A stretch of 64,000 nucleotides of DNA from a virus: positions 75 through 64,074 of the IMG/VR virus record IMGVR_UViG_3300028888_000141. One strand, given 5' to 3'. Shown one piece after another: positions 1-64,000 of the stretch. The notes below the pieces were generated by a model, which was not told the origin of the DNA, did not search any database, and saw only the letters and a list, made by a program, of their open reading frames with translations. The number at the start of each line of letters is the position of its first letter. The first letter of the stretch is position 1. Made by a program: the position numbers and the translations under genes.

Positions 1-195
1 TATGGTGCCAATACAGCACAAACAAAGCTAAAAAGAATAGAACTTGAAATTGTTTCAATCAAATCTAAAACAAATTAGATAAAAAGAAATGGAAATGAAA
101 TGCTTAGACAAATGTGTAAACAAACTAGCTAAACTTTTACATTTAAACTAATTTATTTACACATTCATCAACTCAAACCAAATCGTTTTGGCTTT

Positions 196-305
196 TGCAT
201 TGAACTAAAAGAGGTCTAAAGGAGTACTGAGTGGTTTTAGGGGGTACTTAAAAAGGAAGGATAGACATGGAAAATACCCTCTAGACCTCTTTATAGTTCT
301 AATGC
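196..305. repeat. Long imperfect inverted repeat downstream of the last gene
   Basis: gcatt-gaacta-aaagaggtcta (196-218) pairs with tagacctcttt-a-tagttc-t-aatgc (282-305). Confidence 0.7.
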
Positions 306-368
306 CTTGTAGACAAGCCAACAACTGGGAGGAGTTGTATGTTAAACAGCAGGACTGTTAACACTAAA

Positions 369-632
369 TTAAGCATCTATTTCACAAACTTTTTGCACTT
401 TGGTGAATTTATGTAAAGGATCATTCTTTACAATGTAATCAATTGCTGATTCAGTGATTTTAATTTGTTCAACTTCATTTGAATCATCTAAATCATCATT
501 AATTGTTTCAGCAAGTCGCTCACAACTAAAATGATGATTGTCTTGATCATAAACGTACCAATCGTCAAAATTGTCAAAAGGATTAAACGGATTGTCAATT
601 GTTGTGAGCATAGATTTAATAATTTTAGCCAT
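369..632 (-). CDS. Conserved phage hypothetical protein (MLTTIDNPFNPF motif)
   Basis: 87-aa ORF starting 4 nt after the RNAP stop, with GGAG SD. Confidence 0.75.
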   Translation of the reverse strand: MAKIIKSMLTTIDNPFNPFDNFDDWYVYDQDNHHFSCERLAETINDDLDDSNEVEQIKITESAIDYIVKNDPLHKFTKVQKVCEIDA

Positions 633-636
633 AAAC

Positions 637-3606
637 TTATGCTCCTTTCAAAACTCTTGATACAGTTGAAGTAGAAACGCCCATTGCATCAGCAATTTCA
701 GCAATTGTATAGAAACCATTGTGCATGTTGCGAATTTGTGCTTCTTGTGAATTGGAAAGAGCTCTTCCATTTGAAGGGGTTGCCCTTTCTCTAAGTGAGT
801 CTGGATTAGTATTTTGTAGAATCTGTTCCAAACGATTGTTACTTATAGCACCGGCTTGTATAGCTGCCCATTCCCTATCGGTGAGTTTAATCTCCTTATC
901 CTCTCTCCGTACACCCACCTGCGCCCGGGCAGTCTCTATGGCTATCTGGCGTATCTTCTTGATCTCTTTGGGTGTAAGATTATGATCAGCCTTAAGCTTC
1001 TCATTGATGATCCCTAGGGCTATGTTCTGGGCCCTAGCCTCCTTAGGCTTAGCCCGGAAGGCCTGGTCTAACTTAGCATTGAGGGACTCTACCTCCTGGG
1101 CATACTCCTTCTTAGCTGAGGGGCTATACTGAAGGCCCTTGGTATACATCATGGTCTTACGGGCTTCATTGGCCATAGCCTTAAGCTTATTGGCATAGTC
1201 GGCGTATAGTAACTCCGGCTCACTACGTATAGCAGATACCAGGGTACGTGCATCATTGGTCATGGCCATCTGTGGTCTGTCCTGAGTAGCAACCTTAACC
1301 TTACCAGTCTTAACTTTAATAGGTTTACCAGTGTCTTCATAGTACATTACATTACCATGCTCATCTTTTACTGGCTTGGTTTCTTCATAGGTTCTACCAC
1401 TCTCTTTAAGTATGACAGCACCTTCTGGTAAGTTCTCATCATACCAAGGCTTACCAATCTGATTGTAGTGTATCTGTCCTTTAGTTTCAGGATAGGCTTT
1501 CTTGTTCTTTGCTCGTGACAACAAAGTTGATGCTCCACCAACATGCAATTCACCATTCTCATCGTATCTTCTCTGATACATTACTTTGAGTGACTGTATG
1601 TCGTTATCTATTTCAGACTGTTTCCAATCCAAGTGGTGTTTCTTTGCATCGATTACTGTCTGCGAGTGACGAACAGCCTTAGCTATGTCATCCATTGGAG
1701 CACCGGCAACTGTCATGTCTGTAATAAGATTAGTTACAACACCCATTTGAAGCTGGGTATTTCTTTCATCCAGAGGTTTAATGGCTACACCATTCTTATT
1801 AACATAGATCTTCTTACCGTTCTTATCATAAGCAACTTCAGTTGCGTACTCTTCTTTGGCATCATAGCCAATAAGACCTTTAAGTGGATCAGTATTATTG
1901 ATCTTAACTTTATTGCCTTTATTGCAAGGTATTACAATAGCAGTATCACCATCAAAGTCTGCACCTGACAATCTATCAGCATTATTCTTATTAATACCAA
2001 CAGCATCCATAGGCGTTTTGCCTAACACTTTAATAGCTTCGGCATTTCTATTATTTACTGTAAGTATAGGAATCTCAAACGTTCCACCATGAGGGAAACG
2101 AACCAGAGCAACCTGTTCACCATCTCTATAGTTAGGAGCATAAATCTCGTCATCTTTAAGAGATGTGATAGGAAGAATAACCTGATACTTCTGTCTAGGT
2201 AATGCTGATGCTTTAAGTTCAACTGCTTTTGAATCACAACTGGATGCGAACTTCTCAAGATAATACTTTCTTATAGTTGGATTGTCTATGTCCATAATGC
2301 TATTGAATTCATTTCTAACATCCTGAATAGAATAGTCCAACTGTTTCTTAATTAGTTCTTTGTTCTGTTTAGACAAGAACTGTGCAGGAAGATCTTTAGA
2401 GTATTCACCCCAATCTCCTTCATCATGTATCTTGTTTATAGCAGACTGTTTCTTTTCTCCAGTTTTGCTATCGATGTAATCAGACTGACCACCTTTCATT
2501 ATTACAGCACCAAAAGGATTCATTTGATCAATCTGACCTTTATGAGCAGGGTCTTCTTTCATTGGTTTAAGAACACCATTATCACCATCGATCATCTTTT
2601 TATTACTATGCTTATTAGTGTTGAACAAAATATCAACACCATCAGGCATATCCTTGCCGTCTCTGTAAACTGCCATACCTTTTAAGTAATGAGTTCCATC
2701 GACGGCAATTCTTACCTGCGCATAGTGTGAATCACCCAGGCTAAGATCCTCAACACCTCTACGAATTTCAATAACTCCATCCTTTTCGATTCCACCTTCT
2801 TCGGCATACACAACCTTTACTCGGCTTGAGTCTATTGATACAGGAGGTTTAGGGGCATTCCACGTCAATCCGGCATCATCTGAATGATACTCGTTAATTG
2901 ACTGAATCTCGCCAGCATCTCTAACCTGGAACAATTCCCTATATTTTTCTTTCTGAGTCATACCTTCAGGAAACTTAGCAGCGACAACTCGAGTTGTCAG
3001 CTGTCTACTATTAGTAGCCTGAGGTATTTTTAAATTCAAAATATCATAGCCATCGCGACGCATAATCTCGAGAGCTTCTGACATTTTGTTTTTGGTTATA
3101 CCAAGATTACCATCAACATCGGTAATTTCTTTCTCAGTTCCTTTACCAACATCAATATATTTCTTAGCTTTAACCTGATCTTCCAAGAATTTAGCAGTAG
3201 CTTGAGCCTGAAGAGGCTTAACATCTCGATTACTTTCAAGATAGTTTCTTACGGTTCTATCTTTAATTCCTGTAATCTTCTCAATTTCAGCAACAGTCTT
3301 TCCTTCTTCAGCAAGCTTTTTACACCAAGTAATCTGGTCATTCTTACGTTCATTCTTGGCAACTGATTCCCAAGCTTTAAGCTGAGTCATAGTACAACCC
3401 ATAGCTCTAGCAATCTGCTTGGTATCAAGTCCTCTTTTACGAAGTTTGTCGACTCTTCCGAGCCAGTCAGCACTTTCATGCTGATAAGGATTCTCACCAG
3501 AGCCCCAAGGATATCTACCAGAATGTCTAGGAGTTCCATAGTGCTCTAAATATAAACCCTCTTCAAGCTTTTCATAAGCTTCATAGCTTTCATATTGATC
3601 ACTCAT
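637..3606 (-). CDS. Putative single-subunit two-barrel (DPBB) RNA polymerase with N- and C-terminal HTH domains
   Basis: 989 aa. EKDGVIEI, YAQVRIAVDGTHYLKGM, ALVRFPH and LSGADFDGD (nt 1945-1959) occur in the order typical of YonO/cellular-RdRP-like DPBB enzymes. HTH-like segments: TKQIARAMGCT, TVAEIEKITGIKDRTVRNYL, TIAEIADAMGVSTSTVSRVL. Confidence 0.75.
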   Translation of the reverse strand: MSDQYESYEAYEKLEEGLYLEHYGTPRHSGRYPWGSGENPYQHESADWLGRVDKLRKRGLDTKQIARAMGCTMTQLKAWESVAKNERKNDQITWCKKLAEEGKTVAEIEKITGIKDRTVRNYLESNRDVKPLQAQATAKFLEDQVKAKKYIDVGKGTEKEITDVDGNLGITKNKMSEALEIMRRDGYDILNLKIPQATNSRQLTTRVVAAKFPEGMTQKEKYRELFQVRDAGEIQSINEYHSDDAGLTWNAPKPPVSIDSSRVKVVYAEEGGIEKDGVIEIRRGVEDLSLGDSHYAQVRIAVDGTHYLKGMAVYRDGKDMPDGVDILFNTNKHSNKKMIDGDNGVLKPMKEDPAHKGQIDQMNPFGAVIMKGGQSDYIDSKTGEKKQSAINKIHDEGDWGEYSKDLPAQFLSKQNKELIKKQLDYSIQDVRNEFNSIMDIDNPTIRKYYLEKFASSCDSKAVELKASALPRQKYQVILPITSLKDDEIYAPNYRDGEQVALVRFPHGGTFEIPILTVNNRNAEAIKVLGKTPMDAVGINKNNADRLSGADFDGDTAIVIPCNKGNKVKINNTDPLKGLIGYDAKEEYATEVAYDKNGKKIYVNKNGVAIKPLDERNTQLQMGVVTNLITDMTVAGAPMDDIAKAVRHSQTVIDAKKHHLDWKQSEIDNDIQSLKVMYQRRYDENGELHVGGASTLLSRAKNKKAYPETKGQIHYNQIGKPWYDENLPEGAVILKESGRTYEETKPVKDEHGNVMYYEDTGKPIKVKTGKVKVATQDRPQMAMTNDARTLVSAIRSEPELLYADYANKLKAMANEARKTMMYTKGLQYSPSAKKEYAQEVESLNAKLDQAFRAKPKEARAQNIALGIINEKLKADHNLTPKEIKKIRQIAIETARAQVGVRREDKEIKLTDREWAAIQAGAISNNRLEQILQNTNPDSLRERATPSNGRALSNSQEAQIRNMHNGFYTIAEIADAMGVSTSTVSRVLKGA

Positions 3607-4169
3607 TATACTGCTCCTGTCATTTCACATTCTCTAAGAGTCTTGGTAAAACTTATGGCTTTATCCATAATTGGAACAATATTCTCAACAGATGGCTCAA
3701 ATATGTTCACGTCATCGTTCTGATAGATACGTAACTCCATCTGAATATCACTGGGCTTAACATGATACTCAAGGCAGAACAAAGCAGCATACACTTCAAG
3801 CTGTTCCATGTGTGTAGGTGTAACACCAGTTTTTAGATCATGGATTCTTAAGAATCCTTTCTTCTCATTGAACTTGATTGCATCTGCTGTTCCAAAACAA
3901 TATTCGCTATAATATAAAACGACTTCAGGAGTCATTCCAAAACCGATTGCATCGTTTACATAATTAGCAATATTAGTTGTGCCTTTAAGTTTCTGTTTAA
4001 GTTTTATGCACTGAGCAGCGAAAGCATGAAGTTCTGTTCCTCTTTCTGTTGCTCTATAATTCCTGTAAGACTCAAGTACTTTCTCATCAGAGTAATTAAT
4101 CCAATGATACTTACTTGCACCAAGAAAGGCATGACACCCTTCAAGATTTGAATGATCGTTCCAAATCAT
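3606..4169 (-). CDS. PD-(D/E)XK exonuclease (Cas4/RecB-like phage nuclease)
   Basis: RGTELH, FGTADAI, IHDLKTG and QLEVYA motifs. Confidence 0.75.
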   Translation of the reverse strand: MIWNDHSNLEGCHAFLGASKYHWINYSDEKVLESYRNYRATERGTELHAFAAQCIKLKQKLKGTTNIANYVNDAIGFGMTPEVVLYYSEYCFGTADAIKFNEKKGFLRIHDLKTGVTPTHMEQLEVYAALFCLEYHVKPSDIQMELRIYQNDDVNIFEPSVENIVPIMDKAISFTKTLRECEMTGAV

Positions 4170-4461
4170 CTAGTACCTCCTCTTTGTTCTCAGGAAATAT
4201 AAATCGACTAAATGACATCTTGTTCATCTTGTCGACATAATAATCCTGATTTGGTTGATGCTTGCTAGATGATGTTCGCTTACATTCAAGAGAAGCCCAA
4301 TGTTTCTTATGCAAAACTAAAAGATCGGGAATTCCTTGAATATAATTTGGATCATTCTTAAGAACCATACATCCAGGAAACCGATCTTTAATATCTTTTA
4401 TTAATTCTGCTTGAAACTTTCTTTCGGCTTTCTTATCTTGCCTTGTCTTACTCGTTTTCAT
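4141..4461 (-). CDS. VRR-NUC-like nuclease / resolvase
   Basis: E-x-x-F-Q, GIPDL, LECK and QPNQ motifs; start moved to the ATG at 4461 after AGGAG. Confidence 0.75.
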   Translation of the reverse strand: MKTSKTRQDKKAERKFQAELIKDIKDRFPGCMVLKNDPNYIQGIPDLLVLHKKHWASLECKRTSSSKHQPNQDYYVDKMNKMSFSRFIFPENKEEVLDDLERSFKS

Positions 4462-4551
4462 TGTTTGTCTCCTTCCCAAAATCCAAACAAAAAGAAAAGA
4501 GTATAACTATATAAAATATAGACATCTTTACGACGTTTTATCTACTCTCTC

Positions 4552-4578
4552 CATAAAAGGGTAAGATTTTTTTGCGAA
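4552..4578 (-). promoter_or_regulatory. Conserved 27-bp phage promoter motif upstream of the nuclease-RNAP operon
   Basis: Minus strand TTCGCA-AAAAAATCTTACCC-TTTTAT-G, same spacing as most other copies. Confidence 0.65.
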
Positions 4579-4599
4579 CATCAAAAATTTGTGAAAAAT

Positions 4600-4870
4600 A
4601 ACGTTCTGCCTGAAAACCTACTTTTATTCCTATATCTTTATATTTTTTATTTTTTTATTTTTATAGTTTTATAGAAAAAAAAACAGGTTTTTAGGCAGAA
4701 ATCGCTGAAACCCGCATGGATACTGGGCTGCAGCCCGCCTGTTTTTTCTGAAAAAGTAGGCGTACGCCTGTTTTTCTGACAAAAAGTAGGCAGAATTTTG
4801 CCAAAAATATCAAAAAACCTAAAACAAAAACAGGCAGAACCTATTTTTAGGCAGAAAAGTAGGCAGAGAT
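4600..4870. repeat. Putative replication origin: AGGCAGA iteron-like repeats next to an A/T-rich tract
   Basis: AGGCAGA at 4693, 4788, 4832, 4849 and 4861, inverted at 4605; tandem cgcctgtttt..ctga..aaaaagtaggc at 4736 and 4765; T/A runs at 4620-4683; non-coding. Confidence 0.55.
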
Positions 4871-4925
4871 TTTGTGATAAAAACATGACAAAATAACTAC
4901 CAAATGATAAACGAAATGGAAAAAA

Positions 4926-4955
4926 GAGAGGCTGATATTAAAATATCAACCCCTC
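4926..4955 (-). terminator. Intrinsic terminator of the (C/T)TGATA..TATCA hairpin family
   Basis: Hairpin followed by a T-tract on the minus strand, directly after the 125-aa ORF. Confidence 0.7.
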
Positions 4956-4968
4956 GATAACGATCAAT

Positions 4969-5346
4969 TTACCGTTTGAGTAAGCCCATCGACGACAAAA
5001 TTACTGTCGTAGATTCTCCGGCCTGACGTCGTTCTGCAAGTTCTACCTGCTGCTGATTGGTCATAGGACGCTTCAACATCACCCAAGAACCTGTTACCGG
5101 ATCGTATTTCTCAAGTTTCCTGCGTTTTTCCTCACGGTGATCATCAAGCTTTCGATCTACTCTGCCAACTAGTTTTGCTGCACCAGTCGCACAAGCGCCT
5201 AAAGCCGTGATACCTGCGATAGTTTCGCCAGGATGATCTGCACACCATCCAATAACATTCCTCACGGATGACTTAATGTCCTCAACCTTCTGCTTTGCCT
5301 TGCGTTTAGTATCTTCCATCTTGCCTTCAAATTGTTCTTTTGTCAT
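4969..5346 (-). CDS. Cassette-encoded single-TM hypothetical protein
   Basis: 125 aa with a hydrophobic segment; own promoter motif (5384-5412), AGGAGG SD and terminator. Confidence 0.75.
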   Translation of the reverse strand: MTKEQFEGKMEDTKRKAKQKVEDIKSSVRNVIGWCADHPGETIAGITALGACATGAAKLVGRVDRKLDDHREEKRRKLEKYDPVTGSWVMLKRPMTNQQQVELAERRQAGESTTVILSSMGLLKR

Positions 5347-5445
5347 TTTATATACCTCCTACAAATATAAATAACAACGTTACCATTAAAGACTATGAAA
5401 AGTTTTCACGAAAAGGAAAAGGGCATATTTCAGCCCTAAATTCCT

Positions 5446-5754
5446 TCATACATATTTAGTTAATTGATCTTTTCTTAGTTTTATCCAACCTCTTTCTAAT
5501 AACATATTCATTACAGATTTTCCTGTTACTGGTACTATCCAAAATATAAATCCGTTAACATCAACACGTTTAGCTAATCTTACTGAATTAGTACCTTTAA
5601 CCGCATAAAAATCTTTCATACACATTCCATCGATTAAATGCCAGTTATCAGTAACCATCCATTCTATTTTATCTAAACGATTGTCAAAGAATCTTTTTGA
5701 TACCAAATTAGAATCTGTAAAATATAAATCATATAGTTTGTATTGTAATTCCAT
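5446..5754 (-). CDS. Cassette-encoded hypothetical protein
   Basis: Promoter motif at 5767-5793, then GGAGGTGAT SD and ATG at 5754; AT-rich; hairpin terminator at 5414-5445. Confidence 0.7.
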   Translation of the reverse strand: MELQYKLYDLYFTDSNLVSKRFFDNRLDKIEWMVTDNWHLIDGMCMKDFYAVKGTNSVRLAKRVDVNGFIFWIVPVTGKSVMNMLLERGWIKLRKDQLTKYV

Positions 5755-5786
5755 AATTATCACCTCCATAAAAAGGCGTGAAATAA

Positions 5787-6965
5787 TTACGAAATATCTT
5801 TACAAAACGCACTTTCATTAAAGTTCTTTTTATTACTCAAAGCTCTGCTAATAGCTAAATCAATGCCTGAATGCGATTTAAAGTGATAATAATATAAATC
5901 TACAAATGGCGTATTAAGTCTATCAATTCTACCAGATGCTTGTTCCGTTTGCTTATAGCTGTAGCTTTGTGAGAAGAATATGATTGTGTCTGTGAGAACG
6001 CAGTTCCATCCTTCTGACCCAGAATTGTATTGCACCAAATACACCCATCTAGAATATCCAATAGGAATTTCTTGGTGTTTGTGTCCATTCCATTCTGCCA
6101 AGTGAAATATCCTTTGGTCGCTTGTGAATTCACTATTCTTAGTTTCAAAGAAGCCTTTAAGTAGATCAAGTTCGTAATCGTAGTTGTAGAATATAATGAT
6201 CTTGTTACGCCGTTCTGCAATTTCATATACTTTACTAAGTCGTGCAGGGTCCGAATTAACAACTCTCCTGAGCGTATAGCACATCGCTCCAGCATTTTGT
6301 AATGGCTCTTCTTTAAAGATGTCCCAGCGATCCTTAAGTATACGCTTATAATCCACAATCGAATACGGACAATAAATATCTTCATGATGTCTTACCGTCC
6401 TCCTTTCAAAATCCATCTGAACCAGTATCTTACGACGTAGCCCATTCAAATATCCAGTGTGTACATAGCCATCGATCTTAGGGAAGTCTGTGTAACGGTT
6501 CCATATAACATGTTTCTGACAGAATTCCGTACGATTTTTATAGAAACCATTAGCTATAAAGATAGGAATATAATCTTCCCAAGAATCTCCAGGCGTTGCA
6601 GACAATACAATCCATTTATTGTTTTTTGCTATTTTCAGAAATGCTTTTACCCACGCGCCTTTTCCAGTTATACGATCCTCATCAAATATAAAGAACGCAC
6701 CGGTTACTTCTGCATACTTTTTAATATTATTCCAACTATCAATCTTTTCTGCAGAAAAATGAAAAGGCAAAAGCTCTTCTTCCCACTCAAGCTCATCACG
6801 CTTTTTAGCAGTGGTAATAATATAAAGTGGGACATTCTTACCTATTTTTAGGTCGTAGTAAGCGAGTGAGGTCCGAGATTTCCCAGACCCCACACCGCCA
6901 GCAAGTATACAACCATTATGAATATTGGGTAAAGCCTTTTTCTGATGGTCGTATAACTCTACCAT
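5787..6965 (-). CDS. SF2 (SNF2-like) DNA helicase
   Basis: LYDHQ Q-motif, GVGSGKS, FIFDE, LSATP, GSEGWN and QASGRIDR. Confidence 0.9.
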   Translation of the reverse strand: MVELYDHQKKALPNIHNGCILAGGVGSGKSRTSLAYYDLKIGKNVPLYIITTAKKRDELEWEEELLPFHFSAEKIDSWNNIKKYAEVTGAFFIFDEDRITGKGAWVKAFLKIAKNNKWIVLSATPGDSWEDYIPIFIANGFYKNRTEFCQKHVIWNRYTDFPKIDGYVHTGYLNGLRRKILVQMDFERRTVRHHEDIYCPYSIVDYKRILKDRWDIFKEEPLQNAGAMCYTLRRVVNSDPARLSKVYEIAERRNKIIIFYNYDYELDLLKGFFETKNSEFTSDQRIFHLAEWNGHKHQEIPIGYSRWVYLVQYNSGSEGWNCVLTDTIIFFSQSYSYKQTEQASGRIDRLNTPFVDLYYYHFKSHSGIDLAISRALSNKKNFNESAFCKDIS

Positions 6966-6968
6966 ACT

Positions 6969-7193
6969 TTACTCCTTCTTAAAATTACAAAGCCATTCAT
7001 CCAGTTGTTTAGCACATTCCGGACAAAGATCGAAATTAAATTCATTTCTACCAAAACCTTTAAGATACGATGATGTCCCTCTAATAAAAAATTTTGTAAT
7101 TTTATGAATAAAGAAATAAGGTTCATCAAGATCATGCTTTTCACTCATTTCTTTGCCGCATCTGTCGCATGTAAAAATACGTCTTTCACTCAT
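6969..7193 (-). CDS. Small Zn-ribbon protein
   Basis: CDRC...LCPEC; translationally coupled operon. Confidence 0.65.
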   Translation of the reverse strand: MSERRIFTCDRCGKEMSEKHDLDEPYFFIHKITKFFIRGTSSYLKGFGRNEFNFDLCPECAKQLDEWLCNFKKE

Positions 7194-7416
7194 TTAAATC
7201 ACCTCTCTTTGCTCCAAATGTTATACGCTCGATACCATGGTTATCTTCAGGTTCTCTTTCACCCTTCAGAATATCAATCATCTTCTCGTAGCACTCGATC
7301 TGCTGCTTAAGATTATCAATACATGCTTCTTGATTAGCAATGATCTGCTCCTGAATATCAATCCTCTGCTCAAGATTATTAATCAATGCATTTATATCAC
7401 GTTCTGCCATTACCAT
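7186..7416 (-). CDS. Small coiled-coil protein
   Basis: Heptad-like L/I spacing; overlaps its neighbours. Confidence 0.6.
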   Translation of the reverse strand: MVMAERDINALINNLEQRIDIQEQIIANQEACIDNLKQQIECYEKMIDILKGEREPEDNHGIERITFGAKRGDLNE

Positions 7417-7657
7417 TCCTCCTCATTCCTTCTTCCACACCTTTTACATACGCTGCGTGCTCACGATCATAAATATCAATCATTTTCTGCTTCGTGAATT
7501 CGAGTTTAGATAAAACAAATTTAAAGCTATAATTCACAACCTTACAATCCTTCTTATCCAATTCGTTCACAATCTTAATATCCGATGCAGGAACCACATA
7601 AGGCCTGTCCGTCATAGGTCTACCGTCGTCCTCAAATACTCTTACTTCTGCGTACAT
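7397..7657 (-). CDS. Hypothetical protein
   Basis: 86 aa, AAGGAG SD. Confidence 0.6.
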   Translation of the reverse strand: MYAEVRVFEDDGRPMTDRPYVVPASDIKIVNELDKKDCKVVNYSFKFVLSKLEFTKQKMIDIYDREHAAYVKGVEEGMRRNGNGRT

Positions 7658-8211
7658 ATTGTCTCCTTATTTTCCAATTGCTCCAAATCAGAAGTACTCT
7701 TATCCTGCGGAATATAAACGCCTGCTGCATTCTTACGAAGGTTAAGAGGTTCCGGCTCATCATCGATGGAAAGTTTGTCGTTATCTTCGAAAGACGTGCA
7801 TCCTACCTTTTGATTGTGTATCGGAACGCTATAATATTTACAGCAACCAACTCCGGTATTAAGATCCATATGCTCAACATCGAAATACTTGCAATTACCG
7901 CATACTTTTCTTCTAATACCGGGAGTAAACATTGCTTCAAGTCTTTCCTCATCAAACTTAGCATGATCCTCGCGTTCCGCCTCAGTGAATGTCTCAATCA
8001 AATGTGTAAGATACCAAACAGCCTTCTTCAGATCCTGAACACCATTCTTCTTTTTCCATCTCAGAATGTACTTAATTGCATTAGCAGTGCAGACTGCTTC
8101 AGTACCCTGCAAGTCTTTACAGAACTCGTCAATAATATCAATAACCTCATACTTACCGCTTTTATAGTGGTCCGGGTGACTTACCATTTTATCGTTAGTT
8201 TCGTAGCTCAT
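7642..8211 (-). CDS. DUF3310-like protein with a C-terminal Cys cluster
   Basis: VSHPDHY..EVIDII..NAIKYILRW..KNGVQDLKKAVWYL; CGNC..CC..C. Confidence 0.75.
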   Translation of the reverse strand: MSYETNDKMVSHPDHYKSGKYEVIDIIDEFCKDLQGTEAVCTANAIKYILRWKKKNGVQDLKKAVWYLTHLIETFTEAEREDHAKFDEERLEAMFTPGIRRKVCGNCKYFDVEHMDLNTGVGCCKYYSVPIHNQKVGCTSFEDNDKLSIDDEPEPLNLRKNAAGVYIPQDKSTSDLEQLENKETICTQK

Positions 8212-9188
8212 TTTGTCTCCTCTCTTTCTGCCTTCTTACTTCTATCTTCGCCTTTCCTAAACCAGCGCTTAAATACATGATAGTAATCTCTTTCGTTACC
8301 GAATACCTTCTTACATACTGCCATAGCGAATCCCTTTTCTTTGTCATAAGGCTCGCCATCCTGAGTATGCACAACAGTTCTGGTTCCATCATTCCAGAGA
8401 ATAACAGTAGCAGGATCGTCGAAGATAACCTTGTCTATTTTTGAGGAAATAGTCATAGGAGCATCTTTATGAAGACCAGCACCATTATTAAATGCCCATG
8501 TTAGAGCAGCTTCCGTCTTAGCCGCTGTTTCTTCTTTAAAGGTGCTATCCATATCTCTATCATATCTAACAAATCTTCTGGCGTTACGAAGCATACGAGT
8601 GATTTTATCGCTATAAGGTAGCATAAATCTAGCATTAAGAGCCTGTCCAATATTATACAAAAATGTACACTCGAGATCTTGCCAAGTCTTATATCTTATG
8701 ACCCATATAGCCCTACCATTCTTATATACTGTTACAATATACGGATCAGCATAACCATATTTATTTCTTTCTATTTTAACTGATGCACCAATCTCGTCAA
8801 ATGTCATAAAATAGATATGATCTTCCACACTCCATTTCTCGTTTATTGATTGAATACATCTTATACTGGTATCGTCGGGTCTCTCCTTTTCAATTTTCTT
8901 TGAGGCATACCCATCAACCTTAACTTCAATCGTATCATCACGAGAAGTGGCGTTGGTTTCTATATGTGTAACAGTCATTACCTTGGTAAAAGTTCCGTCA
9001 TCATTTTTTAAATATAATTCTCCGCTTACAAAATTAGAGTTAAGAGTAGTTCCCATTTTCTGTTCCCCTTTCCATATACCTTCATACTTAGGATAAAAAT
9101 CAGATATATCCATATCACAATATTTGCTATAATAATCTTTGTAACCTAATCCAGGATCTTTAACGGTCCAAGCCCAACCGCCTTCCAT
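8208..9188 (-). CDS. Hypothetical protein with a conserved phage C-terminal domain
   Basis: 326 aa; IDKVIFDDPATVILWNDGTRTVV..YDKEKGFAMA resembles a domain common in phages. Confidence 0.65.
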   Translation of the reverse strand: MEGGWAWTVKDPGLGYKDYYSKYCDMDISDFYPKYEGIWKGEQKMGTTLNSNFVSGELYLKNDDGTFTKVMTVTHIETNATSRDDTIEVKVDGYASKKIEKERPDDTSIRCIQSINEKWSVEDHIYFMTFDEIGASVKIERNKYGYADPYIVTVYKNGRAIWVIRYKTWQDLECTFLYNIGQALNARFMLPYSDKITRMLRNARRFVRYDRDMDSTFKEETAAKTEAALTWAFNNGAGLHKDAPMTISSKIDKVIFDDPATVILWNDGTRTVVHTQDGEPYDKEKGFAMAVCKKVFGNERDYYHVFKRWFRKGEDRSKKAEREETK

Positions 9189-9193
9189 ATTAA

Positions 9194-9526
9194 TTACCTC
9201 TTCTTTTCTTTATTCATGACATCATTAAACTCCTTCATAGCATCTAATTCACCATTCATAGCGGTAACTAAATGTTTACGAATTCTTTTTATAGCTACCT
9301 CAAAACCAAATCTCTGATTTTCTCCTTTCTCGGTAAGCTTAGCGAACTCGAGTTTACGGGCATCATCGAGCTCCATCATATCCAAAAGATGCATAACATC
9401 ATCTAAAGTTCCAAATATCATTATGTGAGCAAACTGATCAAGAACCGTTTTCATTTCTTCAGGAACATTATCTGCTAACATATCAAACAACTGATCCTGA
9501 AGTTCATGTGCTGTGTTATTTTCCAT
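9194..9526 (-). CDS. Hypothetical protein
   Basis: 110 aa, in operon. Confidence 0.65.
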   Translation of the reverse strand: MENNTAHELQDQLFDMLADNVPEEMKTVLDQFAHIMIFGTLDDVMHLLDMMELDDARKLEFAKLTEKGENQRFGFEVAIKRIRKHLVTAMNGELDAMKEFNDVMNKEKKR

Positions 9527-9760
9527 CGTCTACCTCATAATTTAAAATATCATTCGCATTGTCAGTTATTATTGCTTCACATTCAGCTTGTCCTCCTCCA
9601 AGCTCTTTATAAATATGGTGAACTGGTTCGTCATTGCAAATATAAAAGAATCCATCGTGTTGATGAATCCTAATCATAGCAGATCTACATAAAGGACATA
9701 TTGGTGTATGGTATGTTATTACATATTGCATAATATCTCCTAAAAAGAAGAGAGAGGACA

Positions 9761-10099
9761 TTAAGTCCCCTCTACTTCTCGACTGTAGTACTTGGTCGGA
9801 ATTAATTCCCAACCCAATGATTCCATGTACTCATCACGATTATCGATTTGCACTTTGGCTGGTTTCATCAAACCTACGATATAGAATTCCTGCCACTGCA
9901 TAACATGAACTGGGCATCCGTCATTATCCTCTATCCACAAACCACTGACCTGTTCGATCGTTTCCGGATTTGTGGTTATATACCAACGTCTTTCCATATT
10001 CTTAATGCGAGAGTCACAATAATTCATTACGTATTTTGGTTTGATTTTAGCAAACCTTTCCTCATCGTAATCGAGAGTCAACATCTCTTCAAGTGTCAT
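9761..10099 (-). CDS. Cassette-encoded hypothetical protein
   Basis: Promoter motif at 10129-10155, AAGGAGG SD, terminator at about 9745-9775. Confidence 0.7.
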   Translation of the reverse strand: MTLEEMLTLDYDEERFAKIKPKYVMNYCDSRIKNMERRWYITTNPETIEQVSGLWIEDNDGCPVHVMQWQEFYIVGLMKPAKVQIDNRDEYMESLGWELIPTKYYSREVEGT

Positions 10100-10148
10100 A
10101 ATTGCCTCCTTTCAACTGGCACTACCGCCATCAAAGGAGATGAATTAT

Positions 10149-10370
10149 TTACGAGGTTTTGCGGTTAAAGCTAAGTAATATCTTGCTCAGCTTCTCATAA
10201 GATCCCTTAATAAGGCCGGAAGGTGTATCATCGATGAAAGATATCATACAAGTCTCAGGGTTTTCCTTATTTTCAACGATCATTCTTATAGAATTGGTGT
10301 TGATTACAGCCTGGATCTCTTTGGTTTTATCATCCTTACCAGTGGCTACGAAAGTTACGGACATAAACAT
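10149..10370 (-). CDS. Hypothetical protein
   Basis: 73 aa; its stop codon lies inside the promoter motif. Confidence 0.6.
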   Translation of the reverse strand: MFMSVTFVATGKDDKTKEIQAVINTNSIRMIVENKENPETCMISFIDDTPSGLIKGSYEKLSKILLSFNRKTS

Positions 10371-10372
10371 AT

Positions 10373-10576
10373 TTATTTTGCCTCCTTTTTTAACTTAGCA
10401 AGTTTTGTAGCAATGTCGACAAAGCAATCATTGCATACATGGTATGTATCACGGAAGTTTTCTATTTCTTCATGAGTAACATAAGTTTCATATAGTTTCT
10501 TGTGACATTCACAGCAGCAAACGTCCTTCTTGATTAACTGTACAGTCTTCTGATCCTTCTTTTCAAAAAATCCCAT
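10373..10576 (-). CDS. Small Cys-rich protein
   Basis: CCCEC...CNDC. Confidence 0.6.
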   Translation of the reverse strand: MGFFEKKDQKTVQLIKKDVCCCECHKKLYETYVTHEEIENFRDTYHVCNDCFVDIATKLAKLKKEAK

Positions 10577-10579
10577 AAT

Positions 10580-10759
10580 TTAGTCTCCTTTTAACATTTC
10601 TTCAGCGAATTCTTTCTTAATAAGTTCCTGCACCAATTTGGTGACATTTAGATCTTTTTTCTTCATAAGATAATGAAGTCTTATTTCATCTCGTTCGTCG
10701 AGGCGTATTGTGTGTTGTGTATAAAGTTTTCTTGGTTCTATTTTCTTTTTTAAAGGCAT
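10580..10759 (-). CDS. Ribbon-helix-helix-like DNA-binding protein
   Basis: TIRLDERDEIRL..MKKKDLNVTKLVQELI pattern; start moved to MPLKKK after GGGAG. Confidence 0.55.
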   Translation of the reverse strand: MPLKKKIEPRKLYTQHTIRLDERDEIRLHYLMKKKDLNVTKLVQELIKKEFAEEMLKGD

Positions 10760-10760
10760 A

Positions 10761-11261
10761 TCATTTGAACTCCCTTTTGCTGAAATAATGTCCGCCATAC
10801 TGAAACAGTGGAATCGGACCATTATAACCATCAGCACAAAAATATAAAGCCCCTTCTGATTCATCCCAACCATACATAATCCACGTTAGAGCAATTCTGC
10901 ATTCGTCGTCCGGAGGTACCGAGCTTCTTAGTGCAAATTGTCCAGGTTTGATAATATCACAAAGGGCTTCTCCATAATGACCAGATATCCATCGATTAAT
11001 GGCCACACGCATAACTAGAGCCTTTCCTTTTATTCCTTCTCCTCTAGCTTCTGCCATGGCCATATTCATCAACTGTTCAATATCATGGTCTGAGAATATA
11101 AATACCGGTTGTACATAATCAGGATCACGGATTATTACTCCACGATCTGTATATACAACCGGCTCATCAATCCATTTGAAACCGCAAAGGACGTTAATCG
11201 AGAAAATCGTCAAGATCAAGATCGTCAGAATCCTCATCATCTTCGTCGTCTTCTTCTTCAC
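10761..11261 (-). CDS. SleB/CwlJ-like cell wall hydrolase (Hydrolase_2) with signal peptide
   Basis: AEARGE..KALVMRVAINR, PGQF, GALYF and GGHYF; N-terminal basic then hydrophobic segment. Confidence 0.8.
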   Translation of the reverse strand: MKKKTTKMMRILTILILTIFSINVLCGFKWIDEPVVYTDRGVIIRDPDYVQPVFIFSDHDIEQLMNMAMAEARGEGIKGKALVMRVAINRWISGHYGEALCDIIKPGQFALRSSVPPDDECRIALTWIMYGWDESEGALYFCADGYNGPIPLFQYGGHYFSKREFK

Positions 11262-11511
11262 TTGTATTCTCCTTGTTATCCGGCTTTAGAATATCAAGAC
11301 ATTCTTTAAGGCACTTATTTATGTCAGGAAGAACATCAAGAAAACAACGAAGACCAAAAGCTTCAAGCTTTTTAAGAGTTTTAGCAGTCTTGCTTTTTCT
11401 GTGCATTATTACTGCATTAGCGATGACTCTCTGAATGCCGATAACGATAAGAACCAGAACAAGAATATCAAGAAGTACCCAAAGCATTTCGTGTGCATAA
11501 ACAACCATCAT
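11194..11511 (-). CDS. Membrane protein with an acidic tail
   Basis: N-terminal TM segment; tail EEEDDEDDEDSDDLDLDDFLD; AAGGAG SD. Confidence 0.65.
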   Translation of the reverse strand: MMVVYAHEMLWVLLDILVLVLIVIGIQRVIANAVIMHRKSKTAKTLKKLEAFGLRCFLDVLPDINKCLKECLDILKPDNKENTSEEEDDEDDEDSDDLDLDDFLD

Positions 11512-11585
11512 AATTTTGTCTCCTTTTCTTTTTAAATATAAAAGGGGCCAGCATGAAGCCAGCCCCAATGGGTTTAGAATATCAA

Positions 11586-12134
11586 TTACTCGGCGTCATC
11601 AAACTCGTAATCGCTTACGAATCTGCTGCGGGCAAGAGTGAAATATCCTTCATTACACCAAGCCTTAACCATATCACGGTTCTTGGTAGAGTTCCAGTAA
11701 GGCTTACCGTTGTTAATTACGATATCTGCCTTGTTGATATCGGCAAGATCGATCTCGCATATGGAATCCTCATTCATGAGCAGCTTAGCTCTGTCAGTAA
11801 CCATGTAAAGCTTAGGCTTAACAGCAGAATTATAAGATACGGCTACCTGGAGTCTGTACTCGGGTGAATCACCTTCCTCACGAGGAGGTCTTACAGTTAC
11901 GTTGTAGCCGATCTCAGCAAGTTCCAGACCAAAGTCAGGATTAGTGACCTTTTCACCGTTCCACCAAATATCACTCTTCTCGGGATCAAGAATGACAGTG
12001 AAGTTACGATTACCCTGGTCATTTACAACCCTCTTTGATCCGTTAACGATAGCAGTCTTCTCCTGACCACTGAAGTTCTTGTAGCGAATCTGTGCGTTTG
12101 CGATTTCAAGAATGTTACGTCCGTTAAGTGCCAT
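11586..12134 (-). CDS. Putative single-stranded DNA-binding protein
   Basis: Next to the polymerase; IRYKNFSG..N..GNRNF pattern, acidic/aromatic tail DYEFDDAE; start at MALNGR after AAGGAG; terminator at 11520-11575. Confidence 0.65.
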   Translation of the reverse strand: MALNGRNILEIANAQIRYKNFSGQEKTAIVNGSKRVVNDQGNRNFTVILDPEKSDIWWNGEKVTNPDFGLELAEIGYNVTVRPPREEGDSPEYRLQVAVSYNSAVKPKLYMVTDRAKLLMNEDSICEIDLADINKADIVINNGKPYWNSTKNRDMVKAWCNEGYFTLARSRFVSDYEFDDAE

Positions 12135-12150
12135 AGTTTTGTTCTCCTTT

Positions 12151-15100
12151 TTATTTAAATGGTAACTCAAGAGGGACCTCCTTATTGGTAAGTCCCTCAT
12201 AGGTATAAGGTTTTGAGAGATCCAAGAATGCCTGACAATCACCATACACAATGATTGCATTCATAGCTTCATGAACCATGTTCTCATAGTAAGAAATATC
12301 AATATCATCTTCCTTACCAAGTGTTCTAACCATCTCTGACTCAAGCCAGTGATAGCCTTTTGTTCCTGCTAAAGCATAGTACTTGTCATTGTCAATGCGA
12401 TAAAGAATGCCCCCATTTTTTACGGGACAGAACTGGCCAACTCTTCCGACGAAATGCAAGTCCGTTCCGTCTTCATAGTCAATATAAATCGCGCCTTTAG
12501 ATACAGCTTTTGTTTCACATAAGTCATCGAAAGTAATTTCTTCGTGGGAAAAGAGTGTTTTAAACACATAAGGCTGCTGGAACTGAGCGCCAGTTGCCTT
12601 CCATCCCTCTTCCGTATGACCAATAAATACTGCGTCATTAACAAGGCATATACGATCCCATTCATCTTCCAACTCAAACGAATATCCATAGCATTCTCCA
12701 AATCTCATTACGAATTTCTCTATAAATTCATCTGGATTAGCTATCTTAATCGAGTCGGTCTTGATGTGAATGACCTTATAACCAAGTGACTCCACGGCAA
12801 GCTGAAGATCAATCATTGTCAAAGCACCACGCTTAGCGACAATATTGTCAATATTACGAGGATCTCTGAAAGGATTCTCGAACTTTGCACTTGTCAATCC
12901 ATATACTGAATTGATTGCTGTCTTCAGTGCGTTTGCCAAGTTCTTTGCCTGCTTAGGATCGGTTAAATATTTTGCAAGTTTTCCACCAAACAACTTACTT
13001 GCTTTGTCGAAGTCTTTGTGCTTGATGTGGACTCTCGTCTGGACAAGTTCTCTGAACGTATCTGTATACTCTTCACCGAATAGCTCCTCGGCTAATATAC
13101 TATGTGGATGCATACTTGCCACATCGAATGTCTTAGCATGACCATATGTGCCGGGGTTTGCATAGACTCTACCACCTTCACCGACTTCATACCCACGATA
13201 GGTGCTTACACCATTTTCGAAAGAATATCCATCGAACCATACCTGGCCCTCAGGTTTCTTATCGGTTTTTCCTGTGGCGTAGTCCATGACATCGGACCAA
13301 GTGAATGCTGGTCCTTCAGGTTTTTCACCAAGGAATCGATAGTTGAACTGGGACTGGGGCTTACGTTCATGTCCAAATATCAATCGAGTTGTAAGTGTAT
13401 TAGTAGTGTCATTTACTGTTCCACCGGCAAGATCTGCTAAGATCTCTCTTGCTAAGAAGTCTTCCTGTGTAGCATCCCATACTGCTTCTGTAGACATGAC
13501 GTCGTTATCACAATACTCTGATACCTCGATCCATTTTTCTTCAGGAACAGGCTGATCCCAAGGAAGTCCAAGCTCCATATGCTTAATACCAAGCTTGATC
13601 TCCCATTTCTTAAGGGACATCTTATTCGCTGCTGACATGTAATCATAAATATCAGTGTAGCTGACATTGTATGCGTCTTTAAGGAACGCATCCTTATCTC
13701 CTGCTACAATTCTCTGTGACAAACGATACAACTGCTCTTCCGAATATCCCATCATTCGAGCATAAAGCATGTGGTTGTCATATCGCCTACAGTTGAAGCC
13801 TATGAGCTTGTGATGCATAAGCTGTTCGACTTCTGATGGAGCTGGATTAATCATTCTTATGATTGGCTCACCTTTACCTTGTCGCTTCCAATTTATTAGG
13901 AAGAGATTAGGAAAGACTTCACAGTCAAAGAATATCAATGTGTCATCCAAAGGTTCTGGAGCCGGTTCATCCAGCATATCGTCGTCCAAGACTTCTTTTG
14001 ATTTAAATTTCATTTTTCCGACAACCTTGACACATTCGTCTGCATGATGTGTGCTATTTGCTGCGAAACCTAATATAGCCGTTCGCATATCTGACACATC
14101 GTATCTGACTCCTGACTCATAGGCGTCTTCCAATATTTTGTAGATGAAGTCTATACTAGGCTTAGTCGCCGGATGAATATCTTTCACCAGGTTCTTTTTG
14201 ATCAACGTTCGTATAGACTTTTCGTTAGCTAAGCCTGTAAAGTTAGTCACATCTTTGTCTCCTTTCAGTGGCAAACCCGAGCTTATTTTAGCTATAGGAA
14301 GATTGTTACATTTACTTAACTGTCTTCTCAGACTGCTATTTCCGTTAAACACTTTTATTTCGATATGTTCTTCATAAATACTTGCTAACTTTGTAGGATC
14401 ACCAGTATAAATATAATGCAGATGTATGCCTTGACCAGATTTAGACAACTCTGCATATGTGGGTGGCCATTTAGCAGCCGCTTCGAGATTCAGAGCAAGA
14501 GACTTGTTACCATTCTTGTCCGGAATATCAAAGTCTATAACTATATGATCTGTCGGGACTTTTACATAATGCAATTTGGAAGTCTTTAACTCACCAAGTA
14601 AGGTTGTATTATTCTGCCATTTTTTGCTAGGAATTCCTTCAGCTGTCGCATACTGAGCAGGGTAATCCTTTGCTATTAGATCAAACACAGAATCATACTC
14701 ACCAAATCGAAGCCAAGATTCATCGTCTTTTTTTGTTTTCACTTGTGGTTTGTCGAAATTGAATTTGAAACCAGTGTAGCAATTGTATGGGCGTTCTCCG
14801 TTATCCAGTTGCAAACGTTCATGGAACTCCTCAAAGTAGTTCTTGAGTTCGTTCTTAAATACACGCATGCTCATAGGATAATTAACACGAGCCTCTTCAC
14901 AATATTCCTTGTAAAGAGTCCATGCCTGTTTGAGAGTCACATACTCCTGCTTTGCGAAAATATCAGCTGAATCTTCGATGTAGTTGTAGAAATCGTTAGA
15001 TTCGCCCATCATATTAATAGGAACATACCCTTCATAATAATCTGGATCTGCTAAATATACTTCGCGACAATGATTCGCGATTCCACCAAGCTCAAACTGT

Positions 15101-16056
15101 ACACCTCCAACGAGTTTCTTGTACTCCTTTATTGGTATTTTGTTACCACTTGGGTACACATCGATAAGTCGTCTCATTAAGCCCGACTTAGCATCCGTTA
15201 TCTTTACTGGATTGTTTGTTCCCATGAATATAAAACACTTGAACTTGTCAGTATACAATTTACCGTACTTTGTGTTGACTGGCATTTCTTCATGCGAAAC
15301 TAAAGCATTCAATCTGGTATTGTCTTCTATTCTTGAAAGATTACCATCAAAGTCTATCGCGACAAGAGGATTGTTCTTAAACGATTCCAAAGCGAATGAT
15401 GCATTGGCAGAGCCCAAGGCTTTAGCCTCGAAAGAACAACAATATCCATCAAACAGACTGGCTATTATTTCGAGAATTGTACCTTTACCACTACCTGCTG
15501 AACCATACAGAACTTCAAACTTCTGTATCTTCTTCGCTTCGCCGGTTATGATCGCACCTATTGCCCACTCAAGCTTGTGGAGCTCTTCTGCAGAATATAA
15601 AGTTGTTGATAACGTTGTGTAATTTGGAGTCTCTTCAGGTACTAAAGAATATGGAAGCTTCTTACTTGCGTAGTCCGATCGTTTTGTAGCAACGTCCGCA
15701 AATATAATTTTTTCGTCTAAAGAATGAAAGTGATCACGCATCTGCTTTTGACAATACTTATGAAACCTGTCTATGGTTCCCGTATCTGCGTCCCACATAT
15801 ACATGATCTTTACATTCTCGCCACGACCTTCGAATTCTTTAGCATGTTGCTGATAGAAAATATCAAGTTCTTTGTCAATTAACTTTCGAGCAACATCTTC
15901 GTCAGTAGACCACAAACCAAGTTCTTCGTTCCAAATTGCATAGAAATCCCCTCCTCTAATCATCAGATCTTTAGAGGAACCTATTATAAACTTCGGGTAT
16001 ATTTCGACAGTCCCGCGTTTGGGAGAACGCATGGCAACCATCATAAAATCTAACAT
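12151..16056 (-). CDS. SF3 helicase + AEP primase + 3'-5' exonuclease + family B DNA polymerase fusion
   Basis: GSAGSGKGT Walker A and FMGTN; VIDFD..SKSGQGIHLHY; FDCE, GFNCRRYD, YCDND; FDVASMHP, KTAINSVYG, HIKTDS. Confidence 0.85.
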   Translation of the reverse strand: MLDFMMVAMRSPKRGTVEIYPKFIIGSSKDLMIRGGDFYAIWNEELGLWSTDEDVARKLIDKELDIFYQQHAKEFEGRGENVKIMYMWDADTGTIDRFHKYCQKQMRDHFHSLDEKIIFADVATKRSDYASKKLPYSLVPEETPNYTTLSTTLYSAEELHKLEWAIGAIITGEAKKIQKFEVLYGSAGSGKGTILEIIASLFDGYCCSFEAKALGSANASFALESFKNNPLVAIDFDGNLSRIEDNTRLNALVSHEEMPVNTKYGKLYTDKFKCFIFMGTNNPVKITDAKSGLMRRLIDVYPSGNKIPIKEYKKLVGGVQFELGGIANHCREVYLADPDYYEGYVPINMMGESNDFYNYIEDSADIFAKQEYVTLKQAWTLYKEYCEEARVNYPMSMRVFKNELKNYFEEFHERLQLDNGERPYNCYTGFKFNFDKPQVKTKKDDESWLRFGEYDSVFDLIAKDYPAQYATAEGIPSKKWQNNTTLLGELKTSKLHYVKVPTDHIVIDFDIPDKNGNKSLALNLEAAAKWPPTYAELSKSGQGIHLHYIYTGDPTKLASIYEEHIEIKVFNGNSSLRRQLSKCNNLPIAKISSGLPLKGDKDVTNFTGLANEKSIRTLIKKNLVKDIHPATKPSIDFIYKILEDAYESGVRYDVSDMRTAILGFAANSTHHADECVKVVGKMKFKSKEVLDDDMLDEPAPEPLDDTLIFFDCEVFPNLFLINWKRQGKGEPIIRMINPAPSEVEQLMHHKLIGFNCRRYDNHMLYARMMGYSEEQLYRLSQRIVAGDKDAFLKDAYNVSYTDIYDYMSAANKMSLKKWEIKLGIKHMELGLPWDQPVPEEKWIEVSEYCDNDVMSTEAVWDATQEDFLAREILADLAGGTVNDTTNTLTTRLIFGHERKPQSQFNYRFLGEKPEGPAFTWSDVMDYATGKTDKKPEGQVWFDGYSFENGVSTYRGYEVGEGGRVYANPGTYGHAKTFDVASMHPHSILAEELFGEEYTDTFRELVQTRVHIKHKDFDKASKLFGGKLAKYLTDPKQAKNLANALKTAINSVYGLTSAKFENPFRDPRNIDNIVAKRGALTMIDLQLAVESLGYKVIHIKTDSIKIANPDEFIEKFVMRFGECYGYSFELEDEWDRICLVNDAVFIGHTEEGWKATGAQFQQPYVFKTLFSHEEITFDDLCETKAVSKGAIYIDYEDGTDLHFVGRVGQFCPVKNGGILYRIDNDKYYALAGTKGYHWLESEMVRTLGKEDDIDISYYENMVHEAMNAIIVYGDCQAFLDLSKPYTYEGLTNKEVPLELPFK

Positions 16057-16071
16057 TAATACACCTCCGGT

Positions 16072-16626
16072 TTATAAATATCCATCCATTTCTCCGAGAT
16101 ACCAATTTGCTTGCATCCATATCTCTACATTTCTTAGATCATCGAATGGCCGTTCTAAAACAAATAGACCGCCTTCTGATCCGTCAGGTTCATACTCACG
16201 GTCAAGAAAACGGTCAACGCACCATTCTGCTGTTGAAATATCAAAGTTATTATCGTCGAGTCGACTTAATCCTAGATTAGTAATCATTGTCCAGAACCAT
16301 TGACCTGTTCGATCACCAGAATCATAATCGGTCATGATCTGGTTCTCTAATCGTAACGACAATGCTATAAGCATTTCTAGTACTGAGCATGGCTCTTGTA
16401 AAATATCATTACTGCAACCATACTTGTACCTTAGATCAATGCCGTCTAAAGCACGATTACGATCCATAGGAATGTACTCGGACCAATAGAAATCCCTAGA
16501 ATATAAATACTCAAATAATCGACGATAACCTATTTCATTGTATCGATCTTCATAAACCAAGTTACAGATGGATTTAAAATATTTAGTGGATCTGGACAAG
16601 TTCATCGTCATCACCAAACCTTTCAT
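16072..16626 (-). CDS. Conserved phage hypothetical protein
   Basis: DRNRALDGIDLR, PCSVLEMLIALS, GGLF, EIWMQANWYL; true start probably downstream of the listed one. Confidence 0.65.
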   Translation of the reverse strand: MKGLVMTMNLSRSTKYFKSICNLVYEDRYNEIGYRRLFEYLYSRDFYWSEYIPMDRNRALDGIDLRYKYGCSNDILQEPCSVLEMLIALSLRLENQIMTDYDSGDRTGQWFWTMITNLGLSRLDDNNFDISTAEWCVDRFLDREYEPDGSEGGLFVLERPFDDLRNVEIWMQANWYLGEMDGYL

Positions 16627-17173
16627 CGATCACGGTGATGTCATAAATTGCCTCTCTCTCTTCATTCAGAATATAAATACTTTCTCCATCTGACTTTCTT
16701 ATGTCATCGATACCGTTCATACCGATCCAATCAGCGTAGTCCTCGATGATGTTTTCAGTTTCGTCATCAATAAGGACGTCGTCAGAATATAAAGTAAGAC
16801 CTACAATTTCGTAGTCCTTACTATAATGCTGTGCTTCGGATTCGGTTATGATCTTAATGGGAACATTTCCGGCCTTAGCTGCCTGCTTCTTGGGTTTGCT
16901 TATTGAATTGTAATCGGTAGGACCAACAGGGGTTTCTTCATCCTGCTTAACCTTCTCTTCAAGCTCATGCATCATTTCCTGCTTTTTTGCATTCATTTCA
17001 TCAAGAGCTTTTCTTGAAGCTTCGATCTTTTCGACGCGCTCGTCATACATGGTTCTGAGCTCATCGATCTGGTCATTCATTTTCTGCTCATACTGCTTCT
17101 TCGCTACCATGTAGGAAGACACTGCTCCTACAGCAATGCCTCCTACGAATGCGAGAATATCAATAGCCTTCAT
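16583..17173 (-). CDS. N-terminally anchored coiled-coil protein
   Basis: 196 aa; TM segment then coiled coil; AAGGAG SD. Confidence 0.7.
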   Translation of the reverse strand: MKAIDILAFVGGIAVGAVSSYMVAKKQYEQKMNDQIDELRTMYDERVEKIEASRKALDEMNAKKQEMMHELEEKVKQDEETPVGPTDYNSISKPKKQAAKAGNVPIKIITESEAQHYSKDYEIVGLTLYSDDVLIDDETENIIEDYADWIGMNGIDDIRKSDGESIYILNEEREAIYDITVIDERFGDDDELVQIH

Positions 17174-17183
17174 ATTCGTCTCC

Positions 17184-18125
17184 TTATTTAATGAAGTCTC
17201 TTACGATTGATCCGCTGATGTTAGGACTAAGAATCGTAACATCCTTGAGAAAACCGGTTTCGGGATCTTTGATCATTACGTCTTTTGATCTAATGATTAT
17301 TGCTCCATCATCAGACTCCTTATCCCAGCCGACGATCTGACCAAGAGGGATTAACGCCTCATCACGATTCTTAAAGTACTTACGTACATCATTGAGACTT
17401 ACAAAGCTTACAAGACCTTTTTCGAAGAGCATCTTGTTGTACATATTCTGGACTTCCTGAATGTGATACGCTCTAAGCTCTTCAGACTGGTCATAACCAG
17501 GGTCACCAAACTCCCAAATAATATCATAAGGACAATCGAGATTATTTGGATTAACCACTTCAACCTTTTCAGTGATCTTTTTAGTTTTTCCATTTTCATC
17601 AGTGATTTCCTTTGTTATCTTTTCACTTGTGGTTCCCAGACGAATCTGCTCTTCTTTCTCTTCGCCAACCGCATCGATAACCTTGTTACGATATCTGTTG
17701 AAGGCATCTGTAGAAGCTGCAAGAGCTGTAGAGAGCATCTTATTACGATCAGTCATAACACGATGAGCACCAAAGAAGCACAAGAGCGATGTCGCCTCCA
17801 TAAGTACAGGCATAGCAAACGTTCTTGCAAGATTCTTACCGGTACGAACATAAAGTTCAGCAAGATCTTTCTTATAGTCTTTCTCACTATAGTCGTCATC
17901 GTTGTTCTGAAGAGCAAGCTCGTGAGCCTCATTTATTGCTTCGGCTTCTGCTTTATGCTCTTCGAGATACTCCATTGCCTTAGGAGTCTGCTTAACAGCC
18001 TCAAATACTGCTGCTACAGAAGTTATAGTACCAACTACCATCATGATCTGAGGTGAGTACTTTTTGACTGTGGTGACCGCCTTACCTGCCATCGCAATCG
18101 CTTTACTTGGGATTGTGAAATTCAT
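17184..18125 (-). CDS. Membrane-anchored paralog family member 1 (DUF6353-like)
   Basis: P-x-I-TM-AVKQTPKAMEYL N-terminus shared with 19261 and 20194. Confidence 0.65.
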   Translation of the reverse strand: MNFTIPSKAIAMAGKAVTTVKKYSPQIMMVVGTITSVAAVFEAVKQTPKAMEYLEEHKAEAEAINEAHELALQNNDDDYSEKDYKKDLAELYVRTGKNLARTFAMPVLMEATSLLCFFGAHRVMTDRNKMLSTALAASTDAFNRYRNKVIDAVGEEKEEQIRLGTTSEKITKEITDENGKTKKITEKVEVVNPNNLDCPYDIIWEFGDPGYDQSEELRAYHIQEVQNMYNKMLFEKGLVSFVSLNDVRKYFKNRDEALIPLGQIVGWDKESDDGAIIIRSKDVMIKDPETGFLKDVTILSPNISGSIVRDFIK

Positions 18126-18136
18126 TGTTTCTCCTT

Positions 18137-18799
18137 TCAATCCATTATTTGTAATGCTTTAGGTAATATCAATATCGCGCCGCCTCTAACAGGTTTGCAA
18201 CCTGCGCGATCAAGATTAACCCAACCAAAGTTACAATCGGTGTGCTCAGGTGTGATTCCGCAATATGAGAACATATCAGAAAGACGAGCAACACCATATT
18301 CTCTGAGATCATCCTCAAGCTGAGCAATGACCTTCTGAGCCTTAACAACACCACTTATAGATCTTCCATCCCTATCTACACTATCGGGAAGAAAAATATC
18401 ATCATAAGATGATGCTTCAATAACTGGTCTGTCGTAATCTCTTGATGAAAATCGAGAACCTCTATTATAATCGGTTCTGGTTGCCTGAGTGCGTGGTCCT
18501 GGATTGTTGCTGAATCGTCCCATTGATCTACGAGAATATCCACCAACACCGGAACGCCAGTAATCGAAGATTCCCATAATAATGTCAAACACACCGTCTC
18601 TAATTCCAGGAACGATCATTTCACTGAGAATATAAGATCCGGCATTATCAACATCCTTAGGTATAAAACTGTCACGAACCATCTTGAAGAATGTTGGTTT
18701 GTGTACAGCATTCACACCCTCAATCTTCTCAACTTTTCTTTCAGACATAGGTCTCTGATTAGCAAGAGCCTTTTCTGAATTATTGGGTAAGCTTTCCAT
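18137..18799 (-). CDS. Conserved phage hypothetical protein
   Basis: 220 aa; PNNS start, YGVARLSDMF..TDCNFGWVNL..GG..LILPKA. Confidence 0.7.
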   Translation of the reverse strand: MESLPNNSEKALANQRPMSERKVEKIEGVNAVHKPTFFKMVRDSFIPKDVDNAGSYILSEMIVPGIRDGVFDIIMGIFDYWRSGVGGYSRRSMGRFSNNPGPRTQATRTDYNRGSRFSSRDYDRPVIEASSYDDIFLPDSVDRDGRSISGVVKAQKVIAQLEDDLREYGVARLSDMFSYCGITPEHTDCNFGWVNLDRAGCKPVRGGAILILPKALQIMD

Positions 18800-18822
18800 A
18801 ATACTCCTTTCAAAGAAAAATT

Positions 18823-18853
18823 TGAGAGACTGATAATAAATATCAATCTCTCA
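18823..18853 (-). terminator. Intrinsic terminator of the GACTGATA..TATCAATC family
   Basis: tgagagactgataataaatatcaatctctca; G-U pair only on the minus strand. Confidence 0.7.
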
Positions 18854-18870
18854 TGGAGGCAGCTCAACGA

Positions 18871-19191
18871 TTAGTTGTTGTTATCATTTGTTGCATCTAC
18901 TACTTCTGACTCTACGTACTCATCGGAGCAATCACTCATGTCGATGAGATCAGTACCGGACTGCTTAGATCCGATCTTGCTTCCTACGAAGATACCGAGT
19001 CCTATCAGCGCAGCGTTCTTAACGACCTTTACACTGGTCTTAAGAACCTTTGCTGCTGTAGGATGGTTCTCCTTGAAAGCTTCAGCCTTCTCTACTGCCT
19101 TGTCCTTCATTGACTTCTTCTCCTCTCCATAGTGCATTTCTGCTCCTTCGGGTGTTACAGTTGCCTTGTTAGTATTCTTGTTATCGCTCAT
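18871..19191 (-). CDS. Cassette-encoded single-TM protein
   Basis: Promoter motif at 19231-19257, AGGAGG SD, TM segment ALIGLGIFVG. Confidence 0.75.
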   Translation of the reverse strand: MSDNKNTNKATVTPEGAEMHYGEEKKSMKDKAVEKAEAFKENHPTAAKVLKTSVKVVKNAALIGLGIFVGSKIGSKQSGTDLIDMSDCSDEYVESEVVDATNDNNN

Positions 19192-19260
19192 GTTAATTTC
19201 CTCCTATTTGTTGTGAGCTGTTTTGCCTACCATTAAATGATATGAAATTTTTGCGAACTT

Positions 19261-20037
19261 TTAGAACCTCATTTTGGGTTTACAAGATAGTTTAACGACT
19301 GCACAAGGGCTGTCTAAATATCCAGGGCCATATGTGAACACTGGCTCAGCCCAAAGATCTCCGTTTTGGTACATACTTGATGTGAATACCATTTCATCAC
19401 CAATTTCATAACCCAAAAGAGGAATATCAAGCTCAGAAAGCCAATCATTCGGTGTTAATTCATCTTCCCGAAGCAGTTTAGCTATGAATTTGTTGTATCT
19501 CGCTCTAACAGCATCAGGATTAGATCGAAAATATCTTCCAGAATAATAATCACAAAAAAGATCATTGCCATCTCCTGTGTTAATAATCTCTTCGGGATTG
19601 ATCGGATGCTCTTCCATTACTTTAAGATCGGCCTTATCTTCGATTCGTTCGAGCTTTCTTTCTCCAAGCTCTTCCTTTACCGAATCTTTTAGTCGTACAA
19701 GTGCGTTCTCCGACATCTGATACGCTGCTGCCCATGCCGCCATTCGTCTTGCGTCTATATGACGAGCAAATATAATACAGCCTACTGATGCTGCGGAGAG
19801 AAGTACTGAAGGAAGATAGCATTTCCAACAATCCTTAACTTTGTCTTTGACTGTTAGTTCTTCGTCAAGCTCAAGCTCTTCTTCGTGGTTTTTCAAATAT
19901 TCCATAGCTCGAGGTGTTTGATTAACAGCCATGATACCAGAAGCAATAAGACCAATAGTTCCTATTGCCGTTAAGATTTCAGGCCCGTGAGTAACTGTAA
20001 ATGACTTCACGACCTTAATCATTCCATGAATATCCAT
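19261..20037 (-). CDS. Membrane-anchored paralog family member 2 (DUF6353-like)
   Basis: GPEILTAIGTIG..AVNQTPRAMEYL; FCDYYSGRYFRS. Confidence 0.7.
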   Translation of the reverse strand: MDIHGMIKVVKSFTVTHGPEILTAIGTIGLIASGIMAVNQTPRAMEYLKNHEEELELDEELTVKDKVKDCWKCYLPSVLLSAASVGCIIFARHIDARRMAAWAAAYQMSENALVRLKDSVKEELGERKLERIEDKADLKVMEEHPINPEEIINTGDGNDLFCDYYSGRYFRSNPDAVRARYNKFIAKLLREDELTPNDWLSELDIPLLGYEIGDEMVFTSSMYQNGDLWAEPVFTYGPGYLDSPCAVVKLSCKPKMRF

Positions 20038-20052
20038 GGTGTCTCCTTTCGA

Positions 20053-20178
20053 TCAATTTTCTTCTTCGTCTGATTTCTTACCTTTGGCTTTCTGATAAAT
20101 CTTATGTGAACTATCGATCACCTCAAGTATTCCCATAGCCAAACCAAGAATAAGCCAAAAATATCCATCTTTTTTCAT
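20053..20178 (-). CDS. 41-aa membrane peptide (not in the ORF track)
   Basis: MKKDGYFWLILGLAMGILEV..., AAGGAG SD, fills the gap. Confidence 0.55.
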   Translation of the reverse strand: MKKDGYFWLILGLAMGILEVIDSSHKIYQKAKGKKSDEEEN

Positions 20179-20193
20179 TATTTACTCCTTTTT

Positions 20194-21021
20194 TCATGCA
20201 GTTACCTGCCTTGTCTGTGAACCTATATACTGATAATCCTTAGCAATTGAAGGGGGAAGAGGCCAAATGCCATAATGGATAACCCAAGTGGGTTTACCAT
20301 CTCTTATATGAGGATCGTAAGAACTTGGATCATTCTCGGAACCACGCATATTCACTGGTTCTTCCGTAATTTCAAGCCAAGGATAGCCGTAGTTCTCAAG
20401 AATATCATCAACAAACCACTCGTAGTCCGCGCAGTTCTTATCTTCCATACAATCCTTAATTCCAGGGAACATATTACCAAGACTTATTTCACCATAGGTA
20501 TTGATGTCTCTATTGGCATATAGCTTTGCAGACCAATATTCCTGCCAGGTCATCTGGAAATAAGTATCTGAAACTGTGTCATAGAACCATACGAGTTCAG
20601 TGGGATTCTTAGTTTCACGATCTTCCTTTGCTTCTTTTGCCGCCATCTGGTCGATTAACTTGGCCTTCTCGTCACCAAGAAACTTCTTAACAACAGTCTT
20701 GTGCTTCGAATAAGCCGCTGATACTGCTGCTGTAGTTGCCATAAGCGCCTTATAGTTCTTATGACCGATCACGCAAGAAGCGACACTGGCTGTTATCGAC
20801 AAACCAAGAAGAACTCCCGTACGCCAATATCCTCTAGCGTAGTCCTTTAGTTTATCAGATAACTCAAGATCAGTTTCTCCAGATGGATCTAATTCAAGAC
20901 GGTGATTGTCCAAATATTCATAAGCTCTGGGCGTATCATTCACCGCCATTACGACTGCTGCAATACTACTAACCACAGATACTGCCGTTAGTATTATTGG
21001 CGCTACATCTTTAATCCTCAT
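20194..21021 (-). CDS. Membrane-anchored paralog family member 3 (DUF6353-like)
   Basis: APIILTAVSVV..AVNDTPRAYEYL; FYDTVSDTYFQ. Confidence 0.7.
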   Translation of the reverse strand: MRIKDVAPIILTAVSVVSSIAAVVMAVNDTPRAYEYLDNHRLELDPSGETDLELSDKLKDYARGYWRTGVLLGLSITASVASCVIGHKNYKALMATTAAVSAAYSKHKTVVKKFLGDEKAKLIDQMAAKEAKEDRETKNPTELVWFYDTVSDTYFQMTWQEYWSAKLYANRDINTYGEISLGNMFPGIKDCMEDKNCADYEWFVDDILENYGYPWLEITEEPVNMRGSENDPSSYDPHIRDGKPTWVIHYGIWPLPPSIAKDYQYIGSQTRQVTA

Positions 21022-21075
21022 TCTTGTCTCCTTTCAAGAAAATAGAGAGGCTTAAATAACTGCCTCTCTTGGATC

Positions 21076-21243
21076 TTAGTGAAATATCAACTTAACTACA
21101 CCGATCAATGCTAATATTAATACCAATACTAAGAATATTGGTAATACATATCTAAATAGGATATATACACCTCCTACAAAGATAGTTACCGCTATTGCTA
21201 TAGCTGCTATTATTACTAGCAATATGCATAATAAAGTAATCAT
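21076..21243 (-). CDS. 55-aa very hydrophobic two-TM microprotein (not in the ORF track)
   Basis: MITLLCILLVIIAAIAIAVTIFVGGVYILFRYVLPIFLVLVLILALIGVVKLIFH; promoter 21258-21284, GGAGGTGAT SD, terminator at about 21040-21070. Confidence 0.7.
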   Translation of the reverse strand: MITLLCILLVIIAAIAIAVTIFVGGVYILFRYVLPIFLVLVLILALIGVVKLIFH

Positions 21244-21325
21244 ACTATCACCTCCTTCATAATAGGAAGCGAAATTTTTGCGAAAAACTAAAGGAGACTG
21301 ATAAATATCAATCTCCTCTATTTTG

Positions 21326-21730
21326 TTACGATTTACTGTTCTTCACAGATTCCTGTGACCAGTACTTTCCTGTGGGCGACGTTATTATTCCGTCTTTAGC
21401 CTCAGTCCATGATTCCCTGCTCATATTACGTCTGAAGTTTTGATCGTCTTTCTGAGACCACACTTTCAGGACAATACCAGTAACGATACCTACTATGATC
21501 GTTCCCCATGTCTTCGCTTTCTCAAGATTGAGTTTCTTCTTCTCAAGCTCTTTCTGCTGCTGCATGTTATCGATCTTAGTAAGAGTATCTGCTAACTGGC
21601 AAATCTCCTTACAAGTTGTTTCAGAATTCTCGTCGTTCTTCTCTACCTGAGCTCTGTACCTGTCTGTTGATTCGGACAATGCCGCCTCAAGTTTAATGAT
21701 CTGATCCTCCATTTGAACCTCCTTAAACAT
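21326..21730 (-). CDS. Cassette-encoded coiled-coil + TM protein
   Basis: Promoter 21747-21773, 5' hairpin gagcg-gtta-cgctc, terminator 21292-21317; true start probably the second Met. Confidence 0.7.
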   Translation of the reverse strand: MFKEVQMEDQIIKLEAALSESTDRYRAQVEKNDENSETTCKEICQLADTLTKIDNMQQQKELEKKKLNLEKAKTWGTIIVGIVTGIVLKVWSQKDDQNFRRNMSRESWTEAKDGIITSPTGKYWSQESVKNSKS

Positions 21731-21762
21731 TGAGCGTAACCGCTCCCATTATAGGATATGAA

Positions 21763-21990
21763 TTATTTACGTTCTTTATTTGTAATATCTTTAGCTTTAA
21801 TATAGTAGACTCGGCCGGGCTGCATCTCATCCAGATAAAGCTTTCCGTTTATAGAAAACTTTACATCTTCCGGATCAGACTTATCAATCTCAAATATCAA
21901 TTCCGGATTCTGTTTATGAAGAAATGTGCAGAATCCATAAACAGCAAAGACAATAAGAACACAAAGAAGAATATAATAGATTGTAATCAT
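21763..21990 (-). CDS. Small single-TM protein
   Basis: 75 aa, AAGGAGG SD. Confidence 0.65.
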   Translation of the reverse strand: MITIYYILLCVLIVFAVYGFCTFLHKQNPELIFEIDKSDPEDVKFSINGKLYLDEMQPGRVYYIKAKDITNKERK

Positions 21991-22009
21991 ATAGAATCCT
22001 CCTTATTAT

Positions 22010-22489
22010 TTACATTACATTTTCTTCTTTTACTGAATTAGGAATTCTTATCTTATACATCCCGGTCTTTGAGTTCTTATAAACTTTCATACCCTGAGTC
22101 CACTTCTGATGATCAAGAAGCATCTTTACAGCATCTTCTTTCCTAGCAAATTCAAATCTCGAATAAGGAATCCATCTTCCCTCTCTTGCATGTCTCTCAC
22201 ACATTGCAAGAATGCATTCACCAGGCAAATATTCATCGCTATTTATAATGTTCATAAAGAAATCATACTGATCATTCTTTTCAGAAAGAAAAGCCTTAGC
22301 GGACGCAAAATCCTGTTCATGAACCATCTTAGTCCCATAAATCTTATCGGTATAACCTTTACCGTAGTCATTTACGGCCATCATGATTACTGCAGTAGCA
22401 AGAGATGTCGCAGCATCAGGCTTCTGTCCTTTCTTTCTATCAGTCCTCATCCCCTGAAGTTTGTCCCTGGATTCTATTACCATCTTCAT
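22010..22489 (-). CDS. Hypothetical protein
   Basis: 159 aa. Confidence 0.6.
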   Translation of the reverse strand: MKMVIESRDKLQGMRTDRKKGQKPDAATSLATAVIMMAVNDYGKGYTDKIYGTKMVHEQDFASAKAFLSEKNDQYDFFMNIINSDEYLPGECILAMCERHAREGRWIPYSRFEFARKEDAVKMLLDHQKWTQGMKVYKNSKTGMYKIRIPNSVKEENVM

Positions 22490-22664
22490 TTTCCTCCATG
22501 TATTTAGTGTTTAATTTCTTGTAACAGTCCATGCAATAATGAACTTCTTTTCCATCAATTGTTTTCGTTCCAAAACTTCTAAATATCTTTCTACCAACAG
22601 AACCAGATACCGATTCATATAAAGGAATGCCACATTTTATGCAGTTTTCAGTAGTAAGTATCAT
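22440..22664 (-). CDS. Small Zn-ribbon protein
   Basis: CIKC...YCMDC. Confidence 0.6.
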   Translation of the reverse strand: MILTTENCIKCGIPLYESVSGSVGRKIFRSFGTKTIDGKEVHYCMDCYKKLNTKYMEENEDGNRIQGQTSGDED

Positions 22665-22729
22665 GTCATAATTTCCTCCAAAAAGAAAAAACAGAAAGGT
22701 AAGACTGAGTTACAAATTACTTGTATTAC

Positions 22730-22879
22730 TTAGTCTTCCTCCTTTACATAATCTCCGCACTCATCAACGTACTTATCCTCCTCCTCGAAGTCATAATCAT
22801 CGTCGATCAAATCGACAACGTTTCCTCCGTGATTGATGTATCTCTCTACGTCCTCAAAAGTTCCAAGATTGTTTGCCAT
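22730..22879 (-). CDS. 49-aa highly acidic microprotein (not in the ORF track)
   Basis: MANNLGTFEDVERYINHGGNVVDLIDDDYDFEEEDKYVDECGDYVKEED; promoter 22943-22969, AAGGAGG SD. Confidence 0.7.
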   Translation of the reverse strand: MANNLGTFEDVERYINHGGNVVDLIDDDYDFEEEDKYVDECGDYVKEED

Positions 22880-23093
22880 GTTGCTGTCCTCCTTGTATTA
22901 TAAGTTAGCTTGTTTACATAGTCTTACCTTTCTCTACTACTTCATTAGAGGACAGCATTTTTTTGCGAAATATCATTCTTCCTTTTTCTCATCACTAAGG
23001 ACTGCCTTCGCAAAAGTGACAATGCCATCAATCTTTCCAATCTTATAACCAATATTATAGGCTGTGCCAACACATACACACCATACTGCGAAT

Positions 23094-23375
23094 TTAAATA
23101 CTTTTTCCATACTTTGTTTCCTCCTTTTTAATCAGGTTCTTAGCTATTGCAATTGCGATTTTTGCATCTGGTTTATACCCAAGTTCTTTCTTTACTTGGA
23201 ATAGGATGTTGCTATATGCCTTACCAGGACTATTTGCCCATGTAGCAAACTTCATGTGACCTATAAGTTTCTTTCCAAGAAAAACAGGACCATGATAAAT
23301 ATATTTAGCCCTTTCATCCTCTTTAACTGGTAAGAAACTTAATTGTCCATTTTTCTCTCTATAAAGTCCTTCCAT
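23094..23375 (-). CDS. Hypothetical protein
   Basis: 93 aa, AAGGAG SD. Confidence 0.65.
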   Translation of the reverse strand: MEGLYREKNGQLSFLPVKEDERAKYIYHGPVFLGKKLIGHMKFATWANSPGKAYSNILFQVKKELGYKPDAKIAIAIAKNLIKKEETKYGKSI

Positions 23376-23429
23376 CTCTCTCCTTTCTAAAATATAAAGG
23401 ACAAGGCTATTAAGCCTCGTCCATTGATG

Positions 23430-23687
23430 TTACCATTCATCATCCTCTTTAAGCTGATTTGATGGGTTTGAAACATACTTGATAATCAACTTATTAAACG
23501 CCTCTGCAAATAATGCTTCACGAAAACCATGCCCATTATTAGTGCTTAATAATTTGTTACCAGAATTGGAATGTATTTCTTCCAAAATCGGTAAACTTTC
23601 ATAAGCCTTCATAATATCGCAAAGTCCGTTATACAATTCTTTGCATTTATTCATATCATCATCAAGTATTACTCTTTCCTTAATCAT
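23430..23687 (-). CDS. Cassette-encoded hypothetical protein
   Basis: Promoter 23702-23728, GGAGGTGAT SD, hairpin at 23399-23422. Confidence 0.7.
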   Translation of the reverse strand: MIKERVILDDDMNKCKELYNGLCDIMKAYESLPILEEIHSNSGNKLLSTNNGHGFREALFAEAFNKLIIKYVSNPSNQLKEDDEW

Positions 23688-23742
23688 ATAATCACCTCCT
23701 TCATTATAGAAGATGAAAATAATTCAAAAAAGGACAAGGCCG

Positions 23743-23988
23743 TTAAACCTCATCCTTCTTCATAGATATAATCGGACATCTTGGACATTTAGTACCTTTA
23801 CGACAATAAGCATCGACATCTAATTCTGCATATACGTCATCTTTATCACTTTCTAATAATAAACATCTAGCTTTATAGTCACCATAGTCACCATAGTCGC
23901 CGTCATACCATGTGATAAATCGACATCCGTTACATGATTCAGGAATATCAATGTCAAAATCTGTCTTTGTTACTATCAATGTTGCCAT
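23743..23988 (-). CDS. Cassette-encoded Cys-rich protein
   Basis: Promoter 24005-24031, GGAGGTGAT SD; CNGC..C..C..CPRC; YGD tandem repeats. Confidence 0.7.
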   Translation of the reverse strand: MATLIVTKTDFDIDIPESCNGCRFITWYDGDYGDYGDYKARCLLLESDKDDVYAELDVDAYCRKGTKCPRCPIISMKKDEV

Positions 23989-24103
23989 ATCTAATCACCT
24001 CCTTCATTATAGGAAATGAAAAATTTAGAGGACAATATCGCTTGTCCTCTTTTGCGCCGCTGATTTCCCCTCAGCAGTAAAAGGTTGTAACATTGGTTTG
24101 GGT

Positions 24104-24223
24104 TCAGTGTTTAATACACCAGATCAAAAACCCGATAACTAGGGCTATTGGTAATATAGGTATTGTGTATAATCCTATAAATAACAATAGCACTCCGGCC
24201 ATCTCGCTTATTGCTTCCCACAT
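24104..24223 (-). CDS. 39-aa membrane peptide (not in the ORF track)
   Basis: MWEAISEMAGVLLLFIGLYTIPILPIALVIGFLIWCIKH, downstream of promoter 24250-24276. Confidence 0.55.
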   Translation of the reverse strand: MWEAISEMAGVLLLFIGLYTIPILPIALVIGFLIWCIKH

Positions 24224-24312
24224 ATTATCACCATTCCTTTCGCCTCCGTCATCAAAGGGGGTGAAAAAATTTCAAGGGACTGATAATAAATTATCAATCC
24301 CCTAAAATTAGG

Positions 24313-24582
24313 TTAATCCTTTTTAGAATTAAGCTTAGCAAGAACCTTGTCTAACTTCATTTCAATTACATGAATTCTGTCGAGCTCCTGAGCCTGCGTT
24401 GATGCCAAATCTTCGCATTTCTTCATCATTGAAAAATATCTCTTCATAAGGATAACTGTCTCGTCATCCATATCAGCGATATCATCAAAGCTGATTCCTG
24501 CCTTCTTAAAAGCATCAATCATAAGCTGATTGAGTTCTTCAAATAATTCCTCTGTCATTACCTGTAAAGTTCCTTTTTCCAT
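24313..24582 (-). CDS. Cassette-encoded helical protein
   Basis: Promoter 24627-24653, 5' hairpin ggtaagg/ccttacc, terminator 24275-24301. Confidence 0.7.
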   Translation of the reverse strand: MEKGTLQVMTEELFEELNQLMIDAFKKAGISFDDIADMDDETVILMKRYFSMMKKCEDLASTQAQELDRIHVIEMKLDKVLAKLNSKKD

Positions 24583-24669
24583 ACTCTAGCCTCCTTTGCT
24601 AAAAACGGTAAGGCACCTCACCTTACCATAAAGGCGTATGAATTTTTTGCGAAAAGAAAAAGAGCCGGA

Positions 24670-24951
24670 TTAAATCCAGCCCTTTTTGTAACAATAAACT
24701 ATAAGTATTACTACTAATGGCCAAAAGGCTCCACCTAGAAAACATATTCCTAAAATTCGTAATCCACTTTCTATGTGATTACCTTTGCGTACTTTTACCT
24801 CTTCATCGAATATATCCTGTCCCGTCCTTCCGTTATAAAGTTTTCCATAAAGCTTTAAATCCTTTAATCCGGGTAAACAGAACATTCCAACATCTAACAA
24901 AAAGTATGCACATCCAATCATCACATAAATCATTATAATTGTTTTTATCAT
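24670..24951 (-). CDS. Cassette-encoded two-TM protein
   Basis: Promoter 24989-25015; C-terminal FWP TM segment. Confidence 0.7.
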   Translation of the reverse strand: MIKTIIMIYVMIGCAYFLLDVGMFCLPGLKDLKLYGKLYNGRTGQDIFDEEVKVRKGNHIESGLRILGICFLGGAFWPLVVILIVYCYKKGWI

Positions 24952-25030
24952 AAGTCTCTAGCCTCCTTTAGCTGTTGTCTTTTTACTGCATAATAGAGGA
25001 TGAAAAATGTTCAAAAAGAGAAGAGAGTCA

Positions 25031-25180
25031 TTACGACTCTCTCCACATACGCTTCATATCCTCGAGTTCTCTTTCACGTCTCATACCCTCTTCCATGCCA
25101 TTCATTTCTCCAAACGCATATCCGAGACCAAAGATCATAAATGAAATTGCTCCAAATACGGCAGTATATGCTAATATCAT
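25031..25180 (-). CDS. Cassette-encoded single-TM peptide
   Basis: True start after AGGAG SD at MILAYT; the listed ATG at 25219 is part of promoter 25217-25243. Confidence 0.6.
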   Translation of the reverse strand: MILAYTAVFGAISFMIFGLGYAFGEMNGMEEGMRRERELEDMKRMWRES

Positions 25181-25287
25181 ATTAATCTCCTCTCTTATCA
25201 GAGCACCATTGCTCTTCATAATAGGAGCACAAATTTTTGCGAAAAAGAAAAGGACTAGAGCATGATGCTCTTAATCCTTTATAACTC

Positions 25288-25510
25288 TTACCTCCATTTT
25301 TCGATTTCATCGATTTCTCTATTTAATTGTGCAATTTTCCATAATGTTACCGGCCACAATATGCCCGCTGTGATTGCTGCTGCCTTACATTCGTTCTCAG
25401 AAGATTCAAATCTATCTCCTTCATAAAGTTTAATTCTAAACAGCGCGTAATCCGCAAATTCATATGTGACTACCATAATGCAAACATAAATTAACATAAA
25501 TATAATCATA
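25288..25510 (-). CDS. Cassette-encoded two-TM protein
   Basis: Promoter 25545-25571; start at about MIIFML after GGAGG (coordinate approximate); LWP TM segment like 24670. Confidence 0.6.
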
Positions 25511-25574
25511 TAAACCTCCATTCTAAAGTGAGGGGTTATTCCCTTATAATAGGAGCACAAATTTTTTCGAAAAA

Positions 25575-25732
25575 GAAAAGGCTCGGAATCCTCCTATTCC
25601 TCATAGGTCCTACCGAGAGGGAGTTGGACGTTGTCCTTCATTCCTCAGAAATCTGAGTTCAAAAGTCTCCATCTTTCATTAAGAGCTCCCCTCCTTTCAA
25701 GCTCTGCTCTGTACTTTTATCTGCCCTTTTCC
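25575..25732 (-). ncRNA. Candidate structured GGA-rich small RNA occupying a cassette slot
   Basis: Promoter 25732-25758 upstream, T-tract downstream, only a 6-codon ORF after the best SD; closing stem plus 4-5 internal stems; 10 GGA triplets. Confidence 0.5.
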
Positions 25733-25789
25733 ATTAAAGGACAAAATATAATTGCGAAAAAAAAATGATAAGGAGACTATAAAATTAGT

Positions 25790-25930
25790 TTATTTAAACC
25801 AGTATTTTATGTTTCCGTCTTTCTTCCAAGTCCATCCATAGTTCCGTTCTTCTAAATCTTTGATTAGTATTTCAACTATTTCAGGTTTGTAATTTTTTAC
25901 TTCTGCTGTGAAAAATACTCTTTTTTTCAT
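25790..25930 (-). CDS. 46-aa cassette protein (not in the ORF track)
   Basis: MKKRVFFTAEVKNYKPEIVEILIKDLEERNYGWTWKKDGNIKYWFK; promoter 25973-25999. Confidence 0.6.
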   Translation of the reverse strand: MKKRVFFTAEVKNYKPEIVEILIKDLEERNYGWTWKKDGNIKYWFK

Positions 25931-26025
25931 AAATCTTTCCTTTCCGTCTCCAAATCATTAAAGATTACTCTTCATAATAGCATAACAAATTTTTGCGAAA
26001 AAGAAAAAGAAAAGAGGACTAAATA

Positions 26026-26190
26026 TCAGTCCTCTTGTGAACACTCGCTTTCATAACGTTCCCAAGCTTCGATCCATTCGTTAATCTTATCTTCTTCAAC
26101 GGATTCACGTATAATATCCATTTCTATAAGATCAAACTCAAGTTCGAGCTCGTCACGTTCAGCTTGCTCTTCACTATAATATTTACCCAT
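26026..26190 (-). CDS. Acidic cassette microprotein
   Basis: MGKYYSEEQAERDELELEFDL... after AAGGAG; promoter 26227-26253; terminator 26013-26035. Confidence 0.65.
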   Translation of the reverse strand: MGKYYSEEQAERDELELEFDLIEMDIIRESVEEDKINEWIEAWERYESECSQED

Positions 26191-26359
26191 ATTTATCTCC
26201 TTTCTTATCAGAGCACTATTGCTCTTCATAATAGCATAACAAATTTTTGCGAAAAAGAAAAGGGTAAAATATATTTTATACTTTCACCCCCACCCCGCCA
26301 TATAATAGCAGAGTGAGGGCTTTAGGAGGTATATATGACATCCGAATCAACTTCGGTTA

Positions 26360-26680
26360 TCACCAATATAGACTAAACACATAGTGTTGTAATGTGTCCT
26401 CTACGAAATGTCTGTCAAATTTACACATGCTAAAATGTTCAACAACTCTCTTACGCATATCATCGTCAAAGTCATAACTAATGTAAGTTATAGAATATCG
26501 ATCTTTGTATAAATAAACCTTGTTATCAGCCATAGTCTGACTCGCACTACCAAGAGTTACAACAAAACATGGATATGACATTTTTTTATTACTTGGGGGC
26601 TGAAAATATACGTTATTAGATCCAAGAAGAGTTTTTAACTCATCCTGGAGTTTGCGCGTCGTTGCCATCGTAATATTCAC
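26360..26680 (-). CDS. Tail terminator/completion protein, copy 2
   Basis: LGSNNVYFQPP..M.YPCFV..F.MC.FDR.FV.D.L.H.VF.LY, clearly paralogous to 59738-60046. Confidence 0.65.
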   Translation of the reverse strand: MNITMATTRKLQDELKTLLGSNNVYFQPPSNKKMSYPCFVVTLGSASQTMADNKVYLYKDRYSITYISYDFDDDMRKRVVEHFSMCKFDRHFVEDTLQHYVFSLYW

Positions 26681-26990
26681 CCCCTATATTTATTGTTAAT
26701 CTTGGAGGCTCTACCGTTATTTCCGTAATCCTCCATTTTTTACCATTCCATTCAATCCATTTCATGTTATAAGCATTCTGCTGAGCAAATAGATCACTTA
26801 TTATTGAAAACTGGTTATTAAATGAAATATCATTATTAACCTTATCTCCTGATTGTTCACGCTTTATTAATCTCTGAATGTCTCCATAATAATGTCGTGG
26901 TATTATTTGTGGTTTCCATACAGTTGCTTTATCGGGGTCATCAGAAACCTCAACCTGGGTTTCGAAACCAATCATTCCATGCCATTTCAT
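26640..26990 (-). CDS. Putative head-tail stopper (head closure) protein
   Basis: MKWHGMIGF..YYGD..NNQFSIISD..W.G.KW.IT.I.V.PPRL...GGEY; adjacent to the terminator gene. Confidence 0.6.
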   Translation of the reverse strand: MKWHGMIGFETQVEVSDDPDKATVWKPQIIPRHYYGDIQRLIKREQSGDKVNNDISFNNQFSIISDLFAQQNAYNMKWIEWNGKKWRITEITVEPPRLTINIGGEYYDGNDAQTPG

Positions 26991-27415
26991 ATGGATTCTC
27001 CTTTCTGAATATCAATGAATGCCTTGTATACACCATCGTCATCCATTCGTACATCTATTTTGTTGATGAGGCTGAGCTGAATATCTTTCGGTATGTCAAG
27101 AGGTTCTTTATACTCAACCCCATCAACAACAAATGGAATATCATACCGTAAATCGATCAGGTCCTTTACTATCATCAATTACTACCCCATTGACTGAAGC
27201 TCCAACCTGCCACATGTTACCATAACTATCTTGTTTAAACTCACCTTCAAGCGATAAAGCATGGAATGGATTAGCTGTATGATGACAGCCAGTTTTGGCA
27301 TGTGAACAATTTGGACAAGCTTTTAAGTCGCAAAAGAAAAAAGTTTTATTAACTTTAGTCACGGGTCTCTTTCCTGAACTACTCATGTTGTCTCCTTTCC
27401 TAAAAGACAAAAATA

Positions 27416-27625
27416 TCAAAGAGCCTCGATGGCTGCTACAAAAGCATCATAATCTGCGGCATCTGCAACGATAGCCTTGAGATCTGCTACTGAGATAGCT
27501 GAAGCATCGGGATTTCTCTCGGACTTAAGCTGCTCGGAAACATCCTTCCCGATATCAGTTCCGTGAGTAATGTAGGTAACCTTTCCGGTTGCTTTGTCTG
27601 TGATTGATTCCATCTTTACTGCCAT
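27416..27625 (-). CDS. Small protein paralogous to 34492-34722
   Basis: GTDIGK and LKAIVADAADYDAFVAAIEAL. Confidence 0.65.
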   Translation of the reverse strand: MAVKMESITDKATGKVTYITHGTDIGKDVSEQLKSERNPDASAISVADLKAIVADAADYDAFVAAIEAL

Positions 27626-27654
27626 GTCTTTTTTCCTCCTTGTGGAAATATAAA

Positions 27655-29037
27655 TTAAAGTGCATTTCTTCCTTCAGCAATACCAAATCTAACATAATGC
27701 TGGTAATATTCGAAGTTATCATCACCAAAGGCATCTCTAAGATCCGAATATCTTTCCTTATATGCCTTAGCATTGAAGTTAGAAGATCCCTGCCGAAGTT
27801 CGTTCATTCCGAAATTACAAAAATGATCCCAGAGAGCAGCATCGCTCGCTCCATAAGGTGAAGCAGCTACATCAGGATTATTCTCCCTATAATACTGTGG
27901 GTTAAATACAGGTGCAAAGTCAAGTCCATTAATAAAATATCCATTGCTAGGGGCAGGAGTAGGTGCCGGAGCAGGACCAGATGCAAGTAACATGTTAACA
28001 GTATCACATACTGCACCCATGCTATTATATAAGAAATTACCAGGACATGCTTTTCTTGCAAACCATCTGTGAGCTGCTACGTTCTGCTTATCAGTTCCTG
28101 CCAAGAATTTATTCGCTGACCAATTAAGTCTTGGAATACCGTTTCTCTTGCAAATATCAGTCATCAGAAGTACAAGACTATTAATAGCAGCAGCGGACAT
28201 GGGCCAGTCACCACCAAAAGCGCAGTTAGCAACTTCGATAGTAATTGATTCGTGGTCCATCATTGCCCCAGTAAGACCATTAACATTCAGGTCTCCTCCA
28301 GTAGTCCATGCACGGCAATCCTCGGGAACATTCTGGATGATGACACCAGCACTGTCTATAATGTAATGCGATGATGCTTGTCTTGCCGGATTCTGAAATG
28401 ACCTAGCTGTAGCTTCAGCCGATGAATTACCTGCTGTACAGTGAGGAATTATAGTAAATTCACTCGGTTTCTTTTTTGTCTGTCTTGGATATGTACAATT
28501 GTCCGTCCACATTGCTTTAAGAGCCAACGGTGAGTCTGGTTTACGATTAGGATCTACGTGATAACTCATATTACCTCCATCAAATTGTGTTAAATTATAT
28601 GTATTAACTACACGCATGCAGTTCTCAACATAATTAGGACCTGTTGCGTAGCTTGCATCTTTTAAAGCTTGCAAATATTCTTCAGGTGTAGTTGCAGATT
28701 TTGCTGCTTTGTAACTGCCGCTGTTGATAAACTGAAAATATCCCTCAACACCAGTATTCATGTCGGGAAAGGCATACCAGTCAGTAACTATAGGATAACG
28801 CACACCATCTTTATACTCAAAAGATGTTGATGTGAATTTTCCGGAATTACAAGTAACGCGATTCCCCTTATACTTAAGGCCAAAATAGTTATTATACTTT
28901 GCCTTATCTGACGTGCCATATCCAGATTCATGACAAGCCTGTGCTATGATTGCGGACACAACACCAAAGTTAAATTCCTTTTGCCATGCTGTTATATATG
29001 GCTGAATTGAAAATATAAAGTCCTCTTGTAATCCCAT
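27655..29037 (-). CDS. Endolysin: glucosaminidase + Amidase_2 + C-terminal wall-binding repeats
   Basis: AQACHESGYG, NNYFGLK, YAT; HCTA, ASSHY, RAWT, SITIE, AHRWF..KACPG; PAPAPTPAP linker; FN..YY..N/Y.D repeats. Confidence 0.85.
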   Translation of the reverse strand: MGLQEDFIFSIQPYITAWQKEFNFGVVSAIIAQACHESGYGTSDKAKYNNYFGLKYKGNRVTCNSGKFTSTSFEYKDGVRYPIVTDWYAFPDMNTGVEGYFQFINSGSYKAAKSATTPEEYLQALKDASYATGPNYVENCMRVVNTYNLTQFDGGNMSYHVDPNRKPDSPLALKAMWTDNCTYPRQTKKKPSEFTIIPHCTAGNSSAEATARSFQNPARQASSHYIIDSAGVIIQNVPEDCRAWTTGGDLNVNGLTGAMMDHESITIEVANCAFGGDWPMSAAAINSLVLLMTDICKRNGIPRLNWSANKFLAGTDKQNVAAHRWFARKACPGNFLYNSMGAVCDTVNMLLASGPAPAPTPAPSNGYFINGLDFAPVFNPQYYRENNPDVAASPYGASDAALWDHFCNFGMNELRQGSSNFNAKAYKERYSDLRDAFGDDNFEYYQHYVRFGIAEGRNAL

Positions 29038-29052
29038 TTTATCCCCTTTACT

Positions 29053-29373
29053 TTAGTGCAAACCGAATTTACTTGCCAAATATCCGATAATCAGCGAAAT
29101 GACCGCAGTCATTATATATCTTGATACTGCACGCCAAGTATCACCATCCCGGTCTTCTAAAACTTTAAGACGCTCGCCCTGTTCTTTCTGTTCAGTAACC
29201 ATATGGTCCATACTAAGAGCAAGCTTCTCAACAGATGTAGCCAGTTTGGTTATTTCACAAACGTGGTCCTCTATTATCTCGATTCGCTTGTTCTGTCTTT
29301 TATGTTCTTCATCAATCCGCTTAGCAAATTCCTCGTGGACTGATACTAACAGATAGTCGTTATCTTCGGACAT
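29053..29373 (-). CDS. Coiled-coil + C-terminal TM protein (lysis-associated)
   Basis: 106 aa immediately upstream of the endolysin. Confidence 0.6.
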   Translation of the reverse strand: MSEDNDYLLVSVHEEFAKRIDEEHKRQNKRIEIIEDHVCEITKLATSVEKLALSMDHMVTEQKEQGERLKVLEDRDGDTWRAVSRYIMTAVISLIIGYLASKFGLH

Positions 29374-29394
29374 GTTTTTGATCCTCCTGTTTTG

Positions 29395-29805
29395 TTACCA
29401 TAATTTTGTATCTCCAGGTGTTCGTTCATTAAAAGAAATAATTGGTAGTAGAGATTCATCGCCATAATGAATGGCTTGATGTGTATTGAAGCTAACACAT
29501 ATAAGATTTTCTGGATCGAACAAGGCCGGACTTCTGTCCAAAATATCATCCTCAGTTATTGGGTTGATATGATGGACATAGATCCGGTCATTTATCTCAA
29601 ACCCTTCAACACCTAAATCGCATCCCTTATCGCGGATGATGACGTTGTTACGTGCTTGACGCCATTCAGAAGATCTATAATATGCCTGATTTAAATATCG
29701 GTGACCGCCAAAGGTTTCTTCAGCGACGATCCCTGACTGCTTCAAGTATCGATAACGCTCTTGGAAGGTGGGAAAGGTTATGAGTTCAGAATAAGAAAGA
29801 ATCAA
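29395..29805 (-). CDS. HNH endonuclease
   Basis: W..ARN.VIIRD.GCD, VHHINP, NLICVS..THQAIH. Confidence 0.8.
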   Translation of the reverse strand: MILSYSELITFPTFQERYRYLKQSGIVAEETFGGHRYLNQAYYRSSEWRQARNNVIIRDKGCDLGVEGFEINDRIYVHHINPITEDDILDRSPALFDPENLICVSFNTHQAIHYGDESLLPIISFNERTPGDTKLW

Positions 29806-29808
29806 ATA

Positions 29809-30225
29809 TCAATCTTTCTCAAGCTTCTGAATACACTCCATTAAATCTCTACGCTCTTTTTCGCTTGTTGCGTTGTTCATCATACGTTCAAGTTTTTCAA
29901 TCATTTCTTCTTTTTCGCTATGTCTGCTATAGTTACGACCTCTATTATAACTCATATCGTCATAACCATTATATGATCCATCATAGGAATCTCTGTACAC
30001 ATCCGGATAACGAGTCATTCTTCTTGTAGAATATCCACGATTTTCCATAGAATACATGTCATCTTCCTGGCCGTATTCCTTCATTGCACAAATCGTCTCT
30101 ATGTCTTTTAAAATATCAACGGCATCACCAACTGCCTTTATCTCGGTAGGAGTGATCTCGCCTTTTGCTGTTACTTTATCGATCTCTCTTTCGAGAACCG
30201 ACTTGAGATTGTCTAAACTTTTCAT
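29809..30225 (-). CDS. Conserved clostridial/phage hypothetical protein (YSRH)
   Basis: 138 aa, Tyr/Arg-rich linker. Confidence 0.7.
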   Translation of the reverse strand: MKSLDNLKSVLEREIDKVTAKGEITPTEIKAVGDAVDILKDIETICAMKEYGQEDDMYSMENRGYSTRRMTRYPDVYRDSYDGSYNGYDDMSYNRGRNYSRHSEKEEMIEKLERMMNNATSEKERRDLMECIQKLEKD

Positions 30226-30238
30226 CTCTCACTCCTCC

Positions 30239-30694
30239 TTATGCTATTCTGTCTATGGTAATTGACGCATTACGTCTAATTCCGATAGACGGTGTAGGTG
30301 TAGTGGTCGGATCATCTTCCGTTCCATCTGCATAAACTGCTGAAACAGATACACAGCATCCACAAGGAACTGTGATTGTTGCATCAGTATTGATGAACCA
30401 ATAATCTTCAGCAGCTGCAGGAGTAACAATAGCAATGCTTTCAGGAATTACTGATCCGTTTACAGTTATACCTATAGCAATAGGAGTAACGTCTCCACCT
30501 TCAGGAATCTGAACATTAGCCTTAACATTTACCCTATATCTGGCAAATCTGTTAGGTGTATTACCCTTCAGATTAAGAACCCCGGCTGCAAGAGGAACAA
30601 CGTTACCGGTATTGCAGGGGATAGAAACAGTGCTGAATGGAATAGTTCCATTGAGAGCAACTGTTACGTCGCTCGCTGTTAAATATTCTGCCAT
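30239..30694 (-). CDS. Beta-rich conserved hypothetical protein (BclA-C/TNF-like fold suspected)
   Basis: MAEY..ARY.V...ANVQIP..VPCGCC..NASITIDRIA; GGAGG SD. Confidence 0.55.
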   Translation of the reverse strand: MAEYLTASDVTVALNGTIPFSTVSIPCNTGNVVPLAAGVLNLKGNTPNRFARYRVNVKANVQIPEGGDVTPIAIGITVNGSVIPESIAIVTPAAAEDYWFINTDATITVPCGCCVSVSAVYADGTEDDPTTTPTPSIGIRRNASITIDRIA

Positions 30695-30709
30695 GGTCAA
30701 CACCTCCGA

Positions 30710-31420
30710 TTAGTTAAAGAATGCGTTACCGTTGCATCCGCAGCTGTTATTATTCGGACAAGTGAAAATGGGCTGCTCTCCGTATACGGGAACGGTTCCT
30801 ACAGGGCACTGATTCAGACGATTGTAAATATCATTTACGATAGTTGCATTCTGCTGGACCTGAGATGCCTGTCCTCTTGCGTAAAGGATCTCCTGACGAA
30901 GCTGAGAAATCTCGTCGTTCTTAGCATCGATCTTATCCTGGCAAAGCTGATCCTTGATAGACTGAATACCACCATTAATGGCATTGAGAATACCCTGAGT
31001 ATTCTGAGTGTCATTTGCGCGGGTGGCACATGCTTCACTTGCAATGGTAGCGCCAAGATTAGCGGTAGCAAGTCTGTTCTCACAGCAGCAATTAGCAAGC
31101 TGACTTGAAATATCAAAAGTCTGCTGCATATTTGCAACCTGAAGATTGGAGACATTATCACGTATGGAGTTAATGCCATCATTGATCATCTGATCTCTGA
31201 AACCACCATTAACCTGGTTAGCCTGATTCATCCAAGGATAGATTTCGCCTGATCCGACGCCGAAGCCACCCCATCCATTATTGCCCATAAGAGCAAACAG
31301 GAAAAGGATAACCCACCAGCCATCGCCGCATCCAAATCCGCCGTAACCACCGTTACCGCCATACATGGGTGATACGGGCATTACCATGCCATTTCCGGCA
31401 CCATTTTCAGTAAGAGACAT
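30710..31420 (-). CDS. Gly-rich TM + coiled-coil protein with a CCCEN motif
   Basis: GDGWWVILFLFALMG, LANCCCENRL, CQDKID, Cys-rich tail. Confidence 0.75.
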   Translation of the reverse strand: MSLTENGAGNGMVMPVSPMYGGNGGYGGFGCGDGWWVILFLFALMGNNGWGGFGVGSGEIYPWMNQANQVNGGFRDQMINDGINSIRDNVSNLQVANMQQTFDISSQLANCCCENRLATANLGATIASEACATRANDTQNTQGILNAINGGIQSIKDQLCQDKIDAKNDEISQLRQEILYARGQASQVQQNATIVNDIYNRLNQCPVGTVPVYGEQPIFTCPNNNSCGCNGNAFFN

Positions 31421-31542
31421 ATTATGTCCTCCTTTGTAAAAAATATAAATTAATGGGTTACATATACTTTAAAAGCCTTTATGCGCAATCAGACTTTCAA
31501 GTATTAAAGTTATATGTCTCCTTTACTTTTAAGAAATATCAA

Positions 31543-31766
31543 TCATCTTCCCGTGTAGTCACGGAGTTTGTAATAGCGTGCGGTGAATCCCGCAACTCCG
31601 ATAAGAGCCTGTAACTGTAAATTATCACCTTTTTTAATCGGCAATCCCGATGTAGATGTCATTCCCACAGATGAGCCAACAGTGTATTGACTACCATTAA
31701 TTGAAACGGCACAGGGACTGCAAGCCCTCCAATGACTTTACCATTAATTGCTAATAAGTCTGACAT
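31543..31766 (-). pseudogene. Frameshifted remnant of a tail-fibre-like gene
   Basis: AGGAGG + MSDLLAINGKVIGGLAVP is out of frame with ..AVSINGSQYTVGSSVGMTSTSGLPIKKGDNLQLQALIGVAGFTARYYKLRDYTGR*. Confidence 0.5.
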
Positions 31767-31805
31767 AATCAAGACCTCCTGTTTAAATCAGTTGATTGCA
31801 ACTTA

Positions 31806-32582
31806 TCAAATATAGAATATGTCAACTGTTGCTGAATTTATTGTGATACTTGAACTGTTAAAGTTTCTTACCATGAGATTTCCACTACTAATGTATGGAA
31901 TCATGTCGCTATCAATGCCGCTTATAACATTGAACCCAACTAACCTTGAACCCGTGGGGAGCGTTGAGGTCAAACTACCAACATTTTTTTTGGTATTTCC
32001 GTTTACTGTAACGCTGGTGAATGTGACCTCTGTGTGCTTAACAATCGCATTCCTAAAATCGGCGGGCACAGCGACTTGCTTGGCTTTGATGATGTAGTTG
32101 ACACCTACTGACTTGACTTCGGTGGTAGCTCCTTTGCGCCCTGACATAGACTGAGTATCCACCATCTTTACGTTCCAACCATTTCCCTGCACCGTGATTA
32201 AACCAGGCTCTGCTATTGCCTGATACTCGTGACTATGTTCCTGCACCCTATCATCCAAGAACTCACCGACAGCAAGACCATCTGCATCTAAGTGAGCACC
32301 AACTGTCTTACCTGTAAGTCCTGCACCTTTTGGTACACTCTCTCTCAAATCAGGTATATTAAAAGTTGTACTACCATCACCTGTACCAAACGCAATTCCA
32401 ATAACAGCAAACAATTCTGCATAAGTTGTACGACTTACCGCTTGTCCATCACAAAGCAAATATCCGCTTGGGATAACTGAACCACCAAACGGCACAATAG
32501 AACCTACCGCCATATCTGCATATAATGTTCCACCTGCGACTCTTGAAAGAGAGCCGTCTGAATTAACTTTATTTACACTCAT
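31806..32582 (-). CDS. Tail collar domain protein
   Basis: VGSIVPFGG..IPSGYLLCDGQAVSRTTYAELFAVIG..FG.GDGSTTFNIPDLR; VNYIIKA. Confidence 0.85.
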   Translation of the reverse strand: MSVNKVNSDGSLSRVAGGTLYADMAVGSIVPFGGSVIPSGYLLCDGQAVSRTTYAELFAVIGIAFGTGDGSTTFNIPDLRESVPKGAGLTGKTVGAHLDADGLAVGEFLDDRVQEHSHEYQAIAEPGLITVQGNGWNVKMVDTQSMSGRKGATTEVKSVGVNYIIKAKQVAVPADFRNAIVKHTEVTFTSVTVNGNTKKNVGSLTSTLPTGSRLVGFNVISGIDSDMIPYISSGNLMVRNFNSSSITINSATVDIFYI

Positions 32583-32601
32583 CTTTTAGCCCTCCTTTGT
32601 A

Positions 32602-34479
32602 TCATCCTATCTTTATAAGAACTAAATTAACTGTCACAGGATTATTTGCGTTTGTAATAGTACATAAATAACTCATTGATGCTGTACCCTCTGTATCTTT
32701 GGCGTAAACTTCTGATGATGCTACATTCATAATATCACTATGTCCAGAAGTAAAAGCTATATCAATCAGAGTTGATATTGTGCAAATGGTTGGTAGGTTA
32801 TATGCAGACGGTGTTGCTTTTACTCCAATTAAGTATTTACCCTTTGGAATACTAGTATTAAAATTAAATACCTTTTTTGTCCATGACGTTTCAGATACAA
32901 CTACATCAGCCGAAACATATCTCTGACCTAATAAAGAATAGTTGAACTCATCATCATCCGTGATGTTGACCTGCCCATACGACTGCTTATCTGCTAAATT
33001 AAGAGCATCCCATTCAGCCTGTGCACCAGTAAATATCCGTTGCGCAGGGACAAGGCTTACTTCGTTATTTGTAACGGTGAAGTCGTCTGCATCAAATGTA
33101 TTTGAAGAGATCTGCAGATTGACATTTTTATTAGCATCGGCAGGAACATTTGTTCCGTTGACGCTAATAGTAGAAATGTCATTGACTTCTGCTCCCTGGT
33201 CAATACCGGCAAGTTTTGTCTTTTCAGCGGTCGTATAGTCCTCTGTTGACAAACCTTTACCGGTAACCTTATCAACCTTATCTGCAAGCAGACCGTTGGT
33301 TTCGGTTTTGGTGTAATAGTTTGTAAGATCTACTTCAGTGCTACCGATATGCTCCCACCCGGATGTTGTTCCATCGAGATTAATATACTCGTCATACACA
33401 TCCTGTGTTCCTGCTGTACTCTTAGGAACCAGATAAATGGTGGTAGTTGAAATATCAGTTGTAGGAAGTGCCAGAACCACCTCTATATGAAGTGTGGTTA
33501 TAGCGGCAATAAGAGTATTAACCTCAGACTGGGTATATGTGTCGGTTTTAAGATAGTAGTTTGCAAGATTATTGGCCGTATTTGTTATGAATCCGCTATC
33601 GTTATTTAAATCAGAAGTATTGACTGGTATAGTTAATGCAATATTCTTATTAGAATCGGCAGGAACATTTACTCCGTTAACCGAGATAGTTGAAATATCA
33701 TTAACTTCAGCACCCTGATCAATACCGTCCAGTTTCAGCTTATCAGCATTACTGAAATTGTTATCGGATAATACCTTACCAGCAACCTTATCAACCTTAT
33801 TACCTAATGCTTCTGTGATGACTTTATTCTGAACAGCATTAGTGCTGCTTGAACTCATCTCATCATCAATAGTAATAGGCTGAGCGTTTGCAGAAAGAAT
33901 ATGAGTTTCCGGATCAAGAGTAAGATTCGATCCTATTCCATAAACATCAGCAAGATTTGTGAGCTTGTCTTTCTGTGCATTGGTGAAGTTATTGTCCGAT
34001 AATCCTTTACCAGCAACTTTATCGACTTTTCCAGAAAGAGCGGCATCAAGCCCGTCAATCACACCCTTATAGCCATCTGAAAAGTTGTTGTCAGTGTGGG
34101 TATAGTCAGGATCTGAAATATAAATACTCAAATCAGGCTGATCAGACAAATCGTCATAAGACCCACTGGTGGCAACCTCTGCAAGATCAGGCTTGTTTTT
34201 TATATAATCATCAGCGGAGGGATCAGTTTCTTCCCAATCGCTCTGCACGGCTGATCCTTCATTAGGAACTAAAATTGGTGTTCTATTCCCATCAACCGTC
34301 ACACCGGCTACTTCACGTCCGGAAGTAACAACCTGATCGACCGATACATTAGAACCGCCCTGTCCACCGCCATCCTTACCTATATCGACACCGGCTTCAC
34401 GGACACTAAACGATTCATTCTGGGACCATTTACTGGTCTGCTCCTTTTTGGAGTCATATACTTCTATTCTTCCAGACAT
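32602..34479 (-). CDS. Fibre-like virion protein with internal repeats
   Basis: KVDKV.GK.LS three times and GIDQGAEVNDISTISVNG.NVPAD.NKN twice. Confidence 0.75.
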   Translation of the reverse strand: MSGRIEVYDSKKEQTSKWSQNESFSVREAGVDIGKDGGGQGGSNVSVDQVVTSGREVAGVTVDGNRTPILVPNEGSAVQSDWEETDPSADDYIKNKPDLAEVATSGSYDDLSDQPDLSIYISDPDYTHTDNNFSDGYKGVIDGLDAALSGKVDKVAGKGLSDNNFTNAQKDKLTNLADVYGIGSNLTLDPETHILSANAQPITIDDEMSSSSTNAVQNKVITEALGNKVDKVAGKVLSDNNFSNADKLKLDGIDQGAEVNDISTISVNGVNVPADSNKNIALTIPVNTSDLNNDSGFITNTANNLANYYLKTDTYTQSEVNTLIAAITTLHIEVVLALPTTDISTTTIYLVPKSTAGTQDVYDEYINLDGTTSGWEHIGSTEVDLTNYYTKTETNGLLADKVDKVTGKGLSTEDYTTAEKTKLAGIDQGAEVNDISTISVNGTNVPADANKNVNLQISSNTFDADDFTVTNNEVSLVPAQRIFTGAQAEWDALNLADKQSYGQVNITDDDEFNYSLLGQRYVSADVVVSETSWTKKVFNFNTSIPKGKYLIGVKATPSAYNLPTICTISTLIDIAFTSGHSDIMNVASSEVYAKDTEGTASMSYLCTITNANNPVTVNLVLIKIG

Positions 34480-34491
34480 GATAAGTCCTCC

Positions 34492-34722
34492 TTATAATGC
34501 TTCAATTTTGGCCTTAAAGTCGTCGAAATCAGAGCTATCGGCAACTAATCCCTTGAGAAAAGTAACGACCGATCCGGCAGTAGGAAGACTTGCCTTACCT
34601 TCTGCTATAACCGTTGTTGCTTCTCTATATGCTGCGGTACCAAGAGTCTTCTCTATGTCAACACCGGCAGCCTTAATGGAAAAACCATCATTCGTTCTAT
34701 TTGTTTCAATTCGATTAGACAT
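34492..34722 (-). CDS. Small protein paralogous to 27416-27625
   Basis: GVDIEK and LKGLVADSSDFDDFKAKIEAL. Confidence 0.65.
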   Translation of the reverse strand: MSNRIETNRTNDGFSIKAAGVDIEKTLGTAAYREATTVIAEGKASLPTAGSVVTFLKGLVADSSDFDDFKAKIEAL

Positions 34723-34734
34723 TCCTGATCCTCC

Positions 34735-34968
34735 TTAATTTAATCGTATACCCATGGATTGTGCCATCTGTGTAATCTTGTTAAGCTGAGGCTGACTCAT
34801 CTGTCCATTATTCAGCATATATTGAACGGCTCCACGAGGATCATTTTGAAATTGCTGAGGGATCGTAATCCCCCTTTTCTGCATAATAAACTGCAGAGGA
34901 TTCTGCATAAACGTAGAGTACTGATTCTGTATAGAATTTTGCTGCATGGACTGATACAAACTATTCAT
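34735..34968 (-). CDS. Small Gln/Met-rich protein
   Basis: MNSLYQ..NPLQF..DP..AVQYMLNNGQMSQ.QLN; start moved to the internal Met. Confidence 0.6.
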   Translation of the reverse strand: MNSLYQSMQQNSIQNQYSTFMQNPLQFIMQKRGITIPQQFQNDPRGAVQYMLNNGQMSQPQLNKITQMAQSMGIRLN

Positions 34969-35359
34969 TACTCTTGTCCTCTCTACGATTCTTATTATTG
35001 TTATTGTTATAATGAGATCTATTAAGTTCAGAAATACGTCTCTCAAATTCTTCTCTTGTAACATATTCGGGCGCATTCTGCTGGCTCATCTGATTATTTT
35101 GAGGAGAATCTGTAATTTCCTGATAAGCAAATTTTCTTAACTGAGGCATTCCACTAGCATCTGTGGTTTTGATATAGAATATGTTATCTTCAGAGTCCAT
35201 AAGAATGGTGTTGCAGTTAACACCCTGCGGAAATGCCTTACCACCGGCTTCTCCCTGTACCCATATAATATTAGACTGATTTTGCTGAATCTGTGGCTGA
35301 ATAGGATTCTGAGCCCAATAAGGAGCGTTTGGTGTAAAGAAATTATTATTGTATGCCAT
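34961..35359 (-). CDS. Conserved clostridial/phage hypothetical protein (WVQGEAG)
   Basis: IIWVQGEAGGK..LMDSE..FYIKTTDASGMP..EYVTREEF. Confidence 0.7.
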   Translation of the reverse strand: MAYNNNFFTPNAPYWAQNPIQPQIQQNQSNIIWVQGEAGGKAFPQGVNCNTILMDSEDNIFYIKTTDASGMPQLRKFAYQEITDSPQNNQMSQQNAPEYVTREEFERRISELNRSHYNNNNNKNRREDKSNE

Positions 35360-35740
35360 TTAATTCTCCTTTCTCCAAAAGTAAATAGGTACTTCATCTC
35401 CGCTATCCCAAGAGTCATAGTAATCGCCATTCTCCACAGCAATTACATGACTCCCGGTAGCGAGTAAAAACATCCCATTAGGATAGTCTTTACAAAAATC
35501 TTTTACGGTATAGCAATCAGGACAAGAATTTGGAATGACACCTCGATTAAATCCTTTTGAATACAGATATGATCCCCAAACAGAATTTGAAGTCGGCATG
35601 TCTTTCATTGCAAAGCCACGAACACAAATATCAAGATAAGTTGTATCCCAGTCATTGCCCGTGACTTTCGATATGGCTCTAACAACACAATCGCCTACAA
35701 GTTTTCTGTTCGGATTTGGATTATACTTTATAAAACTCAT
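35360..35740 (-). CDS. Putative papain-fold protein
   Basis: YNPNP..VGDCVVRAI..HVIAV.NG.YYDSWDSG (Cys-His-Asp spacing). Confidence 0.6.
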   Translation of the reverse strand: MSFIKYNPNPNRKLVGDCVVRAISKVTGNDWDTTYLDICVRGFAMKDMPTSNSVWGSYLYSKGFNRGVIPNSCPDCYTVKDFCKDYPNGMFLLATGSHVIAVENGDYYDSWDSGDEVPIYFWRKEN

Positions 35741-35893
35741 ATGTGATCCCTCACTAAAGCTTCTTCGTGCATACGGTCAAGAAGTTCATCGCTAATCGGT
35801 GCCATTTCTTTTTCACAGAATGGGCAGGTATGCAAATTATATTTAGTAAATATCACGTCACGAGCTTTAATTTTATGGCCGCAGCTTGAGCAT

Positions 35894-36496
35894 TCAATGC
35901 CTGCGCCTAAAGGTGTCCCTACGTATCTCCATAGAGGAAGGATTCTTGTCGATAATTTCTGCTGCGGATTCTTCAACGGTGACTTCTTCTGCTGGAGTGT
36001 CCCCTTCCACTTCTCCTTCTGCATTTTCAACTACCTCCGTCTCGACAGGCTCGTTTGGCTGATAATAATCAACTTCAGGAAGCTTTCCATGAGATACCCA
36101 ATCACCATTAGGAATTATGACAACCCCAGAAGGATTTACAGTAACAACTTCGCCGTCGCCAACAAATATCCCAAAAAGTTCTTTATTAAATACGATTTCT
36201 CCAGGAACAATTGTTGAGAAGTCTTTGGAAATATCATCGCAAAGAGCTGCTACTTCTCCGATGTTACGGCAGTTATAACCTGATACGGATGCAAGCAAAC
36301 CGAACTCATCAAATGCTCTGGTATCCTCTGAAGCTTCAAATATCAACTGAGTTCTTTTGGCGTTATACATATCGCTACTAGAGAAACGCATTTTATTCTG
36401 TTGGGTAAGCTTAGTGCCACCTCCACCCTTAACATAGAGGGTCTTTTCAGAAGCGATTGATCTGGCCTTATTGCAAATATCATTAGATGTCAGCAT
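35894..36496 (-). CDS. Degenerate NlpC/P60-like protein with an acidic tail
   Basis: TLYV.G, AFDEFGL (for FDC.GL), LFGIFVGDG (for H.GIY.GDG), W..HGKLP.VDY. Confidence 0.55.
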   Translation of the reverse strand: MLTSNDICNKARSIASEKTLYVKGGGGTKLTQQNKMRFSSSDMYNAKRTQLIFEASEDTRAFDEFGLLASVSGYNCRNIGEVAALCDDISKDFSTIVPGEIVFNKELFGIFVGDGEVVTVNPSGVVIIPNGDWVSHGKLPEVDYYQPNEPVETEVVENAEGEVEGDTPAEEVTVEESAAEIIDKNPSSMEIRRDTFRRRH

Positions 36497-36731
36497 CTTC
36501 TGTTTCTACCTCCTCATTGAGTTTATCTTCAAGAACTTTGAGAGACTTGTATTTTGTGGTGCTAATTCCAAGAAGAATACCAAGAAATGCATCAATAGCA
36601 GTTATAGTCCCAACAATCTCTTCTGCATAAGGGAAACCCCAGATATTGGCAAGAGCAAAATACAGAGTTGCTACAGCAGGAAGCAAGATCTGAGCGATCC
36701 ATTTTAAAATATCATAGATTTTGTTTGACAT
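36483..36731 (-). CDS. Holin (Dp-1 type)
   Basis: MSNKIYDILKWIAQILLPA.ATLY..L..IWG.PY.EEIVGTI.AID.FLG.LLGIS. Confidence 0.85.
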   Translation of the reverse strand: MSNKIYDILKWIAQILLPAVATLYFALANIWGFPYAEEIVGTITAIDAFLGILLGISTTKYKSLKVLEDKLNEEVETEDADI

Positions 36732-36748
36732 AATTATTCATCCTTTCT

Positions 36749-37882
36749 TTATGCATCAGCTACCCAGGCATATGTTGGAACGCCATTAGATACTGTGCAT
36801 TGTAATTTGTAAGTGCCATCAGTTGTAGGTGGATCAATAGCTATGATCTTCTGACCACCAGCTTTGCAAGTTCCATCCTGATAAGCTTCAAAAGCATTAG
36901 ATCTAACCGGCTGTCCACCAACAGGTCTGGTTCCATTACCAACAGCAAAAAGGATAGGATTAGTGTCACTTGAGCTACTTGCTACGTTATACTTTCCGAC
37001 GGCAGCGGAATTTGGAACATTCACGCTAAGACCTAATCCACTAGCAAATGAATAATTTCCTCCAACGTAGCAATCCTGTCCTCCAGCATGTGAAGCATAT
37101 CCTCCCGCTGTATTCATGCTTCCTTCAGCATGGGATGCCCTGCCGTTTGCGCTACACTGATCTCCTTCTGCGTGTGCATACTTAGCACTGGAACCTGTTG
37201 ATGAGGAACCGCCTTCAACATGTGATCCTTCTCCTACTGCTGTAGTATAATTTCCTTCTGCATGAGATGATGCTCCAGATGCTGTTGAGCCATCTCCCTC
37301 GGCATGAGATTTATACCCAGATGCTGTTGTAGATTGACCTTCAGCATGTGATGTATCATTACTAGCTTTAGTACCATAACCTTCAGCATGTGAATACGCA
37401 CCAGAAGCAGTCGTTGAAGTTCCTTCTGCGTGCGAAGCTGTACCAGAAGCTGTGGTAGACGAGCCTTCAGCATGAGAATTGGGACCTACAGCATTATTCG
37501 ACGACACATCATTAAATCTTTCTACAAAACCACCATTGTTTAATGCCGTATAATAACGCATTCCTGGTTTACGAGATAACTCAGCAAATAGGTCTGTTAT
37601 TTCGACCCAATGACCGGAAGTAAAAAGTTCGTCTTTAGATATATTTACATTGGCCCGATATATTTTCCCAGACTCTTTGCAATATTCACCAACGACATAC
37701 GCTATATTGCTGCCGTATCTAGCAACCGAAGAATCATAATCAGCTGGTTCAAGCCAAGCTGGAGTAGAACCTCCACCGCCTCCGCCGCCATTCTCTATAG
37801 CAGTTTTAATATCATCGAGTGCTCCTACAATTGCCTGTCCTGTTGAATCAAGCAGCATAGGATCTTGACTTGGATTGGACAT
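36749..37882 (-). CDS. Adhesin/fibre with YadA-head-like ASG..SHAEG repeats
   Basis: About ten 14-aa SHAEG repeats; LFAVGNG..RSNAF neck-like motif. Confidence 0.75.
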   Translation of the reverse strand: MSNPSQDPMLLDSTGQAIVGALDDIKTAIENGGGGGGGSTPAWLEPADYDSSVARYGSNIAYVVGEYCKESGKIYRANVNISKDELFTSGHWVEITDLFAELSRKPGMRYYTALNNGGFVERFNDVSSNNAVGPNSHAEGSSTTASGTASHAEGTSTTASGAYSHAEGYGTKASNDTSHAEGQSTTASGYKSHAEGDGSTASGASSHAEGNYTTAVGEGSHVEGGSSSTGSSAKYAHAEGDQCSANGRASHAEGSMNTAGGYASHAGGQDCYVGGNYSFASGLGLSVNVPNSAAVGKYNVASSSSDTNPILFAVGNGTRPVGGQPVRSNAFEAYQDGTCKAGGQKIIAIDPPTTDGTYKLQCTVSNGVPTYAWVADA

Positions 37883-37892
37883 ATTTTACCTC

Positions 37893-38129
37893 CTAAACTT
37901 GATACAGAACAGTAACTGTATCGCCATTAATGTTTGTGTATTCTGTCGTTGCAAAATATGGATCCGATCCAGTGGCTTCAGGAAGCTGACACAGTACATT
38001 AACAGTATCGCCATTAATATTTGTGTATTCTTCTTGCTTAAAAAATATGCTTCCTCCGCCGGGAACATAATTATTGATCCAATCGACAACTTCTCGAATA
38101 ACTTTAAAAGTACCTGTATAATTAATCAT
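37893..38129 (-). CDS. Small protein with a duplicated EYTNINGDTV repeat
   Basis: Start MINYTG after GAGG; repeat occurs twice. Confidence 0.55.
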   Translation of the reverse strand: MINYTGTFKVIREVVDWINNYVPGGGSIFFKQEEYTNINGDTVNVLCQLPEATGSDPYFATTEYTNINGDTVTVLYQV

Positions 38130-38481
38130 CGGGCACCCCCTCAAAACCAGGATCAATCATGACATTTATACGCCACTCTAGTTCAGAAATTAGCTGTTCA
38201 TGAGCTGAATTCATTGAACCGGAGGTAGGAGTATCAAATATCATTCGAACCTTGAGGTACATATAGGTCTTAACCATCTCCAAGAGTACATTGTCCTGGA
38301 GATAGTCAGACCATACAGCTGTAGCATCAGAGATAGAATACCCCTCTTTGGGGCCGACACCCAGCTGAGTCAGTATACCGAATACCGAATTGATGGACAT
38401 TAAAATATCCAGATCGAAACCGGTATCTTCATCGGCTATACCGAGGTATTTCTTTACAGAGAGAAGTATACTATCTTCCAT
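38122..38481 (-). CDS. Putative head-tail adaptor
   Basis: SIL.SVKK.LGI..FD.DI...INS....L.QLGVG..YLKVR..FD.P..ELEWR. Confidence 0.65.
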   Translation of the reverse strand: MEDSILLSVKKYLGIADEDTGFDLDILMSINSVFGILTQLGVGPKEGYSISDATAVWSDYLQDNVLLEMVKTYMYLKVRMIFDTPTSGSMNSAHEQLISELEWRINVMIDPGFEGVPDD

Positions 38482-38496
38482 TTTGAATTTTCTCCT

Positions 38497-41241
38497 TTAT
38501 GTTTTCTTTTTTCTACTATTTGCCATCGTTTGTGTCGTTGGTTGTGTCGTTGTATGTCTATTGCAGATGTAATCTCCATCTAACGTCTGGCCTGTCTCAT
38601 AAGAGACTCCTTCACCGGTCCAATTAGCAGAAAAGAATTCATAAGCCTGACTAGCACTTACATAAGTGTTATAAACTAGATAACTACAGTTTTTAGTTGA
38701 AGATATATTCCATCCTGCTAAATATTGTAATTGTGATTGATCTATAGCTGTGTCATAAAAAAGCCAAGTTATCGTTATGTTACTAACATCCCAACTTTCG
38801 CAGCCTCGTATCGATGTCAAATTTTTATTACCATAGAATAAATAATCTATATTCGATATATTTCGTCCAATAGCACCCTGCATACCTAATAAAGATTTTA
38901 CATCACAGTTTTTAAACATGCTTTTGATCGTTGATCCGTCAACAAGATTTAAGAAGAATCCTAAATTTCCATCTATTTGCTGTAGGGCACGACAAAGCTC
39001 AAACATACTATCAGCGTATTTGAGTTTTTTATTTTCCAATCGCCCTAATGCACTATGTATAGATACCAATTTTCTACAATCATAAAACATGTAAGAACAA
39101 GAAAATAGATTTCGCATTCGTTTAGAGGAAAAAGGATGTATGGTTTTTAAATTGTACCATTGATAAAACATATAATCAGAACGCTGTACATTATCTAAAT
39201 CCCAATTCCAAATGAAATCGACATTGTCTATTAACCAGTTATCATAAATATAATTTGAGTTGTTACTTCTATAAAAAGCACCAACCATATTAACAACATT
39301 GCTGGTATTTAACTGTTTTAAAAAATTTGTATTATCAGAATTAGCATTACGAAATGCATACATCATTGTTATTATTGAATCTGCTGATCGTAATCCCGTC
39401 AAAGTACTTAAATCACATTGCTCAAATGCAAAATTCAAGTCTTTTAAAGATGGAAATTCTAGATCATTCAAAAAACTTATCGAATCCGAAGTTCTCATCA
39501 GTATACAATTATGAGAAGTATCTATTCTTTCCGAATCCTGTGTTCTAAATGCAGCATGTAAAGACACAATTTTTGATGTGTCCATTTTATCAAAGCCAAT
39601 AAATTTACAATCATGCGGAAAATTGCATTGGTTTTGACCATCAACGTTATTGAAAGTTAGTGGTTTTCCTTTTAATTTGTATTCTACAACTTTACATGAT
39701 ATAGCCCAATACTCGGGTATTTGTACACAACAATATTTATCCAATTGACCCACAGTCCTACCAGGGGTTATAGTAACATTTGAAAATTGTCGGCCTCTTC
39801 TAGAAGAGCCGTTAATCGTTGCCGAGTATAAACCCATGTAAGCGTCTCGTTGGTCATAAGCTTTATCAGTATCTAAATATAATATTTCCTCATCTGATAC
39901 TTCCCAACTATCCGATACTTGTCCAGTTATTGTACAATAGCCATCTTCATATAATGTGTAAATAATATCATCATAATTAGGATTGCCGTATGTTCTAGAA
40001 ACAGCAACTGACTCTATATCAAGACTATCTGTAAACTCCGAACTTGGCATCCAAGATGGTTCATATGTAGCCGTTAAAGTTGTATTTTGATTTATGGTCG
40101 TACCCATCGGAGGATCAAAGGTACAATCCTCAGTTACTTCCCATACGGTATCATTATCGAGATGCGCCATAACCGTATAATCTTTAATATCAAATGTGTA
40201 TTCGTCGTGAAAATATGCAAGACCTATAAGTTCTATAGAATCAACCATTCCAAGATAAATGTTCATAGACGCATCTAATCCCATGTAGTATGCATGTAGT
40301 GTTGTGACTGCTTCTGTAATTTCTTCACCCATTTCTGGAAAAAATTCACAAAAATGTGTTACATCATAAACTTCACCAGTATCATATGTACAAAGAACTG
40401 TATAATCATCGATTTTTAACTTATAATGTGGAACAACTTCCTGAAGTCCCATAATTTCAAGATTTACTGGTTTTCCTTCAAAAATAGTATCTCCAGTTAA
40501 TCCAGCACTTGTCAAGGTGATCATCGCGTCTCCATAATTTGGATCATCGGAAATACCAATCTCGACGGTTCCGCCAGTGGCTATAAGTTTTACGCCAATA
40601 TAATTATGATCTTCATGATTTAATGCCGGATTCCAATAAAGCCAAGGTAACGTGTGCCGTTCATTGTTACTTGATACCGAAAATGTATGAACAGGATTTG
40701 GTCTCATAGTTCTATCCGATTCATCATTTAAAATATAAAACGCCTCAACCCTAACAATACCCGTAGTATTATCTGGACTAAGATTTACCTTGCATTGAAC
40801 TTCGACCTCAGCTTGAATATACGCATCTTTCACCAAAGGTATAGCACTAAATAATACTGTCGTTGCTTTAGCTTCACGTTCGGATTCGGTCAGTCCTGTA
40901 ATGTCAATGTCCTGAAGAACTATTGGTCTACTACTTACATTTGTGTTGAATGAAGTAATCCTACCCTGTGCAAATTCTGAAGATTCTTGACGAGCCTGTG
41001 CATTTGATAAATCAACAACTACTTCGTCATCCCAGCAATAATTAGGATAGTCTGGATTACGATAACCAAATGTACGAGGTGTTAAAGATTCAGCAATTTT
41101 ATTTTCTGGGTCATACATCCATCCATCATAAACATTCCCCGAATCAGAGGAATACAGGGTCAAATATGTAACCCCATACTCCCCTTCTTCGGGAAGGACG
41201 CCCTCATCATAGTAAGCATATCGTCTATCTATATTACTCAT
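38497..41241 (-). CDS. Minor tail protein with Ig-like domains and BspA/DUF285-like leucine-rich repeats
   Basis: Two V...D.....VT..C.F.P..G..I.....L.A.Y units, then NTSNVVNM..AF, MFY.C..L and WDVSNI repeats. Confidence 0.7.
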   Translation of the reverse strand: MSNIDRRYAYYDEGVLPEEGEYGVTYLTLYSSDSGNVYDGWMYDPENKIAESLTPRTFGYRNPDYPNYCWDDEVVVDLSNAQARQESSEFAQGRITSFNTNVSSRPIVLQDIDITGLTESEREAKATTVLFSAIPLVKDAYIQAEVEVQCKVNLSPDNTTGIVRVEAFYILNDESDRTMRPNPVHTFSVSSNNERHTLPWLYWNPALNHEDHNYIGVKLIATGGTVEIGISDDPNYGDAMITLTSAGLTGDTIFEGKPVNLEIMGLQEVVPHYKLKIDDYTVLCTYDTGEVYDVTHFCEFFPEMGEEITEAVTTLHAYYMGLDASMNIYLGMVDSIELIGLAYFHDEYTFDIKDYTVMAHLDNDTVWEVTEDCTFDPPMGTTINQNTTLTATYEPSWMPSSEFTDSLDIESVAVSRTYGNPNYDDIIYTLYEDGYCTITGQVSDSWEVSDEEILYLDTDKAYDQRDAYMGLYSATINGSSRRGRQFSNVTITPGRTVGQLDKYCCVQIPEYWAISCKVVEYKLKGKPLTFNNVDGQNQCNFPHDCKFIGFDKMDTSKIVSLHAAFRTQDSERIDTSHNCILMRTSDSISFLNDLEFPSLKDLNFAFEQCDLSTLTGLRSADSIITMMYAFRNANSDNTNFLKQLNTSNVVNMVGAFYRSNNSNYIYDNWLIDNVDFIWNWDLDNVQRSDYMFYQWYNLKTIHPFSSKRMRNLFSCSYMFYDCRKLVSIHSALGRLENKKLKYADSMFELCRALQQIDGNLGFFLNLVDGSTIKSMFKNCDVKSLLGMQGAIGRNISNIDYLFYGNKNLTSIRGCESWDVSNITITWLFYDTAIDQSQLQYLAGWNISSTKNCSYLVYNTYVSASQAYEFFSANWTGEGVSYETGQTLDGDYICNRHTTTQPTTQTMANSRKKKT

Positions 41242-41251
41242 ATTGTCTCCT

Positions 41252-42700
41252 TTACGACGTATAACTTACCTCATAGTTAACTAGATCGGCATAAGACCAT
41301 TCTATAGTTCTCATGCGATTATAAACGATCGTAGTTCCATCAATTCTATTATAGACTGATGTGTTATCCTTAAGAATAGTAATTCTCCAACTATCTGTTC
41401 CGCTGTAATACTTAATACTCATAAGCTGTGTTGTCATCTTAACATCGCTATGACTCATATAAGAAATTCCAGCATCTTCAGAGCTATCCCATACATCTTT
41501 CCACTTAACAGCAAGACCAGCTGTATCATGACTAGTAGATGTACTTTCGACATACTCAGTGATAGTAGTGGATGTTGAACTTCCAGTGGAAGTATCGCCT
41601 TCTTCATTCTTAAGAGATTCAAGAGTAGGAATACAAGAATATCCAGAAGCATCCCAAGTCTGTACAACTTCAGAAGCTCTAACCTGGTCACTTATTCCAT
41701 ACTCATTACGTATTTCGCAAATATCCCCAACTTCGAAATCGTCATGATACTTAAACATTATTGTAGTATCAATCTCTCCTTCAAAAGCTGTTTCGGGAAC
41801 AAGCTCTACTAATTTCTCAACGCCCTTCTGTACAAGAGTATTTGTATACTGCTGTACATCCATTACAGTACTTCCATCAGTAATAGAACTCACATCATGA
41901 CAATCGACATAAATTTCCCTTCTCTCAAGTCCGATTTTTTCACTTGCATGATCATCATCAAACTCAAGATAATGTGTAATGAATGTCTGTGTTGCTCCAT
42001 CACCTTCTCCAGCTATTCTAAGAACGTTTTTATAGTTTTTAATAGATTCGAGATAATTGCTGTTAAGGAGATTGTCGTGAGTTGGGCTAAAGACCACATA
42101 CGAATTCACCGTCTGATTATAAGAACGATCGGTACCAGCATACAAACTAAACTGAAAATTTCCATTATTTAACTCCATTTTGAATCCTATATGATTCGCC
42201 TGACACACTCTCTTAACTACGTCAAGGATTGATTCACCCATGTACTGAGCAACCTCGCTATAATTAAGTGCAGTGACTTTAGGATCAAGGCTTTCTATAA
42301 ATTGAAAGTTGTTAACTTTCCTTCTTGAATCCGTGGGGTTAATAAATGCATCATTTATCATAGAATGTAATGCATTTTGTATAGATCCATTCACGTTTGT
42401 CTGTTTCCACACGATCCTTCTATCGAGAATGGATTCAAGAGATCTTCCAGTTATTGTCAATTGGTTTCCATCATCATTATCGGTTATAATCTTAATCGAT
42501 TCTACGATCATAGCCCTATCTGAAGTAGGTATGGTGAGATACATGTCTTTTTTAATGCTCTGAGCGTACTTGGCAGTGATTGGAAGACAGAGTTCAAACT
42601 CTCCAGCATCATTATAGCGATCAGTCCATATGAATGAACTGTAGTAATCTATAATAGCTATTCGCTCCAACGAGGAGTTCAGAACAGAAATTTCGATCAT
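41252..42700 (-). CDS. Siphovirus minor tail protein (ReqiPepy6 gp37-like)
   Basis: YSSFIWTDRY..AGEFEL, TGRSLESIL.RRI, AGEG.G, G.ERRE.YVD, DF.VGDI. Confidence 0.8.
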   Translation of the reverse strand: MIEISVLNSSLERIAIIDYYSSFIWTDRYNDAGEFELCLPITAKYAQSIKKDMYLTIPTSDRAMIVESIKIITDNDDGNQLTITGRSLESILDRRIVWKQTNVNGSIQNALHSMINDAFINPTDSRRKVNNFQFIESLDPKVTALNYSEVAQYMGESILDVVKRVCQANHIGFKMELNNGNFQFSLYAGTDRSYNQTVNSYVVFSPTHDNLLNSNYLESIKNYKNVLRIAGEGDGATQTFITHYLEFDDDHASEKIGLERREIYVDCHDVSSITDGSTVMDVQQYTNTLVQKGVEKLVELVPETAFEGEIDTTIMFKYHDDFEVGDICEIRNEYGISDQVRASEVVQTWDASGYSCIPTLESLKNEEGDTSTGSSTSTTITEYVESTSTSHDTAGLAVKWKDVWDSSEDAGISYMSHSDVKMTTQLMSIKYYSGTDSWRITILKDNTSVYNRIDGTTIVYNRMRTIEWSYADLVNYEVSYTS

Positions 42701-42702
42701 GA

Positions 42703-43569
42703 TTAAACTCCTTCATAGTAGACTCTACTTACATATACAGCTGAACTAAGAGCATTATCGGTATCGGTAACTCGAATGCTATTTATACCGGGTTTAAGGA
42801 CAATCCAATCAGGATTCTGATTCAAAAGATTAAGTGCGTTATGATCAGCGTCTGCCGTATCTGTATAAATACAAGATTTATTACCAGAAACCGAACTAAT
42901 CTTTATAACATCTCCAGCTTCAAATCCATCATTTGGAGTGAATATGTTTATTAGCTGCGCGTCACCATCTGGATTAGCAAAACTAATAGTAAACGCAGGA
43001 ACATTATCGTAAACTGGTTTTTGTATGGCGGTTCCAATAGTAAGTTCCAAATATCCGCCAGTTTCTACTTCCCCTGTGTATTCTATAGAAGTTTCATCAT
43101 TTAAAGTTAATGATTCCTCAATATATGTATCTGAGTCGCACATCTTAGGATCAGGGCATATTAAACTTACCTGGCATTTAGATTCTTTTGAGAAAATATC
43201 CGGTTCGTTCTTTTCAACATATCCTTGTGTAACAACAGTGCGATTGTCTGCTTCTACCTCAATGAACACATTCTTTTTCATAGGAAAAAGCTGATAAGAC
43301 TTCTGTCTAACATTCTCAATACCATTACCAGTCTCCGAGTAAAATATCAGATCAAGAACAATGTTCCTTTTTCCAATACGAGCTGAGTTAAAGTGATCAC
43401 CGTCAACAGCCATTTCAGTCGTATTGACATCTGCTTCAACTGGTCCAAGCCCATCTATCTTATCAATAACAAAACCTGTATATTGAGATACATTTGTCGG
43501 ACTTGTAAGGGTCATAGTAAAGGCGTCCGACTTGTCTGACTTCTGAAAAACAGTCACTTTTTTAATCAT
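42703..43569 (-). CDS. Distal tail protein (Dit-like)
   Basis: Follows the TMP; IDGLGP..A.VN, RNIV, GYVE.NEPDIFS, CPDP, L.PG.N. Confidence 0.75.
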   Translation of the reverse strand: MIKKVTVFQKSDKSDAFTMTLTSPTNVSQYTGFVIDKIDGLGPVEADVNTTEMAVDGDHFNSARIGKRNIVLDLIFYSETGNGIENVRQKSYQLFPMKKNVFIEVEADNRTVVTQGYVEKNEPDIFSKESKCQVSLICPDPKMCDSDTYIEESLTLNDETSIEYTGEVETGGYLELTIGTAIQKPVYDNVPAFTISFANPDGDAQLINIFTPNDGFEAGDVIKISSVSGNKSCIYTDTADADHNALNLLNQNPDWIVLKPGINSIRVTDTDNALSSAVYVSRVYYEGV

Positions 43570-43601
43570 TTTGAATTTTCTCCTTTACCACAATAAAAAC
43601 A

Positions 43602-43629
43602 CCCTCGATAGCTGTGACACCACCGAGGG
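43602..43629 (-). terminator. Hairpin with conserved GGTGTCACAGC loop after the TMP
   Basis: CCCTCG/CGAGGG stem, then TTTTTATT on the minus strand; twin at 52952-52977. Confidence 0.6.
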
Positions 43630-43649
43630 CTGAAAGAAAGAGAGGGTAA

Positions 43650-46600
43650 TTATGACAAAGCACTAACAAGCTGTGAAAATCCGTTTCTGGTCTGACGGTA
43701 AATCTCAGCATTGCTAAGTGCCTTAGGACTATTGTTTGTCTGATTAAATGTGATGGATTTAGGCTCGCTATTCTGTTCAGCAAGAATGTTTCCAAGCTGA
43801 GTAATCATGGCCGCCTGCTGCTCATCATTGTGAGCCTGAACAGCAATCTGACGACTATTGAACATATTGGAGAGTGCAGCACTTCGAGCATTAACCTGGC
43901 TAAGATCCAAAGTAGGAGTTATTACAGGATTAACGTCTATACTTCCATCCAACATTCCAGACAACTGACTAATGGCATCCTGAACGGATGTAAGGGAACC
44001 AATAGCCATATTTTCAGCTTCGTCAGAAGCGAGATTAGAATACTGTTTAAGGCCGATAGCAAATCCCTCATCTACATAACGACCAATCTTCATAAATTCT
44101 CTTGATGGTGAACGAACACCAAGTTTCTTTCTAGCACTATTTATAGCTTTAAGAGCTAATGATGTAGCAGCACCTTCAACGACTCTCTGCATCTGATCTG
44201 AATTGATTCCTTCAGCGATACCTCTAGAAATCATCATACCGGTATTAAAGAATACCTTATACTTACTTTCTATAGCCATTCTAATAGTATCTGCAACTGA
44301 ACTTGCTGTTTCATAAACCGGCGCTTGTTTCTTCGCCATATCTAATCCGCGACAAATCATATGTACTATTTCGAATCCGCATTTTTCGAAAGTAGACATG
44401 GATTCTTCGAGAGCAGCAAAGATCGTATCTATAATAGCCTGAGTTTTCTCAGTTATTAGAGACATCCTTTCTTCGTCACTCATACCATTGGTAATGTTAG
44501 TCGTTATAGTCTGACCAGTTTCAGTAGCCTTAGTGGTGGCTTCACTACTAGTTATTCCTTCACTAAAGCCATTGCCCATTCTATTTCCAGCTGATTGACC
44601 AGCACCATAAGTTGCTTCGTCAGAAGCTATCTGCGTTGACAGGTTTTCCATTCCGGCTGTGTATTTCTCGTAAAACTCGGAAATATCCACAACCTGACCG
44701 ACAGCAGCACTAAGTTCAGTTGATAACTCATTATGTATAGACATAGCTTCGCGAGCTATCTTGTCATTATACAATGCAATATACTGATCAAGCTGAGCAT
44801 CAGTCATGCTGTTAAGCATCTTAAGTTCATCGAGGGAATCAACGCCCATATGAGCAATTGCTTCTCTAAGATTAAGATCTTGTACTCGAGTCATCAGAGA
44901 ACCGATGGTAGCATTATACTCATTAAGCTGATCAATCTGAGCCTGCATATTCTTCATAAGAATATTTGTTGAAGCATCCGATGCAACATATTCAGCCACA
45001 TTTGTATACTGTCCGGTTATCTGAGAAAGGCTTCCTGTAAGTTCATTTTGAATTTTATTCTGGTTTGCCTGTACCTTCTTGCGATACATCTCTTCATACT
45101 TTGCTAACTGTGTGTCGTCCATTCGATACATTGCTCTAAGTTCTGGCAAATCGTCTACAGACATGTTAGAAATTGCAGCACGAAGATTATTATCAGCGAT
45201 TCTACCACCAAGTGAGCCTATAATAGTATTTAACTCGTTAACCTGATTAACCTGGTCTTCGAGATTGTTTAATAACGTTTCGGGAGCAAATGATTCGTCA
45301 TCTTCTTTGACTTCAGCAAACAAATCTTCATTATTAGTCTTCTCAACAGCAGTCTTATAGATGTTCTTATACTGATCCATAATGTCTTTGATCTGGTCTA
45401 AGAACTCGTCACCCTGATCATCGACACCTTTGAAGAGATCTTTATTAGCTCTCTCTTTAGCATCATCCCAAAGATTCTCATACTTATCCATAAGACTATC
45501 GATCTTCTGAGTAAGTTTATCGACATTCTTTGCGGATGAACCAGACACAGCACCAAGACCGCTTATGCCATTGTTAAGATCAGACATGTCAATGTCTTCA
45601 AGGGTACCAAGAAGACCGTCTTTACCGCCAAGAGACTTAAGGAGATCGTCTACAAAGTGACTCCAGTCATTATCTTCCCAGCCTTCTTCGGCTATGTTTT
45701 CTTCTTGTTTTGCCTGCCATTCAAGATACTCTTTTTCGCTCTGGAAACTCTGAATGAAATTACTTGGACGTTTGCTAGCCAGCGCCTTACTTCTTTCTTG
45801 CCAGCTCATGGGGTTGCGGCCTTTACCGGGTTTTTTGCCAATGGACACTTTACTGCCCCACCAGCTACTTGAATTTTCGGTCTTAAAGCTGTCGATTAAA
45901 CTTTGTGCGTCATCGAGTTTTACACCCAAATGTGAAAGTAAACTATCACCAGCTACATCACCTATTTCACCCATTATAGGAGTAAGAGTATCTCCAAAAA
46001 TATCGCCCATTCCCTGAGCACCGGTAGTCAAAAATTCCTGTGCAACAGAATCTACAGAACCAGCACTAAGTCCAGCAGCCAAATAATGACCATCTTCTGT
46101 AGTCTTTTTTGACGGCGAAGCAATACCAAAGAAATTTTCTAATGACGTACCAAATATCGAGCCCATCTCCATCGCAGCGGCAATTAGTAATGCTTTTGAC
46201 GTTGCGTCGGTTGATCCTTCAGCTAATCCGGCAGCAATATAATGACCATCGTACAGCATCATTTGACTAACCGTCTGCATCATCTTATCTGATGCTTCGC
46301 TGAAGTTCTTAATCATCGTAGCAGCCGAATAGAATAAACCAGAGGCTGTTACGAGACCGGCCATACGAATAAGCTGATCAGTGGCTTCGATAATTCCGTC
46401 AACTTTAATGCCTTCAAATTTCTGAGCTTCAATAAGAGTTGCATAAATGCCTTGCATCATCTTAACAAGTGCACCAACACCATTTATGATAGATTCAGAC
46501 ATCATGCCTATAATGGCTATTGGATTAGCAACTGCCATTAAACCTATTGCAATTAAAGCTATTTTGAATAAAACTTTTATGTCTATTCCACTAATAAGGT

Positions 46601-49600
46601 CAAGGGTGGCAACAAACAATGCTATTGAATCATAACTAACCTGGGCTATCGTTTCTGAGATAATTCGGAACGTATTAACCATTAGTACTAAAGTGGTTAA
46701 GCCAGAAGTTATAACACTTTGTAATGAACTAAATAATCCTATGTTGACGCATACGCCAAGCAAAAGTCCTAAAGTCGCAGCCATAGCAGTTAATCCAGCT
46801 ATAACGGGAACTATATTAAGACCGATCTGTATAACAACAAGGAATACTGAAGAAAGCACGACAAGAGCACTAATTAAAGCGTTCATTGTGACTATCGCTT
46901 GAGAAATGTTTCCACTCGTAGAAAGTTTAGTTAAACCTGCTACGAATAATACCATAATATTAAGAATTGAACTAAATAATCTTATTCCAATAGAAGTAAA
47001 TACACCTAAAGCACCAACAATGGTTAATACTTTCATGAATTCTATTAAGAATCCTTCCATACCAACCATGGCTGCGGTTAGACTTGTAAGAAGAAATACA
47101 GTACTTGCTACATCACCAATCTGTGCGATTACAGCGATGGCTCCAGCAAATTCAGAAATTACAGAAAGCAAAGATCTGAATCCTATTATTCCAAGAGCCA
47201 TTAAAGGTAGTGCTACACCAAGTAATGTTGCAACAACAGCTATTGTAGCAACAAACGGTATCATTGCCGTAAGAGCATCGCCCAATGCACCGAGTAGAAA
47301 CACGGTATTAACTACATTACCAGCATCAGCGACCATTGCCACTAGGTCTACAAATCCAACTATAGCAAGAAGAATTGCAGATAGACCTAAAAGACCGCCA
47401 ATGAATCCTAAAGCCATTGTTCCACCGCTAAAAGTCATTACAGCGCCCATAAGACCTGCTATAAGAGCAAATGCTGCTATAGCTGGAACTAACTTTAGCA
47501 TAGCTATGCCAAGGCTATCGAGTAATGTTACGGTGTTTGATACGTCACCAATCTGTGCTATTCCGGCTAAAGCCAGAGTGATCAGACCGATCATACTAAT
47601 TATAGCAAGTAGACCTAATCCGCCTTGTAATGCTTCTTGAGGAGTCTTTAAACTCTTTCCAAGAACACCCATGATGAACATCATAGCAAATATCGCGGGT
47701 GTGAGTAAGAGAATACCTCCAGCAAGGGCTACAAGTTCTCCTTCATTTCCTTCAAATATACGTCCGGCGGTTCCGAGCGCTATTGCTAACAAACTTAATG
47801 AAGTTGTCATAGCAAGCACTGTAGTCCATACCGATTTAGTATCTTTAATTTTTACATCTTCGATTAATCTCGTAGCTCCAGCCATAACTAAAGCCAACAT
47901 AGAGATACAAGCAGACATAGCCATAAGGCCTACTGGATCTTCAACGGGAACTTGGGCAAGTAATGCCATGATTCCTGCTAGAACTCCAATAACGCCCAAC
48001 AACACATACATCTGCTTTGTAGCATTTTTATTATATGTAAGAGTTCCCTGTCCAAGGGTTCTTGTAATAAATGATAAACTTAACAGTAACCTAGAAATAC
48101 CACCAGCGGCTGATAAAATTGATCGCCAGTCATTCTTTGATACAAAATATAAAGCAGTTCCTATAGCTCCTATAGCAACTATAGCGGGAAGAATTGCTTG
48201 AAGCGGTTTTGCTGTTCCGGTTGAATTAAATGTTGATAATGTGTGTATAAACAACGATAATGTGTAAAGTACAACGCCCATCGATACCGCAGCAGAAAGA
48301 ACTGTCTTTGGATCAAATAATGTTAAGGGAACCAAAGATGTTGCTATGATAGCAAAAGCACCTGCAGCCGCTATTATAGGACCCCATTTTGCATCTTTTA
48401 CAGAATTAACAAGACCAATTAAACCTTCAAAAGCGATAAATATCAATGCCATGGTTTCAATCCAAGCTAATGTTCCAGCCTGCTGAACCTCAAGCATGAC
48501 CTTGGACATATTTCTCAACAGAACAGCTAATCCAAAAAGCATCAGCATCATTCCAAAGAAATTCTGCTTTGTCTTATCGCTAGTTATACCATTTTTCCAG
48601 CTAAGTCTAAATGCACTTTCACCAGAAATAGCTTTTGAAATATACGAAATCGCACCAGCAAATACAATAAGTACTAGTGTTACTTTAAGAAGATTAGCAA
48701 TAAATGAGCCGAAATCCATCTTGGAGTATTCTTCAAGAATGGCTTCCATTTGCTTAAGGACAACCATAAACGCAAGCATTGAAATGGCTGCACCCATCAT
48801 TCCAAATCCACTAGCTTTGTTGAAATGTCCAATTAACGCCATCGCTCCAGCCATTAAAACCATGACAGTAGCTATACGAGCAGTAATTCCGATCCACTTA
48901 AGGATTCCATATTCCATGGCAGCATACTGATCTATAATGCTAACCATACCTTTAAGAACCGCTAAAAAGGCCAACATGGCTACCGATACACCCATCATTC
49001 CGAGGCCAGCGCCTTTTGCACCTTTTTCGAGAACATACATCGCTGCCGTTAAAGCACCAACTATTAAGCCAAGTCTTAATAAACCAGTCCAAAACGACAT
49101 CGCGTCCATGGTATTAATTTCTTGCATCGCCTTGACAAATATCCATACAGCTGCTGCAAAATACAATACAAGTTTTGCTACAGCTTTAATTGCCACGGCT
49201 CTTCTTAAACCTTCGATGAGACGTTTAAGAGGAAGTGTTAACATTCTTAATGTATTTTCTGCCTGAGTAATAAGATTGGCTAAAGCTACTTCTTTATTTA
49301 TAGCCTTCTTTAACTTTAAAAGATGAAACCTATAAGCCATATAAATGCCCGTTATAGCAACAAGCATTAAGAAAATTGCACCTAAAGCCCAATTAATTTT
49401 TGTTAATTTACTTTCTGGTAAGTATGCCAAAGCCCAAGCTGCAGCAGTTACTATAAGTATAGCTTCTGCAAACATTCTAACTGATTTAGCAACCGCCAAA
49501 ATCGTTTCCGCTTTATTCTTACCAGTTATACTATCAATAAGTTCGTTAAGAGTCTTGCTAAAATGTAACAAACTATAAGTAGCAGAGAAGATAAGAATCT

Positions 49601-51971
49601 CCTGAATAACTGCCAAAATCTTAACAAAATTAGTAATTAAGAAGTTATAAATTCCTAATACAACGTCTTTAATCTTATTAGCTAATGTTACAACAAGACC
49701 GCCAATCATAACGAAGACGTTTACAATCTCGCTAATGGTTGCGGCAATCATAGAATGAAGCCTATCATAAGCGTCAGCAACTCCGTCAAAGAATGATTTT
49801 ATAGCATAGAAGAATGCTCCTACAACTGTAAGAACACCATTTATTAATCTATTATTAAGTAATCCATTAAATAATGAAACAAATCCTTCTGCAATTTTAG
49901 TTAAGAAAGAAAAGTCAAACGATGTTATAGCATTAGCTAAAGCGTGGAATATTGATGCTATTGCTGATAATGCTGGACCAATTAACGAAAGAAGAATTAC
50001 CAAAACATTAGCTATTACCGTTCCAGCAATTCTAAAAGCTGCAGTAAGAAGTTCGACAGCACTTCTCAAAGCATTAGAATTAAGAAGAACATCAACAACC
50101 ATTTCAAGAATGGTAGCTAATACTTCAGCAAACTCAAATACTACATCAACAAGAGGTCCAAATGTCTCTAAAATTCTTACAACAGCTCTTATTACTCTAA
50201 AAGAAAAGACTACAAGAGATTTAAGAATTGTAAAGAATTTATATGAGATAGTAACAAGACTTCTCTGAGCTTTATAAGAAAGTGCAAACTTTGAAGTAAG
50301 GTCAGCCATTGCCTCCGTGAGGCCTATGACTCCATTCATTCCTCCGTCAAGTATTACTTTAAAGAAACCTTCGAGAATGGGACCAACAACAGAAGCAACT
50401 GTATTACCAAGATTCTTAGCAGTTAATGCTAAATTAAGTAATATTTTTGCTGTTTGTGAAACTCTCTTGTCCCACACGGTATTGCCAAAAGCAGCAGAAG
50501 CAGCATTAGAGAAATCTTCAAACGAAATCTCGCCATTTCTGCACATCTCACGAATTTCGTCGTCAGTCTTCTCTAAAGTCTCACCAAGCTGATGTAAAAT
50601 CGTGTCGACGCTCTCTGCTGATTCGGTGCTAGTTGAAGAAAGGTCATCGATCAATTCCTGAACAGTCTTCGTTCCTTCTTTTGTCTGATCGAAGAGCTCT
50701 TTCATTGCATTGAAATCTGCTCCTGAAATATCCGAAAGGCCGGACACAGCTTTGGATACTGCATCTTGACCACCCATCCATACAGCAAACAGATCATGTA
50801 ATTTTGCAGATAGGTTCGTAACTATTCTCGTGAATGCTTCAACGATACTTATCTCTTCTTTTATGTTCGGAAACTCCATTTTGAAATTTAGAGCTTTACG
50901 AACATTATTTATCGACAATCTAAGATCATTAAACAGAGGAGTAACCTGAGTTCTTATGGGAGCGATAAAGTCAGCACCAATTTTAGACAATGCAAACTTC
51001 ATATTACTGAAAGCACCAGAGAATGTGTTATTAGCATCCTTTGCATGCTCACCATAAGCACTATCCATTGCCATAGCAAGGGTCTCGAAACTTATCTTAC
51101 CCTTTGAAGCCATGTCTCGAATGTCCTGCTCAGTGGCATTAGCAGTCTCTCCGATTTCATTTAGATAGTCCTTAATAACTGCAGCAGCACTTATACCAAG
51201 ACTAGCAAAGCTCTGCCAGTCTTTACCCATAACTCTTCCCTGACCAGCGATTCTTTCAAAGATGCCTGCAACCTGATCATATTCTGTATTAGCCATTGCG
51301 GCAACACCAGAAATTGCTCTCAGAGCAACCTGCATCTCGGTTCTCATTTTTCCGGATGAATCAGCAAATCTTTCGGAGAAGTGCGTTACGTCAACCTGCG
51401 AAGTAGCAAGAACTGAAGCTGCTTTAGCTGCTGAGTCAAGACCATATGCAGTATCAGCAACTGCATAGTTAGCAGCATCCATTGCTACTACAAGATCTTC
51501 TGTATAACCAGTTAATTCCTGTATCTTTGTTGCATCAGCATCCATGGCCATGGCAAGTTTCGCTACACCTTCTGCTTCTTTTCCAAAGATACCTTCAAGC
51601 TGGAATTTAGCTTTAGCAATGTTAGCTGCTCTGTTTGTACCACCGGTTACAATCTGATGCCAAGGTTTAGCAAGCAAACCGAGTAATTTTCCGCCCAAAG
51701 TCATCACTTCATTGGTGACTCTCTGAACAGCAGTCATTCCGACTATACCAAAAGTTGAAAAACGATCTGAAAGTGACTGAATGTTATCAGCTACTTTAGA
51801 TAGATCAATATTATTTGCAGCTTTTGTTAAACTGTCGAAACTTTTAGAATCGAACTGTAAAGAATCTTTAAGATTGTCTACCGCTTCAACTGTTTTGGAG
51901 ACGTTTTCTATAAATTGACCATTGTCAAACTGTATCTCTACTACTTTAGTTTCAACAACTTCTTCACTCAT
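43650..51971 (-). CDS. Tape measure protein
   Basis: 2773 aa, Ala/Leu/Gly-rich helical protein with many hydrophobic segments, SPS motifs, typical position. Confidence 0.9.
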   Translation of the reverse strand: MSEEVVETKVVEIQFDNGQFIENVSKTVEAVDNLKDSLQFDSKSFDSLTKAANNIDLSKVADNIQSLSDRFSTFGIVGMTAVQRVTNEVMTLGGKLLGLLAKPWHQIVTGGTNRAANIAKAKFQLEGIFGKEAEGVAKLAMAMDADATKIQELTGYTEDLVVAMDAANYAVADTAYGLDSAAKAASVLATSQVDVTHFSERFADSSGKMRTEMQVALRAISGVAAMANTEYDQVAGIFERIAGQGRVMGKDWQSFASLGISAAAVIKDYLNEIGETANATEQDIRDMASKGKISFETLAMAMDSAYGEHAKDANNTFSGAFSNMKFALSKIGADFIAPIRTQVTPLFNDLRLSINNVRKALNFKMEFPNIKEEISIVEAFTRIVTNLSAKLHDLFAVWMGGQDAVSKAVSGLSDISGADFNAMKELFDQTKEGTKTVQELIDDLSSTSTESAESVDTILHQLGETLEKTDDEIREMCRNGEISFEDFSNAASAAFGNTVWDKRVSQTAKILLNLALTAKNLGNTVASVVGPILEGFFKVILDGGMNGVIGLTEAMADLTSKFALSYKAQRSLVTISYKFFTILKSLVVFSFRVIRAVVRILETFGPLVDVVFEFAEVLATILEMVVDVLLNSNALRSAVELLTAAFRIAGTVIANVLVILLSLIGPALSAIASIFHALANAITSFDFSFLTKIAEGFVSLFNGLLNNRLINGVLTVVGAFFYAIKSFFDGVADAYDRLHSMIAATISEIVNVFVMIGGLVVTLANKIKDVVLGIYNFLITNFVKILAVIQEILIFSATYSLLHFSKTLNELIDSITGKNKAETILAVAKSVRMFAEAILIVTAAAWALAYLPESKLTKINWALGAIFLMLVAITGIYMAYRFHLLKLKKAINKEVALANLITQAENTLRMLTLPLKRLIEGLRRAVAIKAVAKLVLYFAAAVWIFVKAMQEINTMDAMSFWTGLLRLGLIVGALTAAMYVLEKGAKGAGLGMMGVSVAMLAFLAVLKGMVSIIDQYAAMEYGILKWIGITARIATVMVLMAGAMALIGHFNKASGFGMMGAAISMLAFMVVLKQMEAILEEYSKMDFGSFIANLLKVTLVLIVFAGAISYISKAISGESAFRLSWKNGITSDKTKQNFFGMMLMLFGLAVLLRNMSKVMLEVQQAGTLAWIETMALIFIAFEGLIGLVNSVKDAKWGPIIAAAGAFAIIATSLVPLTLFDPKTVLSAAVSMGVVLYTLSLFIHTLSTFNSTGTAKPLQAILPAIVAIGAIGTALYFVSKNDWRSILSAAGGISRLLLSLSFITRTLGQGTLTYNKNATKQMYVLLGVIGVLAGIMALLAQVPVEDPVGLMAMSACISMLALVMAGATRLIEDVKIKDTKSVWTTVLAMTTSLSLLAIALGTAGRIFEGNEGELVALAGGILLLTPAIFAMMFIMGVLGKSLKTPQEALQGGLGLLAIISMIGLITLALAGIAQIGDVSNTVTLLDSLGIAMLKLVPAIAAFALIAGLMGAVMTFSGGTMALGFIGGLLGLSAILLAIVGFVDLVAMVADAGNVVNTVFLLGALGDALTAMIPFVATIAVVATLLGVALPLMALGIIGFRSLLSVISEFAGAIAVIAQIGDVASTVFLLTSLTAAMVGMEGFLIEFMKVLTIVGALGVFTSIGIRLFSSILNIMVLFVAGLTKLSTSGNISQAIVTMNALISALVVLSSVFLVVIQIGLNIVPVIAGLTAMAATLGLLLGVCVNIGLFSSLQSVITSGLTTLVLMVNTFRIISETIAQVSYDSIALFVATLDLISGIDIKVLFKIALIAIGLMAVANPIAIIGMMSESIINGVGALVKMMQGIYATLIEAQKFEGIKVDGIIEATDQLIRMAGLVTASGLFYSAATMIKNFSEASDKMMQTVSQMMLYDGHYIAAGLAEGSTDATSKALLIAAAMEMGSIFGTSLENFFGIASPSKKTTEDGHYLAAGLSAGSVDSVAQEFLTTGAQGMGDIFGDTLTPIMGEIGDVAGDSLLSHLGVKLDDAQSLIDSFKTENSSSWWGSKVSIGKKPGKGRNPMSWQERSKALASKRPSNFIQSFQSEKEYLEWQAKQEENIAEEGWEDNDWSHFVDDLLKSLGGKDGLLGTLEDIDMSDLNNGISGLGAVSGSSAKNVDKLTQKIDSLMDKYENLWDDAKERANKDLFKGVDDQGDEFLDQIKDIMDQYKNIYKTAVEKTNNEDLFAEVKEDDESFAPETLLNNLEDQVNQVNELNTIIGSLGGRIADNNLRAAISNMSVDDLPELRAMYRMDDTQLAKYEEMYRKKVQANQNKIQNELTGSLSQITGQYTNVAEYVASDASTNILMKNMQAQIDQLNEYNATIGSLMTRVQDLNLREAIAHMGVDSLDELKMLNSMTDAQLDQYIALYNDKIAREAMSIHNELSTELSAAVGQVVDISEFYEKYTAGMENLSTQIASDEATYGAGQSAGNRMGNGFSEGITSSEATTKATETGQTITTNITNGMSDEERMSLITEKTQAIIDTIFAALEESMSTFEKCGFEIVHMICRGLDMAKKQAPVYETASSVADTIRMAIESKYKVFFNTGMMISRGIAEGINSDQMQRVVEGAATSLALKAINSARKKLGVRSPSREFMKIGRYVDEGFAIGLKQYSNLASDEAENMAIGSLTSVQDAISQLSGMLDGSIDVNPVITPTLDLSQVNARSAALSNMFNSRQIAVQAHNDEQQAAMITQLGNILAEQNSEPKSITFNQTNNSPKALSNAEIYRQTRNGFSQLVSALS

Positions 51972-52354
51972 AGAGCCTCAATCTCCTTTCTCATAGTTTC
52001 GGCAATTTCGAATAATACTGGTCTCATAGACGGTGTAATATAATCCACAGGTGGAACCCATACCCCACTACGAGTCCCATGACCATAAGCAATAAGTATT
52101 GCGACATTACGTCCGCCTTCTATATCATCATTGTGAAATGATAGAACAGCCATATTAGGCTTATGTTCTATCTGATAAGACCAAGACGAAGCAGCTAGTC
52201 CAGTGTATTTGGGTGTGTTTTTTGCAAGTTCTTCAACCCCAAGTCTACCGTAATGGTCCAGCCGTCCAAGTTTAATAAATTCGAGACACTTCTCTAAAAA
52301 CGTATTTGTCTTTTTAAAGTTCCCTTTTAATCTACATGTGATAGCTGAACCCAT
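51968..52354 (-). CDS. HK97 gp10-like neck protein
   Basis: TP..TG.AASSWSY, YGHGT.SG.WV..DYI.P. Confidence 0.7.
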   Translation of the reverse strand: MGSAITCRLKGNFKKTNTFLEKCLEFIKLGRLDHYGRLGVEELAKNTPKYTGLAASSWSYQIEHKPNMAVLSFHNDDIEGGRNVAILIAYGHGTRSGVWVPPVDYITPSMRPVLFEIAETMRKEIEAL

Positions 52355-52364
52355 TTTGAAATTC

Positions 52365-52925
52365 CTAACCTTTCGTATGGTATTTAGCACGTCGAGCCTC
52401 ATTGAGAGCTCTATTTCTCTCAATAATCTCATTCTTACTCATCTTCTTAGGCGGCTGATTCTTTGCATTACATACGGCAACCAACTGAAGAAGACGATTC
52501 AGATGCCATTTTTCACATTCGAATGGGATCTGAAGAGCGATCATCCAATAATAGATCAATTCTGAAGTTATAATTTCTCCTGAATTTTTCTTCTGACTTA
52601 AATCCGTAACTGTCGTAGCAGTCATTGGATCATTTATGTAATCGGAAATCTTCTGAAAATCTTCAGCAGTTAAATGCTCATAAACGGCATCCGGAACATC
52701 TTTATTAATAGTCATACATTTGATGTAGTGGAGCGTTTGCTCTTCGGTATGACCGTTCTTTGAAATAAAGGGTTCATGCCATTTAGATTCCCATTTCGAT
52801 ATAGAGATTAATGAATGTTCGAGATTAAGATTAATCTCTTTAATCCCATCGATCATAACAAATTCATTCTTTTGCGGGTCCCAATACTCCTTATAAGGAG
52901 ATTCGGGAACATGAATTGTAATCAT
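52365..52925 (-). CDS. Putative tail assembly chaperone (gpT-like)
   Basis: LEHSL.SISKWESKW, YI.DPMTAT, ITSELIYYWM...IPFECE.WHLNRL; start MITIHV after AAGGAG. Confidence 0.6.
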   Translation of the reverse strand: MITIHVPESPYKEYWDPQKNEFVMIDGIKEINLNLEHSLISISKWESKWHEPFISKNGHTEEQTLHYIKCMTINKDVPDAVYEHLTAEDFQKISDYINDPMTATTVTDLSQKKNSGEIITSELIYYWMIALQIPFECEKWHLNRLLQLVAVCNAKNQPPKKMSKNEIIERNRALNEARRAKYHTKG

Positions 52926-52983
52926 ATTGGCGTCTCCTTTACCAATAAAACCTCCCGAGGCTGTGACACCCCGGGAGACTCGA

Positions 52984-54831
52984 TTAAGCCTTCTGTGCAG
53001 ACTCGATAACGATTGCAGAATAAGGAACAGTGAGAGCACCAGAGCATCTGGTCTCAATCAGATACTTCATCTTGTTGATGTCGATATCGAAATCATCAAA
53101 CATAGATACAGCGCCGCCCTTATCAGCACCAACGGTATAGTCGGAAAGATTAACAATAATACCGATAAGATCTCTGTTGGTTCCATCAACAGCTCTCTTC
53201 TGGCCTTCCATAACGGGAACAGTAACAATGCGGCTTACACGCATTGCGGAAGCAACCTCAGCCTCGGTCTTGTAAAGTCTGTGACCCATGTTGTCCTCAA
53301 GAAGGAGCATATCGGTAAGAATATCCTCAGTGGTATAGAACACAGGATTTCCTGATCCCTTATAATCCTTACGAGCCTTAACAGCTGCACGAATATAAGC
53401 CTTAGCCTTGTCGTCATCAGTAGCATCTGAAGAGTACTCAACAAACTGCTTGATGGTGAAGAGATCGTCATCGGTCCAGATAGGTCTGATATGATCGTGC
53501 TGGATGTGAGTTCTGTCAGAAGTGAGCTTTCCATCACCGATGAGGATTGCACGAGCAAGTTCCTCGTCGAGCATCATTCTCATTTCGCCACGAATCCAAG
53601 CAACAACATCGAAATCGGTGATGTCGATAACATCATCACGATCCATTGACTGATGCTTATAGATGGTCTGAGGATCGGTAGATCTCCTGAGCAGGGTGAA
53701 TACCTCATCAAGCTTGGTATCGCCCTTGATGTAACCCTTTGCTCTTGCTTCATCCTCAGTGATGTCTGCAAATACAGACTTAATACGGCTGAAAGGAACA
53801 TGCTTGGTTCCGCTAAGAACACCGGCAACCCAATCGGTATCTCTCTTGATCCATGCAGGAGGATTGTTGAGAGCCTTAGCCTCAGGGAACAGGAATGAAG
53901 GATCATTAACCATATATGCCTGTCTATCCTGAGAATACTCGATATCGGTGCCATGCATAATTACATCTTCAATTCCAAGCTCTTCCTTGTGAGCCAGGAA
54001 AGACTCCTTAAGTGATCCATATCTCTTCATGTCGGCAAGAACAGCTGCCTGCTCTTCTTTTCCGAATACACTGTGAGAAAGCTCTGCGCCGTTAGAATCC
54101 TGATCAAATGCGTTGTGCTTCATAGTTTCATCTTCTCCTTTATTGTTTTTTGCGCCTTTTTCGGCAGCCTGACCAACGAGATAATACAGAACTTTCTTCT
54201 GCTTCTCGTTCATGCTGTTGACAATATCTTCGACGGTCTCTTCACCACTGTCATCAGCGTGGGAAATAGATTCGTCTTTAACATCATCGTTATTCATATT
54301 ATCTTTCTCCTTATCTTCAGAAGCGGGATCGTCTACGATTTTTTCCGCTTTATCTTCCGAATGAGCGAGTTCGAAAATATCATTTTCATCATAGAAAGAC
54401 ATGATAGCTTCATCCGGTTCTTCACCATCGTATGAATGAGCCATAGAAGTATCGATAAATGCTCCGGGATTAGCTCCGGCCAGCACAAGAGATACCTCAC
54501 GGATCATACCATGAATAACGTCTCCACCATTTTTCTTAAGCTTGTTAGCATAAATGGAGAGAGCCTTAATGTCACCATTTGCTACTAATTTCTTAGCATT
54601 TTCTCCCTGAACAGTGTCATTAAATGACAGGTCAGCATACACACCATCATCTCTACGGTGAAGGAGAGCATGACCAAGAACATTCAAGGGACTTGCGTGC
54701 TGGTGATCCCACACGAGAGGAACGGTTTCTCCATCACAATCATCAAAAGCACCAGGTCTAATAGTAAGTCCATCAGCGCACTTAATGTTGTAGCGGGTAG
54801 CCCATCCACTTACATCATGTGTTTTACCCAT
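52984..54831 (-). CDS. Prohead protease-scaffold-major capsid protein fusion
   Basis: HK97-type protease (PLVWDH, LSIYA, EVSLVLAGANP), acidic linker, HK97-fold capsid (EELARAILIGDG, ETRCSGAL). Confidence 0.85.
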   Translation of the reverse strand: MGKTHDVSGWATRYNIKCADGLTIRPGAFDDCDGETVPLVWDHQHASPLNVLGHALLHRRDDGVYADLSFNDTVQGENAKKLVANGDIKALSIYANKLKKNGGDVIHGMIREVSLVLAGANPGAFIDTSMAHSYDGEEPDEAIMSFYDENDIFELAHSEDKAEKIVDDPASEDKEKDNMNNDDVKDESISHADDSGEETVEDIVNSMNEKQKKVLYYLVGQAAEKGAKNNKGEDETMKHNAFDQDSNGAELSHSVFGKEEQAAVLADMKRYGSLKESFLAHKEELGIEDVIMHGTDIEYSQDRQAYMVNDPSFLFPEAKALNNPPAWIKRDTDWVAGVLSGTKHVPFSRIKSVFADITEDEARAKGYIKGDTKLDEVFTLLRRSTDPQTIYKHQSMDRDDVIDITDFDVVAWIRGEMRMMLDEELARAILIGDGKLTSDRTHIQHDHIRPIWTDDDLFTIKQFVEYSSDATDDDKAKAYIRAAVKARKDYKGSGNPVFYTTEDILTDMLLLEDNMGHRLYKTEAEVASAMRVSRIVTVPVMEGQKRAVDGTNRDLIGIIVNLSDYTVGADKGGAVSMFDDFDIDINKMKYLIETRCSGALTVPYSAIVIESAQKA

Positions 54832-56083
54832 TTTGAATTTCCTCCGTCGTCTTACGTATCATGTCTTGATCGAGTTCTTCTGTTTTAGCATTCTCAAGTG
54901 CCTCTTTTGGTTGTGAGAGGTTATTATTGATCAACTGATCTGCCTGAGGATCATTTACAGGTTTCATACCAATAGCCTGTCTAATTTCATTAGAAGTTGC
55001 GATACAGTTCCTAGTAAGCTTATCTGCCAACTCTGCGAAATCAGCTATGGGCATCAGTTTGAATGGATCTCTGAAGAACATGATAGACTGTCCCTGAGTA
55101 CGAGCAGTCTTTGTAAGAAATTTGCGTTTCATTTCATCAGTAATTGCAGAAACTATAGGCTCAATTGTCCTTGTATAATAATTCTGCATTACTTTTTCAT
55201 CAGCGCTACCATCCATGATTGCCTGAGTTATTCCTAACTGACTGTATAGCATATTAGTGAAGTACTCAACTTGTTCGATCATGTTATTATCTATTGATCT
55301 ATTTAGCTGGGTTATCTTCTCTGTGCCATCTGTATAAGCAATACCATATTTAGAGCTGGAGAGCTGAAGTTCAATGTCTTTTCGCCTATTTTCTGCCTGC
55401 TGTCTTCTAGCAGGGGTCTTGATTATATAGGGAAGCTGAATGATCATGTCGAGCTTTCCTGTGGAATTATGCTCGTCAATCGTATCAAGCAAATTAAGTT
55501 TACGTATCAATCTTGATGCTGTGGAACTTGGCTCATTCATTACTGAATAGAACGGGTTCTCAATTATAGCAACAGACTCTTTCGGATACGTTACTTCTTG
55601 CTCATGACCAGTTCGGTCATTATACGCTTTAATACGAACATGATCTGGATACCACTGAACAATCTTTGCGACTCTCATTGATTCTATATCAAAAGAGCCC
55701 TCTGTGATGTTTACATTAGTATCTACAGGCAAAACCGCCACACAACCTTCGTCAAGAAGAGATATTACCAAATCCTGAATGAATTGTCTTCCAGTTTGAT
55801 CTTTGTTAGCGGAAAGAGAAAGACAGGTATTTAATCCGTCTTTTATCTCTTCTTTATAACGGCCATCTTCATCAGTACGTACATGTCTGATGTTTATTGT
55901 AGCTGCGTCCATTGCTATACGGTTGTATACCGCATTAATTATGGAACGTTCATTTCCTCGAGTGAATCTAACTCGATCAGGTCTTGTGTAATAGGCTTCC
56001 CCATAATCCCTGTAATCTTTATAAGGGCCGTCCCTGCCAAGAAAGGCATTCCAGCCATGCTGAAGTCTTTCGACTATGCTCAT
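54824..56083 (-). CDS. Portal protein
   Basis: 419 aa upstream of the capsid gene; IAMDAA, LLDEG, GKLD.IIQLPY, RTIEPI, TSNEIR. Confidence 0.85.
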   Translation of the reverse strand: MSIVERLQHGWNAFLGRDGPYKDYRDYGEAYYTRPDRVRFTRGNERSIINAVYNRIAMDAATINIRHVRTDEDGRYKEEIKDGLNTCLSLSANKDQTGRQFIQDLVISLLDEGCVAVLPVDTNVNITEGSFDIESMRVAKIVQWYPDHVRIKAYNDRTGHEQEVTYPKESVAIIENPFYSVMNEPSSTASRLIRKLNLLDTIDEHNSTGKLDMIIQLPYIIKTPARRQQAENRRKDIELQLSSSKYGIAYTDGTEKITQLNRSIDNNMIEQVEYFTNMLYSQLGITQAIMDGSADEKVMQNYYTRTIEPIVSAITDEMKRKFLTKTARTQGQSIMFFRDPFKLMPIADFAELADKLTRNCIATSNEIRQAIGMKPVNDPQADQLINNNLSQPKEALENAKTEELDQDMIRKTTEEIQNG

Positions 56084-56121
56084 TTCGAATTTTCCTTTCT
56101 TGATACATTATTTAAGATCTT

Positions 56122-56988
56122 TTAAATTTTTACCTTCATCCAATCAGACCAATCACTTGCGGTGAAGTACTCACTGTCTCCTTCGGCATATGCCCCTTGA
56201 ACTACATAGGCTCCTTTGGGAATATCCGAGACCTTGGTACCCTTAAGATCTTCCATAACCGACTTATAGTTCTTGACATCTCTTGCTTTTTTTGCAGCAG
56301 CTGAGATTTCTTCATCAGATGCTGTATCTATGTCTATATTGAGGTTGGTGTGGTGCTCTTGTTTTTTGTCATCTTCTTTTAACCTTAAAGAATCTCTTAT
56401 ATAATTCTTTAAAGCCTCTGAGAAAGCAGCAGGTACATCTTTAGCAAGACTGTTTTTAAGATTTGTTGTGAACTGTTTTCCGATAGTTACTTTTTCTGGA
56501 TGTAGCTTAGAATACTTCTCTTTAAAATCTATTTCTTGCTGCATTCTAGCGTTAAGATCCCTGAGTTCCTGATCACTCATCTTAGAAATATCTTTCTTAG
56601 ACTTATCAGAATCAGTTTTTCTATTCGCTTCTTCTTTCTGCTTCTTCTCAGCTTCTTTACGTTCTTTCTCTTTTCTCTCTGTTTCGTTCTTAGGATCTTC
56701 AACAGAAGTTTCGGTATCAAGTCTACGCCCTTTATGATCATAGACCTTTCCATCAGCAGTTTTGAACGTAGTATTTTTATTAATCTTTTTGTTACTTCCG
56801 GTTCGGAGATTATAGCTTCTAACCATACCTTTCATTTGGTCTTTGGTTAAAATATCCCCATATCTTTTTCGACCTTCTTCAGTAAGTGATCCATCTGGAT
56901 TCTGGAATCTACGAACACCCCATTTCATTCCAAGAATTCCGTGATGCTCAAGATAATCGTAAGATCTAACTACTACATAATCACTCAT
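56122..56988 (-). CDS. HHG-tag protein with charged helical cargo
   Basis: YLEHHGILGMKWGVRRFQNPDGSLTEEGRKRYG. Confidence 0.8.
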   Translation of the reverse strand: MSDYVVVRSYDYLEHHGILGMKWGVRRFQNPDGSLTEEGRKRYGDILTKDQMKGMVRSYNLRTGSNKKINKNTTFKTADGKVYDHKGRRLDTETSVEDPKNETERKEKERKEAEKKQKEEANRKTDSDKSKKDISKMSDQELRDLNARMQQEIDFKEKYSKLHPEKVTIGKQFTTNLKNSLAKDVPAAFSEALKNYIRDSLRLKEDDKKQEHHTNLNIDIDTASDEEISAAAKKARDVKNYKSVMEDLKGTKVSDIPKGAYVVQGAYAEGDSEYFTASDWSDWMKVKI

Positions 56989-57000
56989 AGTTGACCCTCC

Positions 57001-57630
57001 TTATCTTGTCTGTCTAGCAATCTCTTCGAGAGCAGCATATGTCTGTGGATTAGCCATAACATTATTTCCAGTCATCATACTATTTGCATACGCATTACCA
57101 AAACTAGCGGCAGTTGACTGTCCATATGTAGCAAATGTATTAAGTGCCTGTTGGCCTTCAGGACTGGATATGTATCTCATGAGATTATTAAAATCACCAT
57201 TAGACGCCAAAGTTGTAGCTTTATCGACAGTATTAAATGCAGTCATCATTGTGTTCTGCGTCTTGGGGTCTGTAAGCATTTTTCCTAACTGAAGATAGTC
57301 ATTGGTTTTCTCAAGCTGCATTGCTGTATTAACAACCTGACCAAGCATAACCGATGTCATGGTCTTAGCTAAGTAAATAGATCCAGCAATCTTAGCTACA
57401 TCATAAGTATAAGCAGCAACTTTTTTAGCGCCTTCCCAAATTTTTCGTCTGGTTTCGGCATTCTTAATCTTTTTGGCTTCTATTTCTTCTGGGGTTAGCT
57501 CTTTTTTAGTTCTTCTACTTCCACCATTGTATCTAGCGGCTGTATCACTATTCCAGACTCCCCACTTCATTCCTAAAATACCATGATGCTCCAAATAATC
57601 CGGAGACCTTTGTACATAATAAACACTCAT
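57001..57630 (-). CDS. HHG-tag protein
   Basis: YLEHHGILGMKWGVW; start moved to MSVYYV after AGGAG. Confidence 0.75.
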   Translation of the reverse strand: MSVYYVQRSPDYLEHHGILGMKWGVWNSDTAARYNGGSRRTKKELTPEEIEAKKIKNAETRRKIWEGAKKVAAYTYDVAKIAGSIYLAKTMTSVMLGQVVNTAMQLEKTNDYLQLGKMLTDPKTQNTMMTAFNTVDKATTLASNGDFNNLMRYISSPEGQQALNTFATYGQSTAASFGNAYANSMMTGNNVMANPQTYAALEEIARQTR

Positions 57631-57648
57631 ATTGGATCTCCTCATAAA

Positions 57649-57761
57649 AGAATTCCTGCACCATATGAAAGTGCGAAAACCAGCCTATTAAATCGAGGAA
57701 AGGAGACGAGAAAGAACGATTTTCAACCAATTCTCGCACTCTCGTATGATGCAGGAATTCT
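57649..57761. repeat. Long imperfect inverted repeat (about 30-bp stem)
   Basis: agaattcctgca..agtgcga pairs with tcgcact..tgcaggaattct. Confidence 0.75.
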
Positions 57762-57773
57762 AATAAAATATCT

Positions 57774-58226
57774 TTACTTAGACAGAGGATAGATCTTCGA
57801 TGTTGCCTCGTCTAAGCTGCCATCAGCTTTTGCTTTTTCGATAGCTTCAGCTGCATTCTCAGGTATAACCTTGTTGATAAACTCGGTTGCTGCTTCAGTA
57901 TTGGTAGCGAGCTCCATGAAAATTACTGAATATGCAGCCGTCTGCTCGAACTGTTCGCTCAGGGGTCTTCCGGTAGCAGGATCTTTCTTAAGGAATGACT
58001 TACCATCGAGTGATCTCTCACCATAAGCCATAAGAATGAGCTGCTTGAAAAGCTTAATAAGCTCGGGAGTGTTCTGAGCATTTGCTATCCTGGTGATCCA
58101 CTGGTCGAATCCGCCTTCTTTAGAAAGCTCCATCTCCATGATCTCTGCTTCGGAAAGGTTGAAATATACATCTTCCTTTCTCTGGTTTCCAAGATAGTCT
58201 TTGTATTCGATAGTCTTAATGTACAT
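57774..58226 (-). CDS. Putative tail assembly chaperone (gpG-like)
   Basis: Follows the MTP; I.Y.DY.G..R.ED.YFNL, AYGERS.DG..F.K, F.QT.AY...F.EL. Confidence 0.65.
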   Translation of the reverse strand: MYIKTIEYKDYLGNQRKEDVYFNLSEAEIMEMELSKEGGFDQWITRIANAQNTPELIKLFKQLILMAYGERSLDGKSFLKKDPATGRPLSEQFEQTAAYSVIFMELATNTEAATEFINKVIPENAAEAIEKAKADGSLDEATSKIYPLSK

Positions 58227-58306
58227 GTTTTGCTCCTTTCTAAGCACAACAAATTAGGGGCCAGCCGTTATTGACTAGCCCCAGAAAAACATTTTGATTC
58301 TTGCGA

Positions 58307-58999
58307 TTAAGCAAGCATTGCAAGAACTGCGTCGGGAAGAGGAAGATAAGGATCAGTACCGGTCTGTCCGCTTTCTCCATCGGTTCCAAAGAGAGCATCC
58401 TCGAGATCATCAAGCTTCTTCTTAGCTGCAGTCTCAGTGAAGTTGGTGCTGTCAATGGTGAGAATTGAAGTGGGCTTAAGTTCCTTGCCATCAACCTTGG
58501 TGGTGAGAGCAATAGGAGTGGTGGTGAACTCCCAAGAGAACTCAATAGTATCAGGGCTGTCATTAACAGTCTGATAATCTCTCTCTGAAGGAGATGCCTG
58601 ACATCCATAAACGAGGTGAAGCTTATAGCCGTGATCGTTACCATCACTATCGTTACCAATAATGGTTCTATAAGCAAGACCAAAGCTCTTTCTGGACTGC
58701 TGTCCAACAGTTACACCGTTAACAACAGCTTCTCCATTACACTTCTTCCACTCATCGGGATAAGTGAATGCCTTAATGGTTCCCTTGAAGGTCTCTGCTG
58801 AATACAGAGTAACATACTTGATATTATCAGCATACTTATCAGTAGGTTCTGCACCCTCAGGAGTCTCGGTAACACCGGTGATTCCGTTCCAAGCTACTCC
58901 AAGAGGATAAGTGCCATTATCGTTAAGATAAAGGGCACAGTGATCGATTCCAGTCTCGAACAGTCTCTGTCCAATCTGGTCCCAAAGAAGTTTAGACAT
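58307..58999 (-). CDS. Major tail protein
   Basis: GVAWNG, YADNIKY, AFTYP.E, FGLAYRT, YKLHLVYG.A.PSE..Y.TVNDSP....FSWE. Confidence 0.85.
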   Translation of the reverse strand: MSKLLWDQIGQRLFETGIDHCALYLNDNGTYPLGVAWNGITGVTETPEGAEPTDKYADNIKYVTLYSAETFKGTIKAFTYPDEWKKCNGEAVVNGVTVGQQSRKSFGLAYRTIIGNDSDGNDHGYKLHLVYGCQASPSERDYQTVNDSPDTIEFSWEFTTTPIALTTKVDGKELKPTSILTIDSTNFTETAAKKKLDDLEDALFGTDGESGQTGTDPYLPLPDAVLAMLA

Positions 59000-59094
59000 G
59001 ATTTTAATCCTTTCGTTTAAATTGTTTTTGTTTGTTGCTTGCTAAGTGTAAGATTAACTAGGATTATTCCCACACAAAAGCGAATTTATTCATA

Positions 59095-59133
59095 CCCATC
59101 TGCCTTTGGCTATGGTGGGATGATTACTTATTT
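59095..59133. repeat. 39-bp exact direct repeat, copy A
   Basis: cccatctgcctttggctatggtgggatgattacttattt, identical to 60042-60080. Confidence 0.9.
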
Positions 59134-59155
59134 TTCTTTGTATTTCCCATTTCTG

Positions 59156-59731
59156 TCATAGAATACTATGATGAGCAAGATAGTCTTCTTTATTATAAAC
59201 TACATCAAATAAAGAATGTTTAACGACATTTTTCATAGAACGTCCGCCATGAACTCCACGATGGTATAGTTCATCGCCGGGATAAGATACAGTGTAAGAA
59301 TGAGCTAAAAATTCTGGATAATTTTTCGAATAATCTACTATCAGTCTACGTATATAAGATGCTGCTTTTTTTATTTCGGAATCAGGAATATATGATCCTG
59401 GTATACCACCCCAAGCATTGGGATCATTTTGCTGTTTTATAAACTTTTCGATTGAGCTCAAATCATTAATCATATACGGCTTAGCATCTAAATATTTTCC
59501 GGTGCCAGAAACAAAGCTATCATTTTTATTATCGCTAAAATTGTAATTAATTGTTGGTACACGTCTTGTTCCATTCTTATTTTTATCATATATTTTTATT
59601 TGAGCACCGATAAAGTAATATGGAGTTCTTTTATTTAAATTTGGAGAATAATATCCTTGGTGCTGATACGTAGCATCTTTTTTTACATTTGGAGCATATG
59701 TTATGCCATGTTTTATCACTTCATATCTCAT
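59156..59731 (-). CDS. Hypothetical protein ending in several phi-x-H sites and a decayed HHG tag
   Basis: VIKHG, FLAHS, LYHR, VVKHS, YLAHHSIL*QKW. Confidence 0.6.
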   Translation of the reverse strand: MRYEVIKHGITYAPNVKKDATYQHQGYYSPNLNKRTPYYFIGAQIKIYDKNKNGTRRVPTINYNFSDNKNDSFVSGTGKYLDAKPYMINDLSSIEKFIKQQNDPNAWGGIPGSYIPDSEIKKAASYIRRLIVDYSKNYPEFLAHSYTVSYPGDELYHRGVHGGRSMKNVVKHSLFDVVYNKEDYLAHHSIL

Positions 59732-59737
59732 AATTCA

Positions 59738-60046
59738 TCACCTATACAAAGTAAACACATCGTGATAAAGACCGTCACTGACAAAAGGTCGATCATATCG
59801 GCACATTTGGAAATGGTCGGTAACTATGTCAATCATGTCTGGGTCGGCTTCATTACTGATGTAGGTTAACGTGTAACATTTGAACAACAAATACTTCTTG
59901 CTATCAGCATTAAACTGACTTGCTGACTTCCTCTCAAATACAAAACAAGGGTATTTCATTTTGGTGTTGCTAGGTGGCTGGAAGTATACATTGTTCGAGC
60001 CCAAGATTGACTTAAGCTCATTCTGGAGGTCAAGCGTCGTTCCCAT
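59738..60046 (-). CDS. Tail terminator/completion protein, copy 1
   Basis: LGSNNVYFQPP..MKYPCFV..; near the MTP. Confidence 0.65.
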   Translation of the reverse strand: MGTTLDLQNELKSILGSNNVYFQPPSNTKMKYPCFVFERKSASQFNADSKKYLLFKCYTLTYISNEADPDMIDIVTDHFQMCRYDRPFVSDGLYHDVFTLYR

Positions 60047-60080
60047 CTGCCTTTGGCTATGGTGGGATGATTACTTATTT
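60042..60080. repeat. 39-bp exact direct repeat, copy B
   Basis: Spans the stop of 60075-60881 and the ATG of 59738-60046. Confidence 0.9.
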
Positions 60081-60881
60081 GTGATTTCTATCCCATTCTT
60101 CTTTTGCTTTACTCCATTCTTCATCTTCGAATCCTTCGTAAGTTTTTCTAAAATCATGAAAAGCTGTAAGATCTCCACCTTGACTTTCCATACTTTTTAA
60201 CATTTCTGGTTCATTCTTTTTAAACCAATCATATGTTCTATCGTATGCTCTACTAGAAGCTTTATAACGTTCTTCGGAATCATAGAAGTCCTCGGAATCA
60301 TAGAAGTCCATAGCATTCTTTCTATCTTCTTTACTAGTTATTCTGGTCGATTCGGGGAGCTCTCCAGGTTTCTTATCAGATCTCTGTTTATCGATTGACC
60401 TATCGATCATCTCGACTCTCAAATCCCTGAATCCGTTAAGGAATTCTCTTCCGGCGTTTATGACTTTGCCACTAACAACACTACCAGCAAGAGCAGCTAC
60501 AGGAAGCAAAGGGTTAACACTTAAAACACCAGCAGCCATTAATCCAGCTAGAGTTCCTGCTCCGACAATGCCAGTTGCTCCTGTAGCAACAGATGTTGCA
60601 GCGTTGCGGTATTTTGTCTTTGTCATCCTATTTACTTTATTGGCTGAAACGAGAGCTTTCTTCTCGGAATAAGACAAATTAGGGTCCTGAATATTCTTCT
60701 TCAGTTGGCGAACGGTATAGTTTCGACCATAATGCTTCCTACCAGCCTCAGTAAGTGATCCATCAGGGTTCTGATATCGTCTGATGCCCCATTTCATTCC
60801 GAGAATGCCATGATGAGCTAGGTAATCTTCTTTGTCGTAAACTTCATCTGGTTTTGGATTTCTCAACACATAATAATCCAT
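60075..60881 (-). CDS. HHG-tag protein with a hydrophobic hairpin cargo
   Basis: YLAHHGILGMKWGIRRYQNPDGSLTEAGRKHYG; Ala/Gly/Val-rich stretch. Confidence 0.8.
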   Translation of the reverse strand: MDYYVLRNPKPDEVYDKEDYLAHHGILGMKWGIRRYQNPDGSLTEAGRKHYGRNYTVRQLKKNIQDPNLSYSEKKALVSANKVNRMTKTKYRNAATSVATGATGIVGAGTLAGLMAAGVLSVNPLLPVAALAGSVVSGKVINAGREFLNGFRDLRVEMIDRSIDKQRSDKKPGELPESTRITSKEDRKNAMDFYDSEDFYDSEERYKASSRAYDRTYDWFKKNEPEMLKSMESQGGDLTAFHDFRKTYEGFEDEEWSKAKEEWDRNHK

Positions 60882-60899
60882 TTTGATTTCCTTTCTGGA

Positions 60900-62645
60900 T
60901 TACTCGAAAGCATCCTGATTGTTCTTGTAAGCTATAAACGCATCCATCGAAGCCGCTACGGGGTCAATCTTTGCCTCATAACGTTTCTTCAACAGTTTGC
61001 GGTTACCATTGGTATCCTCCATGACAATACAGTTACCCATTGCAAACTGCATTATGCCTTCGTTGAATACCCATAGCTTATCGGCAGCCAATTTCTTTAT
61101 CTCGCCCAAAGGAACTGACTCAGTTTTAGAACCCTGAATGACTTTCTCTATGCCAAATGGACCATTCTCAGATGCCCAACGCTCAACAAACTCTTTTGCA
61201 TTGTAAGGGTCATAGCCAAAGCATCGAATGTCATACTCCATTCTTGTTATAAAGTCATCAAGTTCATCGTATACTTGCATCAGATCAAGAATTACTCCAT
61301 CCATAATTACCAATGATCCTTCATTGATGAATTCCTGGTACTTATTTCTCATTGATGGAGGTAACTGATCAAGAGTTCTACTTGAAATGTAGTTTCGAGT
61401 CTTAATACCGAATGCTCCACCAGGAAGCGGGAACAAAAAGCTGAATGCACAGAAGTCATCTCCTTGTGAAAGGTCTGCTCCCATAGCACAAGCCATGCCC
61501 TTAAGACTATATAATCTCTGAGGTTTTGTCTCCTCAAATGTAAAGAAGTAAGTTAAGCCTTCCATCGGTATACCGAATCGTTTAGCGAGAATATCATTCC
61601 TTGTGGATGGAACGTTTTCGGCTCTATCTACTTCTATTCTATAGGTTTCATAGCTTACGGTCTTTCCGAGATTAGGGTTGGCTTTAAGCCACATCTCTTC
61701 CATTCCAACTTCACTTACATCATCGAGCTTATACCACCAAATACTTACATGTGGATTCTCATACTCGCCTCGTAAGATCTTTGTTAATTCTATTTTGATG
61801 TCATCGCCAGGACCATTTCGCACAGTACCTTCGGATGACACCGATAGAATTAACCAATCATCGTTCTTTGCACAGCTCTGTTCCAGTGGAGTCATTACAT
61901 CTTCTCGGATGTCTCCAGAAAGCCACTCATCAATTGTTGCAATCTTACACCTAGAACCCTGAAGCTTATCGATGTCCATAGGGACTATCTCTAAGATAGA
62001 GTTTGTAAGGAAGTCTTCAATTCCTTTCTTCGTAGACGCGAGTTTACAACGATTTGCTTTACTTCCTGTAGTATTCTGTAATGATCCTTCTGTTAAGAAC
62101 TTAAACAAAGGTCCTTTCGATCTCGTGATTGCTGTTTTTAGTGAAGACATAACCTCTTCGGCCTGTCTCATTGTTGGTGCTGTAGTTACTTGCTTTGTCG
62201 TACTTGTGTCAACGGTAAGGAAGTAACTCTGAACACACGATTCATACAATGTTTTAGCAGCACCTCTTCCGATGATTAGGTACTGCTTGTTGATAAGCCT
62301 GGTTTTTACTTCGCGGTATTCGAAATGGCCACCGCCTTCTTCCCAATCATTAGGAACAAACACTGACTTATTCTTGAAGTAATACCAGCCAAAGATTTCC
62401 TCGCCCCATAACTTGAATGTATCAAGCATATGGAGATCCGAACCGTCAGTTAATGTTAACTCTTTCTCGCTAAAAGCAATCCATCCTTCTACTATAGTGT
62501 CATCATAGTAAATATCTGGATCTCTTATTAGTTCATCGATGCGGTTCATCTCCATGGAGACTTCACGGTTGACTGGTATCTCTCCGCGTAATACCGCATC
62601 ACGGAACTGACCGTAATAATACGGTGTCGCGGTGTTTGATAGCAT
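60900..62645 (-). CDS. terL: Terminase large subunit
   Basis: IGRGAAKT Walker A, TIDEW Walker B, W.KANPNLG, GADLS..DF, GYDPYNA, KIDPVAA. Confidence 0.9.
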   Translation of the reverse strand: MLSNTATPYYYGQFRDAVLRGEIPVNREVSMEMNRIDELIRDPDIYYDDTIVEGWIAFSEKELTLTDGSDLHMLDTFKLWGEEIFGWYYFKNKSVFVPNDWEEGGGHFEYREVKTRLINKQYLIIGRGAAKTLYESCVQSYFLTVDTSTTKQVTTAPTMRQAEEVMSSLKTAITRSKGPLFKFLTEGSLQNTTGSKANRCKLASTKKGIEDFLTNSILEIVPMDIDKLQGSRCKIATIDEWLSGDIREDVMTPLEQSCAKNDDWLILSVSSEGTVRNGPGDDIKIELTKILRGEYENPHVSIWWYKLDDVSEVGMEEMWLKANPNLGKTVSYETYRIEVDRAENVPSTRNDILAKRFGIPMEGLTYFFTFEETKPQRLYSLKGMACAMGADLSQGDDFCAFSFLFPLPGGAFGIKTRNYISSRTLDQLPPSMRNKYQEFINEGSLVIMDGVILDLMQVYDELDDFITRMEYDIRCFGYDPYNAKEFVERWASENGPFGIEKVIQGSKTESVPLGEIKKLAADKLWVFNEGIMQFAMGNCIVMEDTNGNRKLLKKRYEAKIDPVAASMDAFIAYKNNQDAFE

Positions 62646-62654
62646 GTGTACCTC

Positions 62655-62987
62655 CTATTCTTCTGAAGCCGCTCCAGAATATAACTTCATAGCGGCAATA
62701 GCTTCGGCATACATACTGTCTGTCTTAATCTGTGAGTCGAGGGCTTCTACTTTCTTCTGTAGAAGTTTGTTCTCATTACGTAATTTCTCCAGCTCTAACT
62801 GCTTTTCCATAGAACCAAGCTTTAAAAAGTGACAAGTCTCCTGTGACGTTGCGGTTCCATTAAGTAATCTCTGCTCTACTAAGTTGTATGAAAGATTAAT
62901 TAACTGTTTTTCTCGCTCGTCGGGATCGACTGCCCTTTTAATTCTCTTAACTTCTACTGGAGCTCCCTCTTCTTTCTTTCTTCCCAA
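62655..62987 (-). CDS. Putative terminase small subunit
   Basis: 110 aa directly upstream of terL; helical/coiled coil. Confidence 0.55.
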   Translation of the reverse strand: MGRKKEEGAPVEVKRIKRAVDPDEREKQLINLSYNLVEQRLLNGTATSQETCHFLKLGSMEKQLELEKLRNENKLLQKKVEALDSQIKTDSMYAEAIAAMKLYSGAASEE

Positions 62988-63025
62988 GACAATCGACCTC
63001 CTTTCCTTATAGTTAAAAAATATCG

Positions 63026-63052
63026 ATTGTAAAAAAATGTTATCCTATTATG
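63026..63052 (+). promoter_or_regulatory. 27-bp promoter motif copy on the plus strand
   Basis: ATTGTA-AAAAAATGTTATCC-TATTAT-G followed by the hairpin gagga-ataa-tcctc. Confidence 0.6.
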
Positions 63053-63086
63053 AGGAATAATCCTCGATTAATGAAGGGAGAACATT

Positions 63087-63338
63087 ATGGCTAATAACTA
63101 TACAAAACATATCTTCTTTGATGACGAAGAAACAGCTTTAAGATTTAAAGCTCTTTATGGATGTGTAATAGACGTGGATGCTAATAGCTATTGGGTTCGT
63201 AATTATTATGGACCAAATGCTAAAGATAAAATTCATGTGTATTATCACGGGACTAGTGAGGAGTTTGAAGAGATTGTAAAGGCAATAAAATTGAAGAAGA
63301 AAAGATGGGGAGGTCATTTATGTTACTACTTTGAGTAA
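63087..63338 (+). CDS. Inverted cassette gene, hypothetical protein
   Basis: Only credible plus-strand gene; GGGAG SD; terminator caggagt..actcctg + T-tract at 63348-63385. Confidence 0.75.
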   Translation: MANNYTKHIFFDDEETALRFKALYGCVIDVDANSYWVRNYYGPNAKDKIHVYYHGTSEEFEEIVKAIKLKKKRWGGHLCYYFE

Positions 63339-63383
63339 CAAAAAGTTCAGGAGTTGAAATATACTCCTGTCCTTTTCTTTTTT

Positions 63384-63938
63384 TCAAACCCATCTATTTT
63401 TCTTATAGTCAAACATCCGCACAGGTATGCCATTCTCAAGCATTCTCTGAACGTTCAATGACATAGCTGAATCAATTCTGTCATCTTCTGGCATGATTGC
63501 AAAACCTTTTGTGCTTTCGGTAGTCATAGCAATATCTTTCTGCCTTCTTATTGCTCTTTCGTCAGTTTCTCCATTACCACTGATTCGTTCTACTCTCCAA
63601 TTACCAACATTGTTTCGAACTCTTGGATCAGTTGTGTAAACTACAACATTCTTATAGCCATTCTTTGCTAAATATTCCTGAACTCTGGTGTCTGCACCAG
63701 GAGCATCGCCTATTAAAACCTTAGCGTTGGCTTTAATAATACGATTTACTTCCTGCTTCATCGCACTATTGAGTGGTTCGTCATAGCTTACTTTGCCACT
63801 TATGAAAACTTTGTCGCTGCTTTTGTATTTGTTTCCATAATGTTTCTTTCCGTCTTCTGTAAGACTGCCATCAGCATTCTGGTATCTTCGCACTCCCCAC
63901 TTTTGGCCGAGGACGCCATGATGAGCTAAATATGTCAT
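63384..63938 (-). CDS. HHG-tag protein with a SLOG/DprA-like Rossmannoid cargo
   Basis: YLAHHGVLGQKWGVRRYQNADGSLT; VFISG..IGDAPGAD..VQ.YL..KDIAM. Confidence 0.7.
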   Translation of the reverse strand: MTYLAHHGVLGQKWGVRRYQNADGSLTEDGKKHYGNKYKSSDKVFISGKVSYDEPLNSAMKQEVNRIIKANAKVLIGDAPGADTRVQEYLAKNGYKNVVVYTTDPRVRNNVGNWRVERISGNGETDERAIRRQKDIAMTTESTKGFAIMPEDDRIDSAMSLNVQRMLENGIPVRMFDYKKNRWV

Positions 63939-64000
63939 TACAGCTTACCTCCATAAAGTGATTTGTTTTTACCAAATATCCCCCCGGAGAATTTTTAAAG

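Follow-up and report, generated by a model that had tools for sequence, protein, structure and literature searches.

Promoters of the T7 type are continuous, phage-specific signals that run up to the G at which transcription starts, and they are present in many copies, one of which lies before the polymerase gene region. We know of no promoter consensus reported for YonO, the enzyme of the Bacillus prophage SPbeta. The consulted part of the work on YonO describes a single-chain, sigma-free DNA-dependent RNA polymerase (RNAP) that is distantly related to the multisubunit enzymes (PMC5467207). Phage P23-45 encodes a virion (gp96) and a non-virion (gp64) two-barrel RNAP associated with AT-rich and GC-rich promoter motifs; in the sections of that report used here, cappable-seq and ChIP served to map the promoters, and the motifs are missing in relatives without the enzyme (10.1101/2022.12.01.518664). 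The crAss-like phage phi14:2 packs into its virion a QDE-1-like two-barrel enzyme, gp66 (2,166 modelled residues), which transcribes the early genes and was assayed on denatured DNA; the excerpts of the report on which we rely describe the early transcripts as having no common upstream motif (10.1101/2020.03.07.982082). Finally, the predicted RNAPs of PHROG 4291 are characterized, in the consulted portion of Koert et al. (bioRxiv 10.1101/842583), by a DxDGD loop and by helix-turn-helix (HTH) modules at both ends. The word "promoter" does not occur in the main text of that paper, and we found no published description of the candidate promoter presented below.

The window, by which we mean the whole 64,000-nucleotide stretch of viral DNA analysed here, derives from a phage of the sheep gut. 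On its minus strand, 637..3606 encodes a 989-aa predicted single-chain two-barrel RNAP, which matches phrog_4291 with E = 0 across residues 19-988. The protein contains the catalytic-centre motif GADFDGD and, by Pfam comparison, two HTHs, one N-terminal and sigma-region-4-like (residues 97-125), the other C-terminal (residues 947-988). An AlphaFold model (pLDDT 75) was submitted to Foldseek, and the best match was QDE-1 (E = 1.4e-8), followed by RDR2 and the P23-45-type gp64 RNAP; the modelled fold is like that of the QDE-1-type two-barrel polymerases.

A first-pass annotation had reported about 19 copies of a 27-bp motif in this DNA. A matrix scan located all 19 sites at the coordinates given there; the minus (coding) strand carries 18 of them, and the remaining one is on the plus strand, ahead of a plus-strand gene. 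The conserved signal goes beyond the two reported hexamers and extends to about 30 nt, with the consensus TTCGCAAAAATTT(C/G)AT-TCC-TWTWAT-G-R-A-G; beyond the hexamers, conservation includes positions 7-15 (AAAATTT C/G A), positions 19-20 (CC) and the purines past the G. Exact matches to TTCGYA-N14-TWTWATG number 8 in the window, all on the minus strand, and 100 dinucleotide shuffles contain none. With a 30-nt weight matrix the 19 sites score 20.2-38.1 bits and no other position in the window exceeds 8 bits on either strand, compared with a mean best score of 11.2 bits and a top score of 20.2 bits in 50 shuffles, a test that is circular because the matrix was trained on the same 19 sites. A family matrix derived from 65 seed sites, 47 of them from other phages, returned the same 19 sites and none else above 14 bits. 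The motif is real and specific.

The minus-strand array begins right past the structural and lysis module with the copy at 26227..26253 (37.8 bits), followed by those at 25973..25999 (37.8 bits), 25732..25758 (matrix scan), 25545..25571 (31.0 bits, with A replacing the terminal G), 25217..25243 (38.1 bits), 24989..25015 (27.4 bits), 24627..24653 (30.4 bits), 24250..24276 (27.7 bits), 24005..24031 and 23702..23728 (both by matrix scan), 22943..22969 (31.4 bits), 21747..21773 (28.6 bits) and 21258..21284 (matrix scan). These 13 copies are packed in about 5 kb, between one-gene cassettes. Further along the same strand are the copies at 19231..19257 (matrix scan), ahead of a 106-aa gene (18871-19191), at 10129..10155 (34.2 bits) and at 5767..5793 (matrix scan). 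The weakest copy, at 5384..5410, equals the best shuffle at 20.2 bits, and its N16 spacing reflects an upstream box displaced by 2 nt; a Shine-Dalgarno sequence (SD) and an ATG follow 38 nt past its G. The last minus-strand copy, 4552..4578 (37.3 bits), is indeed upstream of the RNAP's own operon (endonuclease-exonuclease-RNAP), its ortholog is kept in relatives, and its leader forms a hairpin from the G onward, with a U-run behind it. The sole plus-strand copy, 63026..63052 (30.1 bits), precedes a plus-strand ORF (63087-63338, 83 aa) that has no PHROG match. The earlier statement that all copies are upstream of genes holds for 18 of the 19, which have an SD and a start codon 13-91 nt past the G; it fails for the copy at 25732, past which no ORF occurs for 223 nt. 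The matrix scan placed no copy within the structural module, which spans 36 kb from 62987 down to about 27141, and late transcription is therefore unexplained by this signal.

Sheep-gut RNA contigs show the 106-aa gene bounded by the 19231 copy and its terminator. Two contigs lie over this gene, 18893-19222 (depth 37.7) and 18858-19223; the latter runs into an Illumina adapter at 19223, 8 nt past the G of the 19231 copy, and a further contig (22671-22934) ends 9 nt past the G of the 22943 copy. These ends are nearer to a sigma-70-type start, which loss of ends in the library or the assembly could explain. Other contigs cross copies uninterrupted (23437-23780, 24302-24667 and 24950-25201), and the RNA libraries may have DNA content too. 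The dense array could also mean that the repeats are cassette boundaries serving as recombination substrates, or operators of a regulator, with any promoter activity incidental. The probable source sample yielded a DNA contig that skips 19906-25490, with other letters between; it would fit turnover of the cassettes, but has a flank of just 20 nt. We nevertheless judge this explanation very improbable. The copies are oriented strictly with the downstream gene, including the one on the plus strand, and they directly adjoin SDs as well as a tRNA-like gene; the 5' boundary of an abundant RNA contig lies right past one of them, and the ortholog ahead of the RNAP operon is conserved where the cassettes are absent.

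All eight annotated relatives examined carry the motif in identical register and on the coding strand only, and their hosts are Lactococcus, Faecalibacterium, Arthrobacter, Streptomyces, Gordonia, Rhodococcus and Bifidobacterium, with one unassigned gut phage. Matches on the coding and the other strand number 11 and 0 in Lactococcus 1706, 14 and 0 in FP_oengus, 10 and 0 in Arthrobacter Gordon, 13 and 0 in Streptomyces Rima, 10 and 0 in Gordonia Kenosha, 14 and 0 in ReqiPoco6, 4 and 0 in BitterVaud1, and 2 and 0 in MT835495. The positions that recur in these eight phages are C3-G4-C5-R6, C14-A15, T23, T26 and G/A27 plus a purine, and the consensus sequences of 1706 and Rima share about 22 of 30 positions by manual count, with Lactococcus and Streptomyces as the respective hosts. 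The test of co-occurrence with the polymerase that had been proposed for related phages was strongly positive in both directions. Starting from the polymerase, the motif was found in 76 of 80 IMG/VR loci that encode it (1.21 Mb); the polymerase strand has 181 matches, the opposite strand 2 and the shuffles 5. The 4 loci lacking the motif have less than 900 nt upstream of the polymerase gene, as does a fifth whose sole match is downstream of the polymerase start; a copy is present 924-1408 nt before the RNAP in 74 of the 75 loci having at least 924 nt upstream. Starting from the motif, 114 stretches were collected by pattern alone and the 89 with at least 1600 nt downstream were kept; in 88 of these the polymerase follows 865-1350 nt downstream on the same strand, a co-occurrence that rests on one syntenic copy and thus partly reflects shared ancestry. 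A provirus fragment (L157) has the syntenic copy and no polymerase within 4.6 kb. Polymerase-less phages of the same host genera (FP_Lagaffe, sk1 and phiC31) yielded 0 matches, with a best score of 6.3 bits, and the annotated sigma-A early promoters of sk1 (TTGACA-17-TATAAT) contrast with the motif of 1706, which has the same host species. Since the motif travels with the polymerase in phages of very different bacteria, it is most likely the polymerase's own promoter.

The reader might instead be an alternative host sigma or an unrecognised phage-encoded sigma. Some alternative sigmas do use bipartite promoters with a short spacer, a layout that resembles this one, and many small ORFs between 4 and 27 kb lack a family match. 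We regard such a reader as very improbable, since the motif is nearly identical in phages whose hosts span two phyla, no small ORF is conserved across the relatives, and the three polymerase-less phages, although of the same host genera, contain no matches. Conservation across the relatives is confined to replication genes, nucleases, DUF6353, the polymerase and a few unknown proteins. The polymerase is the sole conserved non-structural protein among them that bears DNA-binding domains, and none of the other conserved proteins matched a sigma or a regulator.

Comparison with sigma-A (sigma-70-type) promoters is instructive, because these also have an A/T-rich hexamer resembling TATAAT close to the start. 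The geometry differs from theirs, as had been claimed, and the difference extends to the family sites. First, 14 nt separate the two boxes, where sigma-A has 17+/-1. Second, the would-be -11 A (position 22) is unconserved. Of the 19 window copies, 10 have A and 8 have T there; among 257 family sites A occurs 128 times and T 112 times, and FP_oengus has T in 14 of 14 copies. Third, the SD can lie hard against the G. Its core is 0-3 nt past the G at four copies, beginning on the terminal G itself (GGAGG) at 5767 and 3 nt past it at 21258, 23702 and 24005, and it is at most 5 nt from the G in 45 of 220 family sites. A start 7 nt past position 26 would cut such an SD, and in a fifth of the sites the start is forced to within about 3 nt of the hexamer. 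A tRNA-like gene in FP_oengus starts 1 nt past the G, at position 28. Among the 257 family sites, 229 have G at position 27 and 255 have a purine at position 28. Sigma-70-like sites occur at chance in both counts (42 against 42.2 expected, and 21 against 19.6 expected).

A hybrid arrangement deserves more weight than the alternatives above. Host RNAP with sigma-A might use TWTWAT as a -10 element while a phage factor on the CGCR box stands in for -35 recognition, in the manner of MotA/AsiA at T4 middle promoters; the 989-aa protein could supply this factor with its HTH modules. The upstream box is about 14 bp from the -10-like element, as in the T4 MotA box geometry, the RNA contig ends are inside the sigma-70 range from position 26, and every listed copy in Rima and Kenosha has a perfect TATAAT or TATAGT as its A/T block, which is also compatible with an actinobacterial sigma-A -10 element. 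We still consider this unlikely. Position 22, the SDs close to the G and the tRNA-like gene argue against it, about 15 window proteins scanned besides the polymerase include no sigma, anti-sigma or activator family, and conservation over about 30 nt in phages of Firmicutes and Actinobacteria exceeds what a -10 element plus one box would need.

The co-occurrence in both directions and the misfit to sigma-A thus support, by inference, the original proposal of a phage-RNAP promoter, and the 19 copies are probably promoters of a phage-private transcription system read by its own 989-aa polymerase. In an exploratory covariation analysis that took the top five protein columns for each of promoter positions 1, 2, 6, 7 and 8, 7 of the 25 columns fell in the HTH at 97-125, the highest count of any 29-aa window (mean 0.74), with the covariation tracking clades: D116 always occurs with A7, inside one large clade. 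We envisage a continuous signal of about 30 bp, composed of an upstream box (TTCGCA plus an A-run, positions 1-10), a middle part TTT(C/G)A, and a 3' part of CC and the A/T-rich TWTWAT (positions 19-26) followed by G and a purine. The polymerase would bind this duplex through its built-in HTH modules, open it at the A/T-rich block and initiate either on the terminal G (position 27) or on the purine that follows. Across the non-structural half of the genome, from 26.2 kb down to 4.5 kb, the promoters would drive short units, each holding one or a few genes and ended by intrinsic terminators, and the copy at 63 kb would drive its single plus-strand gene. The last copy would drive the operon of the polymerase itself by way of a structured leader that resembles a terminator; its position would permit feed-forward control. 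Packaging of the polymerase in the capsid and its injection are plausible, with the case about evenly balanced, and would make the motif copies early promoters.

The pairing of a PHROG 4291 enzyme with a conserved 30-nt signal is a new element. The 989-aa ORF matches the predicted RNAPs of this family, from the Lactococcus 1706 / FP_oengus / actinophage supercluster, end to end with 35-45% identity to its members, and shares the DxDGD loop and the HTH modules at both ends in the family description consulted. As far as the consulted descriptions go, YonO is likewise a single-chain RNAP; HTH fusions are a feature of the present family. The gp66 enzyme is, on the same footing, the structurally nearest characterised virion enzyme, with a QDE-1-like fold in both; here there is a strong duplex-type motif, and virion packaging is only putative. 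P23-45, in the sections used, likewise combines single-chain two-barrel polymerases with private promoter motifs, but the window motif is unrelated to those, the support here is comparative, and the present enzyme has fused HTH modules. In its manner of working, the window motif would resemble a promoter of T7-type single-subunit RNAPs, with the differences that the predicted polymerase is of the two-barrel and not the right-hand type and that the motif is longer, with a separate upstream box.

The window corresponds to a 64,074-bp phage genome minus 74 nt, and nearly all of its genes are encoded on the minus strand. Among DNA data sets, a sheep-gut metagenome run represents it best. On this strand the terminase, the head and tail genes and the lysin run from about 63 kb down to 27.1 kb and are followed by a dense array of small genes (26.2-21 kb), by the replication genes, including that of a 1301-aa primase-polymerase, and, last in order, by an endonuclease, a Cas4-like exonuclease and the 989-aa polymerase (ORF 637-3606). 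The replication region also encodes three paralogous DUF6353/phrog_2152 proteins (17184-18125, 19261-20037 and 20194-21021, minus strand), which are kept in relatives and have no assigned function. When positions 1-20000 were compared with phages by megablast, the sole match was 118 nt long and lay within the polymerase gene, and PHROG scans with the plus-strand 83-aa ORF and six cassette ORFs returned no match. A separate feature of the whole window is the octamer WTGATATT, with 58 copies on the coding strand and two on the opposite one, where chance would give about 6 per strand; 36 copies are read in the frame xWT GAT ATT, 11 in another frame, and 11 are intergenic or partly so. The Faecalibacterium phage FP_oengus has a similar polarity, with 29 copies versus 0 in 50 kb.

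The first-pass annotation had proposed that 19 copies of a promoter-like motif are scattered through this genome, and that repertoire was recovered. The consensus TTCGYA-N14-TWTWATG is matched exactly eight times, on the minus strand in every case, and 100 shuffles produced no match. A 30-nt matrix scores the 19 sites at 20.2 to 38.1 bits and finds nothing above 8 bits elsewhere on either strand, a circular result in that the matrix was derived from the sites that it scores; on shuffled sequence the mean was 11.2 bits and the maximum 20.2. A family matrix built from 65 seed sites, 47 of which come from five other phages, returned exactly the same 19 sites above 14 bits. The conserved stretch exceeds the two hexamers, reading T-T-C-G-C/T-A, an A-run, TTT, C/G, A, T, T-C-C, T-W-T-W-A-T, G, R, A, G. 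Orientation agrees with that of the transcription units for each of the 19 copies, including the single plus-strand copy (63026), which sits before the plus-strand ORF 63087-63338. The expectation that every copy lies upstream of a gene holds for 18 of them, which have a Shine-Dalgarno (SD) sequence and a start codon 13-91 nt past the terminal G (position 27 of the motif), and fails at 25732, where 223 nt without an ORF follow. Terminator-like hairpins are enriched between 18 and 30 kb (13 versus 5.4 expected), and in several of them the T-run ends immediately before a motif copy. Several terminator loops include the WTGATATT octamer.

The matrix scan detected no motif copy in the 36-kb structural module, and inspection of 62.6-64 kb by eye did not reveal a promoter for this module. 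At the genome end (63939-64000, minus strand), a half-motif, CACTTTATGGAGG, lies just ahead of the first head-region gene; it resembles the downstream part of the promoter, lacks the upstream box and scores below 8 bits. In DNA from the probable source sample, one contig passes from 19906 to 25490 through 20 other letters, and several more contigs depart from the reference at cassette borders. These contigs could be a faint sign of co-occurring variants with differing cassette content, the flank at the jump being only 20 nt long.

Eight of eight annotated relatives carry the motif, in the register of the window and exclusively on the coding strand. In the matching genome region of Lactococcus phage 1706, TTCGCATGTTTTACATAYACTATAGTAGAAAG is present at least 11 times, and FP_oengus has 14 copies of gaCGCGAAAAAt-CA-CCTTTATGGAAG. 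The form cTCGCA-ATTACAC-CCTATAATGAGA occurs 10 times in Gordon (Arthrobacter), 13 in Rima (Streptomyces), 10 in Kenosha (Gordonia) and 14 in ReqiPoco6 (Rhodococcus); the Bifidobacterium phage BitterVaud1 has four copies and the gut phage MT835495 two. MT835495 is the closest annotated relative, and it is of little use for footprinting because only the polymerase block is common to it and the window and because its copies are so few. In Rima (locus L007, 11650-19292) many promoter copies are preceded by a terminator tailed by GGGGTTTGGGTTT, eleven copies of which occur, and the promoter is then followed by a conserved leader, GAGACCCCTACGAAAGGA, common to the Gordonia and Rhodococcus phages.

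The proposal that the motif and the polymerase occur together was examined from both directions. A single-protein search of IMG/VR yielded one 4.4-kb relative, and an alignment-based search was needed for a wider set. Starting from the polymerase, 76 of 80 IMG/VR loci carry the motif, with 181 matches on the polymerase strand, 2 on the opposite strand and 5 in shuffles. Less than 900 nt of upstream sequence is present in each of the four loci without a match, as in a fifth whose only match is downstream of the polymerase start. At least 924 nt of upstream sequence is available in 75 loci, and in 74 of them a copy lies 924-1408 nt ahead of the polymerase; the window counterpart of this conserved copy is the one at 4552. 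Starting from the motif, a search by pattern alone gave 114 stretches, 89 of them with at least 1600 nt downstream, and 88 of these 89 encode the polymerase on the same strand, a proportion that partly reflects shared ancestry, the copy being syntenic. The sole exception is a 13.8-kb provirus fragment, L157, with a polymerase-operon-type copy and no polymerase within 4.6 kb downstream or elsewhere in the fragment. Three control phages, which infect the same host genera and have no such polymerase, gave no match (best score 6.3 bits), in agreement with the predicted absence of the motif from such phages. The window-type pattern also produced two single matches in IMG/VR, one of them in a 98-kb phage, complete and lacking the polymerase; with the family matrix both score below 14 bits, and they were read as chance.

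The 989-aa protein matches phrog_4291 end to end (residues 19-988, E = 0), and its DxDGD catalytic loop, GADFDGD, is invariant in alignments of 8 and of 20 sequences. Pfam recognizes only helix-turn-helix (HTH) modules, Sigma70_r4_2 and HTH_29 at residues 97-125 and HTH_23 and HTH_38 at residues 947-988. A profile search of PDB sequences likewise matched only the HTH parts and a fold search was required. With an AlphaFold model computed from 20 sequences (mean pLDDT 75), Foldseek placed QDE-1 first (E = 1.4e-8, probability 1.0) and also returned plant RDR2 and the P23-45-type gp64 phage polymerase. The family match, the DxDGD loop, the double-psi beta-barrel fold and an HTH at both ends place the protein among the two-barrel RNA polymerases of PHROG 4291 and the 1706 supercluster. 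By tblastn, full-length relatives are present in 250 phage records, mainly of Arthrobacter, Gordonia, Streptomyces and Lactococcus phages.

Several features of the motif argue against a promoter of the host sigma-A type. In 18 of the 19 copies the spacer from upstream box to hexamer is 14 bp, as the first-pass annotation had it, and the TTGACA-like -35 at 17+/-1 bp that sigma-A calls for is not seen. The would-be -7 T (T26) is present in 19 of 19 copies. At position 22, the would-be -11 base, the window copies have 10 A, 8 T and 1 C, and 257 distinct family sites have 128 A, 112 T, 11 G and 6 C, so that the sigma-A combination of a near-invariant -11 A with the -7 T is not found. Consensus sigma-70 sites are no commoner than chance, with 42 versus 42.2 expected in 18-30 kb and 21 versus 19.6 in 1-6 kb. 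Crowding by the SD, the other argument offered originally, was borne out: the SD core lies 0-3 nt past the G at 5767, 21258, 23702 and 24005, and no more than 5 nt from it in 45 of the 220 family sites in which an SD and an ORF can be recognised. A sigma-A start 7 nt past position 26 would remove the SD core at such sites. Of the 257 sites, 229 have G at position 27 and 255 have a purine at position 28. In FP_oengus (locus L005, 2908-3006) a tRNA-like gene called by ARAGORN starts 1 nt past the G, at position 28, a single and imperfect case with an odd anticodon loop; in ReqiPoco6 (locus L009, 12668-12776) a motif copy directly drives a tRNA-Ala that starts 7 nt past the G. Only 2 of 87 loci have tRNA genes adjoining motif copies. 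Taken together, the SD cores 0-3 nt past the G and the tRNA-like gene at position 28 favour a start at positions 27-29.

Some RNA data bear on the start site. They comprise contigs from two metatranscriptome runs of one sheep-gut sample, from which exact ends cannot be read. The gene at 18871-19191 is covered by an RNA contig at 18893-19222 (depth 37.7) and, in the other run, by a contig at 18858-19223 that runs into Illumina adapter 8 nt past the G of the copy at 19231. At the copy at 22943, a further contig stops 9 nt past the G. These ends, at positions 35-36, fit a promoter at the motif, and they fit equally well a start at the G followed by end loss and a start a few nucleotides downstream. 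Further RNA contigs run through motif copies, possibly by carry-over of DNA. Over much of 17.5-27.5 kb RNA contigs are absent or thin, and no pile-up of molecule starts is listed there. The 106-aa product of 18871-19191 (minus strand) has no assigned function, and its gene has by far the deepest RNA contigs of that interval, at 37.7 and 13.9 versus mostly less than 6 elsewhere.

A middle promoter of the T4 MotA type presents another route, in which host sigma is appropriated through MotA/AsiA-like factors acting together with a sigma-70 -10 element. The 257 family sites do not display the required -10 element, and a scan of about 15 window proteins, polymerase HTHs aside and run without named MotA/AsiA models, gave no match to a sigma, an anti-sigma or an activator. 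Of the non-structural proteins that the relatives have in common, the polymerase alone carries DNA-binding domains.

Probably the polymerase itself reads the duplex signal, RNA then starting at G27 or R28. The copy before its own operon opens onto a structured leader. From the terminal G of that promoter the leader (4455-4552, minus strand) folds into a closed three-way structure followed by UUUUCUUUUU, a stem and then a U-run, at -24.4 kcal/mol (z = -3.3). The corresponding position in relatives is likewise occupied by a hairpin and a T-run, sometimes ahead of a tRNA-Met, and the leader looks like an attenuator. Upstream of the promoter, in a gap of about 350 nt, positions 4690-4870 (minus strand) contain four copies of TCTGCCTA and five of CTGCCT, and the gap also has paired CAGAAAAAACAGGCG elements and a long A/T stretch. 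The repeats are iteron-like and this region could be an origin or an operator.

Which part of the polymerase might contact the motif was explored by covariation in a set of 60 polymerases sharing less than 90% identity. With promoter positions 1, 2, 6, 7 and 8, seven of the 25 top-five partners fall in HTH residues 97-125, the top count over all 29-aa windows (mean 0.74). This signal outlasts column-entropy correction but tracks clades, and it amounts to no more than a hint. Residues 238-256, which by raw mutual information appeared as partners of promoter positions 16-22, vanished after the same correction and were an artefact.

How the polymerase might reach the cell is a related matter. In the GenBank record of phage 1706 its orthologue, orf75, is labelled 'structural protein', and the label is repeated in the ReqiPoco6 record. 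The N-terminus of the window polymerase, LYLEHYG...GRYPWGSG, resembles the DYL(A/E)HHGILGMKWG start of four head-region proteins, which takes the general form (D)YL(A/E)HHG(I/V)LG(M/Q)KWG (63384-63938, 60075-60881, 57001-57645 and 56122-56988, minus strand); three of the four go on with RR(Y/F)QNxDGSLT. The same stretch is DYLAHYGIL in the Kenosha and Poco6 polymerases, MT835495 has three further proteins with such a start, and the stretch is disordered in the AlphaFold model. Judged from sequence, it may be a capsid-targeting tag. On the strength of the 1706 label and the common N-terminal motif, we give virion delivery of the polymerase about an even chance.

These elements may be arranged into a model. 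The polymerase, capsid-borne by virtue of its N-terminal HYG...WG tag, would be injected with the DNA, and its sigma-region-4-like HTH (residues 97-125) would recognize the CGCR box, which lies about 24 bp before the start. The enzyme would then melt the TWTWAT block and begin at the G. We further conjecture that, after end-to-end joining of genomes, the copy with the attenuator-like leader, ahead of the polymerase operon, would carry transcription on into the structural module, itself promoter-less. At least 446 IMG/VR stretches and 250 sequenced Firmicutes and Actinobacteria phages would use this one promoter grammar. That all of this is true at once, making a complete, sigma-free and host-independent module with a capsid-carried polymerase, an HTH-read box, a start at the G, a shared grammar and onward feed to the structural genes, we consider rather doubtful.

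The pairing of polymerase and motif accounts for the dense one-gene cassette arrays of this large phage supercluster, and it offers a concrete promoter for work in vitro together with a candidate recognition module, the sigma-region-4-like HTH. If confirmed, it might provide a small orthogonal expression system for Gram-positive hosts. The PHROG 4291-type family has been described computationally as a probable polymerase whose two ends each carry an HTH (Koert et al., 10.1101/842583), in a paper whose main text does not contain the word 'promoter'. No description of the promoter was found in the literature searched, a scope that excludes supplements and the papers on phages 1706 and ReqiPepy6. 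It is largely an open question how two-barrel RNA polymerases made of a single chain, such as YonO, QDE-1 and the relatives of crAss gp66, find start sites without sigma. For gp66 no promoter motif is reported (10.1101/2020.03.07.982082), and in the literature examined the only mapped motifs among such polymerases are those of P23-45 (10.1101/2022.12.01.518664). In comparison, the case at hand pairs a compact 989-aa enzyme with a 30-bp signal that is sharply defined and kept all the way from phages of Lactococcus to those of Streptomyces.

What the first reader, a model, noticed from the sequence alone, without database searches (positions are those of the whole stretch)
52984..63938. Shared N-terminal HHG tag on variable cargo proteins and the RNAP, matching repeated phi-x-H sites in the capsid scaffold
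Seen: four head-region proteins (63384, 60075, 57001, 56122) begin with YL(A/E)HHG(I/V)LG(M/Q)KWG(V/I), three continuing RR(Y/F)QNxDGSLT, and have unrelated C-termini. The RNAP at the other end of the genome begins YLEHYGTPRHSGRYPWG. The linker between protease and capsid has seven phi-x-H sites: MAHS, LAHS, ISHA, MKHN, LSHS, LAHK, IMHG. Known: prohead proteases cut scaffold and internal proteins at one short consensus, and T4 internal proteins use a cleaved capsid-targeting sequence. Inferred: the protease cuts after phi-x-H and the tag loads cargo, including the RNAP, into the head for co-injection. That would be a modular effector-delivery system and would explain how the non-sigA promoters fire first.
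Basis: partly seen in the sequence, partly recalled or inferred. Interest (0 to 1): 0.9.

Follow-up and report, generated by a model that had tools for sequence, protein, structure and literature searches.

The report
His-site cargo tag on phage proteins
Four unrelated basic proteins of this gut-type phage, and in altered form its own RNA polymerase, carry a short peptide tag that opens with the same "hydrophobic-x-His" site that studs the spacer cut out of the capsid precursor, so they are probably loaded into the virus head and trimmed there, though no experiment has shown it.

Summary
Four minus-strand genes carry Pfam DUF7211 (function unknown). A fifth copy is a decayed fossil, and the RNA polymerase (RNAP) has a related motif.

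All 7 His in the protease-capsid spacer have M/L/I at -2. In 117 homologues, 669 of 709 spacer His do, and they are islands of conservation.

New here:
- The tag is not strictly N-terminal. Relatives are polyproteins with up to 5 tags, in 29,141 protein clusters.
- 170 of 267 internal tags have a further hydrophobic-x-His site 4-30 residues upstream (control 3.9%).
- The RNAP motif is a second modular tag. It shares only the site-bearing prefix with DUF7211.
- 67 of 74 tag-found genome loci hold this phage lineage's terminase, and 55 hold the capsid fusion.
- In Lactococcus phage 1706 the RNAP orthologue (ORF75) and a two-tag protein (ORF7) are annotated as structural proteins.

Best reading (about 0.55): the capsid-fused S78 protease cuts after hydrophobic-x-His, and tagged proteins are captured in the procapsid, trimmed and ejected with the DNA. 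Cleavage, loading and ejection are inferred, not shown.

No held paper mentions DUF7211. This scan reached the same reading on at least 8 other genomes. Verdict: a new variant of a known kind (T4-like capsid targeting).

The parts
63384..63938 (-). Tagged protein 1 (184 aa, pI 9.6). The tag is at 63828-63932 (residues 3-37). The cargo is a roughly 140-aa domain with no Pfam family.
   Evidence: DUF7211, 27.2 bits. Coordinates checked. The same cargo is the first unit of 774-1038-aa multi-tag polyproteins. A weak ESM Atlas lead points to DprA-like clusters.
60075..60881 (-). Tagged protein 2 (268 aa, pI 8.7). The tag is at 60720-60824. It is followed by a hydrophobic stretch and then a conserved helical C-terminal domain (DFYDS...FHDFRKTYEG).
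   Evidence: DUF7211, 34 bits. 1761 proteins of 147-469 aa match it at E <= 0.001. The C-terminal domain is shared with many tagged proteins.
57001..57645 (-). Tagged protein 3 (214 aa, pI 9.5). The tag is at 57547-57597 and diverges after KWGV.
   Evidence: DUF7211, 31.7 bits.
56122..56988 (-). Tagged protein 4 (288 aa, pI 9.0). The tag is at 56851-56955, and the cargo is rich in Lys and Glu. It starts 12 nt after the stop of protein 3; the pair looks like the split form of the two-tag proteins seen in relatives.
   Evidence: DUF7211, 36.8 bits.
59142..59185 (-). Fossil tag at the end of ORF 59156-59731. It reads DYLAHHSIL, then a stop, then QKWE.
   Evidence: A 44-nt direct repeat (59090-59133 and 60037-60080, 95% identical) flanks the block.
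54451..54831 (-). Prohead serine protease domain (Peptidase_S78), residues 1-127 of the capsid fusion.
   Evidence: Pfam PF04586, E 4.6e-07; phrog_3270, E 3.6e-208. H43, S92, H107 and E112 are invariant in 60 of 60 aligned homologues.
53953..54450 (-). Acidic spacer (scaffold or delta-like), residues 128-293: net charge about -27 and pI 4.3 (computed for residues 133-293). It holds seven hydrophobic-x-His sites, with His codons at 54436, 54361, 54259, 54115, 54073, 53989 and 53953.
52984..53952 (-). HK97-type major capsid domain. The predicted mature N-terminus is G294.
   Evidence: Pfam PF05065 on residues 356-608. Conservation rises directly after H293.
54824..56083 (-). Portal protein.
   Evidence: PF04860, E 1.2e-23.
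60900..62645 (-). Large terminase subunit. It marks the lineage in which the tags occur.
   Evidence: 61-72% identical copies lie in 67 of 74 loci found through the tag. The function is named after its homologues annotated as TerL in FP_oengus and 1706.
637..3606 (-). Single-chain two-barrel RNA polymerase with HTH domains. The type-2 tag is at 3481-3552 (residues 19-42).
   Evidence: phrog_4291, 1076 bits. 35% identity over the full length to 1706 ORF75, E 1e-165, with the ADFDGD motif conserved. The tag motif is also found twice in non-RNAP proteins.

Best explanation
The capsid protein of this phage is made as one chain: an S78 prohead protease, a very acidic spacer, and an HK97-type capsid domain.

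Proposed mechanism:
1. After the shell assembles, the protease cuts after His in [D/E]-x-(L/I/M)-x-His sites.
2. This frees the protease at H132, chops the spacer into 12-48-residue peptides, and exposes the mature capsid N-terminus at G294.
3. DUF7211 is a module of about 45 residues found on basic proteins. Its first conserved element, (D/N)-(Y/E/F)-L-x-H-(H/Y)-G, is the same site.
4. Tagged proteins, and the multi-tag polyproteins of relatives, are most likely captured inside the procapsid. The basic tag would bind the acidic spacer or the substrate groove of the capsid-borne protease.
5. They are then cut at the tag, and often at a second site a few residues upstream. They are too large to leave, stay in the head, and are ejected with the DNA.
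6. The RNAP carries a second tag type that shares only the site-bearing prefix, so it probably rides in the virion too.

Shown here: the motifs, their conservation, their enrichment, their co-occurrence with this phage lineage, and the annotation of two orthologues as structural proteins.

Inferred: cleavage, loading, the docking partner, and ejection.
For: 1. Spacer sites.
- 7 of 7 spacer His have M/L/I at -2.
- In 117 aligned sequences, 669 of 709 spacer His (94%) have L/I/M/V/F at -2, against 12-20% for K, Q, N, S and T.
- 588 of 709 have D/E at -3 to -5.
- The His columns are 61-100% conserved while neighbouring columns are mostly 0-30% identical to the query. H132 follows the conserved protease domain, and conservation resumes right after H293.
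- The same pattern holds in phage 1706 ORF10 (6 of 6 spacer His, read from the list) and in ReqiPepy6 gp25 (7 of 9, read from the list).

2. The tag carries the site. L is at -2 of the invariant His in 95% of 267 internal tags, and D/N/E dominate at -4 to -8.

3. Polyproteins.
- A profile of the four window tags finds 29,141 representative proteins at E <= 0.001, with up to 5 matched stretches in proteins of up to 1569 aa.
- In 252 proteins, the number of tags per protein is 0:5, 1:64, 2:145, 3:24, 4:13 and 5:1. The median spacing is 223 aa.
- 170 of 267 internal tags have a further [LIMVF]-x-H 4-30 aa upstream, against 378 of 9775 control windows. P1' is Ser in 90 of those 170.
- 6 of 7 junctions shown have such a site.

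4. The RNAP motif is modular. Non-RNAP proteins of 408-468 aa carry it twice. hhalign of the two tag types aligns only the prefix (15 columns, E 3.6e-05, probability 71.5%).

5. Lineage link.
- The tag gives tblastn hits in 39 of 50,697 phage records, all in genera that hold the capsid fusion (244 records) and the RNAP N-terminus (246 records).
- Of 74 genome loci found through the tag, 67 have this TerL, 58 the portal, 55 the fusion and 39 the RNAP. Of the 43 loci of at least 15 kb, the counts are 41, 40, 38 and 33.
- ReqiPepy6 has seven consecutive tagged genes between TerL and the portal gene. FP_oengus gp69 is tagged in the same place.

6. Virion evidence by annotation. Record EU081845 labels ORF75 (the RNAP orthologue) and ORF7 (two divergent tags) as 'structural protein'.

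7. Charge. The spacer has net charge about -27 and pI 4.3. The tagged proteins have pI 8.7-9.6, and their tags carry +0.9 to +4.0.
Against: - No cleavage or virion datum exists for this phage. The 1706 labels are database annotation; the paper behind them was not held, and that they rest on mass spectrometry is my recollection.
- 1706 ORF62 and ORF71 are also labelled structural. No tag was seen in ORF62 or in the first 114 residues of ORF71, so presence in the virion does not need the tag.
- The best-conserved part of the tag lies after the proposed cut. This is unlike a T4 leader, so the tag may act later, or for another purpose.
- 97 of 267 internal tags have no separate upstream site.
- Two 20-kb loci (L024, L078) show tagged genes beside lysis genes or a recombinase, with no head gene within 10 kb.
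- Several cargoes have membrane-like hydrophobic stretches.
- The similarity between the two tag types is short (probability 71.5%).
- The genome loci were seeded with one exact peptide pattern, so the co-occurrence partly reflects shared descent.
- The aligned sequences are related, so the counts are not independent events.
Confidence: 0.55

Rival explanations
1. Processing only. The hydrophobic-x-His sites are true protease sites that separate polyprotein units. DUF7211 itself is then a working domain of the mature proteins, for example binding DNA, the portal or a host target. Loading into the head, if it happens, depends on something else.
For: The conserved GxKWGVRRYQNxDGSLT part lies after the cut and would be retained. 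Second sites upstream of internal tags already suffice to separate units. Untagged 1706 proteins are also labelled structural.
Against: L-x-H is kept even where the tag starts at residue 3-5 and there is nothing to separate (window protein 63384; P0112, P0090). Two otherwise different tag types share exactly the site-bearing prefix.
Confidence: 0.2
2. Not head cargo. The tagged genes are accessory (moron-like) membrane or lysis-associated proteins of this phage lineage, and the resemblance to the spacer sites is a coincidence of a short motif.
For: L024 and L078 have tagged genes beside endolysin genes and a recombinase. Several cargoes have hydrophobic stretches.
Against: Most tagged genes lie between TerL and the portal gene, or just upstream of TerL. 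1706 ORF7 is labelled structural. Sites are enriched 16-fold next to internal tags. The tag has no signal-peptide-like hydrophobic run.
Confidence: 0.08
3. Self-cleaving module. The tag cuts the polyprotein itself, without the prohead protease.
For: Polyproteins with up to 5 tags. The tag has invariant His, Gly and Trp residues and an N-x-D-G turn.
Against: No known autoproteolytic family matched. The site pattern equals that of the spacer of a recognisable protease. Stand-alone N-terminal tags have nothing to cut off.
Confidence: 0.05
4. Recombination cassette boundary. The tag is conserved as DNA to let cargo genes be swapped.
For: A fossil tag and a 44-nt direct repeat show that recombination took place at tag-bearing genes.
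Against: Tag DNA is only 64-80% identical between copies, with many synonymous differences, while the peptide is nearly invariant across 29,141 clusters.
Confidence: 0.03

Closest known systems
Phage T4 capsid-targeting sequences on internal proteins IPI-III and Alt, cut by the gp21 prohead protease at (L/I)-x-Glu (recalled, not read here)
   Same: A short shared peptide on unrelated proteins holds the same hydrophobic-x-P1 site at which the prohead protease cuts scaffold and capsid proteins. The cargo is ejected with the DNA.
   Different: P1 is His, not Glu. The protease belongs to family S78 and is fused to every capsid subunit. The conserved part of the tag lies after the cut. Tags recur inside polyproteins. 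The host phages are siphophages of Gram-positive bacteria.
Clan SH assembly proteases: HK97 gp4 (S78) and herpesvirus assemblin, which cuts at (V/L/I)-x-Ala|Ser (recalled)
   Same: A Pfam S78 domain is present. His and Ser are invariant 49 residues apart, the spacing I recall for HK97 gp4. The site logic is hydrophobic at P3, a defined P1, and Ser commonly at P1'.
   Different: I know of no report of His at P1. I ran no search on cleavage specificity, and DUF7211 occurs in no held paper. Here the protease, spacer and capsid protein form one chain.
Lactococcus phage 1706 ORF7, ORF10 and ORF75; Faecalibacterium phage FP_oengus gp69, gp71 and gp55; Rhodococcus phage ReqiPepy6 gp15-21 and gp25
   Same: These are orthologous systems: a capsid fusion with His sites, tagged genes beside TerL, and an RNAP with the type-2 tag.
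   Different: The 1706 tags are divergent (H-R-G and H-K-G). ReqiPepy6 has a seven-gene array. None is described in print as a tag system, as far as searches show.
Virion RNA polymerases: N4 vRNAP and crAss-like phi14:2 gp66 (recalled)
   Same: A phage polymerase is carried in the particle and injected to start transcription. gp66 is also a two-barrel enzyme.
   Different: This enzyme is about 1000 aa long with built-in HTH domains, and the phage is a siphophage. Packaging here is inferred from a tag and from one orthologue's annotation.
MuF-domain polymorphic toxins of temperate phages (recalled)
   Same: A constant head-associated module is fused to variable C-terminal domains, some of them toxin-like. 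Here Gln_amidase and GNAT domains occur on tagged proteins of relatives.
   Different: No MuF domain was found in the ten proteins scanned. The constant part here is a 45-residue tag that holds a protease site.

Membership tests
Pfam DUF7211 (PF23847) | Score above the curated gathering cut-off (27 bits) | tested here: met
   27.2, 34.0, 31.7 and 36.8 bits for the four proteins. Six-frame search of the whole record gives 32.5-39.9 bits.
T4-type capsid-targeting system | The tag holds the consensus site at which the prohead protease cuts scaffold and capsid proteins | tested here: met
   Met at sequence level only. L-x-H in the tag matches the [LIMVF]-x-H of 669 of 709 spacer His.
T4-type capsid-targeting system | Tagged proteins are inside the capsid | tested here: inconclusive
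   The only evidence is annotation of orthologues: 1706 ORF7 and ORF75 are labelled 'structural protein'. There are no data for this phage.
T4-type capsid-targeting system | The tag is necessary and sufficient for packaging and is removed by the protease | not testable with these tools
   This needs a reporter-packaging assay and N-terminomics.
T4-type capsid-targeting system | gp21-type protease and (L/I)-x-Glu sites | tested here: not met
   The protease is Pfam S78. P1 is His.
HK97-family prohead protease fused to the major capsid protein (phrog_3270) | Peptidase_S78 and Phage_capsid domains in one chain, with conserved His and Ser | tested here: met
   PF04586 and PF05065; phrog_3270, E 3.6e-208. 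H43 and S92 are invariant in 60 of 60.
YonO-like two-barrel RNA polymerase (phrog_4291) | Full-length match and the DxDGD metal-binding loop | tested here: met
   1076 bits over residues 19-988. ADFDGD aligns with 1706 ORF75. Activity has never been assayed, as far as the passages read say.
Virion-packaged RNA polymerase | The polymerase is detected in purified particles | tested here: inconclusive
   The orthologue 1706 ORF75 is annotated as a structural protein. The source paper was not held.
MuF polymorphic toxins | N-terminal MuF (SPP1 gp7-like) domain | tested here: not met
   No such Pfam hit in the ten proteins scanned.

The most novel reading that the evidence does not exclude
Because every capsid subunit carries its own protease domain, the inner face of the procapsid offers hundreds of docking sites for L-x-His-tagged substrates.

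If so, this large phage lineage of Firmicutes and Actinobacteria runs a high-capacity, freely re-programmable protein-delivery system. Any protein, or a string of up to five in one polyprotein, is loaded by adding a 45-residue tag. It is cut free inside the head and injected.

The cargo would include the phage's own RNA polymerase, which then starts transcription from phage-private promoters without the host enzyme.
Probability: 0.4. Interest if true: 0.85.

Novelty: new variant of a known kind. Interest (0 to 1): 0.7.

Why it matters
- DUF7211 marks at least 29,141 protein clusters, yet no held paper mentions it.
- If the reading holds, it assigns a function to that family.
- It would define a new cleavage specificity (His at P1) for HK97-type prohead proteases.
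- It would show that a widespread siphophage lineage of gut, rumen, dairy and soil bacteria injects its own RNA polymerase and a variable set of proteins.
- It would provide a simple tag for loading foreign proteins into phage heads.
- It can be tested directly on cultivable phages: 1706, FP_oengus, ReqiPepy6 and many SEA-PHAGES isolates.

Tried and rejected
Literature
- 'DUF7211' is in 0 papers.
- 'YonO' plus 'virion': 32 papers, 20 listed, none on this lineage by title.
- 'phage 1706' plus 'structural protein' plus 'RNA polymerase': 2 papers. I read passages of both. Neither passage speaks of a tag or of virion RNAP.
- An actinobacteriophage, virion-protein and mass-spectrometry search gave 30 papers, 15 listed, none relevant by title.
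- 'capsid and protease fusion': 5 papers, genome announcements by title and abstract.
- Garneau 2008 (pmid 18191977) and Summer 2011 (PMC3020559; DOI also tried) are not held. What I say of them is recalled, or taken from GenBank notes.
- Supplements are closed. Mass-spectrometry tables there could bear on presence in the virion.

Structure
- PDB sequence searches with the fusion, its 60-sequence profile and the tag profile gave 0 matches.

Cargo function
- Pfam at E <= 1 and NCBIfam gave nothing credible for the four cargoes or for the 191-aa ORF.
- The ESM Atlas gave only a weak DprA-like lead for the 63384 cargo.

Context of type-2 two-tag proteins
- A viral-contig scan with P0303 found no relative.
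- Their genomic context therefore stays unknown.

Readings rejected
- A DNA-level cassette signal: tag DNA is only 64-80% identical.
- 'The RNAP lies far from the head genes': this is an effect of linearising the record.

Rows dropped
- 5 of the 120 listed capsid homologues fell outside 560-660 aa and were left out of the 117-row alignment.
- 60 sequences (the query plus 59 of the 120 listed) were used for A4.
- Tag counts rest on a regular expression that missed all tags in 5 of 252 proteins.

Full report
WHAT IS THERE

The window is bases 75-64074 of a 64,074-bp IMG/VR virus record that CheckV rates as complete. All large ORFs lie on the minus strand.

The region of the finding holds these genes (TerL is named after its homologues annotated as TerL in FP_oengus and 1706):
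- a large terminase (60900-62645)
- a portal (54824-56083, PF04860)
- a major tail protein (58307-58999, phrog_2645)
- a tail assembly chaperone (57774-58247)
- a 615-aa fusion of a Peptidase_S78 prohead protease with an HK97-type capsid domain (52984-54831; phrog_3270, E 3.6e-208)

The 989-aa protein at 637-3606 is a phrog_4291 'RNA-dependent RNA polymerase'. That is the single-chain two-barrel enzyme with HTH domains already predicted in print for this lineage (passages of bioRxiv 10.1101/842583 read).

Four ORFs carry Y-L-(A/E)-H-H-G-(I/V)-L-G-(M/Q)-K-W-G, starting at residues 3, 20, 17 and 12. Three continue RR(Y/F)QNxDGSLT.
- All four pass Pfam's cut-off for DUF7211, a family of unknown function.
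- A six-frame scan of the record finds just these four.
- Their cargo parts have no pairwise similarity: best E is 0.26-5.5, or there is no hit.
- None matches a Pfam or NCBIfam family.
- Tag DNA is 64-80% identical between copies, so selection acts on the peptide.
- A fifth tag, at the end of ORF 59156-59731, is a fossil (DYLAHHSIL-stop-QKWE). It lies next to a 44-nt direct repeat (59090-59133 and 60037-60080).
- The RNAP holds YLEHYGTPRHSGRYPWGSG at residues 19-37.

THE SPACER SITES ARE CONSTRAINED

Between residues 128 and 300 of the fusion there are seven His, and all have M, L or I at -2.

I aligned 117 sequences: the query, FP_oengus gp71 and 115 of the 120 listed homologues (5 were dropped for length).
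- The spacer is the least conserved part of the protein.
- The His columns are nevertheless 100, 94, 67, 89, 61, 99 and 89% conserved.
- H132 comes right after the conserved protease domain, and conservation resumes right after H293.
- Over all rows, 669 of 709 spacer His have L/I/M/V/F at -2, against 12-20% for K, Q, N, S and T.
- 588 of 709 have D/E at -3 to -5.
- The rows are related, so these are not independent events. The contrast with neighbouring columns is the point.

Distant relatives show the same pattern. It holds in Lactococcus phage 1706 ORF10 (6 of 6 spacer His, read from the list) and in Rhodococcus phage ReqiPepy6 gp25 (7 of 9, read from the list).

H43 and S92 are invariant in 60 of 60 sequences. 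They are 49 residues apart, the spacing I recall for the catalytic His and Ser of HK97 gp4.

A hydrophobic residue at P3, a fixed P1 and Ser at P1' is the site logic I recall for related assembly proteases: T4 gp21 cuts at (L/I)-x-E, and herpesvirus assemblin at (V/L/I)-x-A|S. I therefore rate cleavage after hydrophobic-x-His in the spacer at about 0.8.

- A search with the 268-aa protein found 1761 proteins of 147-469 aa at E <= 0.001, among 3976 candidates.
- In the best 120, a pattern search found 98 tags near the N-terminus and 85 internal ones. Many proteins have both.
- A profile of the four window tags, run against 1.84 billion representatives, found 29,141 proteins at E <= 0.001 and 15,130 at <= 1e-10. 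The top hits have up to 5 matched stretches in proteins of up to 1569 aa.
- In 252 proteins, the number of tags per protein is 0:5, 1:64, 2:145, 3:24, 4:13 and 5:1. The median spacing is 223 residues.
- The adjacent window genes 57001 and 56122, 12 nt apart, look like the split form of such a two-tag protein.
- The cargo of the 63384 protein is the first unit of polyproteins of 774-1038 aa.
- The invariant tag core is L(95%)-x-H-(H/Y/W/F)-G-(I/V)-x-G-x-(K/R)-W-G, preceded by acidic residues.

A SECOND SITE FLANKS INTERNAL TAGS

170 of 267 internal tags have another [LIMVF]-x-H 4-30 residues upstream, against 378 of 9775 control windows (3.9%). P1' is Ser in 90 of those 170, as in the spacer. 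An earlier, narrower count gave 36 of 85 against 2.0%.

In P0074, cutting at the upstream site would leave an N-terminus almost identical to the protein's own N-terminal tag.

Six of the seven junctions shown have the site. One (P0398) has A-Q-H-S instead.

Two sites bracketing a short acidic peptide is what one expects of polyprotein processing.

THE RNAP MOTIF IS A SECOND MODULAR TAG

I searched with RNAP residues 8-62 among proteins shorter than 543 aa. Besides polymerase fragments, the search found proteins of 408-468 aa without HTH domains that carry the motif twice, at the N-terminus and near residue 200-250.

hhalign of 150 type-1 segments against 77 type-2 segments aligns only the prefix, acidic...L-x-H-(H/Y)-G (15 columns, E 3.6e-05, probability 71.5%). 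What the two tags share is therefore the site.

LINK TO ONE PHAGE LINEAGE

In 50,697 phage records:
- the capsid fusion is in 244
- the RNAP N-terminus is in 246, with almost the same counts per genus
- the tag, a short and so insensitive query, is in 39, all in those genera

FP_oengus gp69, between TerL and the portal gene, is tagged. ReqiPepy6 has seven consecutive tagged genes, gp15-gp21, in the same place, plus an internal tag in gp13.

A scan of one genome per prokaryote species with the tag gave 74 loci, mostly gut and rumen Firmicutes, with 1-9 tags each.
- 67 hold this TerL, 58 the portal, 55 the fusion and 39 the RNAP.
- Of the 43 loci of at least 15 kb, the counts are 41, 40, 38 and 33.
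- The usual order is RNAP, tagged gene, TerL, tagged genes, portal, fusion.
- The seed was one exact peptide pattern, so the sample is biased towards close relatives.
- Two loci (L024, L078) have tagged genes beside lysis genes or a recombinase, with no head gene in reach.

EVIDENCE FOR PRESENCE IN THE VIRION

Record EU081845 of Lactococcus phage 1706 labels ORF75 as 'structural protein'. ORF75 is the RNAP orthologue: 35% identity over the full length, E 1e-165, with LQHYGTKRHSGRYPWGSG at its N-terminus.

The same record labels ORF7, just upstream of TerL, as 'structural protein'. ORF7 holds two divergent tags, ILQHRGVIGMRWG and ILLHKGVKGMKWG.

I recall that these labels come from SDS-PAGE with LC-MS/MS in Garneau et al. 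2008, but the paper is not held. This is the only experimental thread, and it is indirect.

MECHANISM

The spacer has net charge about -27. The tagged proteins have pI 8.7-9.6, and the tags carry +0.9 to +4.0.

L-x-H is kept even in tags that start at residue 3-5, where there is nothing to separate. This suggests the site is needed for recognition, not only for cutting units apart.

The reading I commit to, at about 0.55:
1. The tag docks on the inner face of the procapsid, on the acidic spacer or the substrate groove of the capsid-borne protease.
2. The protease then cuts at the tag and at nearby sites.
3. The spacer peptides leave, and the cargo stays and is ejected with the DNA.

The conserved part of the tag lies after the cut. 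That differs from T4 leaders and keeps open the rival that the tag works later.

The claim about promoters was not tested. I only displayed the 19 box copies named by another first-stage note. Eighteen lie between 4552 and 26227, one of them upstream of the RNAP operon, and none lies in the structural region except 63026 on the plus strand.

NOVELTY

No held paper contains 'DUF7211', and none of the other searches showed a description of the tag or of a virion RNAP in this lineage.

The principle is known from T4: a protease-site-bearing targeting peptide. The His site, the capsid-fused protease, the polyprotein form, the two tag types and the tagged polymerase are not.

This scan had already reached the same reading on at least 8 other genomes, and had noted the 1706 annotation. 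Those are AI notes, not independent evidence.

Noticed in passing
window 59090-60080: A 44-nt direct repeat (59090-59133 and 60037-60080, 95% identical) brackets the 102-aa and 191-aa ORFs. The 191-aa ORF also holds a second, more decayed tag (DELYHRGVHGG) preceded by FLAHS. P0006 is a 423-aa relative in which a matching AHS...DELYHHG junction (71% identical over 21 residues) precedes a tag and a 60075-like cargo; the N-terminal domains themselves gave no BLASTP match.
   Followed up: partly
window 57774-60046: The gene order differs from that of relatives. The major tail protein and chaperone block lies between TerL and the portal gene here. In most of the genome loci where both were found, and in FP_oengus, it follows the capsid gene. 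This suggests a rearrangement, possibly through tag-bearing genes.
   Followed up: no
window 43650-51971: The tape-measure-like protein has 2773 aa with a very long central run of hydrophobic, membrane-like segments. This is unusual for a tape measure protein.
   Followed up: no
window 4552-26227 (minus strand) and 63026 (plus strand): A promoter-like box (about TTCGCAAAAATTTCAT..CCTATAATG) occurs in 18 copies in the early and replication half of the genome and upstream of the RNAP operon. One more copy on the plus strand lies before the only plus-strand ORF (63087-63338). No copy lies in the structural region.
   Followed up: partly
L008 (ReqiPepy6) 6186-11936: Seven consecutive genes, gp15-gp21, each start with (D/S/E)FLAHYGVKGMKWG followed by unrelated sequence. 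This is the 'genome expansion' between TerL and the portal gene of that phage.
   Followed up: yes
P0365, P0291, P0367, P0024; L024 2079-2696: Some tagged proteins of relatives end in a papain-fold glutamine deamidase toxin domain (PF15644). It occurs on both tag types. Others end in a GNAT acetyltransferase.
   Followed up: partly
L022, L065, L066, L019/L040: The same phage module appears on contigs binned as Methanosphaera, Collinsella, Bacteroidaceae and Muribaculaceae. These are probably binning errors rather than true hosts.
   Followed up: no
L006 (phage 1706) 9741-10478: The major tail protein ORF13 of 1706 ends in a run of ten Thr followed by HHD.
   Followed up: no
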